Part shown: piece by piece, positions 1 to 64,000 of the stretch | How positions within the stretch are numbered: position 1 is the stretch's first letter | How the letters are laid out: each line of letters starts with the position of its first letter | NCBI GenBank assembly: GCA_963823665.1 | Contig: CAWGMQ010000006.1 | Coordinates: forward strand, 608,001 to 672,000 | Direction of reading: 5' to 3' | DNA length: 64,000 nucleotides | Origin: an uncultured Planctomycetota bacterium | Lineage (GTDB): Bacteria; Planctomycetota; Planctomycetia; Isosphaerales; Isosphaeraceae | Notes under the pieces: model-generated | Databases searched by the model: none | Seen by the model: the letters and a program-made list of their open reading frames with translations, nothing else | What the model was told of the DNA's origin: nothing | Position numbers and translations under genes: made by a program

Positions 1-119
1 GACCGTATGAGCGGCTGCCCTATTTCGGGATGCGGCTGGCCCGAACCTGTCCCAAGTAATCCGTCAAAATTCGCTCGGTTTCACTCGACTGACGTCTACT
101 TTCACGTTTATGGACCACG

Positions 120-1376
120 ATGAAAACACCAGAGGTTGCTTCGGGCTTGATCAATCGCCGCCGTGTCGTCGCCGCTTCGCTGGGGGGTCTGGGCCTGGCT
201 GCGCTCGAGCGAGCCGAGGCGACGGCCCAGGACCGAGTGCGAGGCGAGGCACCGATTGCGGCCAAAGACCCGCTCAAGATCACGAAGCTGGAAACCTTGT
301 TCGTCAAGCCGCGGTGGCTGTTCTTGAAGGTTCACACGAATGCCGGGATTGTGGGGCTGGGCGAGCCGGTCGTGGAGGGGCGGGCGGCGACCGTGGCTAC
401 GGCAGTCAAGGAACTCGAGCCGTACTTGGTCGGGAAAGACCCGCGCCACGTCGTTCATCACTGGCAGGCGATTTACCGGCACGCGTTTTATCGAGGCGGC
501 CCGGTGCTGACCAGTGCCTTGAGCGGTGTCGACATGGCCTTGTGGGACATCAAGGGCAAGGCGCTCGGCGTGCCGGTGTACGAGCTGCTCGGCGGCCCGA
601 CGCGGCAGCGGGTGCGAGTGTATGCTCATGCGCGCGGCGTTGATGGACTCAAGAAGGGACTGGCGCAGGGCTTCACCGCCTTCAAGACCCAGCCGGCCAG
701 CCGCCGGCGGCCGCGGTATGTTGAAACGCCGGCCGAGGTCAAATATGCGGCCGAGAAGTTCGCCGAGCTGCGAAAGGTGGCCGGTGACGACGTCGACATC
801 GCGGCCGACTTCCACGGCGCGATCAGCCCGGCCACCGCCAAGATTCTGATCAAAGCCCTCGAGCCGTTCCAGCCGATGTTCATCGAGGAGCCGTGCCTGC
901 CGCAAAACCATGACATCATGGCCGAGCTCGCGCGCGGCACGCACCTACCGATTGCGACCGGAGAGCGGGTCTTCACCAAGTGGGGGTTCCGCGAGGTGCT
1001 GGAGAAACGGGCCGCGACGATCTTGCAGCCAGACCTCTGCCACGCGGGGGGAATCACCGAGGTACGGCTGATCGCGGGCATGGCTGAGGCCTACTACGCC
1101 GCGATCGCTCCGCACAACCCGCTCGGGCCTATCTCGCTGGCCGCCGGCGTGCAGATCGCTGCTTCGATTCCCAACTTCCTGGCTCAGGAGCAGGAGAATC
1201 TGGGCGACGGCTACTTGAAGCAGCCGTTCGTCGTACGAAACGGTTATCTCGAGCTGCCCACTGGTCCAGGACTGGGAATCGAGCTCGATGAAGACGCAAT
1301 GGCGGGCAAGATTGGACATGACTTCAAGAACCCGGAAGCCTATGACGCCGACGATGGGTCGGTGATGGACTGGTGA
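120..1376 (+). CDS. dgoD: Galactonate dehydratase-like enzyme (mandelate racemase/enolase superfamily) with a Tat-like N-terminus
   Basis: Motifs KPRWLFLKVHTNAGIVGLGE, FYRGGPVLTSALSGVDMALWDIKGK, DFHG, FIEEP, ATGER, PHNPLGPI, C-terminal DGSVMDW; N-terminal RRR followed by a hydrophobic stretch. Confidence 0.85.
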   Translation: MKTPEVASGLINRRRVVAASLGGLGLAALERAEATAQDRVRGEAPIAAKDPLKITKLETLFVKPRWLFLKVHTNAGIVGLGEPVVEGRAATVATAVKELEPYLVGKDPRHVVHHWQAIYRHAFYRGGPVLTSALSGVDMALWDIKGKALGVPVYELLGGPTRQRVRVYAHARGVDGLKKGLAQGFTAFKTQPASRRRPRYVETPAEVKYAAEKFAELRKVAGDDVDIAADFHGAISPATAKILIKALEPFQPMFIEEPCLPQNHDIMAELARGTHLPIATGERVFTKWGFREVLEKRAATILQPDLCHAGGITEVRLIAGMAEAYYAAIAPHNPLGPISLAAGVQIAASIPNFLAQEQENLGDGYLKQPFVVRNGYLELPTGPGLGIELDEDAMAGKIGHDFKNPEAYDADDGSVMDW

Positions 1377-1448
1377 GAGACGACGCGATGGTGCTCGATC
1401 TCGGTGAGACCCATGGCCCGATCGTGAGCGAACTCGCTCGTTGATGAA

Positions 1449-4118
1449 TCAGGGCGTGTTCGGCCTGGGACTGCCGCCGAGGCAAGCCCGCAACGCGCTG
1501 GCCAGATGCGCGACGTTCGGCGGCTCGAGCAAAGTGCGGTGCTCCCCGCGCACTCGGATCACGTCGACCCCGCCCAGAGCGATGGCTTCCCATCCATTCG
1601 TCGAGTCGTGGGCGGATCGCGTGCAAGTGCGTTGAATGGCGGCCCGGAACAGGGTGATTCGCCCGGGGTAGCGGTCAAGGCTTTGGAGGTATCCCTCGGA
1701 AGAATGCGTTTCGGCAGCGCGAGGCTCCAGAAGCTGGGACCGGCGATCGATTCTTTGCCGCAGCTTCGCGCGAAGCGCGACCGCCGCGTATCGAAGCGTC
1801 TCGCCGGCGGACCGGTGGCACAGATTGACGATGTGCGCGAACAGCCACTCCGCACCGCCGGGGCGTCTCGGGTAGTTCGGCCCGTGCACGTCGAAGAGGG
1901 CGAGCAGGGCAACCGATTCGCCTTCGAGGACGAGGCGCCGTGCGACCTCCAGGGCGAGCAGACCGCCGCGCGAGTAGCCACCAAGATGATATGGCCCGCT
2001 TGGGAAGACGGCGCGTAGGTCGGAGAGGAATTGATCGGCTACCGCAGGGATGAGCTCGGCCATATCCTGGCTTGGTGGCAGATCGCCGAGCGACACTCCG
2101 TAGAACGGAAACGCGGGACCCATCATCCGGGCCAGAGCGGCTAGCCCCAGACCGTGCGCGAGGAACGCGCCCGCCGCGCCGGGAAAGCACACGAACGGCG
2201 GCGCCAGGACCTCCACGTCGTCTGCCCGGTTCATGCAGACGATCTGAGACGTCGGCGCGGCCTGTCGTCGTCGGATCACTGCGGCTAGCTGCTTGATCGT
2301 CGGCGCCTGGATGATGGCCGAAAGCGGTGGTGCGAATCCGAACCGCTGCTTGACTCGTGCGAACAAGCGCACGGCCAGTAGCGAGTGGCCGCCAATGGCG
2401 AAGAAGTCGTCCTCCACACCGAAGATCCGGCCGCGAAAGAACTCGCGCCAGAGCTCGAGGAGCCCCGCTTCGGTCAGGTCAACTGGGCGGGGCGTTGAGA
2501 CCGCCGCCGCGACCGGCGCAGTAACGATGGCGCGAACGGCGCGCCGGTCCACTTTTCCGCTCGTAGAAACTGGAATTGCGTCGAGCGTGACGAACGTCGA
2601 CGGGACCGAAGTTTCCGCCAGCTCGCTCGCGGCAAACGATCTGAGGGCGGCTTCTGTGAGCGGTGGAAACCCGTTCCGCGGGACGACGTACGCTGCCAGA
2701 GATGCGCCGCCTGCGGGATCTTCGATCGCGACGACCGCTGCGTCAGCCACACCAGGGTGCCGCCTGAGCGCCGCTTCGACTTCACCAGGTTCGACCCGCA
2801 CGCCCCGAACCTTGACCTGGTCGTCCAGCCGCCCGAGGAATTCGAGCGTTCCGTCGCCGCGCCAGCGCCCGCGGTCACCCGTACGATAAAGTCGCGCGCT
2901 TGGAGTGCCTGAGGCCGTTCCGGCTGCATCATCGAATGGGTCCGGCACGAACCGCTCCGCGGTCAGTTCGGGCCGGTTCAAGTAACCGCGCGCCACGCAC
3001 ACGCCTCCCAGGTACAGCTCGCCAGGCACACCGATCGGCTGAGGACGGCGCCGCTCGTCCAGCACATACACATGGGAATTTGCAATCGGACGTCCGATCG
3101 GGATCCGCTCCAGTCCAGGATCGGGCAGGCACTGGTAGTGCGTGACCTCCACAGCCGCCTCGGTGGGGCCGTACAGGTTGTGCAACTCGACCTGCGGAGA
3201 GAGCCGCTGGAAGAACTGGTCGCGCAAGCCGGCGGCCAACGGCTCGCCAATCGTGAAGACTCGCCGGAGTGCTGCACATGAGGGCGCAATCGGGTCGTCC
3301 AGGAACGGACCGAGCGCCGACGGGACGAAACCGCACACGGTCACGCCCGCATCTTTGAAAAGCCGAGCGAGATAGGATGGGTCACGGTGCCCTCCCGGCC
3401 GCGCGAGCACCAGTCTCGCGCCGACGATCAAAGGCCAGAACAACTCCCAGACGGACAGGTCAAAGGTGTAGGGAGTCTTCTGGGCGACTCGGTCTGATGG
3501 TACGAGCGGCAGAGCATGTTGCATCCAGAGGAGCATGTTGCAGACCGACCTGTGCTCGTTCATGACTCCTTTGGGCACGCCGGTCGAGCCGGACGTGTAG
3601 ATCACATAGGCAAGATCTCGCGGGGTGTTGACGGGAACTGGGTTTGTTTCAGGCCCGGGGCAGTCTTCGTCCCGGCCCGCAAGCGCGATGACGGGCACGG
3701 CGGGGTCCAGTTCCGCGGCCGGCCAAGCCAGATGCGCTTGTGTGACCACGGCGGCGGGCCGCGCGTCGTCTAGCAGAACCTTGAGCCGCGCCGCGGGCGT
3801 TACCGGGTCGATCGGCAGATAGGCCGCACCCGACTTCATGATGCCGAGTAGCGCGACGACCATATCCATCGATCGCTCGGCGATGACGGCCACTCGCAAG
3901 TTGGGACCGGCACCGACGGCCCGCACGTGATGAGCCAGCCGATTCGCGCGTCGATTCAGCTCGGCATAGGTAAGCTCGCGGGCTGCCACGGTGCCGTCGC
4001 CCTCCACGTCGGGAAGCACCACGGCGAGCGCGTCTGGCGACCGCGCGGCCTGCTCCTCGAATAGTCGGTGCGCACAGTCTCGAACGGCAAGTCGAGCGTC
4101 GTTGCGTTCCAGTCGCAA
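1449..4118 (-). CDS. NRPS adenylation-thiolation-thioesterase part (probably the 3' part of one C-A-T-TE gene, frameshift near 4077)
   Basis: A-domain motifs YTSGSTGVPKG, NLYGPTE, YRTGD, GRLDDQVKVRGVRVE; T motif FFAIGGHSLLA; TE motifs GYSRGG and GEH. Confidence 0.92.
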   Translation of the reverse strand: MRLERNDARLAVRDCAHRLFEEQAARSPDALAVVLPDVEGDGTVAARELTYAELNRRANRLAHHVRAVGAGPNLRVAVIAERSMDMVVALLGIMKSGAAYLPIDPVTPAARLKVLLDDARPAAVVTQAHLAWPAAELDPAVPVIALAGRDEDCPGPETNPVPVNTPRDLAYVIYTSGSTGVPKGVMNEHRSVCNMLLWMQHALPLVPSDRVAQKTPYTFDLSVWELFWPLIVGARLVLARPGGHRDPSYLARLFKDAGVTVCGFVPSALGPFLDDPIAPSCAALRRVFTIGEPLAAGLRDQFFQRLSPQVELHNLYGPTEAAVEVTHYQCLPDPGLERIPIGRPIANSHVYVLDERRRPQPIGVPGELYLGGVCVARGYLNRPELTAERFVPDPFDDAAGTASGTPSARLYRTGDRGRWRGDGTLEFLGRLDDQVKVRGVRVEPGEVEAALRRHPGVADAAVVAIEDPAGGASLAAYVVPRNGFPPLTEAALRSFAASELAETSVPSTFVTLDAIPVSTSGKVDRRAVRAIVTAPVAAAVSTPRPVDLTEAGLLELWREFFRGRIFGVEDDFFAIGGHSLLAVRLFARVKQRFGFAPPLSAIIQAPTIKQLAAVIRRRQAAPTSQIVCMNRADDVEVLAPPFVCFPGAAGAFLAHGLGLAALARMMGPAFPFYGVSLGDLPPSQDMAELIPAVADQFLSDLRAVFPSGPYHLGGYSRGGLLALEVARRLVLEGESVALLALFDVHGPNYPRRPGGAEWLFAHIVNLCHRSAGETLRYAAVALRAKLRQRIDRRSQLLEPRAAETHSSEGYLQSLDRYPGRITLFRAAIQRTCTRSAHDSTNGWEAIALGGVDVIRVRGEHRTLLEPPNVAHLASALRACLGGSPRPNTP

Positions 4119-5576
4119 AGAACCTGGTTCCGCTCGACCCGCGTCAGAAGCTCCAGGTCGTCAATTGGCCGGTGGGGGTCAGCCGCGACCGCCTCGAGCA
4201 AAATTCGATACCACTGGACCAGGCGGCGCGCCGTTTCGCAGTCGAAGAGGTCGAGGCTGTAATCGAGTGAGCAGCAGAGTCCCTCAGTTGTTTCCCGGAG
4301 CTCGATCGACAGGTCGACGGACGTGACACCCGGATCGACCGCGAACGGACTGGCTGTGATCCCGGGAAACTCTGCCGCGCTTTCCGGCAAATTACGGAGC
4401 TGGAACAATATCTGGAAAAGCGGGGCGTGCGCGAGCGAACGCTCGGGCCTGAGCTCCTCGACCAGCTTCTCGAACGGAACGCTCGAGTGCGCCAGGGCCT
4501 CAAGCGCGCGCGTTCGGGTCTGGGCCAGCAGTGTCCGGAACGACATGCTCGGCTCAAGGACTGCGCGGATCGGCAGGGTGTTGATGAAGGGGCCGATCAA
4601 GTTCTCGAGAACCGGGTCGTCGCGGCAGGCGACCGGGCACCCGACGACGATGTCGAACGTGCCTGTGGAGCGGGCGAGCAGCGTCTGGAAAGCCGCCAGC
4701 AGGGTCATGAAGAGCGTGGCGCCCTCGCGCCGACCCAGTTCTTTCAAACTCCGGACCAGCGGCGTTTCGAACGTGGTGGTGATGCGGCCGGCCCGCTCGG
4801 TTCGCGTCGCGGGTCTGGGCCAGTCGGTGGTTAGCTCGAGCACTGGCGGTGCGCCCGCCATATACTCGCGCCAGAACGAAAACGCTTGCTCCAGCGTGTT
4901 GCCGGCAAACCGGTCTCGCTGGCGCGCCGCGAACTGCGCGAATTGCAACGGCGGATCAGGTAGTGGCGAATGCTCGCCGCGCAGGAACGCTCCGTAAATC
5001 GCCGCAAGCTCCCGCCGCAGAACAGTCGCCGACCAACCATCGAAGACAATATGATGTGCGGTCCAGAGCAAGACGTGGTCGGCATCGCCGAGCCGCAGCA
5101 GCATCCACCGGACCGGGAGTCCGTTCTCGAGATCGAACGGGCGCGCCAGTTCCTCCGCCGCCAGACGTCGGGCCTCGGTCTGCCGCGCGTCTTCTGGCAG
5201 ACTGCGCAGATCGACGACGGCGGAGGAAGCCTCCGGTGGTGCCAGAACGCGGCAGACTGGCCGGCCGTCGCTCGACGGGAAGCGGGTGCGAAGCACTTCG
5301 TGCCGCCTGAGCACCTCTGCCAGCGCGCGACCCATCGCGACAACGTCGAGCCGCCCGAAGAGCCGTAAGTTGTGCGCCCGGATATTCACCCTGCTGCCTG
5401 GATCGAACTGCTCGAGGAGCCAGAACTGCTCCTGCGCGAATGATAGTGCAGACGCACCGGGGCGCTCGACGCAGTTGGTCGCAGCGACCGTCGGCCCCGA
5501 GGCGCGTGCGCGTGCGCAGACGCTCTGCCAGCATCGCTTGCTTCGCAGGCGAGAGCCGGCGCTGCCGGCCATCCAT
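3956..5576 (-). CDS. NRPS condensation domain (5' part of the same gene; probable start MDGRQRRLSPAKQAML, frameshift near 5505)
   Basis: LSFAQEQFW, RRHEVLRTRF, intact HHIVFDGWS, IGPFINTL, linker WNAT; the typical NRPS N-terminal helix LSPAKQAMLAERLR lies in a neighbouring frame. Confidence 0.88.
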
Positions 5577-5630
5577 ATTATCGCGTGAAGTTGTCAAAGT
5601 ATGAAATCTAAAACGGTTCCGGGCTGCGAT

Positions 5631-7445
5631 TCATTCCGGCTCGGGGAGAGCCTCGATCGCGCTCAACACGAGGTCTTCGACCACAAGCGCCTGATCGGCG
5701 AGTACGGGCGTGCGAAAGATCGTCTCCAGCGGTAGCGTCACATTGAAGGCTACGTTGAGCCTCGCGATGACCCGCGCGGCCAGGAGTGAGTCGCCTCCGA
5801 CGGCGAAGAAGTTGTCGAGTGCGCCCGCGCGGTGATTCGCCAGGACTTCGGTCCAGGCTCTTGCTACGGTTTCCTCGAACACGCCCCGAGGCGTTACGAA
5901 TTCGGCCCGGAGTAGGTGGCCCAGCTCACGATGAAGTCCGATCCGGCGTGGTTTGCCCGTCGGCCCTTTGGGGATTTCGAGTACGATCAGGATCTGGGTC
6001 GGCACCTTGTGCACGGCCAGGCGCTCGAAGGCTTTTCGCCTGAGGTCAGCTTCTGGAACTGAGCTTCCTTCGCGCAGGACCACGGCCGTGATCACGTCCT
6101 CCCCGAGGCTCGGGTGCGGCACCGCGAACGTAACCGCCTGGTCAACAGCGGGATGCTCCAGGATCGCATCATCGATTTCACGCGGCGTGATCTTCTCTCC
6201 GCCGCGGTTGATCAGCTCTTTGATGCGGCCGGCGAGATGAAAGTAGCCGTCGGCATCGAACGATCCCAGGTCCCCCGTGCGGAACCAGCCGTTCTTGAAC
6301 GCGGAGTGATTTGCCTCAGGATTGTCCTCGTAGCCCGAAGTCACGTTCGGCCCGCGGATAACGATCTCGCCGATCTGGCCGGGGCCGACCAGACGATCCG
6401 ATTCGTCCATGACGGCAACCTCGGGCCCGGCCGCGGGCCCGACTGAGCCAGCTTTGCGCTTGGAGGGCGGTAGCGGATTGCTGCACACTTGATGCGACGC
6501 CTCCGTCATGCCGTACGACTCGAGCACAGGAACACCCAGGACTCGCTCCAGCTCATGCAGGACCACCGGGGGCAGAGGCGCGGACGACGACCGGACCAGC
6601 CGCAAGCTGTGTTTCTGCGCGGCAGCCGGCGACCGTGCGGCCTCTGCAAGGACGGCCTGATGGACGGTCGGTACGGCCGTGTACCACGTTGCGTCGAACT
6701 CCTGCAACCAGCCGAAGAACTGCGACCCGTCGATTCCCGGCATGCAGACCACTCCGGCGGCGGCGGCCACAGAGGCCAGAACCGCGCCGATCAGGCCGTG
6801 GATATGGAAGAGCGGCATCACATTCAGGCAGCGGTCGCCGGGGGTCAGTGCCAGCGTCGACTGGATGTGAGAGGCGGAGGCCGTCACGTTCCGTTGAGTC
6901 AACAGGACGCGCTTGGGCTTTGCCGTGGTTCCGGACGTATGCAGAACGAGCGCCACGTCGTCTGCGCCTGCGAGTCCCGGCGACGCGGCCGCGGGGCCCT
7001 CGGGGCCCTCGAGGTTGAAGGCGCCGGCTTGGCCCCCCATCTCCGGTACGAGCTCGATGACCGTGATCCCGATCCGTCTCGCAGCCTCCCGCGCGGGCGT
7101 CTGGGCACCCTGGCGCACCACCAAGGCGCGGGCATTCAGGTCGGCCAGGTAGAATTCAAATTCGGATTGCGTGTATTCAGGATTGAGGGGGCAGAATGTG
7201 GCCCCGGAGCTGATCAGAAGGAACGAAGCTGCCAGTTCCGCTCCGTTGTCCAGGACCACGGCGACCCGATCGTTGCGGCAGACACCCAGCCGATTCAATT
7301 GTCGAACCACCGCGTCGCGGCGGCCGGGGATTTCACAGTATCGCAGAGGCGAAGCGGCGGGCGCGAGTAGGGCGCATCCCTGCGGATTTCGCCGGGCTGC
7401 GTCGGCCAGGAGCGCTGGTATCGAGCCAGGAATCGCGTCGCTCAT
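5631..7445 (-). CDS. Acyl-CoA/AMP ligase (oxalate-CoA ligase-like) fused to a C-terminal carrier protein domain
   Basis: LHTSGTT, MPLFHIHGL, RSSSAPL, ESYGMTEASHQ, NPLPP, GRIKELINRGGEKI; carrier motif DNFFAVGGDSLLA. Confidence 0.85.
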   Translation of the reverse strand: MSDAIPGSIPALLADAARRNPQGCALLAPAASPLRYCEIPGRRDAVVRQLNRLGVCRNDRVAVVLDNGAELAASFLLISSGATFCPLNPEYTQSEFEFYLADLNARALVVRQGAQTPAREAARRIGITVIELVPEMGGQAGAFNLEGPEGPAAASPGLAGADDVALVLHTSGTTAKPKRVLLTQRNVTASASHIQSTLALTPGDRCLNVMPLFHIHGLIGAVLASVAAAAGVVCMPGIDGSQFFGWLQEFDATWYTAVPTVHQAVLAEAARSPAAAQKHSLRLVRSSSAPLPPVVLHELERVLGVPVLESYGMTEASHQVCSNPLPPSKRKAGSVGPAAGPEVAVMDESDRLVGPGQIGEIVIRGPNVTSGYEDNPEANHSAFKNGWFRTGDLGSFDADGYFHLAGRIKELINRGGEKITPREIDDAILEHPAVDQAVTFAVPHPSLGEDVITAVVLREGSSVPEADLRRKAFERLAVHKVPTQILIVLEIPKGPTGKPRRIGLHRELGHLLRAEFVTPRGVFEETVARAWTEVLANHRAGALDNFFAVGGDSLLAARVIARLNVAFNVTLPLETIFRTPVLADQALVVEDLVLSAIEALPEPE

Positions 7446-7655
7446 CTTATCCTGCCACTCCGGATCGGGCTGCGCATCGTGGCACGCTCGGTTCAGGGCT
7501 CATCCAAAATCGGCGATTCGGCTCGTTGGCTTCCCCGTACGCGGCGATCGGTTGACGAGGCGCTTCTGAGTAGAGCCTAGCCTGAGCGACGAAACGTGTC
7601 CAGAATGTAACGAGGTGCAGCATCGCCGCATCGGATCGAAGAACCAGCGTGCGAC

Positions 7656-8105
7656 ATGTCTCGTTCGCTGGAAACCACACGCACCTGCAATGCGTTCGAG
7701 AGGTGGCCGATAAGCTTTTTCGCCGTTCGGAACCGGCGCTTGCGGCGTGGTTTTGGGCTCTTGTGTCCGGAGCCACTGGTGCTGCGCGCTCTGCTTGCGA
7801 CGGTGGCTGTCGACGTCGGACAGGTGATCCGCGCGGTCGATCCTCAGTTGATCGGTGTGAATGCCACATGGTGGGACACGAACCTCAACACGAGCCAGAC
7901 GCGCCAGTCGGAGCGACCACGCCGATCGGCGACGGCCAGGAATGGAACAGCTCGACCAGTGAGTGGGAGACGGTCAACTGGCAGAACGCGGGCTACTGGG
8001 CGAGCCTGCGCGCGGCCAGTCCGCTCGCGGTTGACGACGGACTCAACTCCCTGCGCCTGGGACGTGCCCAACCGTTCGGCTTCCACTATTTCGAGGTTGG
8101 CAACG
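7656..8105 (+). pseudogene. Remnant of a secreted glycoside hydrolase-like gene (internally deleted and truncated)
   Basis: Degenerate planctomycete motif PEPLVLRALLA, then VDPQLIGVNATWWDTNL; in another frame GYWASLRAASPLAVDDGLNSLRLGRAQPFGFHYFEVGN, ending at the tnaA ATG. Confidence 0.6.
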
Positions 8106-9479
8106 ATGAAAACAATTATCGAGCCATTCAAAATCAAAATGGTCGAGCCGATCCGGCTCACGACGCCGGAAGAGCGTGAAGCGATCATCCGATCGGCCCA
8201 CTTCAATCCGTTTCGGATTCGGGCCGAGGACGTGCTCATCGACCTCTTGACCGACAGCGGCACCTCGGCGATGAGCGACGAGCAGTGGGCGGGGATGCTG
8301 CGTGCGGATGAGTCGTACGCCGGAGCGCGAAGCTGGTATCGGTTCGAATCGGTGCTCCTCGAACTGACCGGGATGCCTCATATTCTGCCGACGCATCAGG
8401 GGCGTGCCAGCGAGCGCATTCTTTTCGAGCTGATCGGCGGGCCGGGAAAAGTCATCCCAAGCAACAATCACTTCGATACAACACGGGCAAACATCGAACA
8501 TTCCGGCGCAGAGGCAGTCGACCTGGTGATCGACGAGGGACTCGAACCGCGAGCGCGGCATCCATTCAAGGGGAACCTGGACCCAAACAAGCTCGAGCGG
8601 CTGATCGCCAGCGTTGGGCCCGAGAGAATCCCGGTTTGCATGCTGACCGTCACCGACAACAGCGGCGGCGGGCAGCCCGTGAGTCTGGAGAACATCAGGG
8701 CAGTGCGCGCCGTATGTCATCGCCACGGTATCCCACTCTTCCTCGATGCGTGCCGATTCGCCGAGAACGCCTACCTCATCAAGATTCGAGAAGCTGGCCA
8801 GTCACACCGAACGGCTCGAGAGATTGCCCAGGAAATGTTCTCACTGGCTGACGGTGCGACGATCAGCGCCAAGAAAGACGGGCTGGTGAACACCGGTGGC
8901 GTGCTCTTGATTCGAGACAATGCACTGGCCCGCCGCGCCAATGATCTCTTGATTCTGACCGAGGGTTTCCTCACGTACGGCGGGCTGTCGGGCCGCGACC
9001 TGGAGGCCATGGCTCAAGGATTCAAAGAGGTCCTCGACGAGGACTACCTTCAGTATCGGATCCGTAGCATCGCCTATCTGGGTGAGCACCTCCTGGCCGC
9101 CGGAGTTCCGATCATCGAGCCTCCCGGCGGGCATGCGATCTACATTGATGCGGCCGCGGTGAGCCCTCATATTCCTCGGGAACAATTCCCCGGCCAGGCA
9201 CTACTGGTCGCGCTTTACCGGCATGCGGGGATTCGCGCCGTCGAGATCGGCAGCGTCATGTTCGGCGGCCGCGGCGACGGATCTGGCGAGCGATCGCATG
9301 CACGTTTGGAGCTCGTGCGCCTGGCCGTTCCTCGTCGGGTCTATACTCAAAGCCACATCGATTATGTTGTCGAGGCGGTTGTCGAAGTTTATCGCAAACG
9401 TGAAACGCTTCGAGGCCTCCGGATTGCCGAGGCGCCCTCGACGCTCCGGCATTTCACGGCGAAATTTGAAGAGGTTTAG
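8106..9479 (+). CDS. tnaA: Tryptophanase (PLP-dependent beta-eliminating lyase)
   Basis: MKTIIEPFKIKMVEPI, IDLLTDSGT, DESYAG, PTHQGR, HFDTTRAN, SAKKD (PLP Lys), YGGLSGRD; RAVEIGS is tryptophanase-type rather than the ERG of tyrosine phenol-lyase. Confidence 0.88.
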   Translation: MKTIIEPFKIKMVEPIRLTTPEEREAIIRSAHFNPFRIRAEDVLIDLLTDSGTSAMSDEQWAGMLRADESYAGARSWYRFESVLLELTGMPHILPTHQGRASERILFELIGGPGKVIPSNNHFDTTRANIEHSGAEAVDLVIDEGLEPRARHPFKGNLDPNKLERLIASVGPERIPVCMLTVTDNSGGGQPVSLENIRAVRAVCHRHGIPLFLDACRFAENAYLIKIREAGQSHRTAREIAQEMFSLADGATISAKKDGLVNTGGVLLIRDNALARRANDLLILTEGFLTYGGLSGRDLEAMAQGFKEVLDEDYLQYRIRSIAYLGEHLLAAGVPIIEPPGGHAIYIDAAAVSPHIPREQFPGQALLVALYRHAGIRAVEIGSVMFGGRGDGSGERSHARLELVRLAVPRRVYTQSHIDYVVEAVVEVYRKRETLRGLRIAEAPSTLRHFTAKFEEV

Positions 9480-9501
9480 GTGACGAACACCGCTGGGCGA
9501 G

Positions 9502-11388
9502 TCAACTGCTCCGTCCAGCCACGTCCCAGACTTTCTGTTCGCCGAGTTCTTCAAGGCCCTTGAGGGTGACCAATCTCGGGCAGCCGTCGCGATAGCGGAA
9601 GCGGCCGCGAACCTCGTCATACGTGCGGCGGCTGATGCACGGGAAGCCGGGTAGGGCGGAGCTTTCGAGTCGGGCGCCTAAGTTCACGGTAGTGCCGATC
9701 GCAGTGTAGTCCATCAAGTCATAAGTTCCCATATTGCCGAGGACGGCATCGCCGGTACTGACGCCGATACGGATTGCAAATGGCTGTAAACCGAGAATGA
9801 CGCGCGGCTCGTTGTGCTCTTCGATATCACGGCAGAGATCAAGCGACGCGGAAACCGCGCGGAGGGCGTGCTGCTGCCCGCGTAGGATGGCCATGAAGCC
9901 GTCGCCGCGAAAGGCGGTGACGAGCGCGTCGTGTTTCCGCAGCGTGGCGACGGCGTTGGCCATCATCTGATTGAGAGTGATCATCACGACCTCGGGCGCG
10001 GTGTCGAGTGCGTAGGATGTCGACCCTTTGAGATCGAGGAACAGAACGCTCAAGGGCTCGGTCTGGCCCGAGATGAGCGATTCGGTGTCTTCCGGCATGC
10101 CCCGGCCGCGCACGCGGCGGAAGACTCGTGCCCAGTAGGCCTCGGCATTGACGCTCTTGAGCTCGTCGCTGACACCGCGCACGAGATGGGCGCGGCGACA
10201 GGATTCGGCGAGGTCAAGAGCGGCGAGGTACTCGCGCGTCACCAGCGGACGCGGCTCGCCCGCGGCTCGAAATACGCGGGCGAGCTCCCACTGAGTGCGG
10301 GCCTCTTCCGCTTGCTCCCGGCTCGCGGCAAAGTGGTTCAGGGCGGCGCGGAGCTTCTGCTTGGACTCGTCAATCTGCCCTTGACGGCGCCGGATCATTC
10401 CCCAGGTGCGATTGATATGAGCAAGGCCCTCCGCAAAGTCGGCCGACCGGAAGATCTCCTCGGCTATCTGCGCCTCGGCTTCGGCCGCTTCGACCTGGTT
10501 TTCCGCAAGGTGCAGCAAGGCACGGTCCTTCCTGGAATAACCCTCGCTGATGGGCCAGCGGCACGCGTTTGTGCGGATGCTTGCGTCGAGCCAGCCGGCC
10601 GAGTCGATCCATCGCTCGCGTGCCTCGCTCGTGCGCCCGGCCAGGGTGTCGCGGTTGCCGCGCTCGAGGGCGATCTGCCCCAGGAAATTCTGCATGAGCG
10701 CCTCACCGCGCTCGTCGCGAGTGTTCTGCGCGATTCTCAAATCATCGAGGAAGCATTTCTCTGCCTCGTCGAGATAGCCCCAGTCGAGATGGAGCCGGCC
10801 GAGGTTGCCGAAGCTCACAGCAAGCCCCGTCTGGTCGTTCCAGATCTTCTTGCAGGCGATTGCCTGGCGAAAGAACTCCTCGGCGGCGTGGAAATTATCC
10901 CGTGCGGCGTAGATCATGCCGAACGTATCGAGGATGCGCCCGCTGCCGTAGTGGTCCTTCCCGAGCAAGCGAAGGGCCTGGCGCAGCTCCGACAATGAAC
11001 GATCCAGGTCGCTCGCGTGCAAGAAGTTGGCGCCGCGGATATGGGCCACGCCCGCTTGAAGGAGGGTATCTTCGGGGGCCGGGTCGATCGACGCGAGAAG
11101 CTGCTCCGCATCCTTGAAGCGGCGCTCGCGCATGGCGACAAACGCGAGGATGAACCGCGACCACTTCTGTGCCCTCGGGCCCTCGCCTGCATGCTCCACA
11201 AGGCGACGGGCTTCATCATGGGCACCGCGCTCCGCGGCCATCCAGCCCGCGAAGAAAAGCAACTCGTTCTTGCGCTGCGCATCCGGTGTGGCGGCGATCT
11301 CCTCGTCCAACTTCTGGAGGGCCATCTCCCAGCCGTACTGGTCGAGCAGCGCACGAATTCTGTCGCCGGCCTCGGGTTGGTTGAGCAT
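9502..11388 (-). CDS. TPR-repeat protein with a C-terminal class III nucleotide cyclase domain
   Basis: TPR-like helices (e.g. LAVSFGNLGRLHLDWG); cyclase motifs LFLDLKGST, FRGDGFMA, IRIGVSTG, DYTAIGTTVNLGARLES. Confidence 0.9.
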   Translation of the reverse strand: MLNQPEAGDRIRALLDQYGWEMALQKLDEEIAATPDAQRKNELLFFAGWMAAERGAHDEARRLVEHAGEGPRAQKWSRFILAFVAMRERRFKDAEQLLASIDPAPEDTLLQAGVAHIRGANFLHASDLDRSLSELRQALRLLGKDHYGSGRILDTFGMIYAARDNFHAAEEFFRQAIACKKIWNDQTGLAVSFGNLGRLHLDWGYLDEAEKCFLDDLRIAQNTRDERGEALMQNFLGQIALERGNRDTLAGRTSEARERWIDSAGWLDASIRTNACRWPISEGYSRKDRALLHLAENQVEAAEAEAQIAEEIFRSADFAEGLAHINRTWGMIRRRQGQIDESKQKLRAALNHFAASREQAEEARTQWELARVFRAAGEPRPLVTREYLAALDLAESCRRAHLVRGVSDELKSVNAEAYWARVFRRVRGRGMPEDTESLISGQTEPLSVLFLDLKGSTSYALDTAPEVVMITLNQMMANAVATLRKHDALVTAFRGDGFMAILRGQQHALRAVSASLDLCRDIEEHNEPRVILGLQPFAIRIGVSTGDAVLGNMGTYDLMDYTAIGTTVNLGARLESSALPGFPCISRRTYDEVRGRFRYRDGCPRLVTLKGLEELGEQKVWDVAGRSS

Positions 11389-11391
11389 GGT

Positions 11392-12480
11392 TCAGCTTGT
11401 TCCAAATCTCAGGAAGATCGACTCGATCGCATCGGCGGCGAGCAGCGTGCCCGATCGCGGCGCGTTGACGATGGTGAATCCATGTGCTCGTCCGTCGTAC
11501 CAAGGGTCGGCGTTATCGTACCCGGGCCGGGAGGGCTTTCTGGAACCAGTTACAGGATCAACCTGGCGATCGTCCGCTCCGAAGAGTTCGCTGCGGTGCT
11601 CCGACTCAGCGCGGTCGAGCAGTTCGCCGAGGCCTCGGAGCGAGGCGCCGCTCGCGCCCGTCACGGAGAGAATGCAATGGCGAACCTCATGCCGGGATTC
11701 GGAGACGAAGACTGAAAGAGCGATGAACCCTTCGCCGTCGGGCGATCGGTCGCGATCGCTGCGAGCCCAGTCCTTGAAGAAGATGCAGCGATCGGGATCG
11801 TCGGCGTTCTGAACATCGCGCACGAGAAGCGTGTCAACCGCGATTCGTCCGCCGAACTGGCCCGGGAGGCTCAGGCGGTTGATGCGGGCTCCTGTGCCAG
11901 GGTCTGCCAGCTTGCGGTGGTAACGCTCGATGTCGCCGAGCACCTCCTGGCGATCGGACTCGGTGATCAAGTCGCTGCACGCGAAGGCGTCGACGGAAGG
12001 GAGCGCGACCGCCTGGCTAAGGCTACGCTCGAGCGAGAATGCGATGAGCGCCAGGCCCTGCCGCACGCATGCCTGCCACAGCTCGTGGCCGGTTGGCCGG
12101 CCCTGCGCGCTTCGCGATGGACCAACTGCATATAGGCCGCATAAGGAGAGAATGGATTGAAGAGCGAATGGCCGATTGATCCCTCGTCGATCTTGTCCGC
12201 GTAGCGGACCAGGGCTTCGGCGCCGAGCGGCAGCTCGCCAGTGGTGAGTAACGCGTTTGCGAGCCAGGCTGCGACGATACAGTCAAAATCCGGCGCCTCG
12301 GGCAGCACGATCGTGAACGGTGCATATCGATCGCGACTGGCCGCGGCCGCCGCGGTGACGAGATGGCGGTTCGACAACACGAGCCGGGCCGTCGAGCCGC
12401 CATACGAGTGAACCTGGTGCTGGTCGATCACGCCGGGACGGAGGTCGTTGCCGATGCCCAGGAACAGCCGGTCCGGCGCG
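11392..12480 (-). CDS. DHH/MYG1-like phosphoesterase-like region, probably the C-terminal half of the kinase gene (frameshifts near 12480 and 12095)
   Basis: Reassembled reading LFLGIGNDLRPGVIDQHQ...GSTARLV...PDFDCIVAAWL...ADKIDEG...GHELWQACVRQGL...FFKDWARSD...PGYDNADPWYDGRAHGFTIVNAPRSGT. Confidence 0.55.
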
Positions 12481-13612
12481 GCGCCGAGGGTGGTGCGGGG
12501 GAGCCGGCGGCGGCGAAGGCGAAGCGGATGGTGTTTTCGTGGACGAGAGGCGATGGTTCGCGCTTGACCGCGGCTGGGGGATACTTGCCGGCCGGGACGG
12601 TCGGCCGTTCGAGGCGTTCCTCGATGTAGTCGTCAAGGAAAGCTGCGAACTGCTCCATGCTCTGGTGACGATCTGCTCGATCTCGAGCGATCGCCTTCAG
12701 GCAGATGGAATCGAGCGCGAGATCGATTTCCGGGCAGTGGGTTGAAGGTGGCTGCGGTGGGATCGCGTGCCGCGCCGCTATGTATTGCGCTTCCGAGCTC
12801 TCGAACGGCCGCTGGCCGGAGAGCAGCTTGTAGAGGACACATCCCAATGCGTAGATATCGGTTCTCGGACCGATTTCCTCGGACTTGCCGAGGAGTTGCT
12901 CGGGAGACATGTAGGGACGAGTGCCGAGCCGCTCGTTCGTTGTGGAAATGCGGCTCTGCTCATCGTCCAGCAGCAGGGCGAGGCCGAAGTCGACAACGAC
13001 TGGGTTTCCCTCGGGTGTGACGATGATGTTGGAGGGTTTCAAATCGCGGTGGATGACGCCTTCCTTGTGGGCCGCGGCCATTGCGCGGGCGATGTCGCGC
13101 ACCATTGCCGCGGCCTCTATCGGCGTGAACGCCTTGAATTCGGACAGTGGTGCTCCCCGAACGTAGCGCAACACGAGGTAATGGGTGGCGTCGAATTCAC
13201 CGACGTCGAGTACCCAGCAAAGGCCTGAGTGCACGAGCCTGGCTGCTGCGCGGGCCTCGCGATAGAATCGCGCTTGCATCTTAGGTTCAGCGAAAATGTC
13301 GGGGCGGGGAATCTTGAGCGCGACGTTGATGTCGAGCTTGGAATCGACGGCAAGGTAGACCTGCCCCATGCCGCCGCCGCCCAGGAGTTTGAGGAGGCGG
13401 TATCGGCCGAAGTCGCGGGGGAATGGGGGGGTGGACTTCGATGGAAGATCAGGCGGCAGCGGTTTGGCGCCGGGGTGCCGTCGGTCGTTGGGATCCTGAT
13501 ATGAGGAAATCTCGGGGAGGGAGTGCTCTGGAGGGCGTGCGCTGCCTGGCCCGGCGGAGCTGCTTCGAGGGTCCTTGCCTGGCGGGTTTTCGTCAGATGC
13601 GGGAAGGTTCAT
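12428..13612 (-). CDS. Hanks-type Ser/Thr protein kinase
   Basis: LGGGGMGQVY, VALK, HRDLKPSN, DFG, GTRPYMSPEQ, DIYALG. Confidence 0.93.
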   Translation of the reverse strand: MNLPASDENPPGKDPRSSSAGPGSARPPEHSLPEISSYQDPNDRRHPGAKPLPPDLPSKSTPPFPRDFGRYRLLKLLGGGGMGQVYLAVDSKLDINVALKIPRPDIFAEPKMQARFYREARAAARLVHSGLCWVLDVGEFDATHYLVLRYVRGAPLSEFKAFTPIEAAAMVRDIARAMAAAHKEGVIHRDLKPSNIIVTPEGNPVVVDFGLALLLDDEQSRISTTNERLGTRPYMSPEQLLGKSEEIGPRTDIYALGCVLYKLLSGQRPFESSEAQYIAARHAIPPQPPSTHCPEIDLALDSICLKAIARDRADRHQSMEQFAAFLDDYIEERLERPTVPAGKYPPAAVKREPSPLVHENTIRFAFAAAGSPAPPSAPRRTGCSWASATTSVPA

Positions 13613-13910
13613 GGGTCGCTTTCCCGATCAGCCTTGCCTGTCGACGGATCTTGTCGTGGATTCGCAACCGCATGCTTATGTTATGGGGTTCGGCGACCAT
13701 GCTCAATGATGCGGTGGCGACTCTGTTGCAGTTGGATCATTGCGGTCTCGCCGACGGTCATGGACACGGTACCGCCGCGTCCGGATGACATGCCAGTCAT
13801 CACTGTAGCGGGCGTTTGTTTTCGTTTCCACAAGCGGAGCCGGTTGCTTCTGGCCGAATCCGGGATATTCTGTCGGATGTTTCTTCCCGCGAGGCGCCGG
13901 AGAATCCGTC

Positions 13911-15950
13911 ATGCGTCGTTTTCTTTTGTCGGTCACGTGTCTCTTCGGAGCGAGTTCCGCCATCGCGGGCAACGCGGACGATGCGCCAGCCGTGAAATCG
14001 CCGGTTGTCGCGACCTCGCCGGACGGTCGCATCCGGGCGGAGGTCTCCGTCGACGTGCCCGGTGGGCAAGCTTCGATTCCTCACATCAGCGTCTCGTTCC
14101 GGGGCCGCGCGGTCGTGCTACCATCCCAACTCGGCGTCAATCTCGGCGACGGGACCCGTCTTGGCGGAGGCTCGATCGTCGAGGGCGTGACCACGCGATC
14201 GTTCGACGAGACGTACACCCAATTCCCCGGCAAGCGCAGCCGCGTTGTCGACCACGGCTCCGAAGTCATCGTCAAGCTCCAGGAGGTTGCGGCACCGGCG
14301 CGGCGATGGGAAGTGATTGTGCGCGCCTATGACGATGGGGCGGCGTTTCGTTATCGGTTTCCGGCCCAGGAGGGTTGGACGCGGCTGGAGATCTCCGGCG
14401 AACGGACGCGATTTCGAGTTCCCAAGGACGCGGTGGGCTATGCCCTACCGCTCAATTCATTCACAACGTCGCACGAAGCTCGTTATGAGAAAAAGCCAGT
14501 TGCGGAGATTCCGAAGGAGTGGCTCATCGGGCTGCCGCTGCTCCTCGAGCTGCCTGGTACCGGATGGTTGGCGCTGGCGGAAGCTGACCTCACCGATTAC
14601 GCGGGCCTTTACCTGGGGCGCGATGTCGGCGAGGGCACGACCCTGATTGGCAAGCTCTCTCCTTTGCCGAGAGAGCCGAAAATCGCGGTGCGGGCCGCGC
14701 TGCCGCACCAATCGCCCTGGCGCGTGTTGATGATCGCCGACAAGTTGGAGCGGCTGGTCGAGTCGGACATCATCCTGAATCTCAGCACCCCCTGCGCTAT
14801 CGCCGACACCTCGTGGATCAAGCCGGGCAAGACGACGTTCCCGTGGTGGAACGGATTCTACGAGAAAAACGTGCCGTTCAAGATGGGGTTGAACACGGCC
14901 ACCGCCAAGTATTACATCGACTTCTGCGCCGAAGCCGGCATTCCGTATCACTCGCTCGACGGCCTGGACAACATCGCGTGGTACGGTGGGCCGATCGTGC
15001 CGTACGAGGGGGCCAACATCACCAGGGGAATTGACGGGCTCGACCTCCAGGAGGTGATTCGCCACGCGAAGGAAAAGGGCGTCAAGCTTAGGCTGTGGAT
15101 GCACTGGAGAGCAGCGGAGACGCACATGGAACGCGCGTTCCCGCTCTATCGCGCGTGGGGTATCGAGGGCGTGATGCTCGACTTCATGGACCGGGACGAC
15201 CAGGAGATGGTTCGGTTCCTGCGCCGGGCCCTCAGGTTAGCCGCGGACAACCGATTGACGGTCACATTGCACGGCGTGGGGGCGCCGACTGGCCTCGAGC
15301 GCACCTACCCGAACTTGTTGACCAGCGAGGCAGTGATGAACCTGGAGTACGACAAATGGGACAAGCTCGGGATTCCGCCGGAGCACGAAGTGACCGTGCC
15401 GTTTACGCGGATGCTGGCTGGCCCGCTCGACTTTCATCAGGGTTCGCTTCGGGGTGTGCCGATCAGCGAATTCCGGCCACGAAACGACGCCCCGCTGGTG
15501 ATGGGAACGCCGAGCCGGATGCTGGCTTCGTACGTCGTGTTTCAAAACCACTTGCCGATGGTGGCGGACTATCCGTCGGTTTATCGCGGGCACCCTGCCC
15601 TGCCCGTCCTCGCGGCGATCCCCACGACGTGGGACGACACTCGCTGCTTGGCGGGCTCGGTGGGAGAATACGTTGTCATCGCCCGGCGGCATGGGAGCCA
15701 GTGGTGGATCGGAGCGATGAATGATCGAAAGCGGCGAGAACTGTCGATCCCGTTCAGCTTCCTTGGACGTGGAAAGTTTCGCGCCGAAATTTATTCCGAC
15801 GATCCTGACGGAAAGACGGCGCATCGGCTGAGCCGGCGATCAGAGGAAATCACGCCTCAGGAGGCGATCAAGGTTTCGCTGGGATCGGCGGACGGATGTT
15901 TGATTCACTTGACGACACTGCCGGGGACGGCTCCAGGGATCGACCGGTGA
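13911..15950 (+). CDS. Glycoside hydrolase family 97 (alpha-glucosidase/alpha-galactosidase), secreted
   Basis: Signal peptide; SPDG start of the N-domain, RAYDDGAAFRY, SPWRV, SWIKPGK, YIDF, DFMDRDDQ, HG...PTGLERTYPN, PFTRMLAGPLDF, PTTWDDT. Confidence 0.92.
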   Translation: MRRFLLSVTCLFGASSAIAGNADDAPAVKSPVVATSPDGRIRAEVSVDVPGGQASIPHISVSFRGRAVVLPSQLGVNLGDGTRLGGGSIVEGVTTRSFDETYTQFPGKRSRVVDHGSEVIVKLQEVAAPARRWEVIVRAYDDGAAFRYRFPAQEGWTRLEISGERTRFRVPKDAVGYALPLNSFTTSHEARYEKKPVAEIPKEWLIGLPLLLELPGTGWLALAEADLTDYAGLYLGRDVGEGTTLIGKLSPLPREPKIAVRAALPHQSPWRVLMIADKLERLVESDIILNLSTPCAIADTSWIKPGKTTFPWWNGFYEKNVPFKMGLNTATAKYYIDFCAEAGIPYHSLDGLDNIAWYGGPIVPYEGANITRGIDGLDLQEVIRHAKEKGVKLRLWMHWRAAETHMERAFPLYRAWGIEGVMLDFMDRDDQEMVRFLRRALRLAADNRLTVTLHGVGAPTGLERTYPNLLTSEAVMNLEYDKWDKLGIPPEHEVTVPFTRMLAGPLDFHQGSLRGVPISEFRPRNDAPLVMGTPSRMLASYVVFQNHLPMVADYPSVYRGHPALPVLAAIPTTWDDTRCLAGSVGEYVVIARRHGSQWWIGAMNDRKRRELSIPFSFLGRGKFRAEIYSDDPDGKTAHRLSRRSEEITPQEAIKVSLGSADGCLIHLTTLPGTAPGIDR

Positions 15951-15966
15951 AGCATGGCGGCCGGCC

Positions 15967-16323
15967 TCAATGGGCGTGACCTTCCACGTACTCCTTCAGA
16001 AGAACTGCCGAGTTGTGCTCCTCGTCGCTGGCGGCATAGATGAACGTCACGGTTTCCGCCCGGCACCTTTTGCGCAACTCGCCGACCGCGGTCTTGTTCT
16101 GGTCGAGCTCGGCCGCATAGCGCTTCTTGAACTCGTTCCACTTGGCGATGTCATGGCTATACCAGCGGCGCAATTCCTGGCTGGGGGCCACGTCCTTCAG
16201 CCAGCGGTCAATGGCGGCACGCTCTTTGGTCACGCCGCGCGGCCAGAGGCGCTCGACCAGGATGCGAAGGCCGTCATCGGGTGCGGCTTCGTCATAGGCA
16301 CGCTTCAAGCGGATCTTTGGCAT
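15967..16323 (-). CDS. DUF488 (YeaO-like) protein
   Basis: IRLKRAYD, DDGLRILVERLWPRG, WLKDVAPSQELRRWY, HNSAVLL. Confidence 0.9.
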   Translation of the reverse strand: MPKIRLKRAYDEAAPDDGLRILVERLWPRGVTKERAAIDRWLKDVAPSQELRRWYSHDIAKWNEFKKRYAAELDQNKTAVGELRKRCRAETVTFIYAASDEEHNSAVLLKEYVEGHAH

Positions 16324-16904
16324 TCGTGCTCCCCGTTCGGTCCTTGCTTCCCGTCGATCGACGGGCAGGCGGCCGCTAGAGCCTCGGACCATGTGCGCTC
16401 GCCTTCGTTGTGCTTCCGCACACTTTACCCTCGCCGACGCCCAGGGACGCGCGTCTGGGCAATGAGCTGCGTGCAAAGAAACGTCTACGATCCCTTGCAA
16501 CGGCATAATGAACGCATGTGGCGTATTAGTGGACAAATGGAACCAGGAAGCCAAGGGCCGGAATAAATGTTACACTCTCTCGTCACGTTTGCGGCCGCGG
16601 CTGTTTGCAACAGGCGACAGACTGGCGGCGGCAATGCGTACGGGTCTTTGCCTCGTCTTTTCTTCTCGGTCCGGTTTGGCCGGGCCGGGTGCCCGCCTCA
16701 GCCGCATTGAAATCCGAACAATACGGGATCAAGCTCTGCGGCGCAACACGTTAATCCAACATAGCTTTCTGACAATCGCGCAAGCTGCCCCGGATATTCC
16801 CTGTCCTGGGTAACCACGGAGGCTTCCCTGCGTCGCCACTCTTGCACGCGGGGGATCGTGCAGGATGCGCCCCTTGAGAGTACACCCGCACGAGGAGACT
16901 GCCA

Positions 16905-17915
16905 GTGCTTTGGTTTGCTTGCTGGATGTTCGCACTCTCCACCTATGAACGTGGAGCCGCCGAACCGACTGATTGGATGATACCGCCAGGCTGGACCGCC
17001 AATCCGTGGGGCCCCGCTGCAACCGAGGCACGCCAGAACGGAACACTCCCGCCGATTCCGATGACGGACGTGATGGCGAAATGGGACCATTGGGGACGAA
17101 GCGTCCTCCATGACGGAGATATCGTGTTCCGGCTGGGCGACGCGCGGACGATGCTCGGGTTTCTGCCGCTCTCCCGGTTTATTGCACATGCCACCGGCAG
17201 CAAGTACTCCCACACCGGAATCATCGCCTTGGAGGATGGCGTTCCCATCGTCTATGACTGTTCGTCGTGGGGGATCCAGCGTCAGCCGTTTGCTGTCTGG
17301 ATGCTGGATTCGATCGGGTCGTTCGGGGTCAAGCGGATCAAGCCGCACTTGAAAAACCATGTTGCCGGCGTGCTCGGCTATTGCCGGAAGGTCTACGCGG
17401 ACCAGGTGCCGTTTGACGACGAGTTCCGGATCGACGATTCCAGGCTGTATTGCGTCGAGATGACGGAGAAGGCATTCCGCTCACAGGGCCTGGCGCTCTC
17501 GGAACCGGTGTGCATCGGCGACTGGGAAAACCTGGTTCAGTATCCGCTCACGGCGATGGGAATCGTGCGCTGTTCGCGGTGGTTTGTGAAAAACGCAATC
17601 TCGCTGGACCAACCCACGTATGTGCCGGGGAACGACCACCAGGGAATCTGGGCTTCGCCGCTGCTCGACACGGTCTACCCGTACCCAAAGGCGGGCAAGA
17701 ACACGGTCAACTCGGCGCCCGCCGGGCCACCGCCGGCGCTGTGCGTCAAGGGCGACATCGCAGTGACGGCCTTCGTCGTCCGCGAGATGGGCCGATCGTA
17801 CTCGCAGCTCCCCTTGCGGCTGATTGGCGAGTTGCTCACGAAGGTGCCGGCGCAAGATACGTCGACGCGAGTCGCTGCCGGCACGGATCGCTCGAGCGCG
17901 ACCGAGGTGGAATGA
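16905..17915 (+). CDS. YiiX/YebB-like permuted papain-like (NlpC/P60) amidase
   Basis: GDIVFR, YSHTGI (His) before LYCVEM (Cys), PFDDEF; start codon uncertain. Confidence 0.78.
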   Translation: MLWFACWMFALSTYERGAAEPTDWMIPPGWTANPWGPAATEARQNGTLPPIPMTDVMAKWDHWGRSVLHDGDIVFRLGDARTMLGFLPLSRFIAHATGSKYSHTGIIALEDGVPIVYDCSSWGIQRQPFAVWMLDSIGSFGVKRIKPHLKNHVAGVLGYCRKVYADQVPFDDEFRIDDSRLYCVEMTEKAFRSQGLALSEPVCIGDWENLVQYPLTAMGIVRCSRWFVKNAISLDQPTYVPGNDHQGIWASPLLDTVYPYPKAGKNTVNSAPAGPPPALCVKGDIAVTAFVVREMGRSYSQLPLRLIGELLTKVPAQDTSTRVAAGTDRSSATEVE

Positions 17916-17946
17916 CCTGGCGTTTGCCCGGTTGCACGTACGCTGC

Positions 17947-19032
17947 TCAATAGCGGAGGACGGCCGCGATACCTTGATGCAGGTCAAGGACGCCGGTGTC
18001 GTAGAAATAGACTTCACCGCCGTCGGCGAGAACTTTCTCGATGACCTCGTCGACGGCGTCGTCAAGTGCTGCCGCACCGCTGCCGGTGTAACGCAGCAGG
18101 CGATCGCCGTCGGGGGAGACGTCGGCAGGATGCTCGAAGCTGGTCTCGACCAGAAGAGTCTGGCAGCGCTTGTCGAAAGCCGCGCGCCACACCTGGTCGA
18201 TGCCGGACGCGTGCCGGTTAGCGCTGACCGCCTGGCCGAGCCGGACGAGCGCGCGAGTTCTGACCAGAGTCATTCCTGCCTTGAAGACCGGCCAGACGAG
18301 CTTGCCGAGCTTGCTCGGGCTCGGGTCGTCGTGGCTGCCCGCCACGAGACCGACGATGGCATCGGGATCCTTGGTGATTTCCTGGTAGAACGCCAGGTAG
18401 CGATCGACCCCGACGACGACCACGGGAAGATGGTCTTCCTTCTGGAAAGTCGCGAGGGCGTCATCCACCTGCCTGAAGAACTGGCGATGTGACTCATCGC
18501 GCACGCCCGACCGATTGATCCCCTGCCCGCCCGGCAGGCGCGATGCTCCGCCGGGACCGGTGTGAACCATGGGAAATGGTTTATCCGTAGTTTCGGTCAG
18601 CACGTTGGTCGTGGCCTCGAAGAGCCGGGTTGGCTTTTCGGTCAGGACGAGCACCCGGTAGCGCGGCGCACGATTGAGGGTGAAGACCAGGTCGCGCGTG
18701 GCGAATGAGCCATCGACTGAAACACGCGGTTTCACCTTGAAAGGCAGATAAATCGCCGTGGCGTCGTCTTTGCTCGCGAAAAGGGCCAGGCCGTCGAGCG
18801 TGTGTTTCCAGTCGACGCGATCAACGAGCTTGCTCAGGTGTTGCACGACGGACGCGACTTCCCGCTTCTTGAACTCGCGATGCAGGCGATCGATTGCCTT
18901 CGTCAAGAGATTCTTGACGACGATTCGATCGCGCTTGTTGGCTGGGCTCGAGCGGTAAGTGGGAGCCAGCAACGAGACCGACGGATATTCATTGTGGCTC
19001 TGAAGACGCTTCAATTCACTGCGACAGATCAT
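17947..19032 (-). CDS. Bacterial archaeo-eukaryotic release factor family 3 (baeRF3)-like protein
   Basis: PSVSLLAPT, DRIVVKNL, DGLALFA, FFRQVD, LPVVVVG, DEVIEKVLADGGEV, C-terminal IAAVLRY. Confidence 0.8.
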   Translation of the reverse strand: MICRSELKRLQSHNEYPSVSLLAPTYRSSPANKRDRIVVKNLLTKAIDRLHREFKKREVASVVQHLSKLVDRVDWKHTLDGLALFASKDDATAIYLPFKVKPRVSVDGSFATRDLVFTLNRAPRYRVLVLTEKPTRLFEATTNVLTETTDKPFPMVHTGPGGASRLPGGQGINRSGVRDESHRQFFRQVDDALATFQKEDHLPVVVVGVDRYLAFYQEITKDPDAIVGLVAGSHDDPSPSKLGKLVWPVFKAGMTLVRTRALVRLGQAVSANRHASGIDQVWRAAFDKRCQTLLVETSFEHPADVSPDGDRLLRYTGSGAAALDDAVDEVIEKVLADGGEVYFYDTGVLDLHQGIAAVLRY

Positions 19033-19231
19033 GGCAAACCCTGTTCATCGATTGGAATGTGGGAGCTGATGGCCCCAAACAGAATAGCCGCCGGGCGGTT
19101 GGCTCACAACGAGCACATCAGTCAATTCGGTCGTCCGCGGCCTTGTCAAACTCGCCAGTCGCGGTTAGAACGCCGTAGGTTTGCCTCGTTGAAACCACGG
19201 ACAGCGCGGCCTCGCGTGCCAGGATAGGCAA

Positions 19232-20278
19232 GTGCTTCGATTAAATCTGAACTACCTGCTGGTTTTGATTCCGGTTGCGCTGGGATTGTACTGGACTGGG
19301 GCCGACTCCCTCCTTGTGTTCGCTGTGGCGGCGCTCACAATCCTGCCGCTTTCCAAGGTTGTCGGCAGCTCGACGGAGACATTAGGGCATTATCTCGGGC
19401 CGACGCTGGGCGGACTGCTGAACGCCTCGATGGGCAATGCCCCCGAATTGATCATCGGGATCTTCGCGCTCAAGAACGGACTGATCCGGGTGGTGAAGGC
19501 CTCACTGACCGGCTCGATCATCGGAAATCTGCTGCTGACGCTGGGGATTGCGACGTTTGCAGGTGGGTTGCGCTATCCGAGCCAGAAGTTCAACGTCCAC
19601 TCGGCCCGGCTTTCGATGTCGATGATGTTTCTGGCAGTGGCGGGGCTCATGGTTCCGGCGCTATTTCATTTCACGTCTCGTTCAGCCGAGCACGAGATCA
19701 GTCTCCAGATCGCGGCCGTTCTGCTCGTTGTGTACGTCTTGAGCTTGGTATTCACGCTGGTCACGCATCGAAAGTTGTTCGAGATCAAGCAGCCGGCCGA
19801 GCTGGACATCGCCAAGACACACTCCTGGAAGATCGCGCTGGGTTTCCTCACGGCGGCGGCGGTCGCCCTTGCAGTCATGAGCGAAGTGCTCACCGACTCG
19901 CTCGAGCCCGCGACCAAGCAGCTTGGCATCAACGAGGTGTTCGCGGGCATCATCCTGCTGGCTTCGGTCAGCAACATTTCCAGCATCATGAATGCGGTGG
20001 TTTTCGCACGGAAGAACCAGATGGACCTGGTTGCCAGCAGTGTGATCGGGGCCGCCACACAGATCGCGCTTCTGGTGGCCCCCGCGCTGGTTTTTGCCAG
20101 CTTGCTCATGCCTGAGCCGATGGACTTGCTGTTCAACCGGCTGGAGCTGGTTGCGCTCATCGTTGCTATCTTCATCACGCGGAACATGACGATCGACGGT
20201 GAGTCCGACTGGCTCGAAGGGGCGATGCTGATTGCCGTGTATCTGATGCTCGGGATCGGGTTCTATTACATCAACTAG
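19232..20278 (+). CDS. cax: Calcium/proton exchanger (CaCA family)
   Basis: GGLLNASMGNAPELI, ASLTGSIIGNLLL, QIALLVAP, DGESDWLEG; many TM helices. The second alpha-repeat reads SNISS instead of GNAAE. Confidence 0.88.
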   Translation: MLRLNLNYLLVLIPVALGLYWTGADSLLVFAVAALTILPLSKVVGSSTETLGHYLGPTLGGLLNASMGNAPELIIGIFALKNGLIRVVKASLTGSIIGNLLLTLGIATFAGGLRYPSQKFNVHSARLSMSMMFLAVAGLMVPALFHFTSRSAEHEISLQIAAVLLVVYVLSLVFTLVTHRKLFEIKQPAELDIAKTHSWKIALGFLTAAAVALAVMSEVLTDSLEPATKQLGINEVFAGIILLASVSNISSIMNAVVFARKNQMDLVASSVIGAATQIALLVAPALVFASLLMPEPMDLLFNRLELVALIVAIFITRNMTIDGESDWLEGAMLIAVYLMLGIGFYYIN

Positions 20279-20282
20279 CGAG

Positions 20283-20326
20283 ACAACCCATGGCTCCCGG
20301 GTTTTGGCCGCGGGGCCATGGGTTGT
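20283..20326. terminator. 15-bp stem hairpin between the convergent cax and M56 genes (bidirectional terminator or REP-like)
   Basis: ACAACCCATGGCTCC (20283-20297) pairs with GGGGCCATGGGTTGT (20312-20326), with one G-U pair. Confidence 0.55.
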
Positions 20327-20407
20327 TGTCAGATCGTCTGAATGCCCGGCGGAACAAGGGCGCCCGATGGCACTTTCAGGATGACTCGTTCCGCGCAACA
20401 GGCGCGA

Positions 20408-22462
20408 TCAATCCTTGTCGTCGTCCTGAGATTTGAGAGCCTTGATCTCCTCGATGAGCTTGGAGACCTGGCTCTCTAGCTCCTTGATCCGGCGCTCCCT
20501 GGCGCCACCCTTGGCCTTCACGTCCTCCTTGGCCTTCGAACCTGCGGCCACCTTCTCTTCGAGCTTCTTGGCGAAGTCTGACCCCGGGCCGTACTTTTCC
20601 TTCATTTCTTCGCCGAGCTTCTTCATCTTCTGTTCGAATTCCGAGCCAGGCCCGAACTTGCTTTCCATTTCTTTGCCGAAGGCTTCCATCTTCTTGGCGA
20701 AGTCTGAGCCGTCACCGAGTTTTGCCTCGAGCTCCTTGCCCAGTTTTTTCATTTGCTGCTCGAAATCCGAGCCGGGGCCGAATTTCTTTTCCATCTCCTT
20801 GCCGATCGTTTCGCCGAATTTCTCCATCTGCTTCTCGAACTCGGGGCCGAACGCGGATTCGATCTCCTTCTCGAGCTTGGAAAGATCGAGGTCGAGATCG
20901 CCTTTGGAATCCGGCTTCTCGCCCTTGTTTGCTTTCTCCTTGCCTTTGGCCTCTTTTGCATGAGCCTTGGCCTGGGCCTTCTCGAGCTTCTCCTGAATGG
21001 CCTTGACCTTAGCCTGCGCAGCTTCGGCCCTGGCCTTGGCTCGCACAAGCGCCTTGGCGGGTTGCTCATCGTCATCATCGTCATCCGCATCGTCGTCATC
21101 ATCTTCGTCGTCGTCGTCGTCATCCGCATCGTCATCGTCATCTTCGTCGTCGTCGTCCGACTTCACAGCTTTCTTGTCTTTGTCGTCGTCATCATCAGCG
21201 GTGGGGAGAATGGACGAGTCCGCGGTTGCGGGGAAGGCGGCGAGCAGGGCCGGAGCGCCGTTCTGGTCGACGGCAACCAGCTTGGCTGCCGACCAGGTCG
21301 GCAGGGCACACAACACTAGCAGGCATGCGCCGATGAAGCTGAGGGGCGACAATCGGCAAGGGACGTCATTGTGCAAGATCATGGTCAATCTCCGTTCGAA
21401 GAATCGGCCTGAGCCGGCGACGCTCAACGCGGGCGCCAAGGGCTTGGCCAGAGACAGGGTCGAGCAAATATCGAAGAGAACCTCGGCATAAGTGAGTCGA
21501 TCCTTGGGCAGCGCCCAGACAACCCAGGCGTCGCATGCCAGCTCGGCTTCGGCATCGAGCCGGGCGCGGGTGAGCCAGTAAAGTGGGTTCCACCACCAGA
21601 TCAGACCGGCGGCCAGCTCGAGCCGGGAGACCCATTGATCGCACCGGCGAAGGTGAGCCAGCTCGTGGGTGAGGATGCCGCGCCATCGTTCGAGAGGCAG
21701 CGTTTTCACCAGCCGGGTCGGCAGCAGGAGCTGTGGCCGGCCCAGGCACCAGAGCATGGGAGTGCCCAGCTCGTCGACGACCAGAAGATCAGGGACACGG
21801 ACGCCCAGCCAGCGCCCGATTCGATCCGCCTCGTCGATCAGGAAGTCGGGCGCGGGCAATGCACCCCGCAATCGGCGGCGAAACCGGACGATCCGGACGA
21901 GCTGCCCTGCGGCGATCATCGCGGATACGGTGAGCCAGCCGATCAAGAGTGCACGCGAGAATGGAATAGAGCTCAGCCAGGCGGGCCACGAAGGTGCGGC
22001 AGGGCCGGCGCCGGCAATGCGAGCGAACCCCGCATTTTCGCGTTCGAGGGTTATGTCCGTGTCCGTGTCTGGCTCGCCGCCGGCGTCGAGAGAATCGGTC
22101 GAGGCGAGCTCGGTCGGCTCCACGGGGGCAACCCCTTCGACCGGTGCGGCATCGTTGTCATCGCTGTCTTTCAGCGACGAGACTTCATCTCGGGTGGTGG
22201 CGGCCGTGACGATCGGGGATGGAGCTTCGCCAGGAGCGGCGTCCGGAAGAGCGGGCTGGCGCCAGGCGGTGGCCCAATCAAGCGGGTGCCACTGGGTGGC
22301 CCACGGCCACGCCACGATCGGAGGCGTTACAAACTTGATCAGCACCACAAGCCAGAGGCAGTGTCTCAAGGATGGAGCAATTCGCCGCGGCTTGCCCAGT
22401 GCAACAGCGAGCAGGGCCAGAACGCCTGCCACGATCGTTGTTTCCGCGAACCATATAAGCAT
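20408..22462 (-). CDS. M56 family (BlaR1/MecR1-like) metallopeptidase with an acidic tract and C-terminal repeats
   Basis: LWLVVLIKFVTPP, HELAHLRR, WWWNPLYW, EAELACD; lies directly downstream of blaI. Confidence 0.92.
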   Translation of the reverse strand: MLIWFAETTIVAGVLALLAVALGKPRRIAPSLRHCLWLVVLIKFVTPPIVAWPWATQWHPLDWATAWRQPALPDAAPGEAPSPIVTAATTRDEVSSLKDSDDNDAAPVEGVAPVEPTELASTDSLDAGGEPDTDTDITLERENAGFARIAGAGPAAPSWPAWLSSIPFSRALLIGWLTVSAMIAAGQLVRIVRFRRRLRGALPAPDFLIDEADRIGRWLGVRVPDLLVVDELGTPMLWCLGRPQLLLPTRLVKTLPLERWRGILTHELAHLRRCDQWVSRLELAAGLIWWWNPLYWLTRARLDAEAELACDAWVVWALPKDRLTYAEVLFDICSTLSLAKPLAPALSVAGSGRFFERRLTMILHNDVPCRLSPLSFIGACLLVLCALPTWSAAKLVAVDQNGAPALLAAFPATADSSILPTADDDDDKDKKAVKSDDDDEDDDDDADDDDDDEDDDDDADDDDDDEQPAKALVRAKARAEAAQAKVKAIQEKLEKAQAKAHAKEAKGKEKANKGEKPDSKGDLDLDLSKLEKEIESAFGPEFEKQMEKFGETIGKEMEKKFGPGSDFEQQMKKLGKELEAKLGDGSDFAKKMEAFGKEMESKFGPGSEFEQKMKKLGEEMKEKYGPGSDFAKKLEEKVAAGSKAKEDVKAKGGARERRIKELESQVSKLIEEIKALKSQDDDKD
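20560..21160 (-). repeat. Coding repeats in the M56 gene: about 5 units of 22 aa (FGPGSDFEQQMKKLGKE-like) and a 39-bp Asp-rich tandem
   Basis: AFGPEFE, KFGPGSDFE, KLGDGSDFA, KFGPGSEFE, KYGPGSDFA; DDDDEDDDDDADD repeated at about 21067-21157. Confidence 0.85.
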
Positions 22463-22509
22463 GGGTGTTGCCTCGAGACTCAGGATCGCAACCTCGAATT
22501 GTGCTTTCC

Positions 22510-22929
22510 TCAACTGCTGTTCCGCGAGGGCCTCGGCCGGGCCGAGCGGGTGCGGTCAGCGGCCTCGTCGAGCAGGCGGCGGAGCCGCGCCACTTCGTCG
22601 GCCGAGAACTGATTGCCTTGCACCAGAGCGAGAACGAGCGGTGCCGCCCGGCCGTCGCAGAACTCCTCGGCAGCGTCTTTCAGCCGGCGGTCAAGCAACT
22701 CGTCCCGGCTGACCGATGCGCGATAGACGTGTGGAACCGCGCTGGGATCGCTGGCAGCGAATTTCTTGACCACCAGCCGCTGAAGCAGAGTCGCCACCGT
22801 CGTGTAGGCCCAGTGCCGCCCCTGTCGCTCGAGCACCTCATTGATCTCGCGGACCGTTCGGGGACCGTGGTCCCAGAGAACCTTGAGGACCTCTCGCTCG
22901 GAAACGCTGAGTGCCGGCCGATTCGCCAT
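22510..22929 (-). CDS. BlaI/MecI/CopY family transcriptional repressor
   Basis: LSVSEREVLKVLWDHGPRTVREI, WAYTTVATLLQRL, HVYRA; paired with the M56 gene. Confidence 0.93.
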   Translation of the reverse strand: MANRPALSVSEREVLKVLWDHGPRTVREINEVLERQGRHWAYTTVATLLQRLVVKKFAASDPSAVPHVYRASVSRDELLDRRLKDAAEEFCDGRAAPLVLALVQGNQFSADEVARLRRLLDEAADRTRSARPRPSRNSS

Positions 22930-22979
22930 CAATCACCTCACCATCTTGCTCCCTCGACCCCCGGCCGAGCCAGGTGTCT

Positions 22980-23025
22980 CTACATGTTGTAGTAAGAGCC
23001 TACTACAGATCGTAGATGGTTGCAA
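22980..23025 (-). promoter_or_regulatory. Sigma70-type promoter of blaI-M56 with two BlaI-type operators
   Basis: Minus strand TTGCAA(23025-23020)-N17-TAGGCT(23002-22997); palindromes CTACATGTTGTAG (22980-22992) and CTACAGATCGTAG (23003-23015). Confidence 0.75.
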
Positions 23026-23664
23026 CAGCAGATTCGCGGGGCATGGGGAAATATTAAGAAGGATGTTGGTCAGCGCCTAAAGTAGCTGGCGATTGCTTAA
23101 TCGATCACCCCACCTTCCGGCCGTTCTTTCGGAAGCTAAGTTCGTCAACGGAATCGTGGTCACAGACACAATCCGAACCAACGTTGCCAAAAGTAGTTGA
23201 CAATAGCACTAAGAAAACCTAACGTAACGAACCCTGAACGAAGTGAGGGCGAGAAAGTTCCGAGGATTCGGGCATGTGTCCTGCCACAGGACGACATTTG
23301 GTCCGGATGAGCCTTCCGAAAGATATGTCCGATCGCGCTTTTCAATGTTCGCGTTTCTCGGAAGGCGAGAGGAGATATTAGACCGGCAGCTACCTGCGAG
23401 TCCCTTCGTGCGAAATCCATCCGATCGGCGTGAGTTCAGCTCTCCATGATGGTCCGCCGCACGATCCTGGCCCGTTTGGTGCAGGATCGCCTTGCGTCGG
23501 ATCATACCCAAACAAACAGTCGTTGATCCGCTCGGCGCGGGGTGCGGTGCGCCCAACGCCAACACAGAGCGTCCGCGCGTCTTCCGGCTCCCGGGTGGGA
23601 GAACGCGCGCCAGTTCCGCACCGTCGGCGCAGATACATAGATATAAACATCTAGGAGATATATC

Positions 23665-26600
23665 ATGAGCCGCTACGCGAGCAGTGGTACGCTTTGGGGA
23701 CGGAATCGCGGTCGACGAAGATGTCGAACGTCGGCCTGGCGGCACGCCCGCCCCGCCCTGGAACAGCTCGAGTGCCGGCTAGCGCTCTCGGTAGGCGGGG
23801 GCTGGACCAACAGCGCCCAGTCCGGCATTGTCGTCCAGCCCGCCGGCGCGGCGTCACTGGTCGTCACCGGATTCCCCACCCCAGACGAGGCAGGCGTCGC
23901 CAGTAGCTTCACGGTCACCGCATACGATGCTTACGGCAACATCGCGACCGGCTACACGGGCACCGTCGCGTTCGCCAGTGGAGACTCCCAGGCTGGCCTG
24001 CCGGCCAGCTACACGTTCACGACCGGTACAGGCAAGGATAACGGCGTGCACACGTTCTCGGCGACGCTCAAGACTGCGGGCACGCAGTACTTGACGGCCA
24101 CCGACACCGCGACGTCGAGCATCACGGGCAGCGAGACCGGGATCGTCGTCCAGCCCGGGGTGGCATCGCTGACGGTCACCGGGCTTCCCAGCTCGATGAC
24201 GTCCGGTGTCGCCAGTAACTTCACCGTCACCGCATATGATCGTTACGGCAATATCGCAACCGGCTACACCGGAAAGGTGCATTTCACCAGCACCGACCCA
24301 AGCGCAGTCCTGCCTCCGGACTACACCTTCAATTCGGGAAATGCGGGCACGCAGTCGTTCAGCACAACCCTGAACGCCACCGGGACGCAGACGATCTTCG
24401 CCACCGACAAGGTGACGTCAAGCTTCATGGGAAGCGAAACCACAACCGTGAACCCCAGCGGCGGGTCCTCGGCGACGTTCGTGAAACTGGACGCCACGAC
24501 GCAAGGCAACTGGGAGAACGCCTACGGCACCCAGGGCTACGACATCATCAGCGACGCGGTCAAGATCCCCTCCTACGCCACCGTCACGATCGCCGGACAG
24601 GCAGACTACACCTGGACCACCACCTCCTCCGACGTTCGCGCCCTCCAGATTCCGGGCAGCACGAACCGCGTCGGCGCTTGCTGGGATTCCGGCACGAGCT
24701 TCACGATTGCGGTCAATCTCAACGACGGTCAAGCGCACGACATCGCCCTCTACGCGTGTGATTTCGACAAGGGCGGTCGCGCCGAGCAGATCCAGATCAT
24801 AAGCGCCTCCAGCGGCGCGATCCTGGATACCAAGTCCATCTCCAATTTCCAAGGAGGGGAATATCTTCAGTGGCAGGTCACCGGCAACGTGATCATCAAG
24901 GTCACAAAGCAACTCGGCAACAACGGAATCTTGAACGGACTGTTCTTCGACCCGGCGGCCACAGTCGGGCCCGCGAGCCAGTTGGCCGTCAGCGGCCCGA
25001 CGGCCGTTACGGTCGGCAGCCCGTTCAACGTCACCGTTACTGCGGAGGACGCGAGCGGCAATGTCGCCACCGGCTATTCACGCACCGTCCAGTTCGCCAG
25101 CGGTGCCTCCCTGGCCGGCCTGCCGACAAGCTACACCTTCGTCGCCGCCGATGACGGCACGCACACCTTCGCCGCCACGCTCTGGACCGCCGGCACCCAG
25201 TATATCACGGCCACCGACACCACGACTCCCAGCATCACGGGCACGCTGACCGGCATTGTCGTCCAGCCGGCCGGCGCGGCGTCGCTGCTCATCGCCGGGT
25301 TCCCCACCCCAGACGAGGCAGGCGTCGCCAGTAGCTTCACGGTCACCGCATACGATGCTTACGGCAACATCGCGACCGGCTACACGGGCACAGTCGTGTT
25401 CGCCAGTGGAGACTCCCAGGCTGGCCTGCCGGCCAGCTACACGTTCACGACCGGTACAGGCAAGGATAACGGCGTGCACACGTTCTCGGCGACGCTCAAG
25501 ACCGCGGGCACGCAGTACTTGACGGCCACCGACACCGCGAACTGGAGCATCACGGGCAGCAAGACCGGGATCGTCGTCCAGCCCGTCGGGGCGTCGTCGC
25601 TGGCGGTCACAAGGCTTCCCAGCTCGGTCACGCCCGGTGCCGCCAGTAACTTCACGGTCACCGCATACGATCCTTACGGCAATATCGCAACCGGCTACAC
25701 CGGAAAGGTGCATTTCACCAGCACCGACCCAAGCGCAGTCCTGCCTCCGGACTACACCTTCAATTCGGGAAATGCGGGCACGCAGTCGTTCAGCGCAACC
25801 CTGAACGCCACCGGGACGCAGACGATCTTCGCCACCGATACGGTGACGTCAAGCATCACGGGAAGCGAAACCGCAACCGTGAACTCCAGCGGCGCGTCCT
25901 CCGCCACGTTCGTGAAACTGGACAGCACGACGCAAGGCAACTGGGAGAACGCCTACGGCACCCAGGGCTACGACATCATCAGCGACGCGGTCAGCGTCCC
26001 CTCCTACGCAACCGTCACGATCGCCGGACAAAAAAACTACACCTGGACCACCACCTCGTCCGAAGCTCAAGCCCTCCAGATTCCCGGCAGCACGAACCGC
26101 GTCGGCGCTTGCTGGGATTCCGGCACGAGCTTCACGATTGCGGTCAATCTCAACGACGGTCAAGCGCACGACATCGCCCTCTACGCGTGTGATTTCGACA
26201 AGGGCGGTCGCGCCGAGCAGATCCAGATCACAAGCGCCTCGAGCGGCGCGATCCTGGATACCAGGTCCATCTCCAATTTCCAGGGAGGGGAATATCTTCA
26301 GTGGCAGGTCACCGGCAACGTGATCATCACCATCACACGGCAAGCCGGCCCCAACGGAATCTTGAGCGGACTGTTTTTCGACCCGGCGGTCATGGCCGGG
26401 CCCGCGAGCCAGTTGACCGTCACCGGCCCGACGGCCGTCAACGGCCCGATGTATGTTGCGGCCGGTAGCCCGTTCAACATCACCGTTACTGCGAAGGACG
26501 CGAGCGGCAATGTCGCCACCGGCTATAGAGGCACCATCCAGTTCACGAGCGGTGACTCCCTGGCCGGCCTGCCGGCAAGCTACACCTTCGTCGCCGCGGA

Positions 26601-29600
26601 TGACGGCACGCACACCTTCGCCACCACGCTCAGGACCGCCGGCGCCCAATATATCACGGCCACCGACACCACGACTCCGGGCATCACGGGCACGCTGAGC
26701 AGCCAGTCCGGCGTTGGCCTCCTCGGCCAGTACTACAGCAATTCGACCTTGTCGGGCACTCCTACGTTCACTCGCTGGGACGACCGCGCCGACTTTTTAT
26801 GGACGGACGGGAACGCGATTCCTGGCGGCTCGACCGACCCGGCGTTCGCATCGGTAGGGCCGAACAACTGGTCGGCAAAATGGACGGGTATACTGACCCC
26901 CAACTTCAGCGAGACGTACACTTTTGTGATCAACTCCGCCGGCAACGGCGTTCGGCTATGGGTCACTCACGTCGGACAGCAGCAAGGCAATCCGCTCATC
27001 AATGACTGGACCTACCACGGCCAGACAACCGACACGGCCACGATGGCGCTTCAAGTCGGCCAGGACTATTCCGTCGAGCTAGACTACTCGCAGACTTCCG
27101 GGAGCGTGGCGCAGGTCCAGCTTCAGTGGTCCAGCCCAAGTACACCCCTGGAGGATATCGAGCCCGTCACACAGGTCGGTCTCGATGTCGATGGGTCAGA
27201 CAACCTGTTCGCCAATCTGGTCAACGGCGCCGTCTATGCGAGCTGGTCGTTAGCGGCGGATCGGTACGTCGCAGCCCCGACCGACAGCAATCTCTGGCCG
27301 GAAGTAGATGCCGGGATTAACCTCGGGTACGGGGATCCTAACATCCAGGACGGTGGATCCTACCTGGTGCAGTTCAACGGCATGGCGACTGTAACTAACT
27401 CGCCGGAAACTGTTGATTGGTGGGTAAACGGAACCGACTTACACACGAGCGTGCTTCAAGCCGGAGAGGGCTATGATCCCAGCACAAATACGACCACTGC
27501 CACGATGGTCGTCTCGCCAATTCCAGACCCCGGCAGTACGGCAGGATTTCAGATGACCTTCACAAACACCAGCCGCAATCCGACTGCCGCTCCCCTGGCC
27601 ATTACCGCAATCAGCGACTCGCACGGAACCGTGACGGTGTCCGTCTCATCGGTGAGTGGCATCGCCCAGAACCAAGAAGTGACGATCGCCGGTTTCACGG
27701 GTAGCGCAGCCAACTATAACGGCACCTATGTGATCACGAGCGTGAGCGCCTCGAGCAACACCTTCACTTACGCCACAACCGCGTCGACCCTGCCCACCAA
27801 TCCAGGCGGTGGAACCGCGCTGGTTAATCCTGAGAACGGCATCACGAACTTATACGTTATGCAACCCTCGGCGCTGGGGGGTAACACGCCACTTCCTGTG
27901 GGAACGTTGTTCGTCCCCGCGGCGCTCAACATGTATGCTCAGTACACGGTCCTGCGCATCAACTCCCTCTCCTACACCACTGCGGACAACCTTACCTCTA
28001 ACTGGTCAGACCGTACCCTCGTCTCCGATAATTTCTGGTCGACGTACACGTTCAATAGCGGCACCGGCGTTGATACCGGTGTCTCTGGCGGAGCTGCCTT
28101 TGCCGGTGTCCCCTGGGAGGTTCAGATAGCGCTGGCCAATGAGACCGGCAAGGACGTGTACATCGACATCCCGATCAATGCGTCGCCCAGCTACCTCACC
28201 AACCTGGCGGACCTGTTCGCCTATGGCAGTAACGGTGTCACTCCTTACACGAGCCCCCAGTCGGATCCCATCTGGAAGCCGCTCAACCCCAATCTCAAGG
28301 TTTACATCGAGTTATCGAATGAGATCTGGAACTCTGGCTATGCTCAAGCCGAGTCTCGCTGGGATGGCTGGGCCAACCAGTTGAGCCAACGTGCGCTCTA
28401 CGACTATTTGACGAACAACCAGAACGACCCGCTCTATCCCGGCGGCGGTAGCAATGCGTACAACGACGGGGCACTGCTCGCCACTTACTACAACGTGAAC
28501 AGTAGCAACGACAGCGCCTTCCTCGGCACGTACAACGCTGATCCTGCACCGTCCACGGACGGCGCCTCGCCAATGTACTTCAGCAACGCCGCCTCTGTGA
28601 ATGGTTATACGGTCGGTCAGGGCTGGGTCGGGCTGCGCGACGTGCAGATCAGCAATGCCTTCAAGACGGCCTTCGGGGAGAGCAATGTCGCCGCCGCCGC
28701 GAACAATAGCCGAGTTCGGCCCGTGTACGAGTGGCAGACCGGTGGTTACTGGACTGGTGCCCTTGGCTTCATCGCTGGTACCTTCGGCGCGGTTCATCCG
28801 GTTAGTTATTACCTGTACGGCGGCGGCGGTGCCTTTTACGTCTCCAACTTGGTCGGTGGCTTCAGTGACGTCGGTTTCGCCAACCCCGGCTTTGCGAACG
28901 GTCTCACTGGGTGGTCGTCTAGTGGCTCGGCGGGGGTGGTCGCCAATGGTTCCAGCATGGGCAATCCGAACGCCCCACCGCTGTTCTCCGCCATTGCGGT
29001 AACCAACGGGGCCACGGAGTCGGGCAATACAGTGACGATCACGACCACGGCGACGCAATACTTCCAGGTTGGCCAATCTGTAACGGTCTCCGGCGTCGTC
29101 GCCAGCGGCTATAATGGGACCTTTACGGTTACGTCCGTCACGCCCACCTCCCTCACTTTCCAGGACTCGAACGTTGGCCTTGCCAGTTCGGGAGACGGGT
29201 TCGTCACGGGGACAGGGTATAGCACGCAGACTGCTTACCTGGGGGCCGGCGCCAGTATCAGCCAAAACGTTACCTTCAGCGGCGGCTACGCGGACATCAC
29301 GTTGTACGCGACCCAAAACGTGCCGACCAACTATAGCTACGGTCTTACCATCACCCTCACCCCCACGAATGGTGGTCCAACCATCAACAGCGGCCAGGGC
29401 ATTCCGATAAGCGAGGGTGTCCCGAACTATTCAATCTCTGAAAACAACTTCATCTGGGACAGGTCGCAGGCCTTCTATACCGGCGCCACGGCATATACGT
29501 ACACTGTTACCTTCACGAGCACATTGCCGTCGGGCACGATCTTCCTTGACAATCTGGCTATCCAGACCGTCAATGGGATGTTCAATGAAACAACGCCTGC

Positions 29601-30447
29601 CTTGCTGAGCACAAGCTTGAACCTCAGCAGCCGGATCGAGACTGACGTCGCGATTGAACAGCAGTACGGCCTGCATGACGTTGGCTATGAAGGTGGCTAC
29701 ACTTTCGCCCAGAACATCGAAAACAGCACACCCGTGAATGGCATCTTCAATGGCTATCTGAACATGGGTAACGACGGGTACAGCAGCAGCACTCCCAATG
29801 TTGGCATGTATGCCAACCTCGACCCGCGAACCAAGCAGTTAGCGATTGACATCCTCGATGAGTTTTACAACGCGGGAGGCACACTGCCACTCGTGGCCAG
29901 TGCAGTCGCTAACATCAATACCTGGGCCGTAGCCGCGCCCACCTATTACAATTGGGACACGCCCAAGCTGCAGGCGGCAGTTGCTGTCGAGCAGTCCGCG
30001 CAGCATCCGACCTCTGGCGCGGTGGCGGGTCAGCTCGCGACATCTATTGCGACGACGCTCGATAGCGGCCCCCTCAGCTCAGGTAACCGTATTGAGTCCA
30101 TTGGCGTAGATAAGGGTGGACCGGTGGATACACTCAACGACGCGGGGCCAGCGAATCTCATCGCCCCTGCGGCCGCGCCTGCGATGAATCGGGGCGTGCC
30201 GGATTCGGTTCGATACGGTACGGCGTTTGATTCGAGCCAGCTCGATGCGATTGCTCGTGTGCCCGACACCTTTTCGTATAGCCTCGCTATCGGCACCATC
30301 CCGGTGGCCGGGCTCGACGCACTGTCGGTGATCTTCCCGCCCGCTGACACAAGCGATTACACGACAGCAGCCCCGGCGAGCATGATCGCGATCAAGAAGC
30401 GACCCCACGCCGGTCGCCTGTCATTTGTTGGTATTAACGGTTCCTGA
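23665..30447 (+). CDS. Large secreted multidomain protein: LExR-xLL motif, Ig-like repeats, PA14 domain, uncharacterised GH-A-like catalytic region
   Basis: RPALEQLECRLALS; Thr/Gly-rich beta repeats; PA14-like GLLGQYY...WSAKWTG...GVRLWV; PWEVQIALANETGKDVYIDIP, KVYIELSNEIWN, VGYEGG; strong RBS AGGAGATATAT. Confidence 0.8.
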   Translation: MSRYASSGTLWGRNRGRRRCRTSAWRHARPALEQLECRLALSVGGGWTNSAQSGIVVQPAGAASLVVTGFPTPDEAGVASSFTVTAYDAYGNIATGYTGTVAFASGDSQAGLPASYTFTTGTGKDNGVHTFSATLKTAGTQYLTATDTATSSITGSETGIVVQPGVASLTVTGLPSSMTSGVASNFTVTAYDRYGNIATGYTGKVHFTSTDPSAVLPPDYTFNSGNAGTQSFSTTLNATGTQTIFATDKVTSSFMGSETTTVNPSGGSSATFVKLDATTQGNWENAYGTQGYDIISDAVKIPSYATVTIAGQADYTWTTTSSDVRALQIPGSTNRVGACWDSGTSFTIAVNLNDGQAHDIALYACDFDKGGRAEQIQIISASSGAILDTKSISNFQGGEYLQWQVTGNVIIKVTKQLGNNGILNGLFFDPAATVGPASQLAVSGPTAVTVGSPFNVTVTAEDASGNVATGYSRTVQFASGASLAGLPTSYTFVAADDGTHTFAATLWTAGTQYITATDTTTPSITGTLTGIVVQPAGAASLLIAGFPTPDEAGVASSFTVTAYDAYGNIATGYTGTVVFASGDSQAGLPASYTFTTGTGKDNGVHTFSATLKTAGTQYLTATDTANWSITGSKTGIVVQPVGASSLAVTRLPSSVTPGAASNFTVTAYDPYGNIATGYTGKVHFTSTDPSAVLPPDYTFNSGNAGTQSFSATLNATGTQTIFATDTVTSSITGSETATVNSSGASSATFVKLDSTTQGNWENAYGTQGYDIISDAVSVPSYATVTIAGQKNYTWTTTSSEAQALQIPGSTNRVGACWDSGTSFTIAVNLNDGQAHDIALYACDFDKGGRAEQIQITSASSGAILDTRSISNFQGGEYLQWQVTGNVIITITRQAGPNGILSGLFFDPAVMAGPASQLTVTGPTAVNGPMYVAAGSPFNITVTAKDASGNVATGYRGTIQFTSGDSLAGLPASYTFVAADDGTHTFATTLRTAGAQYITATDTTTPGITGTLSSQSGVGLLGQYYSNSTLSGTPTFTRWDDRADFLWTDGNAIPGGSTDPAFASVGPNNWSAKWTGILTPNFSETYTFVINSAGNGVRLWVTHVGQQQGNPLINDWTYHGQTTDTATMALQVGQDYSVELDYSQTSGSVAQVQLQWSSPSTPLEDIEPVTQVGLDVDGSDNLFANLVNGAVYASWSLAADRYVAAPTDSNLWPEVDAGINLGYGDPNIQDGGSYLVQFNGMATVTNSPETVDWWVNGTDLHTSVLQAGEGYDPSTNTTTATMVVSPIPDPGSTAGFQMTFTNTSRNPTAAPLAITAISDSHGTVTVSVSSVSGIAQNQEVTIAGFTGSAANYNGTYVITSVSASSNTFTYATTASTLPTNPGGGTALVNPENGITNLYVMQPSALGGNTPLPVGTLFVPAALNMYAQYTVLRINSLSYTTADNLTSNWSDRTLVSDNFWSTYTFNSGTGVDTGVSGGAAFAGVPWEVQIALANETGKDVYIDIPINASPSYLTNLADLFAYGSNGVTPYTSPQSDPIWKPLNPNLKVYIELSNEIWNSGYAQAESRWDGWANQLSQRALYDYLTNNQNDPLYPGGGSNAYNDGALLATYYNVNSSNDSAFLGTYNADPAPSTDGASPMYFSNAASVNGYTVGQGWVGLRDVQISNAFKTAFGESNVAAAANNSRVRPVYEWQTGGYWTGALGFIAGTFGAVHPVSYYLYGGGGAFYVSNLVGGFSDVGFANPGFANGLTGWSSSGSAGVVANGSSMGNPNAPPLFSAIAVTNGATESGNTVTITTTATQYFQVGQSVTVSGVVASGYNGTFTVTSVTPTSLTFQDSNVGLASSGDGFVTGTGYSTQTAYLGAGASISQNVTFSGGYADITLYATQNVPTNYSYGLTITLTPTNGGPTINSGQGIPISEGVPNYSISENNFIWDRSQAFYTGATAYTYTVTFTSTLPSGTIFLDNLAIQTVNGMFNETTPALLSTSLNLSSRIETDVAIEQQYGLHDVGYEGGYTFAQNIENSTPVNGIFNGYLNMGNDGYSSSTPNVGMYANLDPRTKQLAIDILDEFYNAGGTLPLVASAVANINTWAVAAPTYYNWDTPKLQAAVAVEQSAQHPTSGAVAGQLATSIATTLDSGPLSSGNRIESIGVDKGGPVDTLNDAGPANLIAPAAAPAMNRGVPDSVRYGTAFDSSQLDAIARVPDTFSYSLAIGTIPVAGLDALSVIFPPADTSDYTTAAPASMIAIKKRPHAGRLSFVGINGS
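23824..26697 (+). repeat. Internal tandem duplication of about 1.43 kb (23824-25251 and 25252-26697)
   Basis: Long near-identical DNA blocks, e.g. CCCACCCCAGACGAGGCAGGCGTCGCCAGTAGC near 23875 and 25303; start-to-start period 1428 nt. Confidence 0.92.
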
Positions 30448-30464
30448 CACCTTTATCTTGCTCA

Positions 30465-31421
30465 TCATCTGGATGAGCCGTACAGCAGCTTCCAGAGCTT
30501 CAGTAAGAGCGAGTCACGCCGCGAGCGCCGGGCGGTGAGACGCTCGGGCGGATAGTTGTAGAAGCCCTGGCCGGTCTTGATGCCAAGGCGTCCGCCGGCC
30601 ACGAGCTGTTCGATCGCGGCTGGCACAGCGGTGACACTACGAATCTCGGGAATGAGATTGCGGTAGGTGGTGAGCTGGATATCCAGGCCGGCGAAGTCGT
30701 GAATCTCGAGCGGTCCCATGGCGGCGAACCGAAAGCCGATCGTGCCTCGAATTGCCGCGTCGATTTCCTCGGGAGTCGCAACGCCCTGGTCGACCAGGTC
30801 CCACACCTCACGCTGTATGGCGACCTGTATGCGGTTGACGAGAAAGCCGGGCAATTCACGTCGCAAGTGGATCGGCAGCTTGCCGATGGCTCGGAGCAAC
30901 CGCATCGTCTTTTCGACCACATCCTTGCCCGTGCGCGGACTGGGGACCACCTCAACGACTGGGGTCAGATGGGGCGGATTGAACCAGTGCGTCACGAGGG
31001 CGCGTTCCGGATGCTCGAGCAGACTGCCCGATTGCGAAATGGGAAAGCTCGACGAGTTGCTCGCCAGGATCGTCTCGGGAGTCACAGTCCGCTCGAGTCG
31101 CGCCAGCAGAGCCTGTTTGGCGGCCAGGTCTTCAGGAATCGCTTCCGTCACGAATTGTGCATCGGACACAGCCTCGGCTTCCGTTCCGGCCGTGAGCAGG
31201 CGGGCAACGATTGGTTCGACGTCGCGCGACTCGACCAGGCCGGCGTCGACGAATGCCGCCAGGTTGACGCGGACACGCTCGATAAACGAGTCACGAGTGG
31301 TTGCCGACTCGTCAAAGCAAGCGACCTCATATCCAGCCAGCGCGAACGTCTGGGCTATGCCATGCCCCATCGTCCCCAGCCCGAGGATCGCGACCCGGTG
31401 AATGCCGCCCTGCTCTTTCAT
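30465..31421 (-). CDS. 3-hydroxyacyl-CoA dehydrogenase family protein
   Basis: GLGTMGHGIA, EAIPEDLAAKQ, ASNSSS, HWFNPPHL, PGFLVNRIQ, GIKTGQGFY; alternative TTG start at 31460. Confidence 0.9.
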   Translation of the reverse strand: MKEQGGIHRVAILGLGTMGHGIAQTFALAGYEVACFDESATTRDSFIERVRVNLAAFVDAGLVESRDVEPIVARLLTAGTEAEAVSDAQFVTEAIPEDLAAKQALLARLERTVTPETILASNSSSFPISQSGSLLEHPERALVTHWFNPPHLTPVVEVVPSPRTGKDVVEKTMRLLRAIGKLPIHLRRELPGFLVNRIQVAIQREVWDLVDQGVATPEEIDAAIRGTIGFRFAAMGPLEIHDFAGLDIQLTTYRNLIPEIRSVTAVPAAIEQLVAGGRLGIKTGQGFYNYPPERLTARRSRRDSLLLKLWKLLYGSSR

Positions 31422-31456
31422 GATCTTCTTCACCCTGTCAGTGCCACATTCGCGGT

Positions 31457-33139
31457 TCAAGCACCCACATAGCCCCAGGGAGCAATTGCATCAATATCGC
31501 TCAATACCTCAACCACACAAGGCCGCCGGGCCGCGAAAGCCTGGTCGAGGGCGCCTGCGATTTCACCAGGCTTCTCGACGCGAATGCCCCTGGCGCCCAT
31601 CGTCTCGGCCACGGCGGCGAAGCTGACATCACTGAATTTCCACAACTCGGCGTGGTTCCGCTCCAGTTGCCCGCCATAGGCATCTTTGTAGATATCAATC
31701 TCCATATTCAGCGACCGGTTGTTGTTGACCAGCAGGACGGCGCAGATGTTCCAGCGCACGGCCGTTTCCAGCTCGCTCAGGTGGTACCAGAAGCCGCCGT
31801 CGCCGGAGAACAGGAGGATCGGCCGCTCGGGAGCGGCCAGCTTGGCCCCGAGTGCCGCTGGCAAGCCCCACCCGAGCGAACCCGCCGCCCGGATGTAGCT
31901 CTGGCCGGGCCGGTTCAGGTCGAGCATCGCGCCGGTCCACATGCCGGCATGTCCGGTTTCGGAGACGACCAGGGTGTCCTCCGGCAGAATTCGGCTGAGC
32001 TCTTGGCAGAGTCGCTCGGGCCGAATCGGCACGGCGCTCGAATCTGCCTGCGGTGCGACTTCGGTGCGCCAATCACGCGCGAGTGCCTGAACCTGCTCGA
32101 CCCACTCGCGGCGACTGGCAGCCGTGCTTGCGTCGCTCGCTTCGATCAAGCCGCGGAGCCCGAGCCGGGCATCGCCCCAGAGTGAGACGCGATTGGGATA
32201 ATGCCGCCCGAGCTCGGCCGGATTGATATCCAGTTGGATGACGGTCGTGCCCGGCCGCGGCACCTGCCACCTGGCGGTAACCTGGCTGCCGGTATGGCTG
32301 CCGACATAGAACACGAGGTCCGCGGCCAGCACGCTACGATTGGCGCTTTGTCGCGCGTAAGTGCCCACGACTCCGACGTTGAGTGGATGGTCGCCCGGGA
32401 GCAGCTCCTTGGCGTTCAGCGAGGTGGCGACGGGGATCGCCAGCCGTTCGGCCAGCTCGCGCAGCTCGGCGCCGGCGTTTGAAGTGCGCGCGCCACCGCC
32501 GGCCACGATGATCGGACGGTGCGCCGCGCCGAGCCGTTGTGCCGCTTCCGCGAGCGCCTGCGGGTCGGGCGCGATTCGCAGGGGCGGCACGCTGCCGAAC
32601 TGCGGCTCGGCGATCACCTCGAGGTCGGCCGATTCTTGCTCGAGCTCGCCCTGATGGCCCGCGAGCTCCAGATGGGCAGGCCCCGGCGAGCCCGTCGTTG
32701 CCGCGCGGAACGCTTGGCGCAGCGTGTCGGGCAGCCGCGTCACCGTTTCGACGCGCGCGCTGTACTTGGTCACCGGTTTGAAGAGCGGGAAATCTTCGAT
32801 CTCTTGATAGACGTGGCGACTTCTCGATTGCGCATATGGACCGCCGGTCAATACCACCAGCGGGGAACAGGCGAGATAGGGGTCGCGCAGGCCGGCCGCC
32901 AGGTTTGCGGCGCCGATGCACTGGGCGAAGCTCACGCCCACGCGTCCAGACGCGCGGGCATAGCCATCCGCCATGTAGACGGCTGCTTTCTCCCCATGCG
33001 TCAGGATTCGCTTGATGGGGGTGCGCCGGTCAAGCTCAGCCAGCGTGTGGCTGAGGATCGCCGGCACGAAAAAGACGTGAGTGACGCCGTAGGCGTGCAG
33101 GCTGTCCGCGAGAAACTGAGCACCTGTCTGTCGCGACAT
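31457..33139 (-). CDS. Thiamine diphosphate-dependent enzyme (acetolactate synthase large subunit-like)
   Basis: TGAQFLA, HGEKAAVYMADGYARASG, GSLGWGLPAALGAK, ThDP motif GDGG...NN. Confidence 0.9.
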   Translation of the reverse strand: MSRQTGAQFLADSLHAYGVTHVFFVPAILSHTLAELDRRTPIKRILTHGEKAAVYMADGYARASGRVGVSFAQCIGAANLAAGLRDPYLACSPLVVLTGGPYAQSRSRHVYQEIEDFPLFKPVTKYSARVETVTRLPDTLRQAFRAATTGSPGPAHLELAGHQGELEQESADLEVIAEPQFGSVPPLRIAPDPQALAEAAQRLGAAHRPIIVAGGGARTSNAGAELRELAERLAIPVATSLNAKELLPGDHPLNVGVVGTYARQSANRSVLAADLVFYVGSHTGSQVTARWQVPRPGTTVIQLDINPAELGRHYPNRVSLWGDARLGLRGLIEASDASTAASRREWVEQVQALARDWRTEVAPQADSSAVPIRPERLCQELSRILPEDTLVVSETGHAGMWTGAMLDLNRPGQSYIRAAGSLGWGLPAALGAKLAAPERPILLFSGDGGFWYHLSELETAVRWNICAVLLVNNNRSLNMEIDIYKDAYGGQLERNHAELWKFSDVSFAAVAETMGARGIRVEKPGEIAGALDQAFAARRPCVVEVLSDIDAIAPWGYVGA

Positions 33140-33188
33140 GGACGGCCCCGAATGAGTCAATGCCTGGAAATGGATGGAACGGATCGCA

Positions 33189-33962
33189 TTATCGCAGGAC
33201 TTCGACATTGCCGCACACAGAGAGCGATTGTCCGCTGATATTGCGAGCGGTGGGAGAGCAGAGGAACAGGGCCATTGCCGCCACGTCCGCGTGCGTGACC
33301 ATCCGGCGCAGGGAGACCTGTTCGAGATACCGGCTTTCCATTTCGTCGCAGGAAAGGCCCAGTGCTTCGGCCCGCGCGGCGATCACGCGGCGAATTCGCT
33401 CGCCCTCAACGAATCCAGGCAAGAGGGCATTCACTCGAATGTCGTGCGGCCCAAGCTCGATGGCCAGGCTCTCGGTGAAGCCAATGACTGCCCATTTTGA
33501 GGCCGCGTAGGGCGCTCGCAGCGGATAACCCAGTCGGCCGGCGACGGACGACATATTGATGATCGAGCCGCCGCCGGCCGCCTTGAGGAGCGGGACCGCG
33601 CGGCGAGCGCACAGGAACTGGCCCGTGATGTTCACTGCCAGCGTGCGCGACCAGTCGTCGGGATTGATATCCTCGACGGGTGCCGTGGGACCGGCGATAC
33701 CGGCATTGTTCACGAGCACATCCATCCCGCCGAGACGTTGCCCAAGATCAGCAAAGACCAGATCGATTTGCGGCGCGCTGGCAACGTCGGCGACAGTCCC
33801 GGTCATTTCGGGTTTTCGAGAGAGGGCCTCGGCCAGAAGCTCGGGCGAGGCGTCGCAGAGATGGACTCGGGCACCTTGTTCTTGCAGGCAAACGGCGATC
33901 GCCCAGCCGATGCCCGAAGCGCCGCCCGTCACGAGAACTCTCAGTCCGGGTTGAATCATCAT
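33189..33962 (-). CDS. SDR family oxidoreductase
   Basis: VTGGASGIG, VNNAGIAGP, YAASK; start overlaps the MFS stop codon. Confidence 0.92.
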   Translation of the reverse strand: MMIQPGLRVLVTGGASGIGWAIAVCLQEQGARVHLCDASPELLAEALSRKPEMTGTVADVASAPQIDLVFADLGQRLGGMDVLVNNAGIAGPTAPVEDINPDDWSRTLAVNITGQFLCARRAVPLLKAAGGGSIINMSSVAGRLGYPLRAPYAASKWAVIGFTESLAIELGPHDIRVNALLPGFVEGERIRRVIAARAEALGLSCDEMESRYLEQVSLRRMVTHADVAAMALFLCSPTARNISGQSLSVCGNVEVLR

Positions 33963-35290
33963 TGCGCCTTCGCGACAAGTTTCGGGGAAGGGCTCCGCGA
34001 GCCTGGCCAGAAACGCCACAAGACGACGCACGAAACGAGCGGCACCCAACCGATCAGCGCGAGCCCAAGATCGAAGGATCCTGTGGCGTCAATATAACGG
34101 CCGAACACCGGATGAAGTACCGACAGGGCCAGCCAGGCCGATGTTCCCAAGACACCGATAACCTTGCCCTGATGTCTGGAACTCAGCTCCTGGCTCAGAG
34201 CGTAGAAGAACGGAAACAGCCCCAGACTGCCGCATCCCACCACGAGCAGCACGGCCAGAAGCGCGAGACCCTTGGGCAAGAAGGCCGCGAGCGTAGCACA
34301 CGCGGTGAGCATGCAGCAGGCGACGTAGACGAGCAGGCGGGCTCGCGCGGGCGAGACGCCCCGACGCTGCAAAGCGAGTGCGATTGCACCCGTTGCGAGG
34401 CAACCGATGTCCGCGGCAACGTAAAACGCCGCATTGAAGCGCAGCATCGCTCGTTCGCTGTAGCCGCGCCCGTTCTGCAAGAATAGCGGCTGCCAGACAC
34501 GCAACATGTGCCAGCATAGATTGACGCATATAGCGACACACAAGACGACGGCGAAACGCGCTGAAAAGAGAATCTGCCAGAACGAGGGCTCGTGTTCGAG
34601 GCTTCCCCGCGCGGCATCGCTCGCTCGAGCCACGCCATCGCGCGGCAGCTCGAGGTCGGCGCTTTTGACCGACGCAAGCCACAAGACAACCCACAACAGC
34701 CCGACGGCGCCGATCACCAGAAATGCCAATCGCCAGCTCCCTGTGAGGTCGGTCAGGAGGAGACCCACGACCAAGGGGGTCAGCATCGCACCGATTGCGC
34801 CGCCGCTTTGCAGGATGCCACTTCCCAGCGACCGCTCTGCCGGCGGCAGCAAGCGCTGAACGGTCTTGATTCCGCACGGCCAGTTTCCCCCTTCAAACAA
34901 GCCGAGAAGGATGCGGCAGACCAGCAAGCCTGCAAATGTATCCATCAACCCCGTGGCGAACCCCATCAAGGACCAACAGGCCAGCAAGAGAGGGTAGAAC
35001 CAGCGGACATTGACCCGGTCGGCAAGAATTCCCATCAGCGTTTGCCCGGCGGCGAACGCGAACCCGAAACCGGTTTCGAGCCAGGCGTAATCTTCATTCT
35101 TGAGCTGCAACTCAGACATGATGCGCTTGGCGGTGACGCTCAGTGCCTGGCGATCCATGTAGTTCACGACGGTCGCCAGCATGAGCAGCCCGCAGATCCA
35201 CCACGCCCAGGCGCGCGAACGCGCGGACGATGCACCCGAGGCGAGGTGTCCCAGGAGATCAGCAGGGGCATCAGGCGGGTGCGGGGTCAT
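33959..35290 (-). CDS. MFS transporter (ACS/hexuronate transporter-like)
   Basis: ATVVNYMDRQALS, GILADR, RILLGLFEGGNWP, about 12 TM segments. Confidence 0.9.
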   Translation of the reverse strand: MTPHPPDAPADLLGHLASGASSARSRAWAWWICGLLMLATVVNYMDRQALSVTAKRIMSELQLKNEDYAWLETGFGFAFAAGQTLMGILADRVNVRWFYPLLLACWSLMGFATGLMDTFAGLLVCRILLGLFEGGNWPCGIKTVQRLLPPAERSLGSGILQSGGAIGAMLTPLVVGLLLTDLTGSWRLAFLVIGAVGLLWVVLWLASVKSADLELPRDGVARASDAARGSLEHEPSFWQILFSARFAVVLCVAICVNLCWHMLRVWQPLFLQNGRGYSERAMLRFNAAFYVAADIGCLATGAIALALQRRGVSPARARLLVYVACCMLTACATLAAFLPKGLALLAVLLVVGCGSLGLFPFFYALSQELSSRHQGKVIGVLGTSAWLALSVLHPVFGRYIDATGSFDLGLALIGWVPLVSCVVLWRFWPGSRSPSPKLVAKAQ

Positions 35291-35321
35291 GAGACGACGA
35301 CGCTCGCGACGCGTTCAAAGG

Positions 35322-35645
35322 CGTTACGTGCAAAGAACGTAGGCTATCGGTGTGGTGTGCTCATTGCAAGCAGACGAAAGGGGTGAGCGCTCGGCATTGG
35401 TGCAAAGGCTGTTAGGAACAGGCCGGGAATAACATTGCCGAATTGTCGGCCTGCGCTCCACGAGGGCCGACATTCTCGCATCCGAAGCGACCAGGTCTGA
35501 CGTTTTGGATATAATGCCATGATGGTCGTTGGCTTCGCCGGTCGCGATTCCTTAAGTACAGCATAATCCGGAGTGTGAGATGCCTCCCGAAAAGCAAACC
35601 CAAAATCCAAATTCGAGCAATAGCCAAGGAACTTCGACCGGCAAC
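35322..35645. repeat. Copy 1 of a duplicated divergent-promoter/small-ORF cassette (copy 2 at 37242-37637)
   Basis: Blocks GTTACGTG...GTGGTGTGCTCA.TGCAAGCAGA, GGATATAAT and AATCCAAATTCGAGCA..AGCCAAGGAACTTCGACCGG occur in both copies. Confidence 0.85.
35341..35369 (-). promoter_or_regulatory. Sigma70-type promoter upstream of the MFS operon
   Basis: TTGCAA(35369-35364)-N17-TAGCCT(35346-35341); conserved in copy 2 as TTGCAT-N17-TAGGCT. Confidence 0.65.
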
Positions 35646-35672
35646 CTTCTTAGCCTCGCGGCCTGTCGCTAA
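35580..35672 (+). pseudogene. Truncated paralogue (30 aa) of the Ser/Thr-rich small protein at 37573
   Basis: MPPEKQTQNPNSSNSQGTSTGN then diverges; TATAAT at 35510 and a GGAG RBS upstream. Confidence 0.5.
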
Positions 35673-36015
35673 GCTCAATTCGGAATTATGAGGGCGACCT
35701 TTGCGCCGATCTTGAAGGAGAGCCGGTTCCAACGAGAGTGGTGTTCGATCGACTCCAATTGGTCAGCGCGTTAACCGAGTGTCCACCGCGGCCACGCTCT
35801 TGGGATCGAAGGTCAGGAGATTGCTGCCGGTTGGTCCGGCCAGCAGAGCCAACCAATACCGGATTGCGCACCATCGTATTCTATCGAGTCAACGCGGGCC
35901 GGGTAATTCGTTTAGTTCGTTTCGCGATAATAGTGGACTGACCGAGATTTCCCGCCCACCAACCGGTGCCGTCAAACGCGATTTCACCACCATCGCTTGA
36001 TCAATTACGTAGGCG

Positions 36016-36399
36016 TCAGGTCGCATTGGGAAGTGGCCTCTGCCACGTCTGGTACAAGGCCTGGCGCTCCTGCAACAAGAATTCCTCCTCATCGGCCTTT
36101 GTCCCGGTTAGGCGGCCGAGTTTCCTTGTCAGGTAGAAGTGTCCGCTGCCGGGCCGCCCGCTAGCGCTAACCACCAAAGCGCTGAGCATCGGCCGTCCCC
36201 GATTCACCTCGTCTTCTGAGATCTCTCCGAGCAGGTGTCCGATTTCCTTCACCAGATGCTCTCCGCGAATCGGTAATCCCAGAACGACCGCGAGATGTTG
36301 GTAAGTCGAGAGTCCCCGGAACTCGGCGGCACGCACGAGCTCGGCCAAAACGCGCGTGTATTCCGTAGTTCCCCGGTAGCGATCCTCAACAATCGGCAT
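36016..36399 (-). CDS. Small conserved hypothetical protein, probably winged-helix
   Basis: Clean 127-aa ORF with GGAGG RBS; motif TYQHLA...LGEIS...GRPMLSALVV...GRPGSGHF. Confidence 0.65.
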   Translation of the reverse strand: MPIVEDRYRGTTEYTRVLAELVRAAEFRGLSTYQHLAVVLGLPIRGEHLVKEIGHLLGEISEDEVNRGRPMLSALVVSASGRPGSGHFYLTRKLGRLTGTKADEEEFLLQERQALYQTWQRPLPNAT

Positions 36400-36811
36400 G
36401 GCTTAATGCCCTCCGCCTCGGATCCAGTTTTGTTCAAACGATCCGGTATCGCGACGGAATCAGTTGAATCTCGAGGTCCCGGGAAAACTCCTATTCGCAC
36501 CGCCGAACCGAGCGTTCCCGTCGACCTCGCATCCGCGTGATAATCCATTTCGGCGTGACCGACATCTACGCCGGCTTCGCCTGGACCTCGCGTGGCAGAC
36601 GCGGCCGACCACCTCGCCCGCTTTGGGCGGCGCAGGCTAAACTGCCGAGCGACACCCGGTTCCGCCGACCAAACTCCGCCTACGAAGGATCAACCTTGAG
36701 TGTAACACTCGCAGCTCGCGCGATCCAGATATTGCTCGCCTGGGAGGGAAACGGCTGCGTTTTGAATATCCGCTTTTGCCGGCGGACTGCGGTTTCTGAT
36801 CCTTCATTCAC

Positions 36812-37219
36812 CGTATTGGCTCCGCCTACCCCTTGGTCTCATACATGGCGGCATCCCAACTGTCGGTCCCCTGCACGGCCGTGCCTCGTCGCATGCGTTT
36901 GGGCGGTGCCAGGCGTCCGCCTCCGGTTCGAGAACGTTGTCGCTCCCTTGCTTGGCCTCGACTACGAATCAGGCGCGCTTGTAAAGATCGATCCGCTTGA
37001 CTGTGGTGGACCCATCGGGATTGGGGAACGGCACTGCGCGCCGAACACGTAAGCGTTGTTCTCGTCGTCTGGCCTCGATAGGTCGGGTCGGGCGACTGCG
37101 AGCAGGTCGCATAGCTCGTTCAAAAACATCGAATAGTTTGCTCGCTCCGCCGCGCCCGAGGCCTCCCATCGCCGGAAGCACTCGTCCATCGCGGGCGGAA
37201 CAGCGGTCGGATCAGCCAC
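36812..37219 (-). pseudogene. N-terminal remnant of an MmeI-like (type IIL/IIG) restriction-modification enzyme
   Basis: RWEASGAAERANYSMFLNELCDLL, AYVF/RAVPF, RIDLYKRA*FVVEAKQG, RGTAVQGTDSWDAAM..KG*AE; two nonsense codons (36969, about 36826) plus frameshifts. Confidence 0.85.
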
Positions 37220-37241
37220 GGCACCTCGTAACTTCGAAGAG

Positions 37242-37637
37242 GTTACGTGTACAGAACGTAGCCTATCGGCGTGGTGTGCTCAATGCAAGCAGATGGCGTG
37301 AGGCCGCGGCGCCTGCGCGATTATCGGACCTCCGGTAGGAGAGATCAGTCCGACGGACAATTGGCGCCGGAGGTGGTGCCCGCGTCGATCTGAGTCGCCG
37401 CTTATCCAATTTCGACTCCGGCCATACAACATAACAGCTCCTTTGGAAACGGATTACTCTGATTGCGTCACATGGAATCCTCACATCCGCGGCGACGCGG
37501 TTTTGCGTTTCGGATATAATATCAGCACAGTCCTCGGCGATTCCTTACGTGCTGCATTATCAGAGGTGCGAGATGCCTTCCGAAAACCAAACCCAGAATC
37601 CAAATTCGAGCACCAGCCAAGGAACTTCGACCGGAAA
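37242..37637. repeat. Copy 2 of the divergent-promoter/small-ORF cassette
   Basis: Leftward TTGCAT(37288-37283)-N17-TAGGCT(37265-37260); rightward GCGAC-N18-TATAAT(37515-37520); homologous to 35322-35645. Confidence 0.85.
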
Positions 37638-37767
37638 CTCGGCTTCCACCACTACCACCTCGTCCCAGGGGCTGATCGGTCAGGCGGGTGTCGCCCCGAG
37701 TGGCACCGTGGAAAGAAGCGGGACGTATTCCGGGACCACCGGCCAGAGCGGTAGGACGAGCCGCTAA
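37573..37767 (+). CDS. 64-aa Ser/Thr/Gly/Gln-rich small protein
   Basis: MPSENQTQNPNSSTSQGTSTGNSASTTTTSSQGLIGQAGVAPSGTVERSGTYSGTTGQSGRTSR; GAGG RBS, TATAAT promoter, in-frame paralogue at 35580. Confidence 0.6.
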   Translation: MPSENQTQNPNSSTSQGTSTGNSASTTTTSSQGLIGQAGVAPSGTVERSGTYSGTTGQSGRTSR

Positions 37768-38360
37768 CGGTGAAGGATTGAGCCAAGCAGCACGAGCAGG
37801 CCCATGATGAACGCCAGAGTCGATCGCGTGAGCAATCGGGCTTTCCAAGTCGTGAGGCTCCTCATCCCAAGAATAGCGACGTGATACGACGCCGCGGTCA
37901 CGCTTTCAACTTGGTGTTTGGCTGGCTTGGAGTTGAGCTCGGCAACGCTCAACAGCTCGCGCGGGCTCATAGGAATCGAACTTTTTTGCGGCGTCCGTAT
38001 CGTGATCGCGGTGAACAATGCCACGCAAAAGAGGGCAAGCCCAACCACTGCGAGCCAGGGGCGCTCGAAACTGATCAGTTTGGCTGCGACGGCTGCCAAA
38101 ATAGCCCCCCCGACAGTGGCCATGAATCGGAGGTGTTCGTCGGCTTTCTTGTCCAGGCCTTCTGAGATACTTATCATCAAGTAGTATTGTTTTTCAGCGA
38201 ATGCCGATACTATGCCGTAAACTTCTTCCTGGCCCGTGGGCACATATTCTTCTGCCCATCAGGTTGCTTCGATGAATTCAGAATCAAAGAGCGGCGAAGG
38301 CGGATAAACCCACGAACGCACCCATACTCTGATACGCACAATCGCCATCGCTGTTTTCAT
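37764..38360 (-). pseudogene. Three-TM membrane protein resembling the Pycsar PycTM/SLATT-like effector pattern, with an internal TGA at 38259-38261
   Basis: MKTAMA...FIEAT*WAEEYVPTG in one frame; LDKKA-TM-TM-RTP...KARLL-TM pattern. Confidence 0.5.
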
Positions 38361-38549
38361 GGGCTGTATCTTACCGACTGCGACTGCACCAAAGAAAGGT
38401 ACGCCCCGAGCGCCCGTGCTCGCACCCTGAAGCCCGGGCTGGTTGCGGCTCGAGGCCGCGTTCGGCAATAGGCAGTTGAACGAGTCGCGGACGTGTTGAA
38501 GACGCGAGAAGGATGGCCCGCGCGAGCAGCAAACAGGTGCGAACTTCGG

Positions 38550-38785
38550 TCACGTGGGGTCGGGACCCAGGAACTTCGGCCCGTTGAAATGGATCATGTG
38601 GTCCGGCGACTCAGCGATCCAGACTTCGGTTTCCCAAGCGATGTCGGCAGCGTATTTACGAAAATCGCTCATCGTGAGGAACGCCGTCACGTACACGCCC
38701 TGAGCCTGGCACTGGCCCAGGAATGACTCGATTTCCCGATGTCTTTTGGGTGAAACCGGCCCGTGCGATGTAACCGCCTCTAATC
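38550..38785 (-). pseudogene. C-terminal remnant of a BsuBI/PstI-family type II restriction endonuclease
   Basis: [42 protein letters not shown]-terminal part absent. Confidence 0.88.
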
Positions 38786-40323
38786 CCCAATACTTCCAGC
38801 ACGATCCGTTCAATCGCTGCCGGTTGATGGCCACCCAGCTTCTTCATCCGGCCGCCGATACCCGCAACTCGTTCGAGGGCGGGGAATCTGATCGACCTGA
38901 CGTCGGTCGCATTGACCTGAGTATTGCCGCTGATGACACGGAAATATCTGTCGAGCAGAGCCGAATTGAACAACGCCGTCAGGCCGTAGGTCTCTTCGGC
39001 CGTCAACTCGCGATCCGCGTGATAGACGTAGTTCAGATGATTCTCAAGCGCAAGATACGGCCGCGATTCCTCGGCGCGGAGCAACCAGCTTGCGGTCAGT
39101 CGTCGCCGTTCCTCCTTCGCGCTGAAGCGGCGCAGCAACACGTAGTTCCGCGTCGGCACCAGATGCTTTCGCGACGCTTCGCACACGCGAAATGCCGTCG
39201 GCTTACCGCGCCGCTCGAGCGGCCACACAGTTTCAAATGGCCGCACGTTGTGAGGCTCAAGCAGAGGCGCGGATCCTTCGTCGTCCGGCTTCACTAACAG
39301 AAACTCCTCAGCTCGAAATAGTACCACCGGTCCGGTCGACACCTGCAATCCTAGATCGGCAAACCGATCCGGCCATGATTCGACCGCGTCGACGACAGCG
39401 GCATCTTGAACTGTCGCCGGGATGCGTAGAATCATGTCGCCGGAGCTATCGTCCAGAACCTTGGCAGACGGCAGAGTCAGCTCCTCCAGCTTGGCCGGTA
39501 TATCGCGGCCCAAGCACGTCGTGATCGTCGTTGATGGAGCCGCCACCCCTGACCGCTGCGTGTGGGTAATCACGCTCTCCTGAAGGACGTTGTCAAAAGT
39601 GCTGCGCCGGCATTCAAAGAGGTGAACATGACGCAACGACACGCGCGAGAAGAACCACCGCCTGAAGTTCTTGAAATAAAGCCCGCTGCAGAAGCTTCGC
39701 GGCGTGATGGCCACCATCTCGCCGTTCACTCGCAGCAGTTCAGCCGCCCGAGCCATGAACAGCATGTAGATGTTGCTCTGACCTTGAAAAACGTCCTCCA
39801 TCGCGAGGGCATGAGCCGAACCAACGCCGACCTTGAAGTAAGGTGGATTCAGAATTGCAGCGTCAAATGGTTCCAGAGCTTCGTCGTCATCGAAAAGCTT
39901 ACGCTGCGCTCGCCGTACGCGCGTGCTCAAGATGAAATCTTGCCCATGTATCGTGTAACGCAGCTCGTGCCCGGCGCCCTCAAGAACTTCGCGGCAGTGC
40001 CGCATGTTTTCTTCGAGCAGCGGTAGCAGCGCTGCATCATCTTCGTACAGAACGATCTCGATAAGGCGAGGCGAGCGGAGTGTGAGCACCCGGTCGCAGA
40101 CCGCTGTCGCCAGTGAGCCAACTCCGGCTCCTGCATCCAGCAGTCTGAGGCGGTCGGGAATTCGCGTAAAGAGACCTGCCATGAAGGCGCAGATGCTCGG
40201 CGGTGTAAAGACCTGCCCCTTCTCCTTACGTGCATCTGCCGGCGTCGCGGCTTCGTGGCGCTGTTGAAGCTTCGCCGAATAGCTCAACAGGCTGTGCTGT
40301 GATGTTTGTTTTGCTAACTTCAT
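38656..40323 (-). CDS. N6-adenine DNA methyltransferase (BsuBI/PstI-Eco57I type); reads through into the nuclease remnant
   Basis: [63 protein letters not shown]. Confidence 0.93.
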
Positions 40324-40667
40324 CGGAGTGCATCATCCCAGTCGCTGTCCGACAATGATCGAACCGAATTGACCACACGTCGGTCGGCACCATCGATCCT
40401 CAATGGTGGATCGCAGGGCACAAGTATACTAATAGCCACTTCATTTTCGCCAGCCCCTATCACTGTGCGTTCAAAGACACACGCGTTCTTCTCGTCACCC
40501 GGCCCCGGCAGGCCGACGCCGGTGATTCGCGCCCGGCCAATCGCTGAGATTGACTCCGGCCGCTTGCGATCCGATGATTGAATCGACAATGATGTCCAAG
40601 CCGAGTCGGTTCTATGACGCTGAATACCGGCGTTGACCTGAAAACTCCCCACGCCCAGAACGATCAA
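40320..40667 (-). CDS. Hypothetical protein or gene fragment upstream of the methylase
   Basis: Only support is the ATGA stop/start overlap with the methylase; no recognisable motif. Confidence 0.25.
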   Translation of the reverse strand: MIVLGVGSFQVNAGIQRHRTDSAWTSLSIQSSDRKRPESISAIGRARITGVGLPGPGDEKNACVFERTVIGAGENEVAISILVPCDPPLRIDGADRRVVNSVRSLSDSDWDDALR

Positions 40668-40708
40668 GCCAAGGTCCGCGGGGCGCAGTCGGACACTGAA
40701 AAGCGGAC

Positions 40709-43700
40709 ATGGAACCCACGCTCCAAAACTTGATCAACCGGCTGAACGATCTCTCCGAGCAGTTCAACGAGCTGCGGGAGGGGATCGGCATGGCGATCGA
40801 TGGTGCTACGAGAGACCCCGAGATGGCGCTCATCCGGTCCCGCAAGGTGCTGGAGTACGTCGTCCGGGACGTGTTCCAGCGCAGGGTGCAGGAGCCGCCC
40901 GGCACTCGGCCCCTCGAGAGCCTGATCCAGCGGCTCGTCAAGGACGGCTACTTGCCGCCCAGACTCGAAGCCTACACGGAGACGATCCGTAAGCTGGGCA
41001 ACGTCGGGGCGCACCAGTTCGGTCAGAAGATCAGGGCGGCGGATGTATACCAGTCGCTCACGCAACTGATGCCGATCCTCGAATGGTTCTTCGAGGTCGA
41101 GCGCCCCGAAGCCGGCGTGAGACTCGACCTGCCGGACGAAATACGTTTCACGGAGACCGCCCCCAATCAGCCCGGCGGCGATCGGGCGAGCAAAAAACAG
41201 AACGCCGTGCTGCCGAAAGGGCTCCGCTCGTTCGACGCGAGCGACAGTGCCTTCTTCCTGCAACTGCTCCCCGGACCACGCGATCAGGACGGCCTGCCTG
41301 AAAGCATCCGCTTCTGGAAGCACCGCATCGAGGCGACCGACGATCCGTCATTCACGGTGGGTGTGATCTATGGCCCCAGCGGGTGCGGCAAGTCGTCGCT
41401 GGTCAAGGCTGGTCTTCTGCCCCGGCTCGCCAAGCGGATCACCTCCGTGTACGTCGAGGCGACCCCCGACGAGACTGAGACCCGGCTCCTCAATGGGCTC
41501 GGGAGAAAACTCGCCAGCTTGCCGGCGGATCTGGATCTGAGGGAGACCATCAGCGCAATCCGGCAGGGGCAAGGACTACGTGCCGATCAGAAGGTCGTCA
41601 TGGTCATCGACCAGTTCGAGCAGTGGCTCCACGCCAACCGGCACAAACAGGACACCGGACTGGCCCAGGCCCTGCGCCAGTGCGACGGCGAGCGCGTCCA
41701 GTGCGTCGTCATGGTGCGCGATGACTTCTGGATGGCCCTGACCCGATTCATGAGCGAGCTGGGAATCGAGCTTCATCAGGGACGTAATGCCGCCTCCGTC
41801 GATCTCTTCGACCTCATCCATGCCCGCCACGTGCTCGCAGCCTTCGGACGATCTTATGGACGATTGCCCGAAAGTCCGGAATCTCCGACCGGCGATCAGG
41901 AAACCTTCCTCGCCGATGCCGTCGAAGGGCTTTCGCAGGACGGCCGGGTGATCTCGATCCGCCTGGCGTTGTTCGCCGAGATGGTCAAGGGCAAGGCCTG
42001 GACACCCGCAACGCTCAAGGCGGTCGGGGGAACCGAGGGCGTCGGCGTGACATTTCTCGAAGAGACCTTCGGCTCAGCCACGCTGCGGTCGCATCAGAAG
42101 GCGGCTCAGGCGGTGTTGAAAGCCCTTTTGCCCGGCAGCGGCACGGACATCAAAGGACACATGCGGTCGCACGATGAACTTCGTGAGGCGTCAGGGTGCG
42201 CCGAACGTCCCAGGGAGTTCGACGACCTGCTGCGGATTCTGGATAGCGAGCTCCGGCTGATCACGCCGACGGATCCCGAAGGCTCAGTCGCCGGGGAACA
42301 ACCCGCTAAACCACAAGGAGTGCGTTTTTTTCAGTTGACCCACGATTATCTGGTCCACTCCTTGCGGCACTGGCTGACACGCAAGCAGCGGGAAACACGG
42401 AAAGGGCGTGCGGAGCTGCGGCTGGCAGAACGATCAGCAGTGTGGAGCGCCAAGCCCGAAAACCGCCATCTACCGTCTGCCCTCGAATGGGCAAACATCC
42501 GCTTGCTGACGACGACGAAGGACTGGTCAGAGCTGCAGACGAACATGATGAGGCGGGCGGGCCGGGTTCACGTTCTGCGGGGTCTGGGGCTAGCAGTACT
42601 GATCGCGTTGGTCACCTGGGCCGGTGTCGAGGGATACGGGACCGTGCGTGCCTCATCACTCGTCGAGTCGCTCAAGACCGCCAGCACCGCGGATGTGGAA
42701 CCGATCATCAAGCACCTTTCAGCGTACCGCCGCTGGGCCAAGGCTCCGCTGGTCCGCTTGCTGGGGGAATCGGAAAAAACCAGCCGCGAGCACCTCCACG
42801 CCAGTCTCGCCCTACTTCCGCTGGACGCAAGTCAGGGCGAGTACCTTTACGATCGCCTGCTCAACTCCAACCCGATCGAATTGCCGGTGATCTGGAAGCT
42901 GATACAAGATAACCATCAAGCTCCGGTTGATCGGCTCTGGAAAGTTCTGGACGACCCGAAAGCGGACAGAGACCAACGGTTCCGATCGGCGTGTGCGCTG
43001 GCGTTTGTCGACGCGGCGGCAGACAAAAAACGCTGGGATGCTGTCTCTGGCTTCGTCACCGATCGGCTGATGGAGGCGGTTCTCAAGAACCCCAGCCATT
43101 ACTCATCTCTGATCAAAACCCTGCAACCCGTGTGCGATCGGCTAATGGCTCCGCTGTCTCGAACCTCTCGAGACCAGGGCAAGCTGGAGTCCGAACGGTC
43201 CCTGGCGACGAGCATCCTGTCCGACTACGCCGCCGAGCGGCCGGACGTGCTGGCCGACCTGCTCATGGACGCCACTGGACCCCAGTTTGCCATGCTCTTC
43301 CCGAAGGTCCAAGCCGTGGCCTCGCAGGCTCTGACGGTCCTCGAGTCCGAGGTCGCCAGAAAGCCGACGCCCGAGGCCACGGAAGACGACAAGGATAAGG
43401 TTGCCCAGCGCCAGGCGCGGGCGGCGGTGGCGCTGGTGCGGCTAGGTCGAACCGAAAGGATCTGGCCTCTGCTGCGGCACAGCGCGGACCCCCGGCTCCG
43501 AAGTTTCATCGTCAACTGGCTCGCCCCCCTCGGTGCCGACCCGAAGCTGATCGTCGCCGAGTTCGACCGACTGCATTCACTCCCCATCCGAAAAATGGAC
43601 CGGGTTGCCAGCGCCATGGACGGAATCCTCTTCCACCCCGAGACGTCGATAAGGCGGGCGCTGATCCTGGCGGTGGCGGCGTACGGCACGGACGGACTGT

Positions 43701-44698
43701 CTCCCGGCGAGCGTGAGCCTCTGGTCGGCAAGCTGCTGGATCTCTATCGCAACGACCCTGACGCTGGAATCCACGGGGCGGCGGAGTGGGCGCTCCGGCA
43801 GTGGAGGAACGACGAGAAACTGAAGGCGATCGACACCGAGCTATCGAAACTCAAGGACCGGGGCGAGCGTCGCTGGCTCGTGAACAGCCAGGGGCAGACG
43901 TTCGCCGTGATCGAGGGTCCGGTGGAGTTCCTCATGGGGTCGCCGCCCGCGGAGCCGGAGCATGACAGCGACGAAACAACACACCGTGTGGTCATTCCCC
44001 GCGCCTTTGCCATCGCCGCCAAAGAGGTCTCCAAGGAACAGTGGCAGGCATTCGCGAAGCAGAATCCCGATTGGGATATTGATGCAGCGAGTGTGAATAA
44101 ATTCAGCCCCGACCCGAACGGCCCGATGATAGGGTTTTCCTGGTATACCGCCGCTGCCTTCTGCAACTGGCTCAGCGAGCAGGAGGGGTTGCCGAAGGAA
44201 CAGTGGTGCTACCTTCCCGCCGAAAACGGCAACTACACGACGGGGATGACGATCCCCGCCGACGTTCTCCTGCGCAAGGGCTATCGCCTTCCGACCGAGG
44301 CGGAGTGGGAATTTGCATGCAGGTCAGGCACGACGACGAGTCGCTACTACGGTCTCTCGCTCGAATTGCTCGACGGGTATGCTCGGTACCAGCTTAACAG
44401 CAAGGGGCACGCCTGGACGTGCGGGAGTCTCCGACCGAATGACTTTGGGTTGTTCGACATGCTGGGGAACATGTACGAATGGGTGCAAGACGAAGAGTAC
44501 GCGTACAAGGCAGGCCAGGCTGATGCTACACTAGATTCTATAAAGAATATTTCACATGTAAATGACACCAATCGTGTGCTTCGGGGCGGGGCGTTCGTCT
44601 ATGAATCGTCGTTCGTCCGCGCAGCGCACCGTCCCGGGAACCTGCCGGTGATCCGTAGCGCGAATTACGGCTTCCGCCCCGCCAGGACTTACCCCTGA
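40709..44698 (+). CDS. DUF4145 (HEPN-like)-nSTAND1 NTPase-TM-helical repeats-FGE-sulfatase (SUMF1-like) protein
   Basis: RKVLE...IRKLGNVGAH; PKGLRSFD, Walker A GPSGCGKSS, Walker B VIDQFEQ, LTHDYLV; TM GLGLAVLIALVTWAG; FLMGSP, YRLPTEAEWEFACR, PNDFGLFDMLGNMYEW, RVLRGG, GFRPAR. Confidence 0.88.
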   Translation: MEPTLQNLINRLNDLSEQFNELREGIGMAIDGATRDPEMALIRSRKVLEYVVRDVFQRRVQEPPGTRPLESLIQRLVKDGYLPPRLEAYTETIRKLGNVGAHQFGQKIRAADVYQSLTQLMPILEWFFEVERPEAGVRLDLPDEIRFTETAPNQPGGDRASKKQNAVLPKGLRSFDASDSAFFLQLLPGPRDQDGLPESIRFWKHRIEATDDPSFTVGVIYGPSGCGKSSLVKAGLLPRLAKRITSVYVEATPDETETRLLNGLGRKLASLPADLDLRETISAIRQGQGLRADQKVVMVIDQFEQWLHANRHKQDTGLAQALRQCDGERVQCVVMVRDDFWMALTRFMSELGIELHQGRNAASVDLFDLIHARHVLAAFGRSYGRLPESPESPTGDQETFLADAVEGLSQDGRVISIRLALFAEMVKGKAWTPATLKAVGGTEGVGVTFLEETFGSATLRSHQKAAQAVLKALLPGSGTDIKGHMRSHDELREASGCAERPREFDDLLRILDSELRLITPTDPEGSVAGEQPAKPQGVRFFQLTHDYLVHSLRHWLTRKQRETRKGRAELRLAERSAVWSAKPENRHLPSALEWANIRLLTTTKDWSELQTNMMRRAGRVHVLRGLGLAVLIALVTWAGVEGYGTVRASSLVESLKTASTADVEPIIKHLSAYRRWAKAPLVRLLGESEKTSREHLHASLALLPLDASQGEYLYDRLLNSNPIELPVIWKLIQDNHQAPVDRLWKVLDDPKADRDQRFRSACALAFVDAAADKKRWDAVSGFVTDRLMEAVLKNPSHYSSLIKTLQPVCDRLMAPLSRTSRDQGKLESERSLATSILSDYAAERPDVLADLLMDATGPQFAMLFPKVQAVASQALTVLESEVARKPTPEATEDDKDKVAQRQARAAVALVRLGRTERIWPLLRHSADPRLRSFIVNWLAPLGADPKLIVAEFDRLHSLPIRKMDRVASAMDGILFHPETSIRRALILAVAAYGTDGLSPGEREPLVGKLLDLYRNDPDAGIHGAAEWALRQWRNDEKLKAIDTELSKLKDRGERRWLVNSQGQTFAVIEGPVEFLMGSPPAEPEHDSDETTHRVVIPRAFAIAAKEVSKEQWQAFAKQNPDWDIDAASVNKFSPDPNGPMIGFSWYTAAAFCNWLSEQEGLPKEQWCYLPAENGNYTTGMTIPADVLLRKGYRLPTEAEWEFACRSGTTTSRYYGLSLELLDGYARYQLNSKGHAWTCGSLRPNDFGLFDMLGNMYEWVQDEEYAYKAGQADATLDSIKNISHVNDTNRVLRGGAFVYESSFVRAAHRPGNLPVIRSANYGFRPARTYP

Positions 44699-44704
44699 GA
44701 AGTT

Positions 44705-44932
44705 CTACCACTTTACTACTGCCACCGGACCAGCCCAGGTCACGAGCAGAGAATGTGGGTTGTGGGAGACGACGGTGCAAGAAATCTTGAGCGGATGGAG
44801 GACAACCACTTTGACAGTGCCGCCAGTCAGGAGGGCTCCGAGCACGTGGCCAGCTTCGTGGACGGCCATCATGCCCAGCCAAGCGAGCGGAACGGCCGAG
44901 CCGATCAGGACAAACTGGTCAGCTCGCCGCAT
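44705..44932 (-). pseudogene. Truncated M50-family membrane metallopeptidase (75 aa)
   Basis: TM helix plus HEAGH, then WAGP followed by an abrupt stop. Confidence 0.6.
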
Positions 44933-45199
44933 GGGAGTACCTCAACCACGTGAAAGCCTGGACGAGTGCCAACCTTGGCCGAATCTCCCGTGTGATGGTT
45001 GGCATTGGGTCGCCCTTCTGGTAGTTTTTCCTTGAAATAAACCGATGCGGCGGGGTTCAATCGTTAGCGAGTCGAAGCGATTCCTCCCGGACGTGATGAG
45101 CCGCACCAAGGCATAAGTACCGGCGTTGCCCCCTTCCCGCGATCGGCGCGATCGAAGCGCCGGAAGCAGGATCGACGGGCTGCCCCGGTGGGGTGGGTT

Positions 45200-48100
45200 A
45201 TGAATCCGACCGTCTTAGCGATGAAACGCCCAATCACGACCCTCATGCTGGTCGTGGCGCTGATCAGTGGGGGCATCTATGCCGGGACGAGTATGCGGGT
45301 GGACATCTTCCCCTCGCTGAACGTTCCGAAGATCTACGTGTTCCTCGATTATATCGGGATGAGCCCGGACCAGATGGAGGGGTTCATCGTCAACGAGCTG
45401 GAACTGTATTTCCAGTACGTGGATGGCATCAAGGATATCAATACCCGGAACATTCAGCAGGTGGCCTTGTGCGAGCTTTCGTTCTTCAACGGTACCGACA
45501 TGGGCCAGGCGATGGCCCAGGTGGTAGCGATGTCGGACCGGGCGATGTCGTGGATGCCCAAGGGAACCTTGCCGCCGATGATCATGCGCATGGACGCAGG
45601 CAGCGTCCCCGTCGGCTACCTTGTGTTCGAGAGCACGGAAACCTCGCTGGGGGCGATGGGCGACCTGGCGCAAAACATCATCCGGCCGCTGGTGCAGCAG
45701 AACGTTCCCGGCACCGTCGCGATCTCGCCGTTCGGCCCGAACATGCGGTCGATCGTCGTGAATGTCGATCCCAACAAGCTTCTCGACTACAACCTGACCC
45801 CACAGCAGGTCATCGCAGCCTTGGCCAAGGGGAATACGGTCATTCCGGCGGGCAACATCTACATCAAGGACTCGATGCCGGTCGTCGCCAACAATGCCAC
45901 CGTTGTCGACATCCAGAAACTGGGGAGCATTCCGCTCAAGCTGGAGAGGAACGTCTACCTCCGCGACGTGGCGACCATCCAGGACTACGTGGATATCACG
46001 TATGGATACGCGCTGGTCAACGGCAAGAACTCGGTCTATTTGCCGATCATCAAGAAGGACACCGGATCGACCCTGACCGTCGTGGCCGACATCCACAAGA
46101 ACATGAAGACGTTCCGCGAAGCCGTGCCCGAGGACGTCACGATCAATTTCGAGTTCGATGAGTCGCCCACGGTCGTGGCGGCGGTCAAGAGCGTCGCCAC
46201 CGAGGGGCTGATCGGCGCAGGCTTGACCGGACTGATGATCCTGCTCTTCCTGCGCGACCCGCGCAGCGTGATCGTGGTGGTGTCCAATATTCCGCTGGCG
46301 CTACTGGGGTCGCTCCTTGGGCTCTACATGACGGGCAACACGATCAACATCATGTCGCTGGGCGGGATGGCGCTGGCAATCGGCATCTTGGTCGACGAGG
46401 CGACGGTGACGATCGAGAACGTGCACGTCCAGATGGAGCACACGTCACACATCGCCACCGCGGTGCTGCACGCGAGCAACGCCACGGCGGTTCCCAGGTT
46501 GCTGGCGCTGCTTTGCATCCTGTCGGTATTCATTCCGGCGTTCATCATGGAAGACCCATTGCGGTCGCTCTTCATGCCGCTGACCCTGGGTGTCGGATTT
46601 GCCATGATCTCGTCGTACATTCTCTCGAGCACGTTTGTGCCAATCCTGTGCGTGAGGCTGCTCAAGCACCACGGAGGCCATGGCGAAAAGAAGCAGGGGC
46701 TGTTCGACCGGTTTCTCAAGCTTTACGGCACGGCGGTAAGCTGGTTCGTGCGGCTGCGGTGGCTGACCGTGTCAATCTATCTGATAGCAAGTGCCCTGAT
46801 CCTGGGGGGACTGGGAATCCAGGTCGGCCGGGAGCTGTTCCCTCAGATCGATTCCGGGGAGTTCGTGCTGCGGTTCCGGCCTCCGCCTGGCTCGAACTTC
46901 GAGCTGACGCGGCAGATGGCACTCAAGTGCCTCGAGGAGATCGAGCGCGAGGCAAAGCCGGAAAACATCGAGATCACGATGGGCTACGTCGGGCAGGTTG
47001 CCCCGAACTTCGGCATCGACAACATGGTGCTGTTCATGCGCGGGCCGGACGACGGCCAGTTGCGGGTGGCACTCTCCGAGGCGAGCGGAATCAAGCTCGA
47101 CCGATTCCGCGAGCGCCTGCGCGAAGTGCTGCCCAAGAATGTGATTCCCTGGATGGCGAAGCGGCTCGAGCAGGGCGGTTTGTCCCCTGCGGACGCGCAG
47201 CGACAGGCGAAGTTGTCGACCTTCGGCTTCGAGCCCGGAGACATCGTGACCACCGTCATGAGCTTCGGCTCCTCGACGCCCATCGCCGTGCGAATCGTCG
47301 GCACCGACCTGAAGCTGGTGCGGCAGCACGCGGAGAAGATTGCCGCCAACATGCGGCGCATCCCGTTCCTCAAAGATGTGGGATTTGTCCAGCAGCTTGA
47401 CTACCCCACGGTGGAGCTGGACATCGATCGCGAAAAGGCCGGGCTCTCCGGCGCCCAGGTCGAGGACGTGGGCCACGCGGTTGTCATGGCAACGTCGTCA
47501 ACGCGCTTCGCCTCGCTCAACTACTGGATCGACGTGAAGACCGGCTTCGACTACCTCGTTCAGATCCAGGTACCGCCGCTCAGGATCGAGAAGCCGGAAG
47601 ACGTCGAAACGTTGCCGGTGGAATCGGTCAACCCACTGGTCAATCTGATGATTCGCGACGTGGCGTCGGTTAAGAAGGGTGTGCGGCCCGGCGAGATCGA
47701 CCGTGACATGTCGCAGCGCTATGTGACGCTCACGGCCAATGTCGAGGGCGAGGACATGGGCCGCGCGGCAGACCAGGTCGCCCGTGCGCTCTCCGCCGCC
47801 GGCGATCCGCCCCGCGGAGTGCGCGTACAGACGATGGGCCAGCTTCCCCCGATGCTCGAGATGTTCCAGTCGCTGGGAATCGGGCTTGGCGTCGCCGTGT
47901 TCGTGATCTTCGTGCTCTTGACCGCATATTTTCAGTCGCCGCGGCTCGCGCTGATCTCAATCGGCGCGGTGCCGGGCGTTCTCGCGGGCATCGCGACCAT
48001 TCTCTACTTCACGAACACGTCGCTGAACATCGAATCATTCATGGGTTCGATCATGTGCCTGGGCGTCTCGGTATCGAATTCGGTGATGCTCGTGACCTTC

Positions 48101-48571
48101 ATCGACGAGCACTGGAAGGCCGGCGCCTCTTCGACCGAGGCGGCCATAAAGGGCGCGAGCGAGCGGCTGCGGCCCATTCTGATGACAGCGTGCGCGATGA
48201 CCGTCGGCATGGTGCCGATGGCGCTGGCGCTGGAACGTGGGAGCCAGATGCAGGCGCCGTTGGGCCGGGCGGTCATCGGCGGGCTCGTGATGTCAACGTT
48301 CGCCACATTGCTCATTGTGCCGTCGATCTTCGCAGTTGTGATCGGCAAGAAGGAGGCCCGCTCGGCGTCGATTTACCCGGACGACAAGGAGAGCTCGCAC
48401 TACGACCCGGACGCGTATGCCCACGAAGGCCAGGAAGGCGGCGAGGCCGGCTCGCCGGGATCGCACGCTTCGGCGGCGGGCTCGTCCCAGAAACACGAAG
48501 TGAATGACGACCTGAACCACGGCGACGACGATGCCGGCCATGCGACGGGAGGCGCAACTGATGGACGTTGA
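45200..48571 (+). CDS. RND efflux permease (AcrB/CzcA/NolG superfamily)
   Basis: VDIFP, TINIMSLGGMALAIGILVDEATVTIEN, FPQIDSG, ERLRPILMT, APLGRAVIGG. Confidence 0.95.
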   Translation: MNPTVLAMKRPITTLMLVVALISGGIYAGTSMRVDIFPSLNVPKIYVFLDYIGMSPDQMEGFIVNELELYFQYVDGIKDINTRNIQQVALCELSFFNGTDMGQAMAQVVAMSDRAMSWMPKGTLPPMIMRMDAGSVPVGYLVFESTETSLGAMGDLAQNIIRPLVQQNVPGTVAISPFGPNMRSIVVNVDPNKLLDYNLTPQQVIAALAKGNTVIPAGNIYIKDSMPVVANNATVVDIQKLGSIPLKLERNVYLRDVATIQDYVDITYGYALVNGKNSVYLPIIKKDTGSTLTVVADIHKNMKTFREAVPEDVTINFEFDESPTVVAAVKSVATEGLIGAGLTGLMILLFLRDPRSVIVVVSNIPLALLGSLLGLYMTGNTINIMSLGGMALAIGILVDEATVTIENVHVQMEHTSHIATAVLHASNATAVPRLLALLCILSVFIPAFIMEDPLRSLFMPLTLGVGFAMISSYILSSTFVPILCVRLLKHHGGHGEKKQGLFDRFLKLYGTAVSWFVRLRWLTVSIYLIASALILGGLGIQVGRELFPQIDSGEFVLRFRPPPGSNFELTRQMALKCLEEIEREAKPENIEITMGYVGQVAPNFGIDNMVLFMRGPDDGQLRVALSEASGIKLDRFRERLREVLPKNVIPWMAKRLEQGGLSPADAQRQAKLSTFGFEPGDIVTTVMSFGSSTPIAVRIVGTDLKLVRQHAEKIAANMRRIPFLKDVGFVQQLDYPTVELDIDREKAGLSGAQVEDVGHAVVMATSSTRFASLNYWIDVKTGFDYLVQIQVPPLRIEKPEDVETLPVESVNPLVNLMIRDVASVKKGVRPGEIDRDMSQRYVTLTANVEGEDMGRAADQVARALSAAGDPPRGVRVQTMGQLPPMLEMFQSLGIGLGVAVFVIFVLLTAYFQSPRLALISIGAVPGVLAGIATILYFTNTSLNIESFMGSIMCLGVSVSNSVMLVTFIDEHWKAGASSTEAAIKGASERLRPILMTACAMTVGMVPMALALERGSQMQAPLGRAVIGGLVMSTFATLLIVPSIFAVVIGKKEARSASIYPDDKESSHYDPDAYAHEGQEGGEAGSPGSHASAAGSSQKHEVNDDLNHGDDDAGHATGGATDGR

Positions 48572-50036
48572 TGGGATGACCGCGTGGTGGTTCTTGGGAC
48601 GATCCGTTGCTCGGAGTACTCTGATGCGGCAGGCGCGAGCGTGGCGCGTTTTCGGTCTCGTCGCTTTCGCGGCGACGGCCGGCTGCGGCCAGCAGGCGAA
48701 GATCGACTTCACCGATAACTCAAAACCCCCGCTCGTGCAGGTGATCAAGCCGCCGGTCCGCACCATTGTGCGCATCGTCGGGCAGCCCAGCTTCATCGAG
48801 AGCTTTGAGCGCACGTCGATCTTCAACAAGCCGACCGCTTATATCGATAAGTGGATCGTGGACATCGGCGACAAAGTGAAGAAGAACGACGTGCTGGCCA
48901 ACCTGTTCGCGCCCGAGCTGGTCGAAGAGCTGGCGTCGAAGACGGCGGCAGTCGTGCTCGACCGAGAACGGATCGCACTGGCCAAGGAAGAGGTGGAAGT
49001 GGCCAGGGCGGATGTCGCGGCGGCCGACGCCCGCGTGAAGGAAGCCGAGGAGATCTTGAAGCGGTATCAGGCCGAAGTCGACCGGTGGGATACCGAGGTC
49101 AAGCGGCTCGAGCGTCAAGTTGAGTCCGTCGTGATCGATCGCCGGGTCCTCTTCGAGTCAACCAATCAGCTCCATTCAAGCACCGCGGCGCGCGACAAGG
49201 CGATAGCGACCATCAAGCGGGCAAAGGCAGAGCTGGACTTTGCCCGAGCGACACTTGCCAAGAGCCAGGTGGATGTCAGGGTTACCGAGGCCGACTTGAA
49301 AGTGGCCCAGAGCGAGGAACGATATGCGAAAGCCTGGGTGGACTATCTCACGCTCCGCGCCCCGTTCGACGGCGTGATCACAGCCCGAAACGCAAATACT
49401 TTCGATTTCGTCATGCCCGCCACCGGCGACCCGACGGCGTTCTACCTCTCCCCGGATATCGCGCCCGGGGGTGCGGCGCCGATCTATGTGGTGGACCGGG
49501 TCGACGTCGTCCGGATCTTCGTGGATATCCCCGAGCAGGACGCCAACTTTGTGCACCCGGGGTCCAAAGCGACGGTGATTGCGAAGGCTTACCGCGATGA
49601 GCCGCTCGAAGGCACCGTCACACGCATCGCATGGGCCCTCAATCAGAAGAGCCGCACGCTTCGCGCCGAGATCGACCTCAAGAACCCCGGCAGTCAGCTC
49701 TTGCCGGGGGTATATGCGTACGTCAATTTGAGGATCGAGCGCCCGGGTGTGCGAGCGATGCCTGAGTCGGCGCTTTCGCACTCCGGCGACCAGGCGTATT
49801 ACTGGTCATACGAGAATGGGCGTGCGGTGAAGACGGAGGTACAAACAGGAGTCAGCGACGGCGAGTGGATTGAAGTCATCAATCGCCGAATTCCTTCTTC
49901 CGGCGAAATGGCTGAGGCTGAACCTCCGTGGCAACCGATTGACGGGACGGAGCAAGTAATCCTTGGCGACCTGGCGCTGCACGTCGACGGTGCACCGGTA
50001 GAAGTCGGACCGGCGACGGAGGGCGCAAAACCGTGA
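48561..50036 (+). CDS. RND periplasmic adaptor (MFP), lipoprotein-like
   Basis: ATAGC lipobox, VDIGDKVKK, long coiled coil, LRAPFDGVIT, SRTLRAEIDL, LLPG; start uncertain. Confidence 0.9.
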   Translation: MDVDGMTAWWFLGRSVARSTLMRQARAWRVFGLVAFAATAGCGQQAKIDFTDNSKPPLVQVIKPPVRTIVRIVGQPSFIESFERTSIFNKPTAYIDKWIVDIGDKVKKNDVLANLFAPELVEELASKTAAVVLDRERIALAKEEVEVARADVAAADARVKEAEEILKRYQAEVDRWDTEVKRLERQVESVVIDRRVLFESTNQLHSSTAARDKAIATIKRAKAELDFARATLAKSQVDVRVTEADLKVAQSEERYAKAWVDYLTLRAPFDGVITARNANTFDFVMPATGDPTAFYLSPDIAPGGAAPIYVVDRVDVVRIFVDIPEQDANFVHPGSKATVIAKAYRDEPLEGTVTRIAWALNQKSRTLRAEIDLKNPGSQLLPGVYAYVNLRIERPGVRAMPESALSHSGDQAYYWSYENGRAVKTEVQTGVSDGEWIEVINRRIPSSGEMAEAEPPWQPIDGTEQVILGDLALHVDGAPVEVGPATEGAKP

Positions 50037-51592
50037 TGGGGCACTCCGTCGTCTCGGCAGCCAGACCAGATCGTCCGGCCGGATTCGGCTGGCGCGCGTG
50101 CATTCTCCTCGCGGGCTTCCTCGCAGTTCTGGTGGCGCCGGGATGCGAACAGAAGCCGAAGAATGACTACAAAAGCGTGGACGAGCCGCCGGCCGTGCGC
50201 CTGGTCAAGCCGCAAGTCCGGACTATCGTTCGCACAGTCGCGCAGCCCAGCTTCGTGCAGAGCTTTGAGCGGTCGTCCGTCTTTCCGAAAATGAATGCGT
50301 ATATCCTCAAGTGGAATGTCGACATCGGCGACAAGGTGAAGAAGGGCGATGTGCTCGCCAACCTGTTTGTGCCGGAGCTAATTGCCGACCACCAGACGAA
50401 GCAGGCGATGGTCGTGCTCGACCGGGAGCGCATCGCGCTGGCCAAGGAGGTGGTGGAGGTGGCCAAGGCCGACGTCGAAGCGGCCGTTGCGCGGCTCGAG
50501 GAGGCCCGGGCTGAGCTCGCTGGCTATAAGGCCGAGGCCGAGCGCTGGGACTCGGAGGTCAAGCGGCTCGAAGCCGAGCTCAAAAGGGGTGTCGTCAATC
50601 CGCAGGATGTTCTTCAGACCACGAACCGATGGAAGGCGACAGTCGCCGCGCGGGATTCTGCCGGTGCGACCGTTTTGAAGGCGGATGCCGAGCTGCTCTC
50701 GCGGCGGTCTGCGCTCGCGAAGGCCGGGATCGGCGTGGACGTGGCGGAAGCCGCGCTGAAAGTGGCCCAAAGCGAGGAAAAGCGGCTTCAGGCGTGGGTC
50801 GACTATCTCGTCTTGCCCGCGCCGTACGACGGCATTATCGTCGGCCGCAACGCCAACACGTTCGACCTCGTCCTCCCTGCCAAGGGCGACCCGTCCGCAT
50901 TTTCGCATTCTCCGTTCCTGTCGCCCTCGGGTGCTTCCGCGCCGATCTACGTCGTCGACCGCACCGACATCGTTCGCGTTTTCGTCGATATACCCGAGCG
51001 CGATGCCAACTATGTTCAACAGGGCTCCAAGGCATCGGTGTTGATCAAGGCATTCCGCGACCTGCCGATCTCGGGCACGGTCACGCGCACGTCCTGGGCG
51101 CTGAACATCAAGAGCCGCACGCTTCGCGCCGAGATCGACCTGCCCAACACCAACAGCCAGATCCTGCCGGGGATGTACGCGTATGCCAGCGTGAAAATCG
51201 AGCGACCGGGCGTGTGGACGCTGCCCTTGTCAGCCCTCATGCACCAGGGCGACCGAACCATCCTGCAAGTCGGCGAAAAGGTGTTCTGCTGGGTGTACAA
51301 GGATGGACACGCAAGCCGCATCGAGATGGAAACGGGTGTCATCGGTGACCTCGACCCGGAGAGCGGCGACCAGTGGATCGAGGTCACCAATCGACGCGCC
51401 GCGGGCGCATCGCCGGGGTCATCCGCCGGCGGGCGCTGGACGCCGATTGACGGATCGGAGGACGTCATCCTGGGCGATCTGTCGACTCTCGCCGAAGGCA
51501 ATGCCGTCAAGGTCGCTCCGCCAGCCAAGACAAAGAAGGCTGGAGGCGAACCGCCCGATCGTCGAGCCAGGAAGAGCCAGGCGAAGAAGTGA
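50033..51592 (+). CDS. Second RND periplasmic adaptor (MFP), paralogue of the preceding gene
   Basis: VAPGC lipobox, VDIGDKVKKGDVL, APYDGII, SRTLRAEIDL, ILPGMYA. Confidence 0.9.
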   Translation: MMGHSVVSAARPDRPAGFGWRACILLAGFLAVLVAPGCEQKPKNDYKSVDEPPAVRLVKPQVRTIVRTVAQPSFVQSFERSSVFPKMNAYILKWNVDIGDKVKKGDVLANLFVPELIADHQTKQAMVVLDRERIALAKEVVEVAKADVEAAVARLEEARAELAGYKAEAERWDSEVKRLEAELKRGVVNPQDVLQTTNRWKATVAARDSAGATVLKADAELLSRRSALAKAGIGVDVAEAALKVAQSEEKRLQAWVDYLVLPAPYDGIIVGRNANTFDLVLPAKGDPSAFSHSPFLSPSGASAPIYVVDRTDIVRVFVDIPERDANYVQQGSKASVLIKAFRDLPISGTVTRTSWALNIKSRTLRAEIDLPNTNSQILPGMYAYASVKIERPGVWTLPLSALMHQGDRTILQVGEKVFCWVYKDGHASRIEMETGVIGDLDPESGDQWIEVTNRRAAGASPGSSAGGRWTPIDGSEDVILGDLSTLAEGNAVKVAPPAKTKKAGGEPPDRRARKSQAKK

Positions 51593-51606
51593 TTCCAGCC
51601 GGTGAT

Positions 51607-53336
51607 TCAGCGGGTCGCCGGCGGTGGCCCGTTGCGAACCGCTGGCAGGTAAGACGGTCGCTCGGTATCCACGGGGTCGACGTTGCCCGGGGGCCGGAGA
51701 TAAGTGATCTCCTTGGCGGGGTAACCGAGCGCGTGGAACAGCTCGAACTGGGCACGGTTGTAGTCGGCCACGGTCGTGAAATACTCGTCGAACGCCAGTT
51801 TCAGCAGCCTGAGCGCGTAAACCACTTCCTGGGGACGATAGACCAGGACGAGCGTATCGCCGAAGCGGGTGGTCTGGCGCAGGCCCTCGACGTTTCCGTT
51901 GAAGGCGCTCAAGCCCGTGCGCAGCGAGCGATCGGCCTGGCCCACCCGGGCGGTCGCGGACTGGAGATTTGCATAGGCCTCGGTGACTTCCGCCGCCACC
52001 ATATCCTGGAGCTTGAAGAGCTCGACGATGGTGTGCGACTGGTCGCCGCGCTGCTGCTTGATCCGCGCCAGGTTGCCGATCCCGAAGGCGTCGAGTTGCC
52101 AACTGAGCTGAAGGCTCACGTCCAGGCGACCGGTCCACTGATTGAGGCTGGAGTTGGGTCCGAGGCCGAAGATCCCGGCCTGGGTCATCATGCCGCCGGG
52201 GTCCTGGAAGCCGCCGATGATGACGAGGGGAAGGAACGGGCGCATCTTCTCGCGGCGGATCCGCTCCTGTGCGGCCTGGACTAGGGCACGCTGGGAGGCG
52301 ACGTCGGGGCGGTTGGCGAGCGCGATGCGATGCAAGTCGGGCAGCGGCAGGGCAGGGTCGATCAGGGTGAGCTGAAGATGATCGTGCTCGAGCGGGACGA
52401 CGACGGCGAGGGGGTTGAGGCGGAGCACCCGGGTCAGATTGGCGCTCGAGACGCGCCAGGCTTGACGCGCGGAGGTGGCTTCCTGCTCCAGGTGGGCGAG
52501 CAGGTTCCGGGCCCGCTCGACTTCGACGATCGGGACCAGCTCCTTGCTCAAGCTGGCGATTTGATCGACGAGCTCGCGCCGCGCTCGACACAGTAGAGCG
52601 CTGCGGTATACATGCCGCGGTGCTGGTGGACGCGAAAGTACGCATTGGCGGTCAAGAGCAGAGCGTCGTTCTTGGCGACCTGGACATCCCATTCTCGCGA
52701 ATTAAGCACCTGGCGCGCGACCAGCGGCTCGAAGTAGGCGTCAGTCAGATTCACGAACTGGAAGATGCCGGAGTTAGTGACATCGAGGCCGCCTCCGGCG
52801 TAGAAATAGTTGACGCTCGGCGCGGTCATGACGCCCTTGTTGAAGTCGGGGCCGCCGCCGTCGTGGCGGATGTAATCAGCGGCAAACGTCATCGTCGGGA
52901 TCCAAATCACCTTGGCCCGAGTGAGCTGTGCTTCCGCGACCCAGACACTGGCCTGGGCGGCCGCCACGATCAGCGGGCGAGCGTCGGAAAGCCGCAAGGC
53001 GGTGGCGAGGTTGATCGGAAATCCAACGTCGCTTGGTTCAAGCCGCGCGGGTTTCATTCGCGCGCCTTGGAGGTCCAATGCAGTCCGAGGTTGATCGGCA
53101 GCCAGGCCCGATCGCGGCAGCGGCTGCGGCATGTCCTGGACGCCGGGCCTCCATGGCCGTGGCGGGGGAATCGCCGCTCTCGAAGAAGCCGCCGGCCGGG
53201 CCGGCGGCGGAGGCAGATCAGTCGTCGACCCGGACGACTGCAGAGGCGCTGCCGGCTGGGCGTGGCAGGCAGGCGACTCGAACCAAGGAAGCGTCACGGC
53301 CGCAAGGGTGACCGTGAATCTGACGATTCGATCCAT
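51607..53336 (-). CDS. TolC-family outer membrane protein, paralogue 1 (1-nt frameshift near 52578)
   Basis: Signal peptide MDRIVRF...CHA; PINLATALRL, ALANRPD, DYNRAQFELFHALG, C-terminal NGPPPATR; alignment to the intact paralogue 2 locates the shift. Confidence 0.85.
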
Positions 53337-53457
53337 CGGTCGCGGCTCCTCCCCCCGTCCCTCCTGCTCGGAACCTGCCGCGCAGCGACTCAGGCCTGAC
53401 AGGACGTCAGATGAATTATCGGCTCGTGCCGATCTGGATGTTGATAACGAATGCTCT

Positions 53458-54204
53458 TTAGAAATGTCCCGCGAAATCCCGGCGCTGGGTCCGCGCATCG
53501 ACGATCTCATTGATCGAAGTATTAGGCAGACCAAGTTGCGCGCCCTTGCCCGTTTCATTGCCCTGACCAAACGCCACGATCCAGTTGAGAGTGCGGGCGA
53601 ACGTAGAAGGATTGTACTTGAGCCGGAGGAAGATGCCCGATGGTCCGGGTACGGCTGTGGATGACCTGCCGCCCAGGTTGAACTGGAATCCGCCCGCGAC
53701 GAAGGAGACGGCGTAATATTTTTTTGTAAGGACGTAGAAGGCGAGAATTTGCCCCGGCTTCCACTGCTGATCGCCTGCCAGAATGGGAAAGCCCGCGAAG
53801 GATCGGGGTTGGTTCGTCATTCGGACGGTGAAACCGTCGCTGGCAGTGAAGGTCTGTGCCGTGCCGTTCTTGACGGTGACAAAGGTGACGTTGTAAACCT
53901 GGCCGGGCACCGGTTTTTTGCCCTGGACAAGGACTTGCTGGAACGGAGGAACGAGCTTGTAGGGTGTCTGCCAGGGCGTGTTGGTGACGCGAAACGCGAG
54001 GTAGCCAAAGGCACCGGGCGTGTGCGGTTGACGATGGCGGCCCGCAAGCGCCGACACCGCCTGGCTCCCGGCGATGTCGGAGGCGAGCGAGTGAACATTT
54101 GACGGTTTCGCAGTACGTGGGGTGACTGCGCCGGCACTGAGCAGTTGTTTTGCTTCAAATCGTTCGAGCGCGGGACGGAACGTCGTGATTGAGCGGCGGC
54201 GCAC
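53458..54204 (-). CDS. Unknown-family protein with an LExKQLLS export-like motif, paralogue 1
   Basis: FRPALERFEAKQLLS; core PPFQQVLVQ...PVPGQVYNV...QTFTA...FYVLTKKYY...PGPSGIFLRLKYNP shared with 59643 and 62697. Confidence 0.8.
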   Translation of the reverse strand: MRRRSITTFRPALERFEAKQLLSAGAVTPRTAKPSNVHSLASDIAGSQAVSALAGRHRQPHTPGAFGYLAFRVTNTPWQTPYKLVPPFQQVLVQGKKPVPGQVYNVTFVTVKNGTAQTFTASDGFTVRMTNQPRSFAGFPILAGDQQWKPGQILAFYVLTKKYYAVSFVAGGFQFNLGGRSSTAVPGPSGIFLRLKYNPSTFARTLNWIVAFGQGNETGKGAQLGLPNTSINEIVDARTQRRDFAGHF

Positions 54205-54364
54205 GGATCGACCCCTCTTGAGCTCGGGAATTCACCAATCCCGCGTCTTCAATACGTCGGCACTTCACCCGCGTGGCGGGAGCGAGTGCGACGAGAGTCG
54301 CGGCATTTGGGGACGACCGAGCCAAGAACGCCGATTGTGTCAATCATTCATCATGAAGCATGGA

Positions 54365-56275
54365 TTAGCGTGTTGCCGGTGGCGGCCCATTGCCGACTGG
54401 CGGCAAGTAATCGGGCCGTGACGTATCCACCGGCACGACGGTACCCGGAGGCCGGACGTAGGTGATCTCGCGGGCAGGATAGCCGAGTGCGTGGAACAAC
54501 TCGAACTGGGCGCGGTTGTAGTCGGCGACGGTCGTGAAGTACTCGTCGAAGGAAATCTTGAGGAGCTGGAGAGCGAAGACGACTTCCTGGGGCCGGTTGA
54601 TGAGGACCAGGACCTCGCCAAAACGGGTGGTATGCTGGAGGCCCTCGAAGCTTCCGTTGAAGGTGGCAATGCCCGAGCGCAAGGCGCGCTCGGCCTGAGT
54701 GACCCTTGCCGCGGCCGACTGGAGATCCGCCTGCGCCTGGGTGACCTCGGCCGCAACCATGTCCTGGACCTTGAAGAAGTCGATGATCGCCTTGGATTGC
54801 TCGCCGCGCTGCTCCTTGATCCGTGCCAGGTTTCCAATACCGAGTCCTTCGAGCTGCCACATCAATTGCAGGCTGACGTCGTCGCGCCCGGTCCACTGGT
54901 TCAACTTGTTGTTGGTGCCGAAACCGAAGACCCCGGCTTGCATCAGTTCGTCGGGCGTCTGGAAGCCGTTGATCAAGACGGTTGGGAGGAGCATGCGACC
55001 CCTCTCGCGGCGGATTCGCTGCAGGGCCGCCTGAACGAGCGCCTGGTGGGATTCCAGCTCTGGGCGGTTGGTGAGCGCGACGATGTGCAGGTCGGGGAGG
55101 TCCCGGACGGGGTCAATCAAGGTGATCTGGAGATGATCGTGCTCGAGCGGGACGACCACCGCGCGGGGGTTGAGACGGAGAACGCGCGTGAGCCGGGCGC
55201 TCGAAACCCGCCACGCTTGCCGCGCCGCGGTGGCTTGCTGCTCGAGGTCGGCGAGGAGGTTGCGGGCGCGATCGACTTCGACGATGGGGACCAGCTCGTG
55301 GCTCAAGCTGGCGATTCGCTGGACCAAGTCGCGCCCGCGTGTGACACAGTAGAGGGCTCCTGCATACATCCCCCGGTGCTGGTGGACGTTGAAATAGGAT
55401 TCGGCGGTCATGAGCAGAGCATCGTTCTTGGCGGTCTGGATATCCCACTGGCGGGAATTCAGGTCCTGCCGCTTGACGAGGGGCTCGAAGAACACGTCGG
55501 TCAAGGCGACGATCTGCCACAGGCCGCCACCACCGTAGAAGAAATTGAGGCTTGGTGCGGTGAGCACGCCCTTGTTAAAGTCGGGTCCGCCGCCGTCATG
55601 CCGGATATAATCGCCGCCCATGTTGAGCTCGGGCACCCACAGGACCTTGGCCCGGGTGAGCTGCGCTTCGGCCACCCACACACTGGCCTGGGCGGCGGCC
55701 ACGATCAGAGGCCTGGCGTCGGAAAGCCGCAAGGCGGTGGCGAGGTTGATGGGAAACTCGAGGTCAGAGGGCTCCAGCGGCGCGGGCTTGAGCTGCGAGG
55801 TGAGGTTTGCGGAGCTGGAATCGAAGGCTGCAGGCGACGTTGTGCCAGATTCGCCCGGCACTTGCACGTTCCTCGGTGCCGGCAGGAAGGTGTGCAGGAA
55901 CGGGGGCGCGGGCACCGGCCATTCGCTCGGCAGGCGCATCGGGCGTGCCGCCAGCAGTTGCCCCCCGGCAGCCTCTGGAGGTGACCGGAATTCGCTGGGA
56001 AGTCGAATGGAGTGCAGCGCCAGCACCGGCACGTCGGGCGCGAGCGCCTCCGACACCGGCGCGACGGCTACTCGCGTCGTTCGAAACGGAAGTGGTGCGG
56101 GCACGCGGTGACCGGGCACCGGAGTCGCCGCCCCAGGCGGAGGCGAGAGCGGCGACTGGCCCGGTGATGTCGATGGCGGCCCGGCGGGCTGTGTCTGAGC
56201 CGCGCACAACGCGGGCAGAGCCCATACGAGCAGCATGGCCGTGCCCGGAATCCATCGCGGCGCAGGTCGTTCCAT
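54365..56275 (-). CDS. TolC-family outer membrane protein, paralogue 2 (intact)
   Basis: Signal peptide, Pro-rich linker, PINLATALRL, ALTNRPEL, DYNRAQFELFHALG, GNGPPPATR; GAGG RBS. Confidence 0.9.
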   Translation of the reverse strand: MERPAPRWIPGTAMLLVWALPALCAAQTQPAGPPSTSPGQSPLSPPPGAATPVPGHRVPAPLPFRTTRVAVAPVSEALAPDVPVLALHSIRLPSEFRSPPEAAGGQLLAARPMRLPSEWPVPAPPFLHTFLPAPRNVQVPGESGTTSPAAFDSSSANLTSQLKPAPLEPSDLEFPINLATALRLSDARPLIVAAAQASVWVAEAQLTRAKVLWVPELNMGGDYIRHDGGGPDFNKGVLTAPSLNFFYGGGGLWQIVALTDVFFEPLVKRQDLNSRQWDIQTAKNDALLMTAESYFNVHQHRGMYAGALYCVTRGRDLVQRIASLSHELVPIVEVDRARNLLADLEQQATAARQAWRVSSARLTRVLRLNPRAVVVPLEHDHLQITLIDPVRDLPDLHIVALTNRPELESHQALVQAALQRIRRERGRMLLPTVLINGFQTPDELMQAGVFGFGTNNKLNQWTGRDDVSLQLMWQLEGLGIGNLARIKEQRGEQSKAIIDFFKVQDMVAAEVTQAQADLQSAAARVTQAERALRSGIATFNGSFEGLQHTTRFGEVLVLINRPQEVVFALQLLKISFDEYFTTVADYNRAQFELFHALGYPAREITYVRPPGTVVPVDTSRPDYLPPVGNGPPPATR

Positions 56276-56392
56276 CAGACTCACCTCTTCCCTCTTGGAC
56301 AGCGCGGTGCTTCGATCAGCCGCGCCGAGCTGGCCGGATATTCCTGATTGATCGGCTAATCGGGGTAGGGAGGATGATCCGAAACATGGTTC

Positions 56393-56521
56393 ACTCCGCC
56401 GAGCCCGGTTTTCGACTCGCACCGCGCGCGGGCACGGCTGCGCTAATTGTAGGGTGGGTGAAACCCACCGATTACTCGTCCGAGCCCAGATTTCGAGCGA
56501 TACCGCGAGCGGGCACGGCTG
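56393..56521. repeat. 48-bp imperfect direct repeat flanking a GTAG-type REP hairpin
   Basis: 56393-56440 vs 56474-56521 match at 38/48 positions; GTAG-GGTGGGT-GAA-ACCCACC at 56449-56469. Confidence 0.75.
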
Positions 56522-56665
56522 AATGGGCACAAATGATCAGTATCGTCACATTTCGGGTAATCCCGTACACCGCGAAATGCCGATGAATCGATAAATCCGG
56601 CTCATGCGGAGCGGTCGCTACCACCGTCACTGCGTTCGATTGCCTGTTCATGGAGAGGGGTGTGC

Positions 56666-58393
56666 ATGATGGAACGGTCGACCCGGGCATCGACGATCGT
56701 GATCGCCGTTCTGATACTCTGGATCGCGCCGGCAATGTGTTTGGCGCGACAACAGTCGCCGGCGTCAACCGCCTCGCCGATACCCCAACCTCGGCCCTGG
56801 CCGGGTACGAGCTCGACGCCAGTTCAGGCGCAGCCTCGCCCTTCTCCAACCACGCCCGCGACGCCCGCCGTCCAACCTGGACGCGCCCAAGGGGCCGGGA
56901 CGTTGCCAAGCCCCCTGCTGGAACGTCCGCCTATCACCGGGGAGCGCGAAGCGCTGGACATTGTAAGGATCAAGCCGGCGCCGCTGGAGCCGACAGACTT
57001 CCGCTTTCCGATCAATCTGGCCACCGCATTGCGTCTTGCCGACGCCCGGCCGCTGATCGTGGCCGCCGCACAGGCGACAGTCTGGGTTGCCGAGGCGCAG
57101 CTCACCCGGGCCAAGGTGATCTGGGTTCCCATGCTCAACGTGGGCTTCGACTATACGCGACACGACGGCGGCGGCCCGGACTTCAACAAGGGCATCATGA
57201 CCGCGCCGAGCGTGAACTTCTTCTACGGCGGCGGTGGATTGATCGCGAACGTCCCCCTGACCGACGCCTACTTCGCGCCCCTGGTCGCGCGGCAGATCTT
57301 GAACGCCCAGCACGCGACCATCCAGACCGCCAAGAACGACGCTTTGCAGATGACAGCCGACACCTACTTCCTCGTCCATCAATTCAGGGGACAGTATGCG
57401 GGCGCCCTCTACTGCGTTGAGCGAGGCCACGACCTGGTCGAGCGCATCAGACAGTTGAGCCGCGAGTTCGTCCCCACGGTCGAGGTGGATCGGGCCCGGA
57501 ACTTGGTCGCGGACCTCGAGCAGCAGGCCACCTCTGCGCGAATCGTGGCGCGTCCAGAGCGCCGACCTCACGCAAGTCTTGCGGCTTGATCCCCGCGCGG
57601 TCGTCGTGCCGCTGGAGCACGATCACCTCCAGATCACCTTGCTGGACCCCGCCCGGACGCTGGACGACCTGATCCCAATCGGCCTGATGAATCGCCCAGA
57701 GCTGGCCGCGAACCGGGCGTTCGTAGAGGCGGTGGCCCAGCGGATCCGCCAGGAGAAGGGGCGCATGCTCCTTCCCAGCATCCTGCTCAACGGCTTTCAA
57801 ACCCCGTACGAGCTGATCCAGGCGGGGATTTTCGGCATGGGCACCAACAGCAACCTCAACCAGTGGGTAGGCCGTGACGATTTCAGCGTTCAGCCCCTCT
57901 GGCAGCTCGAAGCCTGTGGGATCGGCAACCTCGCGCGGATCAAGGAGCAGCGCGGCGAGCAGTCGCGGGCCATCATCGAGCTTTTCATGACGCAGGACCG
58001 GGTCGCGGGCGACGTGACCCGGGCGCAGGCCCGCCTCCAGTCGGCAACGGCACGCGTGAGCCAGGCCGATCGCGCTTGCGCACGGCTGTTATCACTTTCA
58101 ACGGGAACTTCGAGGGCCTGCGCCAGAGCACCCGCCTGGGGAATGTGTTGGTCCTGGTGAACCGCCCTCAAGAGGTGGTCTTCGCACTCCAGCTCATGAA
58201 GCTCGCCTTCGACGACTACTTCCAGACGGTTGCCGACTACAACCGGGCGCAGTTCGAGTTGTTCCGTGCGCTGGGCTACCCCGCACGCGAGCTCGCCTAC
58301 TTGCACCCGCCCGGCGAAGTCCAGCCGGTGAACACAGAGCGGCCTGACTATCTGCCCCCAGTCGGCAATGGGCCGCCCCCGGCAACCCGCTGA
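56666..58393 (+). CDS. TolC-family outer membrane protein, paralogue 3 (frameshifts near 57540 and 58078)
   Basis: Three consecutive ORFs (56660, 57579, 58076) align end to end with paralogue 2; ends GNGPPPATR. Confidence 0.85.
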
Positions 58394-58627
58394 CGCAAAC
58401 ACCTGGCCTCCCCCACGGCCAACTCTCTTTTTCGCCAAAGCCTCTCTGGCTTACTCAAGCTGCGCTATCCCGTTCTTTGCATTGAGCCAGCACCAGCAAG
58501 ATTTTGTGATATATCAAGATAAGCGTAGCATAACGTTGCCCGACCTCGGGACGCCGGGGCGGGCCTCAAGGAGGTATTACGCCGAGTCTCACGCACAGAG
58601 ACTCTGCATTGAACGAGGGATTCACCG

Positions 58628-59524
58628 ATGTCGTCGACCTTGCCATGCGCGCGCAGATTCTCGATCGTGGCGCTTTCAATGGTTCTGGCCAGTTGCTCAC
58701 TCGCTGGAAAGTCGGCGATGGCTCAGGACGTCGGTGTAAGCCCGGGCTTTTTCCAGCAGCACGTGACGACCGACGGCACCTTGAGCTACGGCGGAGACGA
58801 GATCTATTCGGGATACCCGGGCTTCGGTCTCAGGTTTCACCCCGGGTATGGGTACGGAGGTAAAGCCCTCGGCACAGGGGCCGTGGGCGGCTACCCGTTC
58901 TATGGCGGGCCCGGCTACCCGCACCCTGCGCCCGTGCTGAGAAGGTGCGGCGGAATCACTCCGTTTCTGTTTTATGGCGGCCCCGACTATCCGCGTTTTG
59001 GCTACAGCAATTACTTCACCGAGGTCGGCCCGCTTGTCGTCCCCCATCCGGTCGCTCTACAAACCACGGGTCATGACCAGGCCCATGCCGCCGGCAGCGC
59101 CGTTTATCCCTACAATATTGGGTACGGACCGTATACAGGGGTCCTTCCTTATCCCGAGAGTTTCTTCGCACCTTACACGGCCGCGGCCGCGACAAGCGGA
59201 TCATCGGCCGCAATCCCGGCCCTCTCTCCGAGCGTAACAAGTAGTCCCGCTCCAGTCCCCAATCTTGGGATCGACGAGGAATCCGTCGTCGACCCCGATG
59301 GTGTGCGTGCAGTCAAGGTCGCGCGTGTCTATCCTGGGACCGCGGCGGAAACCGCCGGCTTGAGGCCAGGCGACGTGATCCGCTCAATCAACGGCTATCG
59401 CACCGAAGAGCCCGGAAACTTGGCCTGGATCATCATCAACAAGGCGCCCGACAAGGTTCTGACAATCAACGTGCGCACCGCGACCGACGGTCAAGCGCAC
59501 ACAATCACGGCCAAGCTGCCATAA
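58628..59524 (+). CDS. Secreted Gly/Tyr/Pro-rich protein with a C-terminal PDZ domain
   Basis: Signal peptide ending AMA; LGID...VKVARVYPGTAAETAGLRPGDVIRSING. Confidence 0.85.
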   Translation: MSSTLPCARRFSIVALSMVLASCSLAGKSAMAQDVGVSPGFFQQHVTTDGTLSYGGDEIYSGYPGFGLRFHPGYGYGGKALGTGAVGGYPFYGGPGYPHPAPVLRRCGGITPFLFYGGPDYPRFGYSNYFTEVGPLVVPHPVALQTTGHDQAHAAGSAVYPYNIGYGPYTGVLPYPESFFAPYTAAAATSGSSAAIPALSPSVTSSPAPVPNLGIDEESVVDPDGVRAVKVARVYPGTAAETAGLRPGDVIRSINGYRTEEPGNLAWIIINKAPDKVLTINVRTATDGQAHTITAKLP

Positions 59525-59642
59525 CCAGGAAGTGATGGTGCGGTCCTACGCTAGGAAGGAGTGGTGTCAAGTCGGGCGAAATGCCGACATATAGGAATTG
59601 TAACGCCCGTATCTTCTCGCGGGCCAAGTAGGAGTTTCATTC

Positions 59643-60428
59643 ATGCATGGACGCGCGTCGTTGAAACTCCGTCCCGGTCTCGAGCGACTCGAAGCGAAGC
59701 AACTGCTCAGCGCCGGTACGCAGGCGAGCCATGTCGCGCAGCTCGAGAAGAGGCACTCGGCGGTCGTGGCCCGGCACACGGCCGCGACACCCACTTCCGC
59801 CACGGCCGCCAGCGAGAGCCTCGCGACAGACACGCCTGGGCCGGCAACCGCGGTTCACCGGCCGCGACAACAGCTACCTCGTACGTTCCTCGGCTACCGC
59901 ATTACCAACCCGACAATGCTCAAGCCGATCCGCCTGATTCCTCCGTTCGGCCAGGTCCTGGTGCAAACCGTGCAACCAAAGCCCGGTCAAACATACAACG
60001 TACTCGACGTGGTCGTGCAGAACGGGTCGGGGCAGACATTCACCGCGAAGAACAACTTTACCGTAAGATTCCCCAATAGACCCGGAGCCCCTCTTTTCCC
60101 GGTCCTCACGGGTAACGAGAAGTGGCTACCCCATCACTGGATCGTGTTCTACGTTCTGACCAAGCAGTACTATCCCCTTACGCAGATTCAGGGGGGTTTC
60201 CAGTTCGACCTGGGCGGCAGGAGCACAACCCTCGTGCCCGGACCATCAGCCATTTATCTCCGGATCAAATATAATCCGGCGACGTTCGCCCGCACACTGA
60301 ATCACATCGTCGCCTTTGGCCCGGGCACACAGTACGGCACCGGCCCGCCGTTTGGCCTACCTACGACAAATATTAACCGGATCGTCTCCGGAAGTACCCT
60401 CAGGCGCGACTATGGCGGCCATTTCTGA
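59643..60428 (+). CDS. Unknown-family protein with an LExKQLLS motif, paralogue 2
   Basis: LRPGLERLEAKQLLS; conserved core; C-terminus RRDYGGHF matches RRDFAGHF of paralogue 1; AGGAG RBS. Confidence 0.8.
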   Translation: MHGRASLKLRPGLERLEAKQLLSAGTQASHVAQLEKRHSAVVARHTAATPTSATAASESLATDTPGPATAVHRPRQQLPRTFLGYRITNPTMLKPIRLIPPFGQVLVQTVQPKPGQTYNVLDVVVQNGSGQTFTAKNNFTVRFPNRPGAPLFPVLTGNEKWLPHHWIVFYVLTKQYYPLTQIQGGFQFDLGGRSTTLVPGPSAIYLRIKYNPATFARTLNHIVAFGPGTQYGTGPPFGLPTTNINRIVSGSTLRRDYGGHF

Positions 60429-60665
60429 TCGCCCTCCAGGTGAGACGCTTGTTTGGGCGAACCGCCCCGTGCGCCGGGGCCCTGGCCGCCAGGCGGCCGC
60501 TCAAAGCGCCCGCCCGACAGGATGATAGAGGCGGGACCGTTAAAATCGATGCATTCTTCATCAACATCACCACTGCGACAAACCGATTAAACCTGAGTCC
60601 CGTCAAAATCTCGATTCCGCGGTGTGGGTATTGTTCACCGGGGCTCACGGGAGGAAGCTCGCCCG

Positions 60666-62497
60666 ATGGAACGATTCGGCAAGTTGATGGCTGTATTCGT
60701 GGTCGCGGTGCTGCCTTGGTTCGAGGCGTCGCCGTGCCGTGCCCAGTCGTCAGCCGCTTTACCGCCGACATCGCCCCCGGCGCGACAAACCCCCTCGTCA
60801 TCGACGCCGCCGGCCCAGGGGCCTTCGACTGGGGCAAGCGCGACGACACCGTTGGCGCCGCCACGGCCCTGGCCCGCAGCGACGTCGGCGTTGTCATCCC
60901 CCGCGCGCAGCCGCCCGCCGCCGTTCGGGAGGCGAGCGAGGCGACCGGGCCGCGAACGGCTGCGTCCGGAGCGCGCGTACCACCGCCGCGCCCCTTTCGA
61001 CCGCAAAGCGAGCGGACCGCCCCGCCGGCTCCGGCCCTCTCCGCGAACGAGGCTGACCACATCTTCGCGCTAAAGCCCGCGCCCTTGGAGCCGGCCGACC
61101 TCCGCTTTCCGATCAATCTGGCCACCGCCTTGCGTCTTTCCGACGCTCGCCCGCTGATCGTGGCCGCCGCCGAGGCCAGTGTATGGGTCGCTGAGGCGCA
61201 GCTCACGCGGGCCAAGGTCCTCTGGGTTCCTTCGTTCATGCTCGGTGCCGATTTAATCCGCCACGACGGCGGCGGCCCGGACATCAATAAGGGCATCATG
61301 ACCGTCAACAGCACGAACTTCTTTTACGGCGGTGCCGGGTTGTGGGAGCTGGTCAGCTTGACCGACGCTTACTTCGAGCCCCTGGCGGCGCGCCAGGTTC
61401 TGAACTCCCGCCAATGGGAAATTCAGACCGCCAAGAACAACGCCCTGCTCATGACTGCCGACGCCTACTTCAAGGTTCATCAATATCGAGGAATGTACGC
61501 CGGCGCCCTCTATGCCGTCGAACGGGGACACGACTTGGTCGAGCGGATCGCGCAATTGAGCCGCGACCTGGTCCCCGCGGTTGAGGTTGACCGGGCCCGG
61601 AACATGGTTGCCGACCTCGAGCAGCAGGCCACCTCCGCCCGCGAATCCTGGCGCGTCTCGAGCGCCAACCTCACCCAGATCCTCCGGCTCGACCCTCGCG
61701 CCGTCGTCGTGCCGCTCGAGCACGATCATCTTCAGCTCACCTTGATCGACCCCGCGGCGTCGCTCCATGAACTGACACGGGTCGCCGTGACCAACCGCCC
61801 CGAGCTCGCCTCACGCCGCGCGCTCGTCCAGGCGGCCGAAGTGCGAGTTCGCCGGGAGAAGTGGCGGCCCTTCCTGCCTTTGGTCGCGGTCAATGGCTTC
61901 CAGAGCGCCGGCATGTACTACAACATCGGAATATTCGGCCTCGGGCCCAACAGCAGCCTCAACCAGTATGTCGGCCGCGACGACGTTTCCTTGCAGTGCG
62001 TCTGGCAGATCGATGCGTTCGGAATCGGAAACCTCGCGCGGATCAAGCAGCAGCGAGGAGATCAGTCGAGCGCCATCGTCGAGCTTTTCAAGGCCCAGGA
62101 CACGGTCGCGAAGGAAGTGACGGCGGCTCAGGCGCACGTCCAGTCGGCCGCGGCCCGCGTCAGCCAGGCCCAGCGTGCCTTGCGAACCGGCATCATCACC
62201 TTCAACGGGCACATCGAGGGCATCGCCCAGACCACGCGATTGGAGAACTTCTTGATCATGGTCTACCGCCCGCAGGAAGCGGTCTACTCACTCGAGCTCT
62301 TGAAGCTGGCCTTCGACGAGTATTTTACCACCGTGAACGATTACAACCGGGCGCAGTTCGAGTTGTTCCACGCACTGGGTTATCCCGCCGGCGAAATCGC
62401 CATCCGCCGGCCCGCCGGCGAAATTCAGCCTGTCGATCTGGAACGTCCTGCCTACCTGCCTCGCGTGGGCAATGGGCCGCCTCCCGCGACCCGCTAA
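60666..62497 (+). CDS. TolC-family outer membrane protein, paralogue 4 (frameshift in the Pro-rich linker, about 60900-60960)
   Basis: Signal peptide MERFGKL...LPWFEASPCRAQ matches LPWFESPACHAQ of paralogue 1 but is in a different frame from the PINLATALRL...GNGPPPATR body. Confidence 0.85.
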
Positions 62498-62606
62498 CCG
62501 CCCGGGTAGATTCAATCGGCCTGACCCAGCCGCCAACCTCCCTTGCCCCGCTGCCGGCCTATTGCCATAGGCGCGTATAATCGCATGGCGATTGATCACG
62601 CACCCG

Positions 62607-62710
62607 CCCTATGCGATTGCAACCATGTTGAGACGAGCCTCATAGTCGCCCTTCGCTCCGCGAAAGGGTTCCTCCCCTCCCTATGCGATTGCAACCATGT
62701 TGAGACGAGC
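62607..62710. repeat. Perfect 32-bp direct repeat flanking a 40-bp hairpin-containing insert
   Basis: CCCTATGCGATTGCAACCATGTTGAGACGAGC at 62607-62638 and 62679-62710; the insert contains CCCTTCGCTCCGCGAAAGGG. Confidence 0.9.
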
Positions 62711-63377
62711 AGCCAGCGGATTTCGTCCCGTCGTCGAGCGAATGGAAGAGAAGCAACTGCTTAGCGCGGGCCTGGTAGCGGCTCACGCAGCCAGCCTCGC
62801 GTCAGGAATGCGGACTCCCAGCCATTCCCCAGCCGAGACACAGCGCGGCCTGTTCATGCTGTCTCGTATCACGAACACGGCATTCCCCTACACCGTCGAC
62901 TTGAAGCCGCCGTTCCAGCAAGTGTTGGTTCAAGCCGCCCAACCTGTGCCAGGCCAGATGTACAACGTACTCGAAGTCAGCGTGAGGAATGAAACGAGGC
63001 AGACGTTCACGGCCGCCAATGGGTTTTCCGTGCGGCTTGCGACCAGCGGCTCCGCGATTCCTCGCTCCTTCCCCATTCTGACAGCGAACGAGCAATGGAA
63101 ACCGCAGCAATTCATCACATTTTACGTTCTTACCAAGAAATACTATCCGGTGAGTCCGGTTCTGTCGGGAGGTTTCACGTTCAGCTTTGATCCGGGGCGG
63201 GTCGCGATACCGGGACCTTCGGGAATCGCGCTGCGGATCAAGTATAATCCGGCCAAGTTTGCCAGGACGCTCGACTGGCTGGTTGCGTATGGCCCGGGTG
63301 CAGAAGGGGGCGCGGGGGCGAAGCTGGGTTTGCCGGACACCGCCATTTGGCAGTTCACGGCGCCGAAGCCGGTGTAG
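62697..63377 (+). CDS. Unknown-family protein with an MExKQLLS motif, paralogue 3
   Basis: FRPVVERMEEKQLLS; same conserved core as 53458 and 59643. Confidence 0.8.
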   Translation: MLRRAASGFRPVVERMEEKQLLSAGLVAAHAASLASGMRTPSHSPAETQRGLFMLSRITNTAFPYTVDLKPPFQQVLVQAAQPVPGQMYNVLEVSVRNETRQTFTAANGFSVRLATSGSAIPRSFPILTANEQWKPQQFITFYVLTKKYYPVSPVLSGGFTFSFDPGRVAIPGPSGIALRIKYNPAKFARTLDWLVAYGPGAEGGAGAKLGLPDTAIWQFTAPKPV

Positions 63378-63390
63378 TGGGGCAAATTCA

Positions 63391-64000
63391 CTACAACAGC
63401 TCAGCGGGCGGATCAGGTTTTTCGGGCGCAGCCGCAGCGTCGGGTACGGCAGCCGGAGTGGGCAGCGCTTCTGGGCCAGGGCCCTCGGCCGGGGAGTGCG
63501 GCGTGTGTGCGCCGCCATCGCCGGTGTCCGCGGACAATAATGGATCGTAGAACCGGCTGTGCACGTCGCCTGGGTAGATCGACGGAGATCGTGCGGCCTT
63601 GTTGCCGATGACGACCGCGAAGACCGAGGGGACGACCAGCAACGTGGCGAATGTCGAGAACACCAACCCGCCGATGACTGCCAGCCCCAGCGGGGCCTGC
63701 ATCTGGCTTCCTTTCTCGAGCGCCAGCGCCATGGGCACCATGCCGACGGTCATCGCGCAGGCGGTCATCAGGATCGCCCGTAGTCGCTCACCGGCCCCGA
63801 CCACGGCCGCCTGGGTCGACGACGCTCCGGCTTTCCAGTGCTCGTTCATGAACGTGACGAGCAACACCGAATTCGACACCGAGACCCCCAGTGACATGAT
63901 CGAGCCCATGAACGACTCGATGTTGAGCGACGTGTTGGTGAAGTAGAGGATGATGGCGATGCCCGCCAGGACGCCCGGCACGGAGCTCACGGAGATCAAT
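63391..64000 (-). CDS. Second RND permease, C-terminal part (runs off the window)
   Basis: VPGVLAGI...TSLNIESFMGSIM.LGVSVSNSV, ERLRAILMT, QMQAPLG; closely similar to the C-terminus of 45200-48571. Confidence 0.92.
   Translation of the reverse strand, partial: LISVSSVPGVLAGIAIILYFTNTSLNIESFMGSIMSLGVSVSNSVLLVTFMNEHWKAGASSTQAAVVGAGERLRAILMTACAMTVGMVPMALALEKGSQMQAPLGLAVIGGLVFSTFATLLVVPSVFAVVIGNKAARSPSIYPGDVHSRFYDPLLSADTGDGGAHTPHSPAEGPGPEALPTPAAVPDAAAAPEKPDPPAELL

What the first reader, a model, noticed from the sequence alone, without database searches (positions are those of the whole stretch)
45200..64000. Candidate undescribed export system: 2 RND + 2 MFP + 4 TolC paralogues interleaved with three LExKQLLS proteins and a PDZ protein
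Seen: RND> MFP> MFP> <TolC <X <TolC | TolC> PDZ> X> TolC> X> <RND. Standard RND loci have one outer-membrane factor and no repeated accessory family. Here four close TolC paralogues alternate with three paralogues of an unknown family X, each beginning with a variant of the planctomycete LExR-xLL motif found on extracellular proteins and lacking a hydrophobic Sec signal. The permease has DE in TM4 and Ser at the AcrB Lys940-equivalent position, so it is not a typical AcrB drug pump. Inference: a dedicated RND-TolC machine that exports, or is capped by, the X proteins, possibly with heteromeric channels. It could bear on how LExR-xLL proteins leave the cell.
Basis: partly seen in the sequence, partly recalled or inferred. 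Interest (0 to 1): 0.85.

Follow-up and report, generated by a model that had tools for sequence, protein, structure and literature searches.

The report
Efflux pump with paired outer channels
In one family of planctomycete bacteria, an efflux-pump gene cluster keeps two distinct outer-membrane channel genes with an unknown protein gene between them; the two channel types likely build one mixed channel, and the unknown protein is likely a surface partner of the pump rather than its cargo.

Summary
The gene order is real and runs past the window: 3 RND, 5 MFP, 4 TolC plus a fragment, 3 X, 1 PDZ gene. It is two old head-to-head copies of a module conserved in Isosphaeraceae: RND, MFP, TolC-A, X, TolC-B, and a Gly/Tyr/Pro-rich (often PDZ) protein. 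Of 67 X loci, 58 have this TolC within 8 kb. X and this TolC agree in 116 of 121 genomes. New here: the TolCs are two fixed types, and 43 of 45 scorable adjacent pairs are one of each, also in two other families lacking X. This suggests a mixed channel. The export reading is weak. The DE/Ser permease residues are shared by X-less pumps. LExR proteins occur in 4 of 4 tested family genomes lacking the module, and at about 1 per 100 kb here. A separate M50-HlyD candidate exporter is in 47 of 47 good genomes, against 22-23 of 47 for this module. Three TolCs carry probable assembly frameshifts. Verdict: new variant of an RND pump with an A/B channel pair and fixed accessories; substrate unknown.

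The parts
45200..48571 (+). RND permease 1 (TM4 DE, TM10 Ser at the Lys940 site, RLRPILMT kept)
   Evidence: PF00873 552 bits vs cut-off 28; alignment to solved pumps; start
48531..50036 (+). Periplasmic adaptor (MFP) 1
   Evidence: TIGR01730 115.6 bits vs 94.9
50033..51592 (+). Periplasmic adaptor (MFP) 2
   Evidence: TIGR01730 95.6 bits vs 94.9
51607..53336 (-). TolC1, type B (loop GFQDPGGM); one frameshift near 52578
   Evidence: PF02321
53458..54204 (-). X1: LExR-type N-terminus, predicted disordered linker, predicted beta-rich domain (residues about 65-240), C-terminal DFAGHF
54365..56275 (-). TolC2, type A (loop GFQTPDE); intact; Sec-type signal and Pro-rich arm
56276..56665 (.). Spacer between the two divergent A-X-B units (likely divergent promoters; none found by consensus scan)
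56666..58393 (+). TolC3, type A (GFQTPYE); frameshifts near 57535 and 58075, absent in a relative's contigs
58628..59524 (+). G protein: Sec-type signal, conserved Gly/Tyr/Pro-rich region (no Pfam match, predicted disordered alone), C-terminal PDZ
59643..60428 (+). X2, ends DYGGHF
60666..62497 (+). TolC4, type B (GFQSAGM); one frameshift near 60900 between the signal/Pro-rich arm and the core
62697..63377 (+). X3, short-tailed variant without the DFxGHF end
63391..64000 (-). 3' end of RND permease 2 (TM4 DM); the gene and three MFPs, RND3 and a TolC fragment lie beyond the window (G000:C6:672001-684662)

Best explanation
The cluster is two old, head-to-head copies of a conserved module (RND permease, adaptor, one type-A and one type-B TolC-like gene, X, and a Gly/Tyr/Pro-rich protein) that likely works as a proton-driven small-molecule exporter with a likely mixed A/B outer channel, X being a likely surface partner that would leave the cell by the general LExR route and not through the permease. 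Shown: the gene set, its conservation, the fixed A/B pairing, and that the pump with its A/B pair exists without X. Inferred: A and B co-assemble (most A/B-diagnostic residues lie in the barrel strands and outer loop 2). Inferred: the Sec-signalled G protein docks on the periplasmic side of the channel, because in at least 10 relatives it ends in the same 20-residue tail as the TolCs. Inferred: X is secreted by the near-universal GAF-HlyD/HlyD/M50-HlyD system and acts outside on the channel or on what it exports. The substrate is unknown; a metal ion or small organic compound is the default for this permease type.
For: X-TolC linkage: 58 of 67 loci, 51 with two or more TolC, 49 with RND/MFP, 43 with G; 42 of 67 anchor X genes lie between two same-strand TolCs. 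Genomes: both 67, X only 1, TolC only 4, neither 49 of 121; the 5 discordant genomes are 70-91% complete or fragmented. A/B: 27 of 28 scorable pairs in X loci and 16 of 17 in X-less loci are mixed, none B-B. Glu at core position 288 in 40 of 40 A rows; the commonest B residues are M22, G7, F4 of 36. An N-terminal motif occurs in 0 of 41 A and 20 of 37 non-A TolCs. A/B pairs without X in two other families. Permease motif shared with single-TolC, X-less pumps. ZneA, a zinc pump, also lacks the Lys. M50-HlyD in 47 of 47 good genomes, against 23 (X, weak motif-only hits included) and 22 (TolC) of 47. Shared TolC/G tail.
Against: No physical interaction was shown for any pair. Co-occurrence of operon genes is expected from linkage alone, and kin are not independent. 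In 8 pairs the TolC cores group by genome, not by type, so helical parts are exchanged or re-duplicated. The loop regex parsed only 28 pairs among 51 multi-TolC loci. A/B rows for one search were assigned by gene order after I had seen the motif. G019 has only a B gene in its locus. The role of the M50-HlyD locus in LExR export is itself untested; PMC4452313 proposes it only as secretion-related. Eight of 67 X loci have no RND, MFP or TolC within 8 kb, one of them on a short contig.
Confidence: 0.5

Rival explanations
1. Ordinary efflux pump with two alternative homotrimeric outer channels (as RsaFa/RsaFb serve one Caulobacter exporter); X and G are co-regulated passengers with no contact to the pump.
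For: A and B cores are 65-75% identical and homogenised in 8 pairs. The wider subfamily works with one TolC. X-less dual-TolC loci exist. Orphan X loci exist (8 of 67). PMC3034196 (one passage read) describes two alternative OMPs for one T1SS.
Against: Redundant copies would not keep one A and one B in 43 of 45 pairs across three families. RsaFb is unlinked, whereas A and B are nearly always neighbours. Genomes with orphan X still hold an A/B pair elsewhere (G002, G037, G098). G carries the TolC tail.
Confidence: 0.3
2. One reading: the RND-MFP-TolC machine itself exports X, recognising its LExR N-terminus.
For: Tight linkage. X has no Sec signal and a conserved, predicted-disordered N- and C-terminus. 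Seven independent non-X LExR genes lie within 5 kb of A/B TolCs, some in X's slot (L220/L221, L200, L226).
Against: That neighbourhood rate (7 in 430 kb) is not above 20 evenly spaced G000 regions (4 in 400 kb; p = 0.32). Motif proteins exist without the module. The permease residues are not special to X loci. RND permeases of this type are described as small-molecule or metal antiporters (PMC8277102, passages); I know no protein substrate (recalled). No ABC subunit is in the cluster.
Confidence: 0.12
3. The A/B pair, X and G form an outer-membrane module that is borrowed by the M50-HlyD system to display X, and the RND link is partly historical.
For: The M50-HlyD locus of G000 has no TolC among the genes called in the 35 kb fetched. 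L226 has an A/B pair beside a different adaptor and a LExR-dockerin protein. A-X-B units often face the RND operon rather than share its strand.
Against: M50-HlyD is present where A/B is absent, so it has another channel. In the simplest genomes RND, MFP, A, X, B and G are one same-strand run.
Confidence: 0.08

Closest known systems
Tripartite RND efflux systems (AcrAB-TolC, CusCBA, ZneCAB)
   Same: RND permease, adaptor and outer-membrane factor; Asp407, Arg971 and Thr978 equivalents kept. Nearest solved permease is ZneA, E 4e-64.
   Different: Two fixed OMF types, Sec-type signals with long Pro-rich arms, two unknown accessory genes; DE or DM in TM4 and Ser for Lys940; below every NCBIfam RND cut-off.
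RND clade F of Bodilis et al. 2024 (PMC10872679; Cus3ABC, candidate metal pumps)
   Same: Genera with the nearest plasmid relatives (Spirosoma, Fibrella, Methylocystis, Methylocella; 31-46% identical) hold clade F genes in that paper's Table S1, as do four of its planctomycetes.
   Different: Membership was not tested by sequence; Hymenobacter hits have no clade F gene in the two listed genomes. The passages read mention no paired OMFs or accessories.
MdtABC / MuxABC heterotrimeric permeases
   Same: Two fixed paralogous subunit types kept side by side; here DE- and DM-type permeases also share some loci.
   Different: There the mixing is in the permease; here the fixed pair is the outer channel.
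Caulobacter RsaDE with RsaFa/RsaFb (PMC3034196, passage)
   Same: Two TolC-family proteins serve one exporter.
   Different: ABC-driven protein export; the two OMPs are alternatives and one is unlinked.
SecA2 / GAF-HlyD / HlyD / M50-HlyD locus (Kamneva 2015, PMC4452313) and Planc_extracel / LEPRxLL proteins (PMC8567305)
   Same: X carries a variant of the RRLxxExLExRxLLA motif; G000 holds the HlyD trio at C5:992540-998113 and a second SecA at C10.
   Different: That locus has no RND and is separate from this cluster; X is small (230-260 aa), with a domain of no known family.

Membership tests
AcrB/AcrD/AcrF RND permease (PF00873) | Pfam gathering score | tested here: met
   552.5 bits vs 28
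HAE-1 (AcrB-type) drug pump | Asp407-Asp408-Lys940 relay triad | tested here: not met
   Asp-Glu and Ser; triad as described in PMC8277102 passages
HAE-1 (AcrB-type) drug pump | NCBIfam NF000282 / TIGR00915 / NF033617 cut-offs | tested here: not met
   322.6 vs 1250; 284 vs 940; 447.5 vs 1250
HME (CzcA/CusA) metal pump | TIGR00914 cut-off | tested here: not met
   352.7 vs 701.45
HME (CzcA/CusA) metal pump | Defined metal-binding site | tested here: inconclusive
   27 Met in the two periplasmic regions and a Met-rich segment at 102-138; no permease model was made
RND clade F (Bodilis 2024) | Placement with clade F reference sequences | not testable with these tools
   Only accession lists were seen; no reference sequence was obtained; distribution is only suggestive
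Outer-membrane factor (TolC family) | PF02321 match and export signal | tested here: met
   33.5-41.6 bits vs 22 for TolC1, 2, 4; TolC3 pieces 13-20 bits; hydrophobic N-termini
Outer-membrane factor (TolC family) | Homotrimer of one gene product | not testable with these tools
   A full trimer exceeds the 1000-residue limit; gene pairing suggests a mixed trimer
Type I secretion system | ABC transporter beside MFP and OMF | tested here: not met
   No ABC gene among the ORFs of window 45200-64000 and C6:670001-690000
Planc_extracel (PF07595) proteins | Pfam match of the N-terminal motif | tested here: inconclusive
   2 of 113 X members match weakly, best E 0.088; 85 of 113 fit a LExLExKxLLS pattern; resembles the consensus printed in PMC8567305
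General exporter of LExR proteins | Present wherever LExR proteins are | tested here: not met
   Motif proteins in G015, G017, G057, G059, which lack X and the A/B TolC
Known beta-sandwich folds (for X) | Clear structural match | tested here: inconclusive
   Foldseek none at E<=0.001; best VIA Z 4.1, rmsd 3.0, 84 aligned, Ig-like and pilin-like rows

The most novel reading that the evidence does not exclude
An RND permease with an obligate heterotrimeric A/B outer channel secretes or displays a folded LExR-tagged protein (X), with the G/PDZ protein as periplasmic adaptor: the first protein-exporting RND machine and a second, specialised route for planctomycete LExR proteins. The mixed channel alone I put at about 0.45.
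Probability: 0.1. Interest if true: 0.9.

Novelty: new variant of a known kind. Interest (0 to 1): 0.6.

Why it matters
TolC-family channels are described as homotrimers. A fixed A/B pair kept across three planctomycete families is a clean, testable candidate for a heteromeric outer channel. The module also brings two undescribed protein families (X and the Gly/Tyr/Pro-rich G region) tied to a pump, and cultured strains carry it (records L148, L158). The control found here, an M50-HlyD gene in 47 of 47 good Isosphaeraceae genomes, points to where the open question of LExR export should be tested, and small X is a convenient reporter for it.

Tried and rejected
Complex prediction of TolC-A + TolC-B + X (trimmed to 999 residues) gave no answer (score 0.00); it is not evidence either way. 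Enrichment of other LExR genes near A/B TolCs looked real at first (p 0.02 against pooled flanks) but not against 20 evenly spaced G000 regions (7 in 430 kb vs 4 in 400 kb, p 0.32); treated as inconclusive. PDZ binding of X's C-terminal Phe was considered: 70 of 120 G homologues lacked my PDZ pattern (crude pattern, some proteins partial), and loci with Phe-ended X have PDZ-less G (L142, L147, L156), so PDZ is not needed; not tested structurally. X found nothing in Pfam, NCBIfam, PDB sequences or the ESM Atlas. The G region did not fold in AlphaFold2 (pLDDT under 50 for most of residues 1-208, 22 sequences). The phylum search that found no TolC relative in 300 genomes was too narrow a sample: G517 and G774 hold 56-60% identical pairs. 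No RNA holder was listed. Promoter and terminator scans were at or below shuffle level. The accession look-up meant to place the permease in a published clade could not be made, so clade F stays untested. Earlier-findings look-ups returned nothing.
Full report
Observation. The window is G000:C6:608001-672000 of a 16.5 Mb, 12-contig genome; X homologues are labelled Isosphaeraceae. The cluster continues to C6:684662 with a second permease, three more adaptors, a third permease and a TolC fragment. TolC1, TolC3 (twice) and TolC4 are frameshifted by 1-2 missing letters in short repeats. Many RND genes elsewhere in the genome are split too. Contigs about 98% identical from run X1 carry the missing letters at both TolC3 sites. 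I read the breaks as assembly errors; TolC1 and TolC4 were not checked directly. TolC cores are 72-75% identical as DNA, so the copies are old.

The X family. G000 has exactly three copies. The family is small: 1009 hits among 7999 scored candidates and 154 clusters at 50% identity. It was found in 73 of 121 family genomes, 68 of them strong hits, and in 0 of 400 other phylum genomes with a strict first look. AlphaFold2 predicts low confidence for residues 1-60 and a confident beta-rich domain at about 65-240 (mean pLDDT 77) with no clear structural match (best Z 4.1, rmsd 3.0, 84 aligned). Of 113 aligned members, 85 fit the N-terminal LExLExKxLLS pattern and 91 end in D[FYL]x[GA][HYR]F. PMC8567305 (passages and section 19 read) gives the consensus RRLxxExLExRxLLA as a supposed export signal and counts 52 such genes in Tuwongella; Studholme 2004 is known to me only through that citation.

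Linkage. A scan of all GTDB genomes chosen on X alone gave 67 loci. Of these, 58 have this TolC subfamily within 8 kb, 51 have two or more, 49 have RND or MFP, 43 have the PDZ gene, and 8 have no pump gene. The anchor X lies between two same-strand TolCs in 42 of 67. The simplest form is RND > MFP > TolC > X > TolC > PDZ. At genome level: both 67, X only 1, TolC only 4, neither 49 of 121; the discordant five are incomplete or fragmented. Linked genes are gained and lost together, so this is not independent proof of function. More telling: G002, G037 and G098 keep an orphan X and a TolC pair elsewhere.

Two TolC types. A 95-row tree groups many upstream copies (support 89) and downstream copies (support 92) across genera, but 8 pairs group by genome. 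Outer loop 2 splits them cleanly: type A reads GFQTPxE, type B lacks the Glu. Among adjacent same-strand pairs where both loops were parsed, 27 of 28 in X loci and 16 of 17 in X-less loci are one A and one non-A; none is B-B (the pattern missed many B loops, so only 28 pairs came from 51 multi-TolC loci). Glu is in 40 of 40 A rows; seven of the nine diagnostic columns fall in the predicted barrel strands or loop 2 (rows assigned by gene order after I had seen the motif; strand positions judged from the sequence). An N-terminal S[TSA]VSxxIxRF motif is in 0 of 41 A and 20 of 37 non-A proteins. The window reads B < X < A | A > G > X > B > X: two A-X-B units, each facing a permease operon. More distant pumps of the same subfamily (47-66% identical) have at most one TolC nearby; close ones mostly have the pair, including G774 and G517 from two other families, where X was not found (that search held no positive control). 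So the pair is probably older than X and does not need it.

The PDZ gene. Its conserved part is a Gly/Tyr/Pro-rich region after a Sec-type signal; the PDZ domain is optional. In 10 relatives the protein ends in the same tail as the TolCs (RPxYLPPVGNGPPPATR), once without PDZ; 6 of 120 database homologues have it; the window's copy does not. The tail could be a docking motif or a relic of recombination with the neighbouring gene.

The permease. It is an RND under every NCBIfam cut-off, nearest to ZneA among solved structures. DE in TM4 and no Lys in TM10 hold for the whole subfamily, including X-less single-TolC pumps and a Phyllobacterium plasmid pump; ZneA lacks the Lys too. These residues therefore say nothing about protein export. 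Of 60 close permeases, 47 have DE, 11 DM, 1 NM, 1 NE; RND2 is DM. The distribution resembles clade F of PMC10872679 (passages, section 13 and rows of Tables S1 and S2 seen), a candidate metal-pump clade, but membership is untested.

LExR export. Motif-bearing N-termini occur in 4 of 4 family genomes tested that lack the module, and were not found in the one outside genome. G000 has 4 in 400 kb of evenly spaced regions, so likely on the order of a hundred genome-wide against three X. G000 holds the GAF-HlyD, HlyD, M50-HlyD trio that PMC4452313 (parts 1-4 of 7 read) proposes as a secretion-related module. Its M50-HlyD gene is in 114 of 121 genomes and 47 of 47 good ones, against 23 and 22 of 47 for X and this TolC. 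Non-X motif genes near A/B TolCs are not above background (p 0.32). A 2026 preprint (10.64898/2026.03.19.712371, passages; supplements closed) links giant LEPRxLL proteins to a neighbouring TolC by hypothesis only.

Novelty. Searches for LEPR-XLL, Planc_extracel, planctomycete TolC/RND terms, paired or heterotrimeric OMFs and the motif's names showed no description of this module in the open-access library, judged from listings and abstracts. PMC8277102 (passages; only the first 300,000 of 747,799 characters are held) mentions heterotrimers only for permeases. The nearest precedent is RsaFa/RsaFb, alternative OMPs (PMC3034196, one passage). PMC10952558 (passages) treats Planc_extracel as a signal peptide. 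Subscription papers were not searched.

Verdict. A real, conserved and apparently undescribed variant of an RND pump, with a fixed A/B channel pair and two accessory families. Best reading (0.5): small-molecule exporter with a mixed channel, X a partner exported by the general route. Alternative homotrimers with passenger genes 0.3; export of X by the pump 0.12; shared outer module 0.08. Interest 0.6.

Noticed in passing
G000:C5:992540-998113 (L248:7540-13113): GAF-HlyD, HlyD and M50-HlyD trio; the M50-HlyD gene is 69-98% identical, mostly single-copy and present in 47 of 47 good family genomes: best candidate exporter of LExR proteins.
   Followed up: partly
L116, L118, L123, L124, L126, L128, L130, L135, L136, L137: The G/PDZ protein ends in the same C-terminal tail as the TolCs, also when PDZ is absent.
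   Followed up: partly
G000:C6:671391-674747, and RNDs in L006 (C10) and L008 (C4): A DM (or NM) permease type sits beside DE-type permeases in several loci; possibly a heteromeric permease as in MdtBC.
   Followed up: partly
L223, L224, L228-L233, L235, L007, L110: A single-pass membrane protein with a Ser/Lys-rich linker and coiled end (Y) lies near the MFP or TolC pair in a second module type, mostly without X.
   Followed up: no
L200:4111-7599, L226 near 13860, L220:12420, L221:6850: Other LExR proteins (1130, 303 with dockerin, 445 and 442 aa) lie on the same strand next to X-less A/B pairs; not above background overall.
   Followed up: yes
G000:C10:1482083-1485422 (L015): A distant RND locus also has two tandem TolC genes (27-29% identical to TolC4).
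   Followed up: no
G000:C10:2030504-2032401 (L185): Second, shortened SecA (frameshifted) with no HlyD neighbours among ORFs of 250 aa or more.
   Followed up: partly
window 40709-44698 (+): 1329-aa protein: DUF4145, nSTAND1 NTPase and FGE-sulfatase-like domain, directly upstream of RND1; a methyltransferase-like gene at 38656-40323 (-), judged from the sequence.
   Followed up: no
L148 (named record NZ_CP195108.1): The complete simple operon lies on a plasmid of a cultured strain, so the module can be plasmid-borne.
   Followed up: no
P0263: Weak X-profile hit (E 2e-8) is a protease-like protein with seven repeats that look Ig-like, matching X positions 85-131.
   Followed up: no
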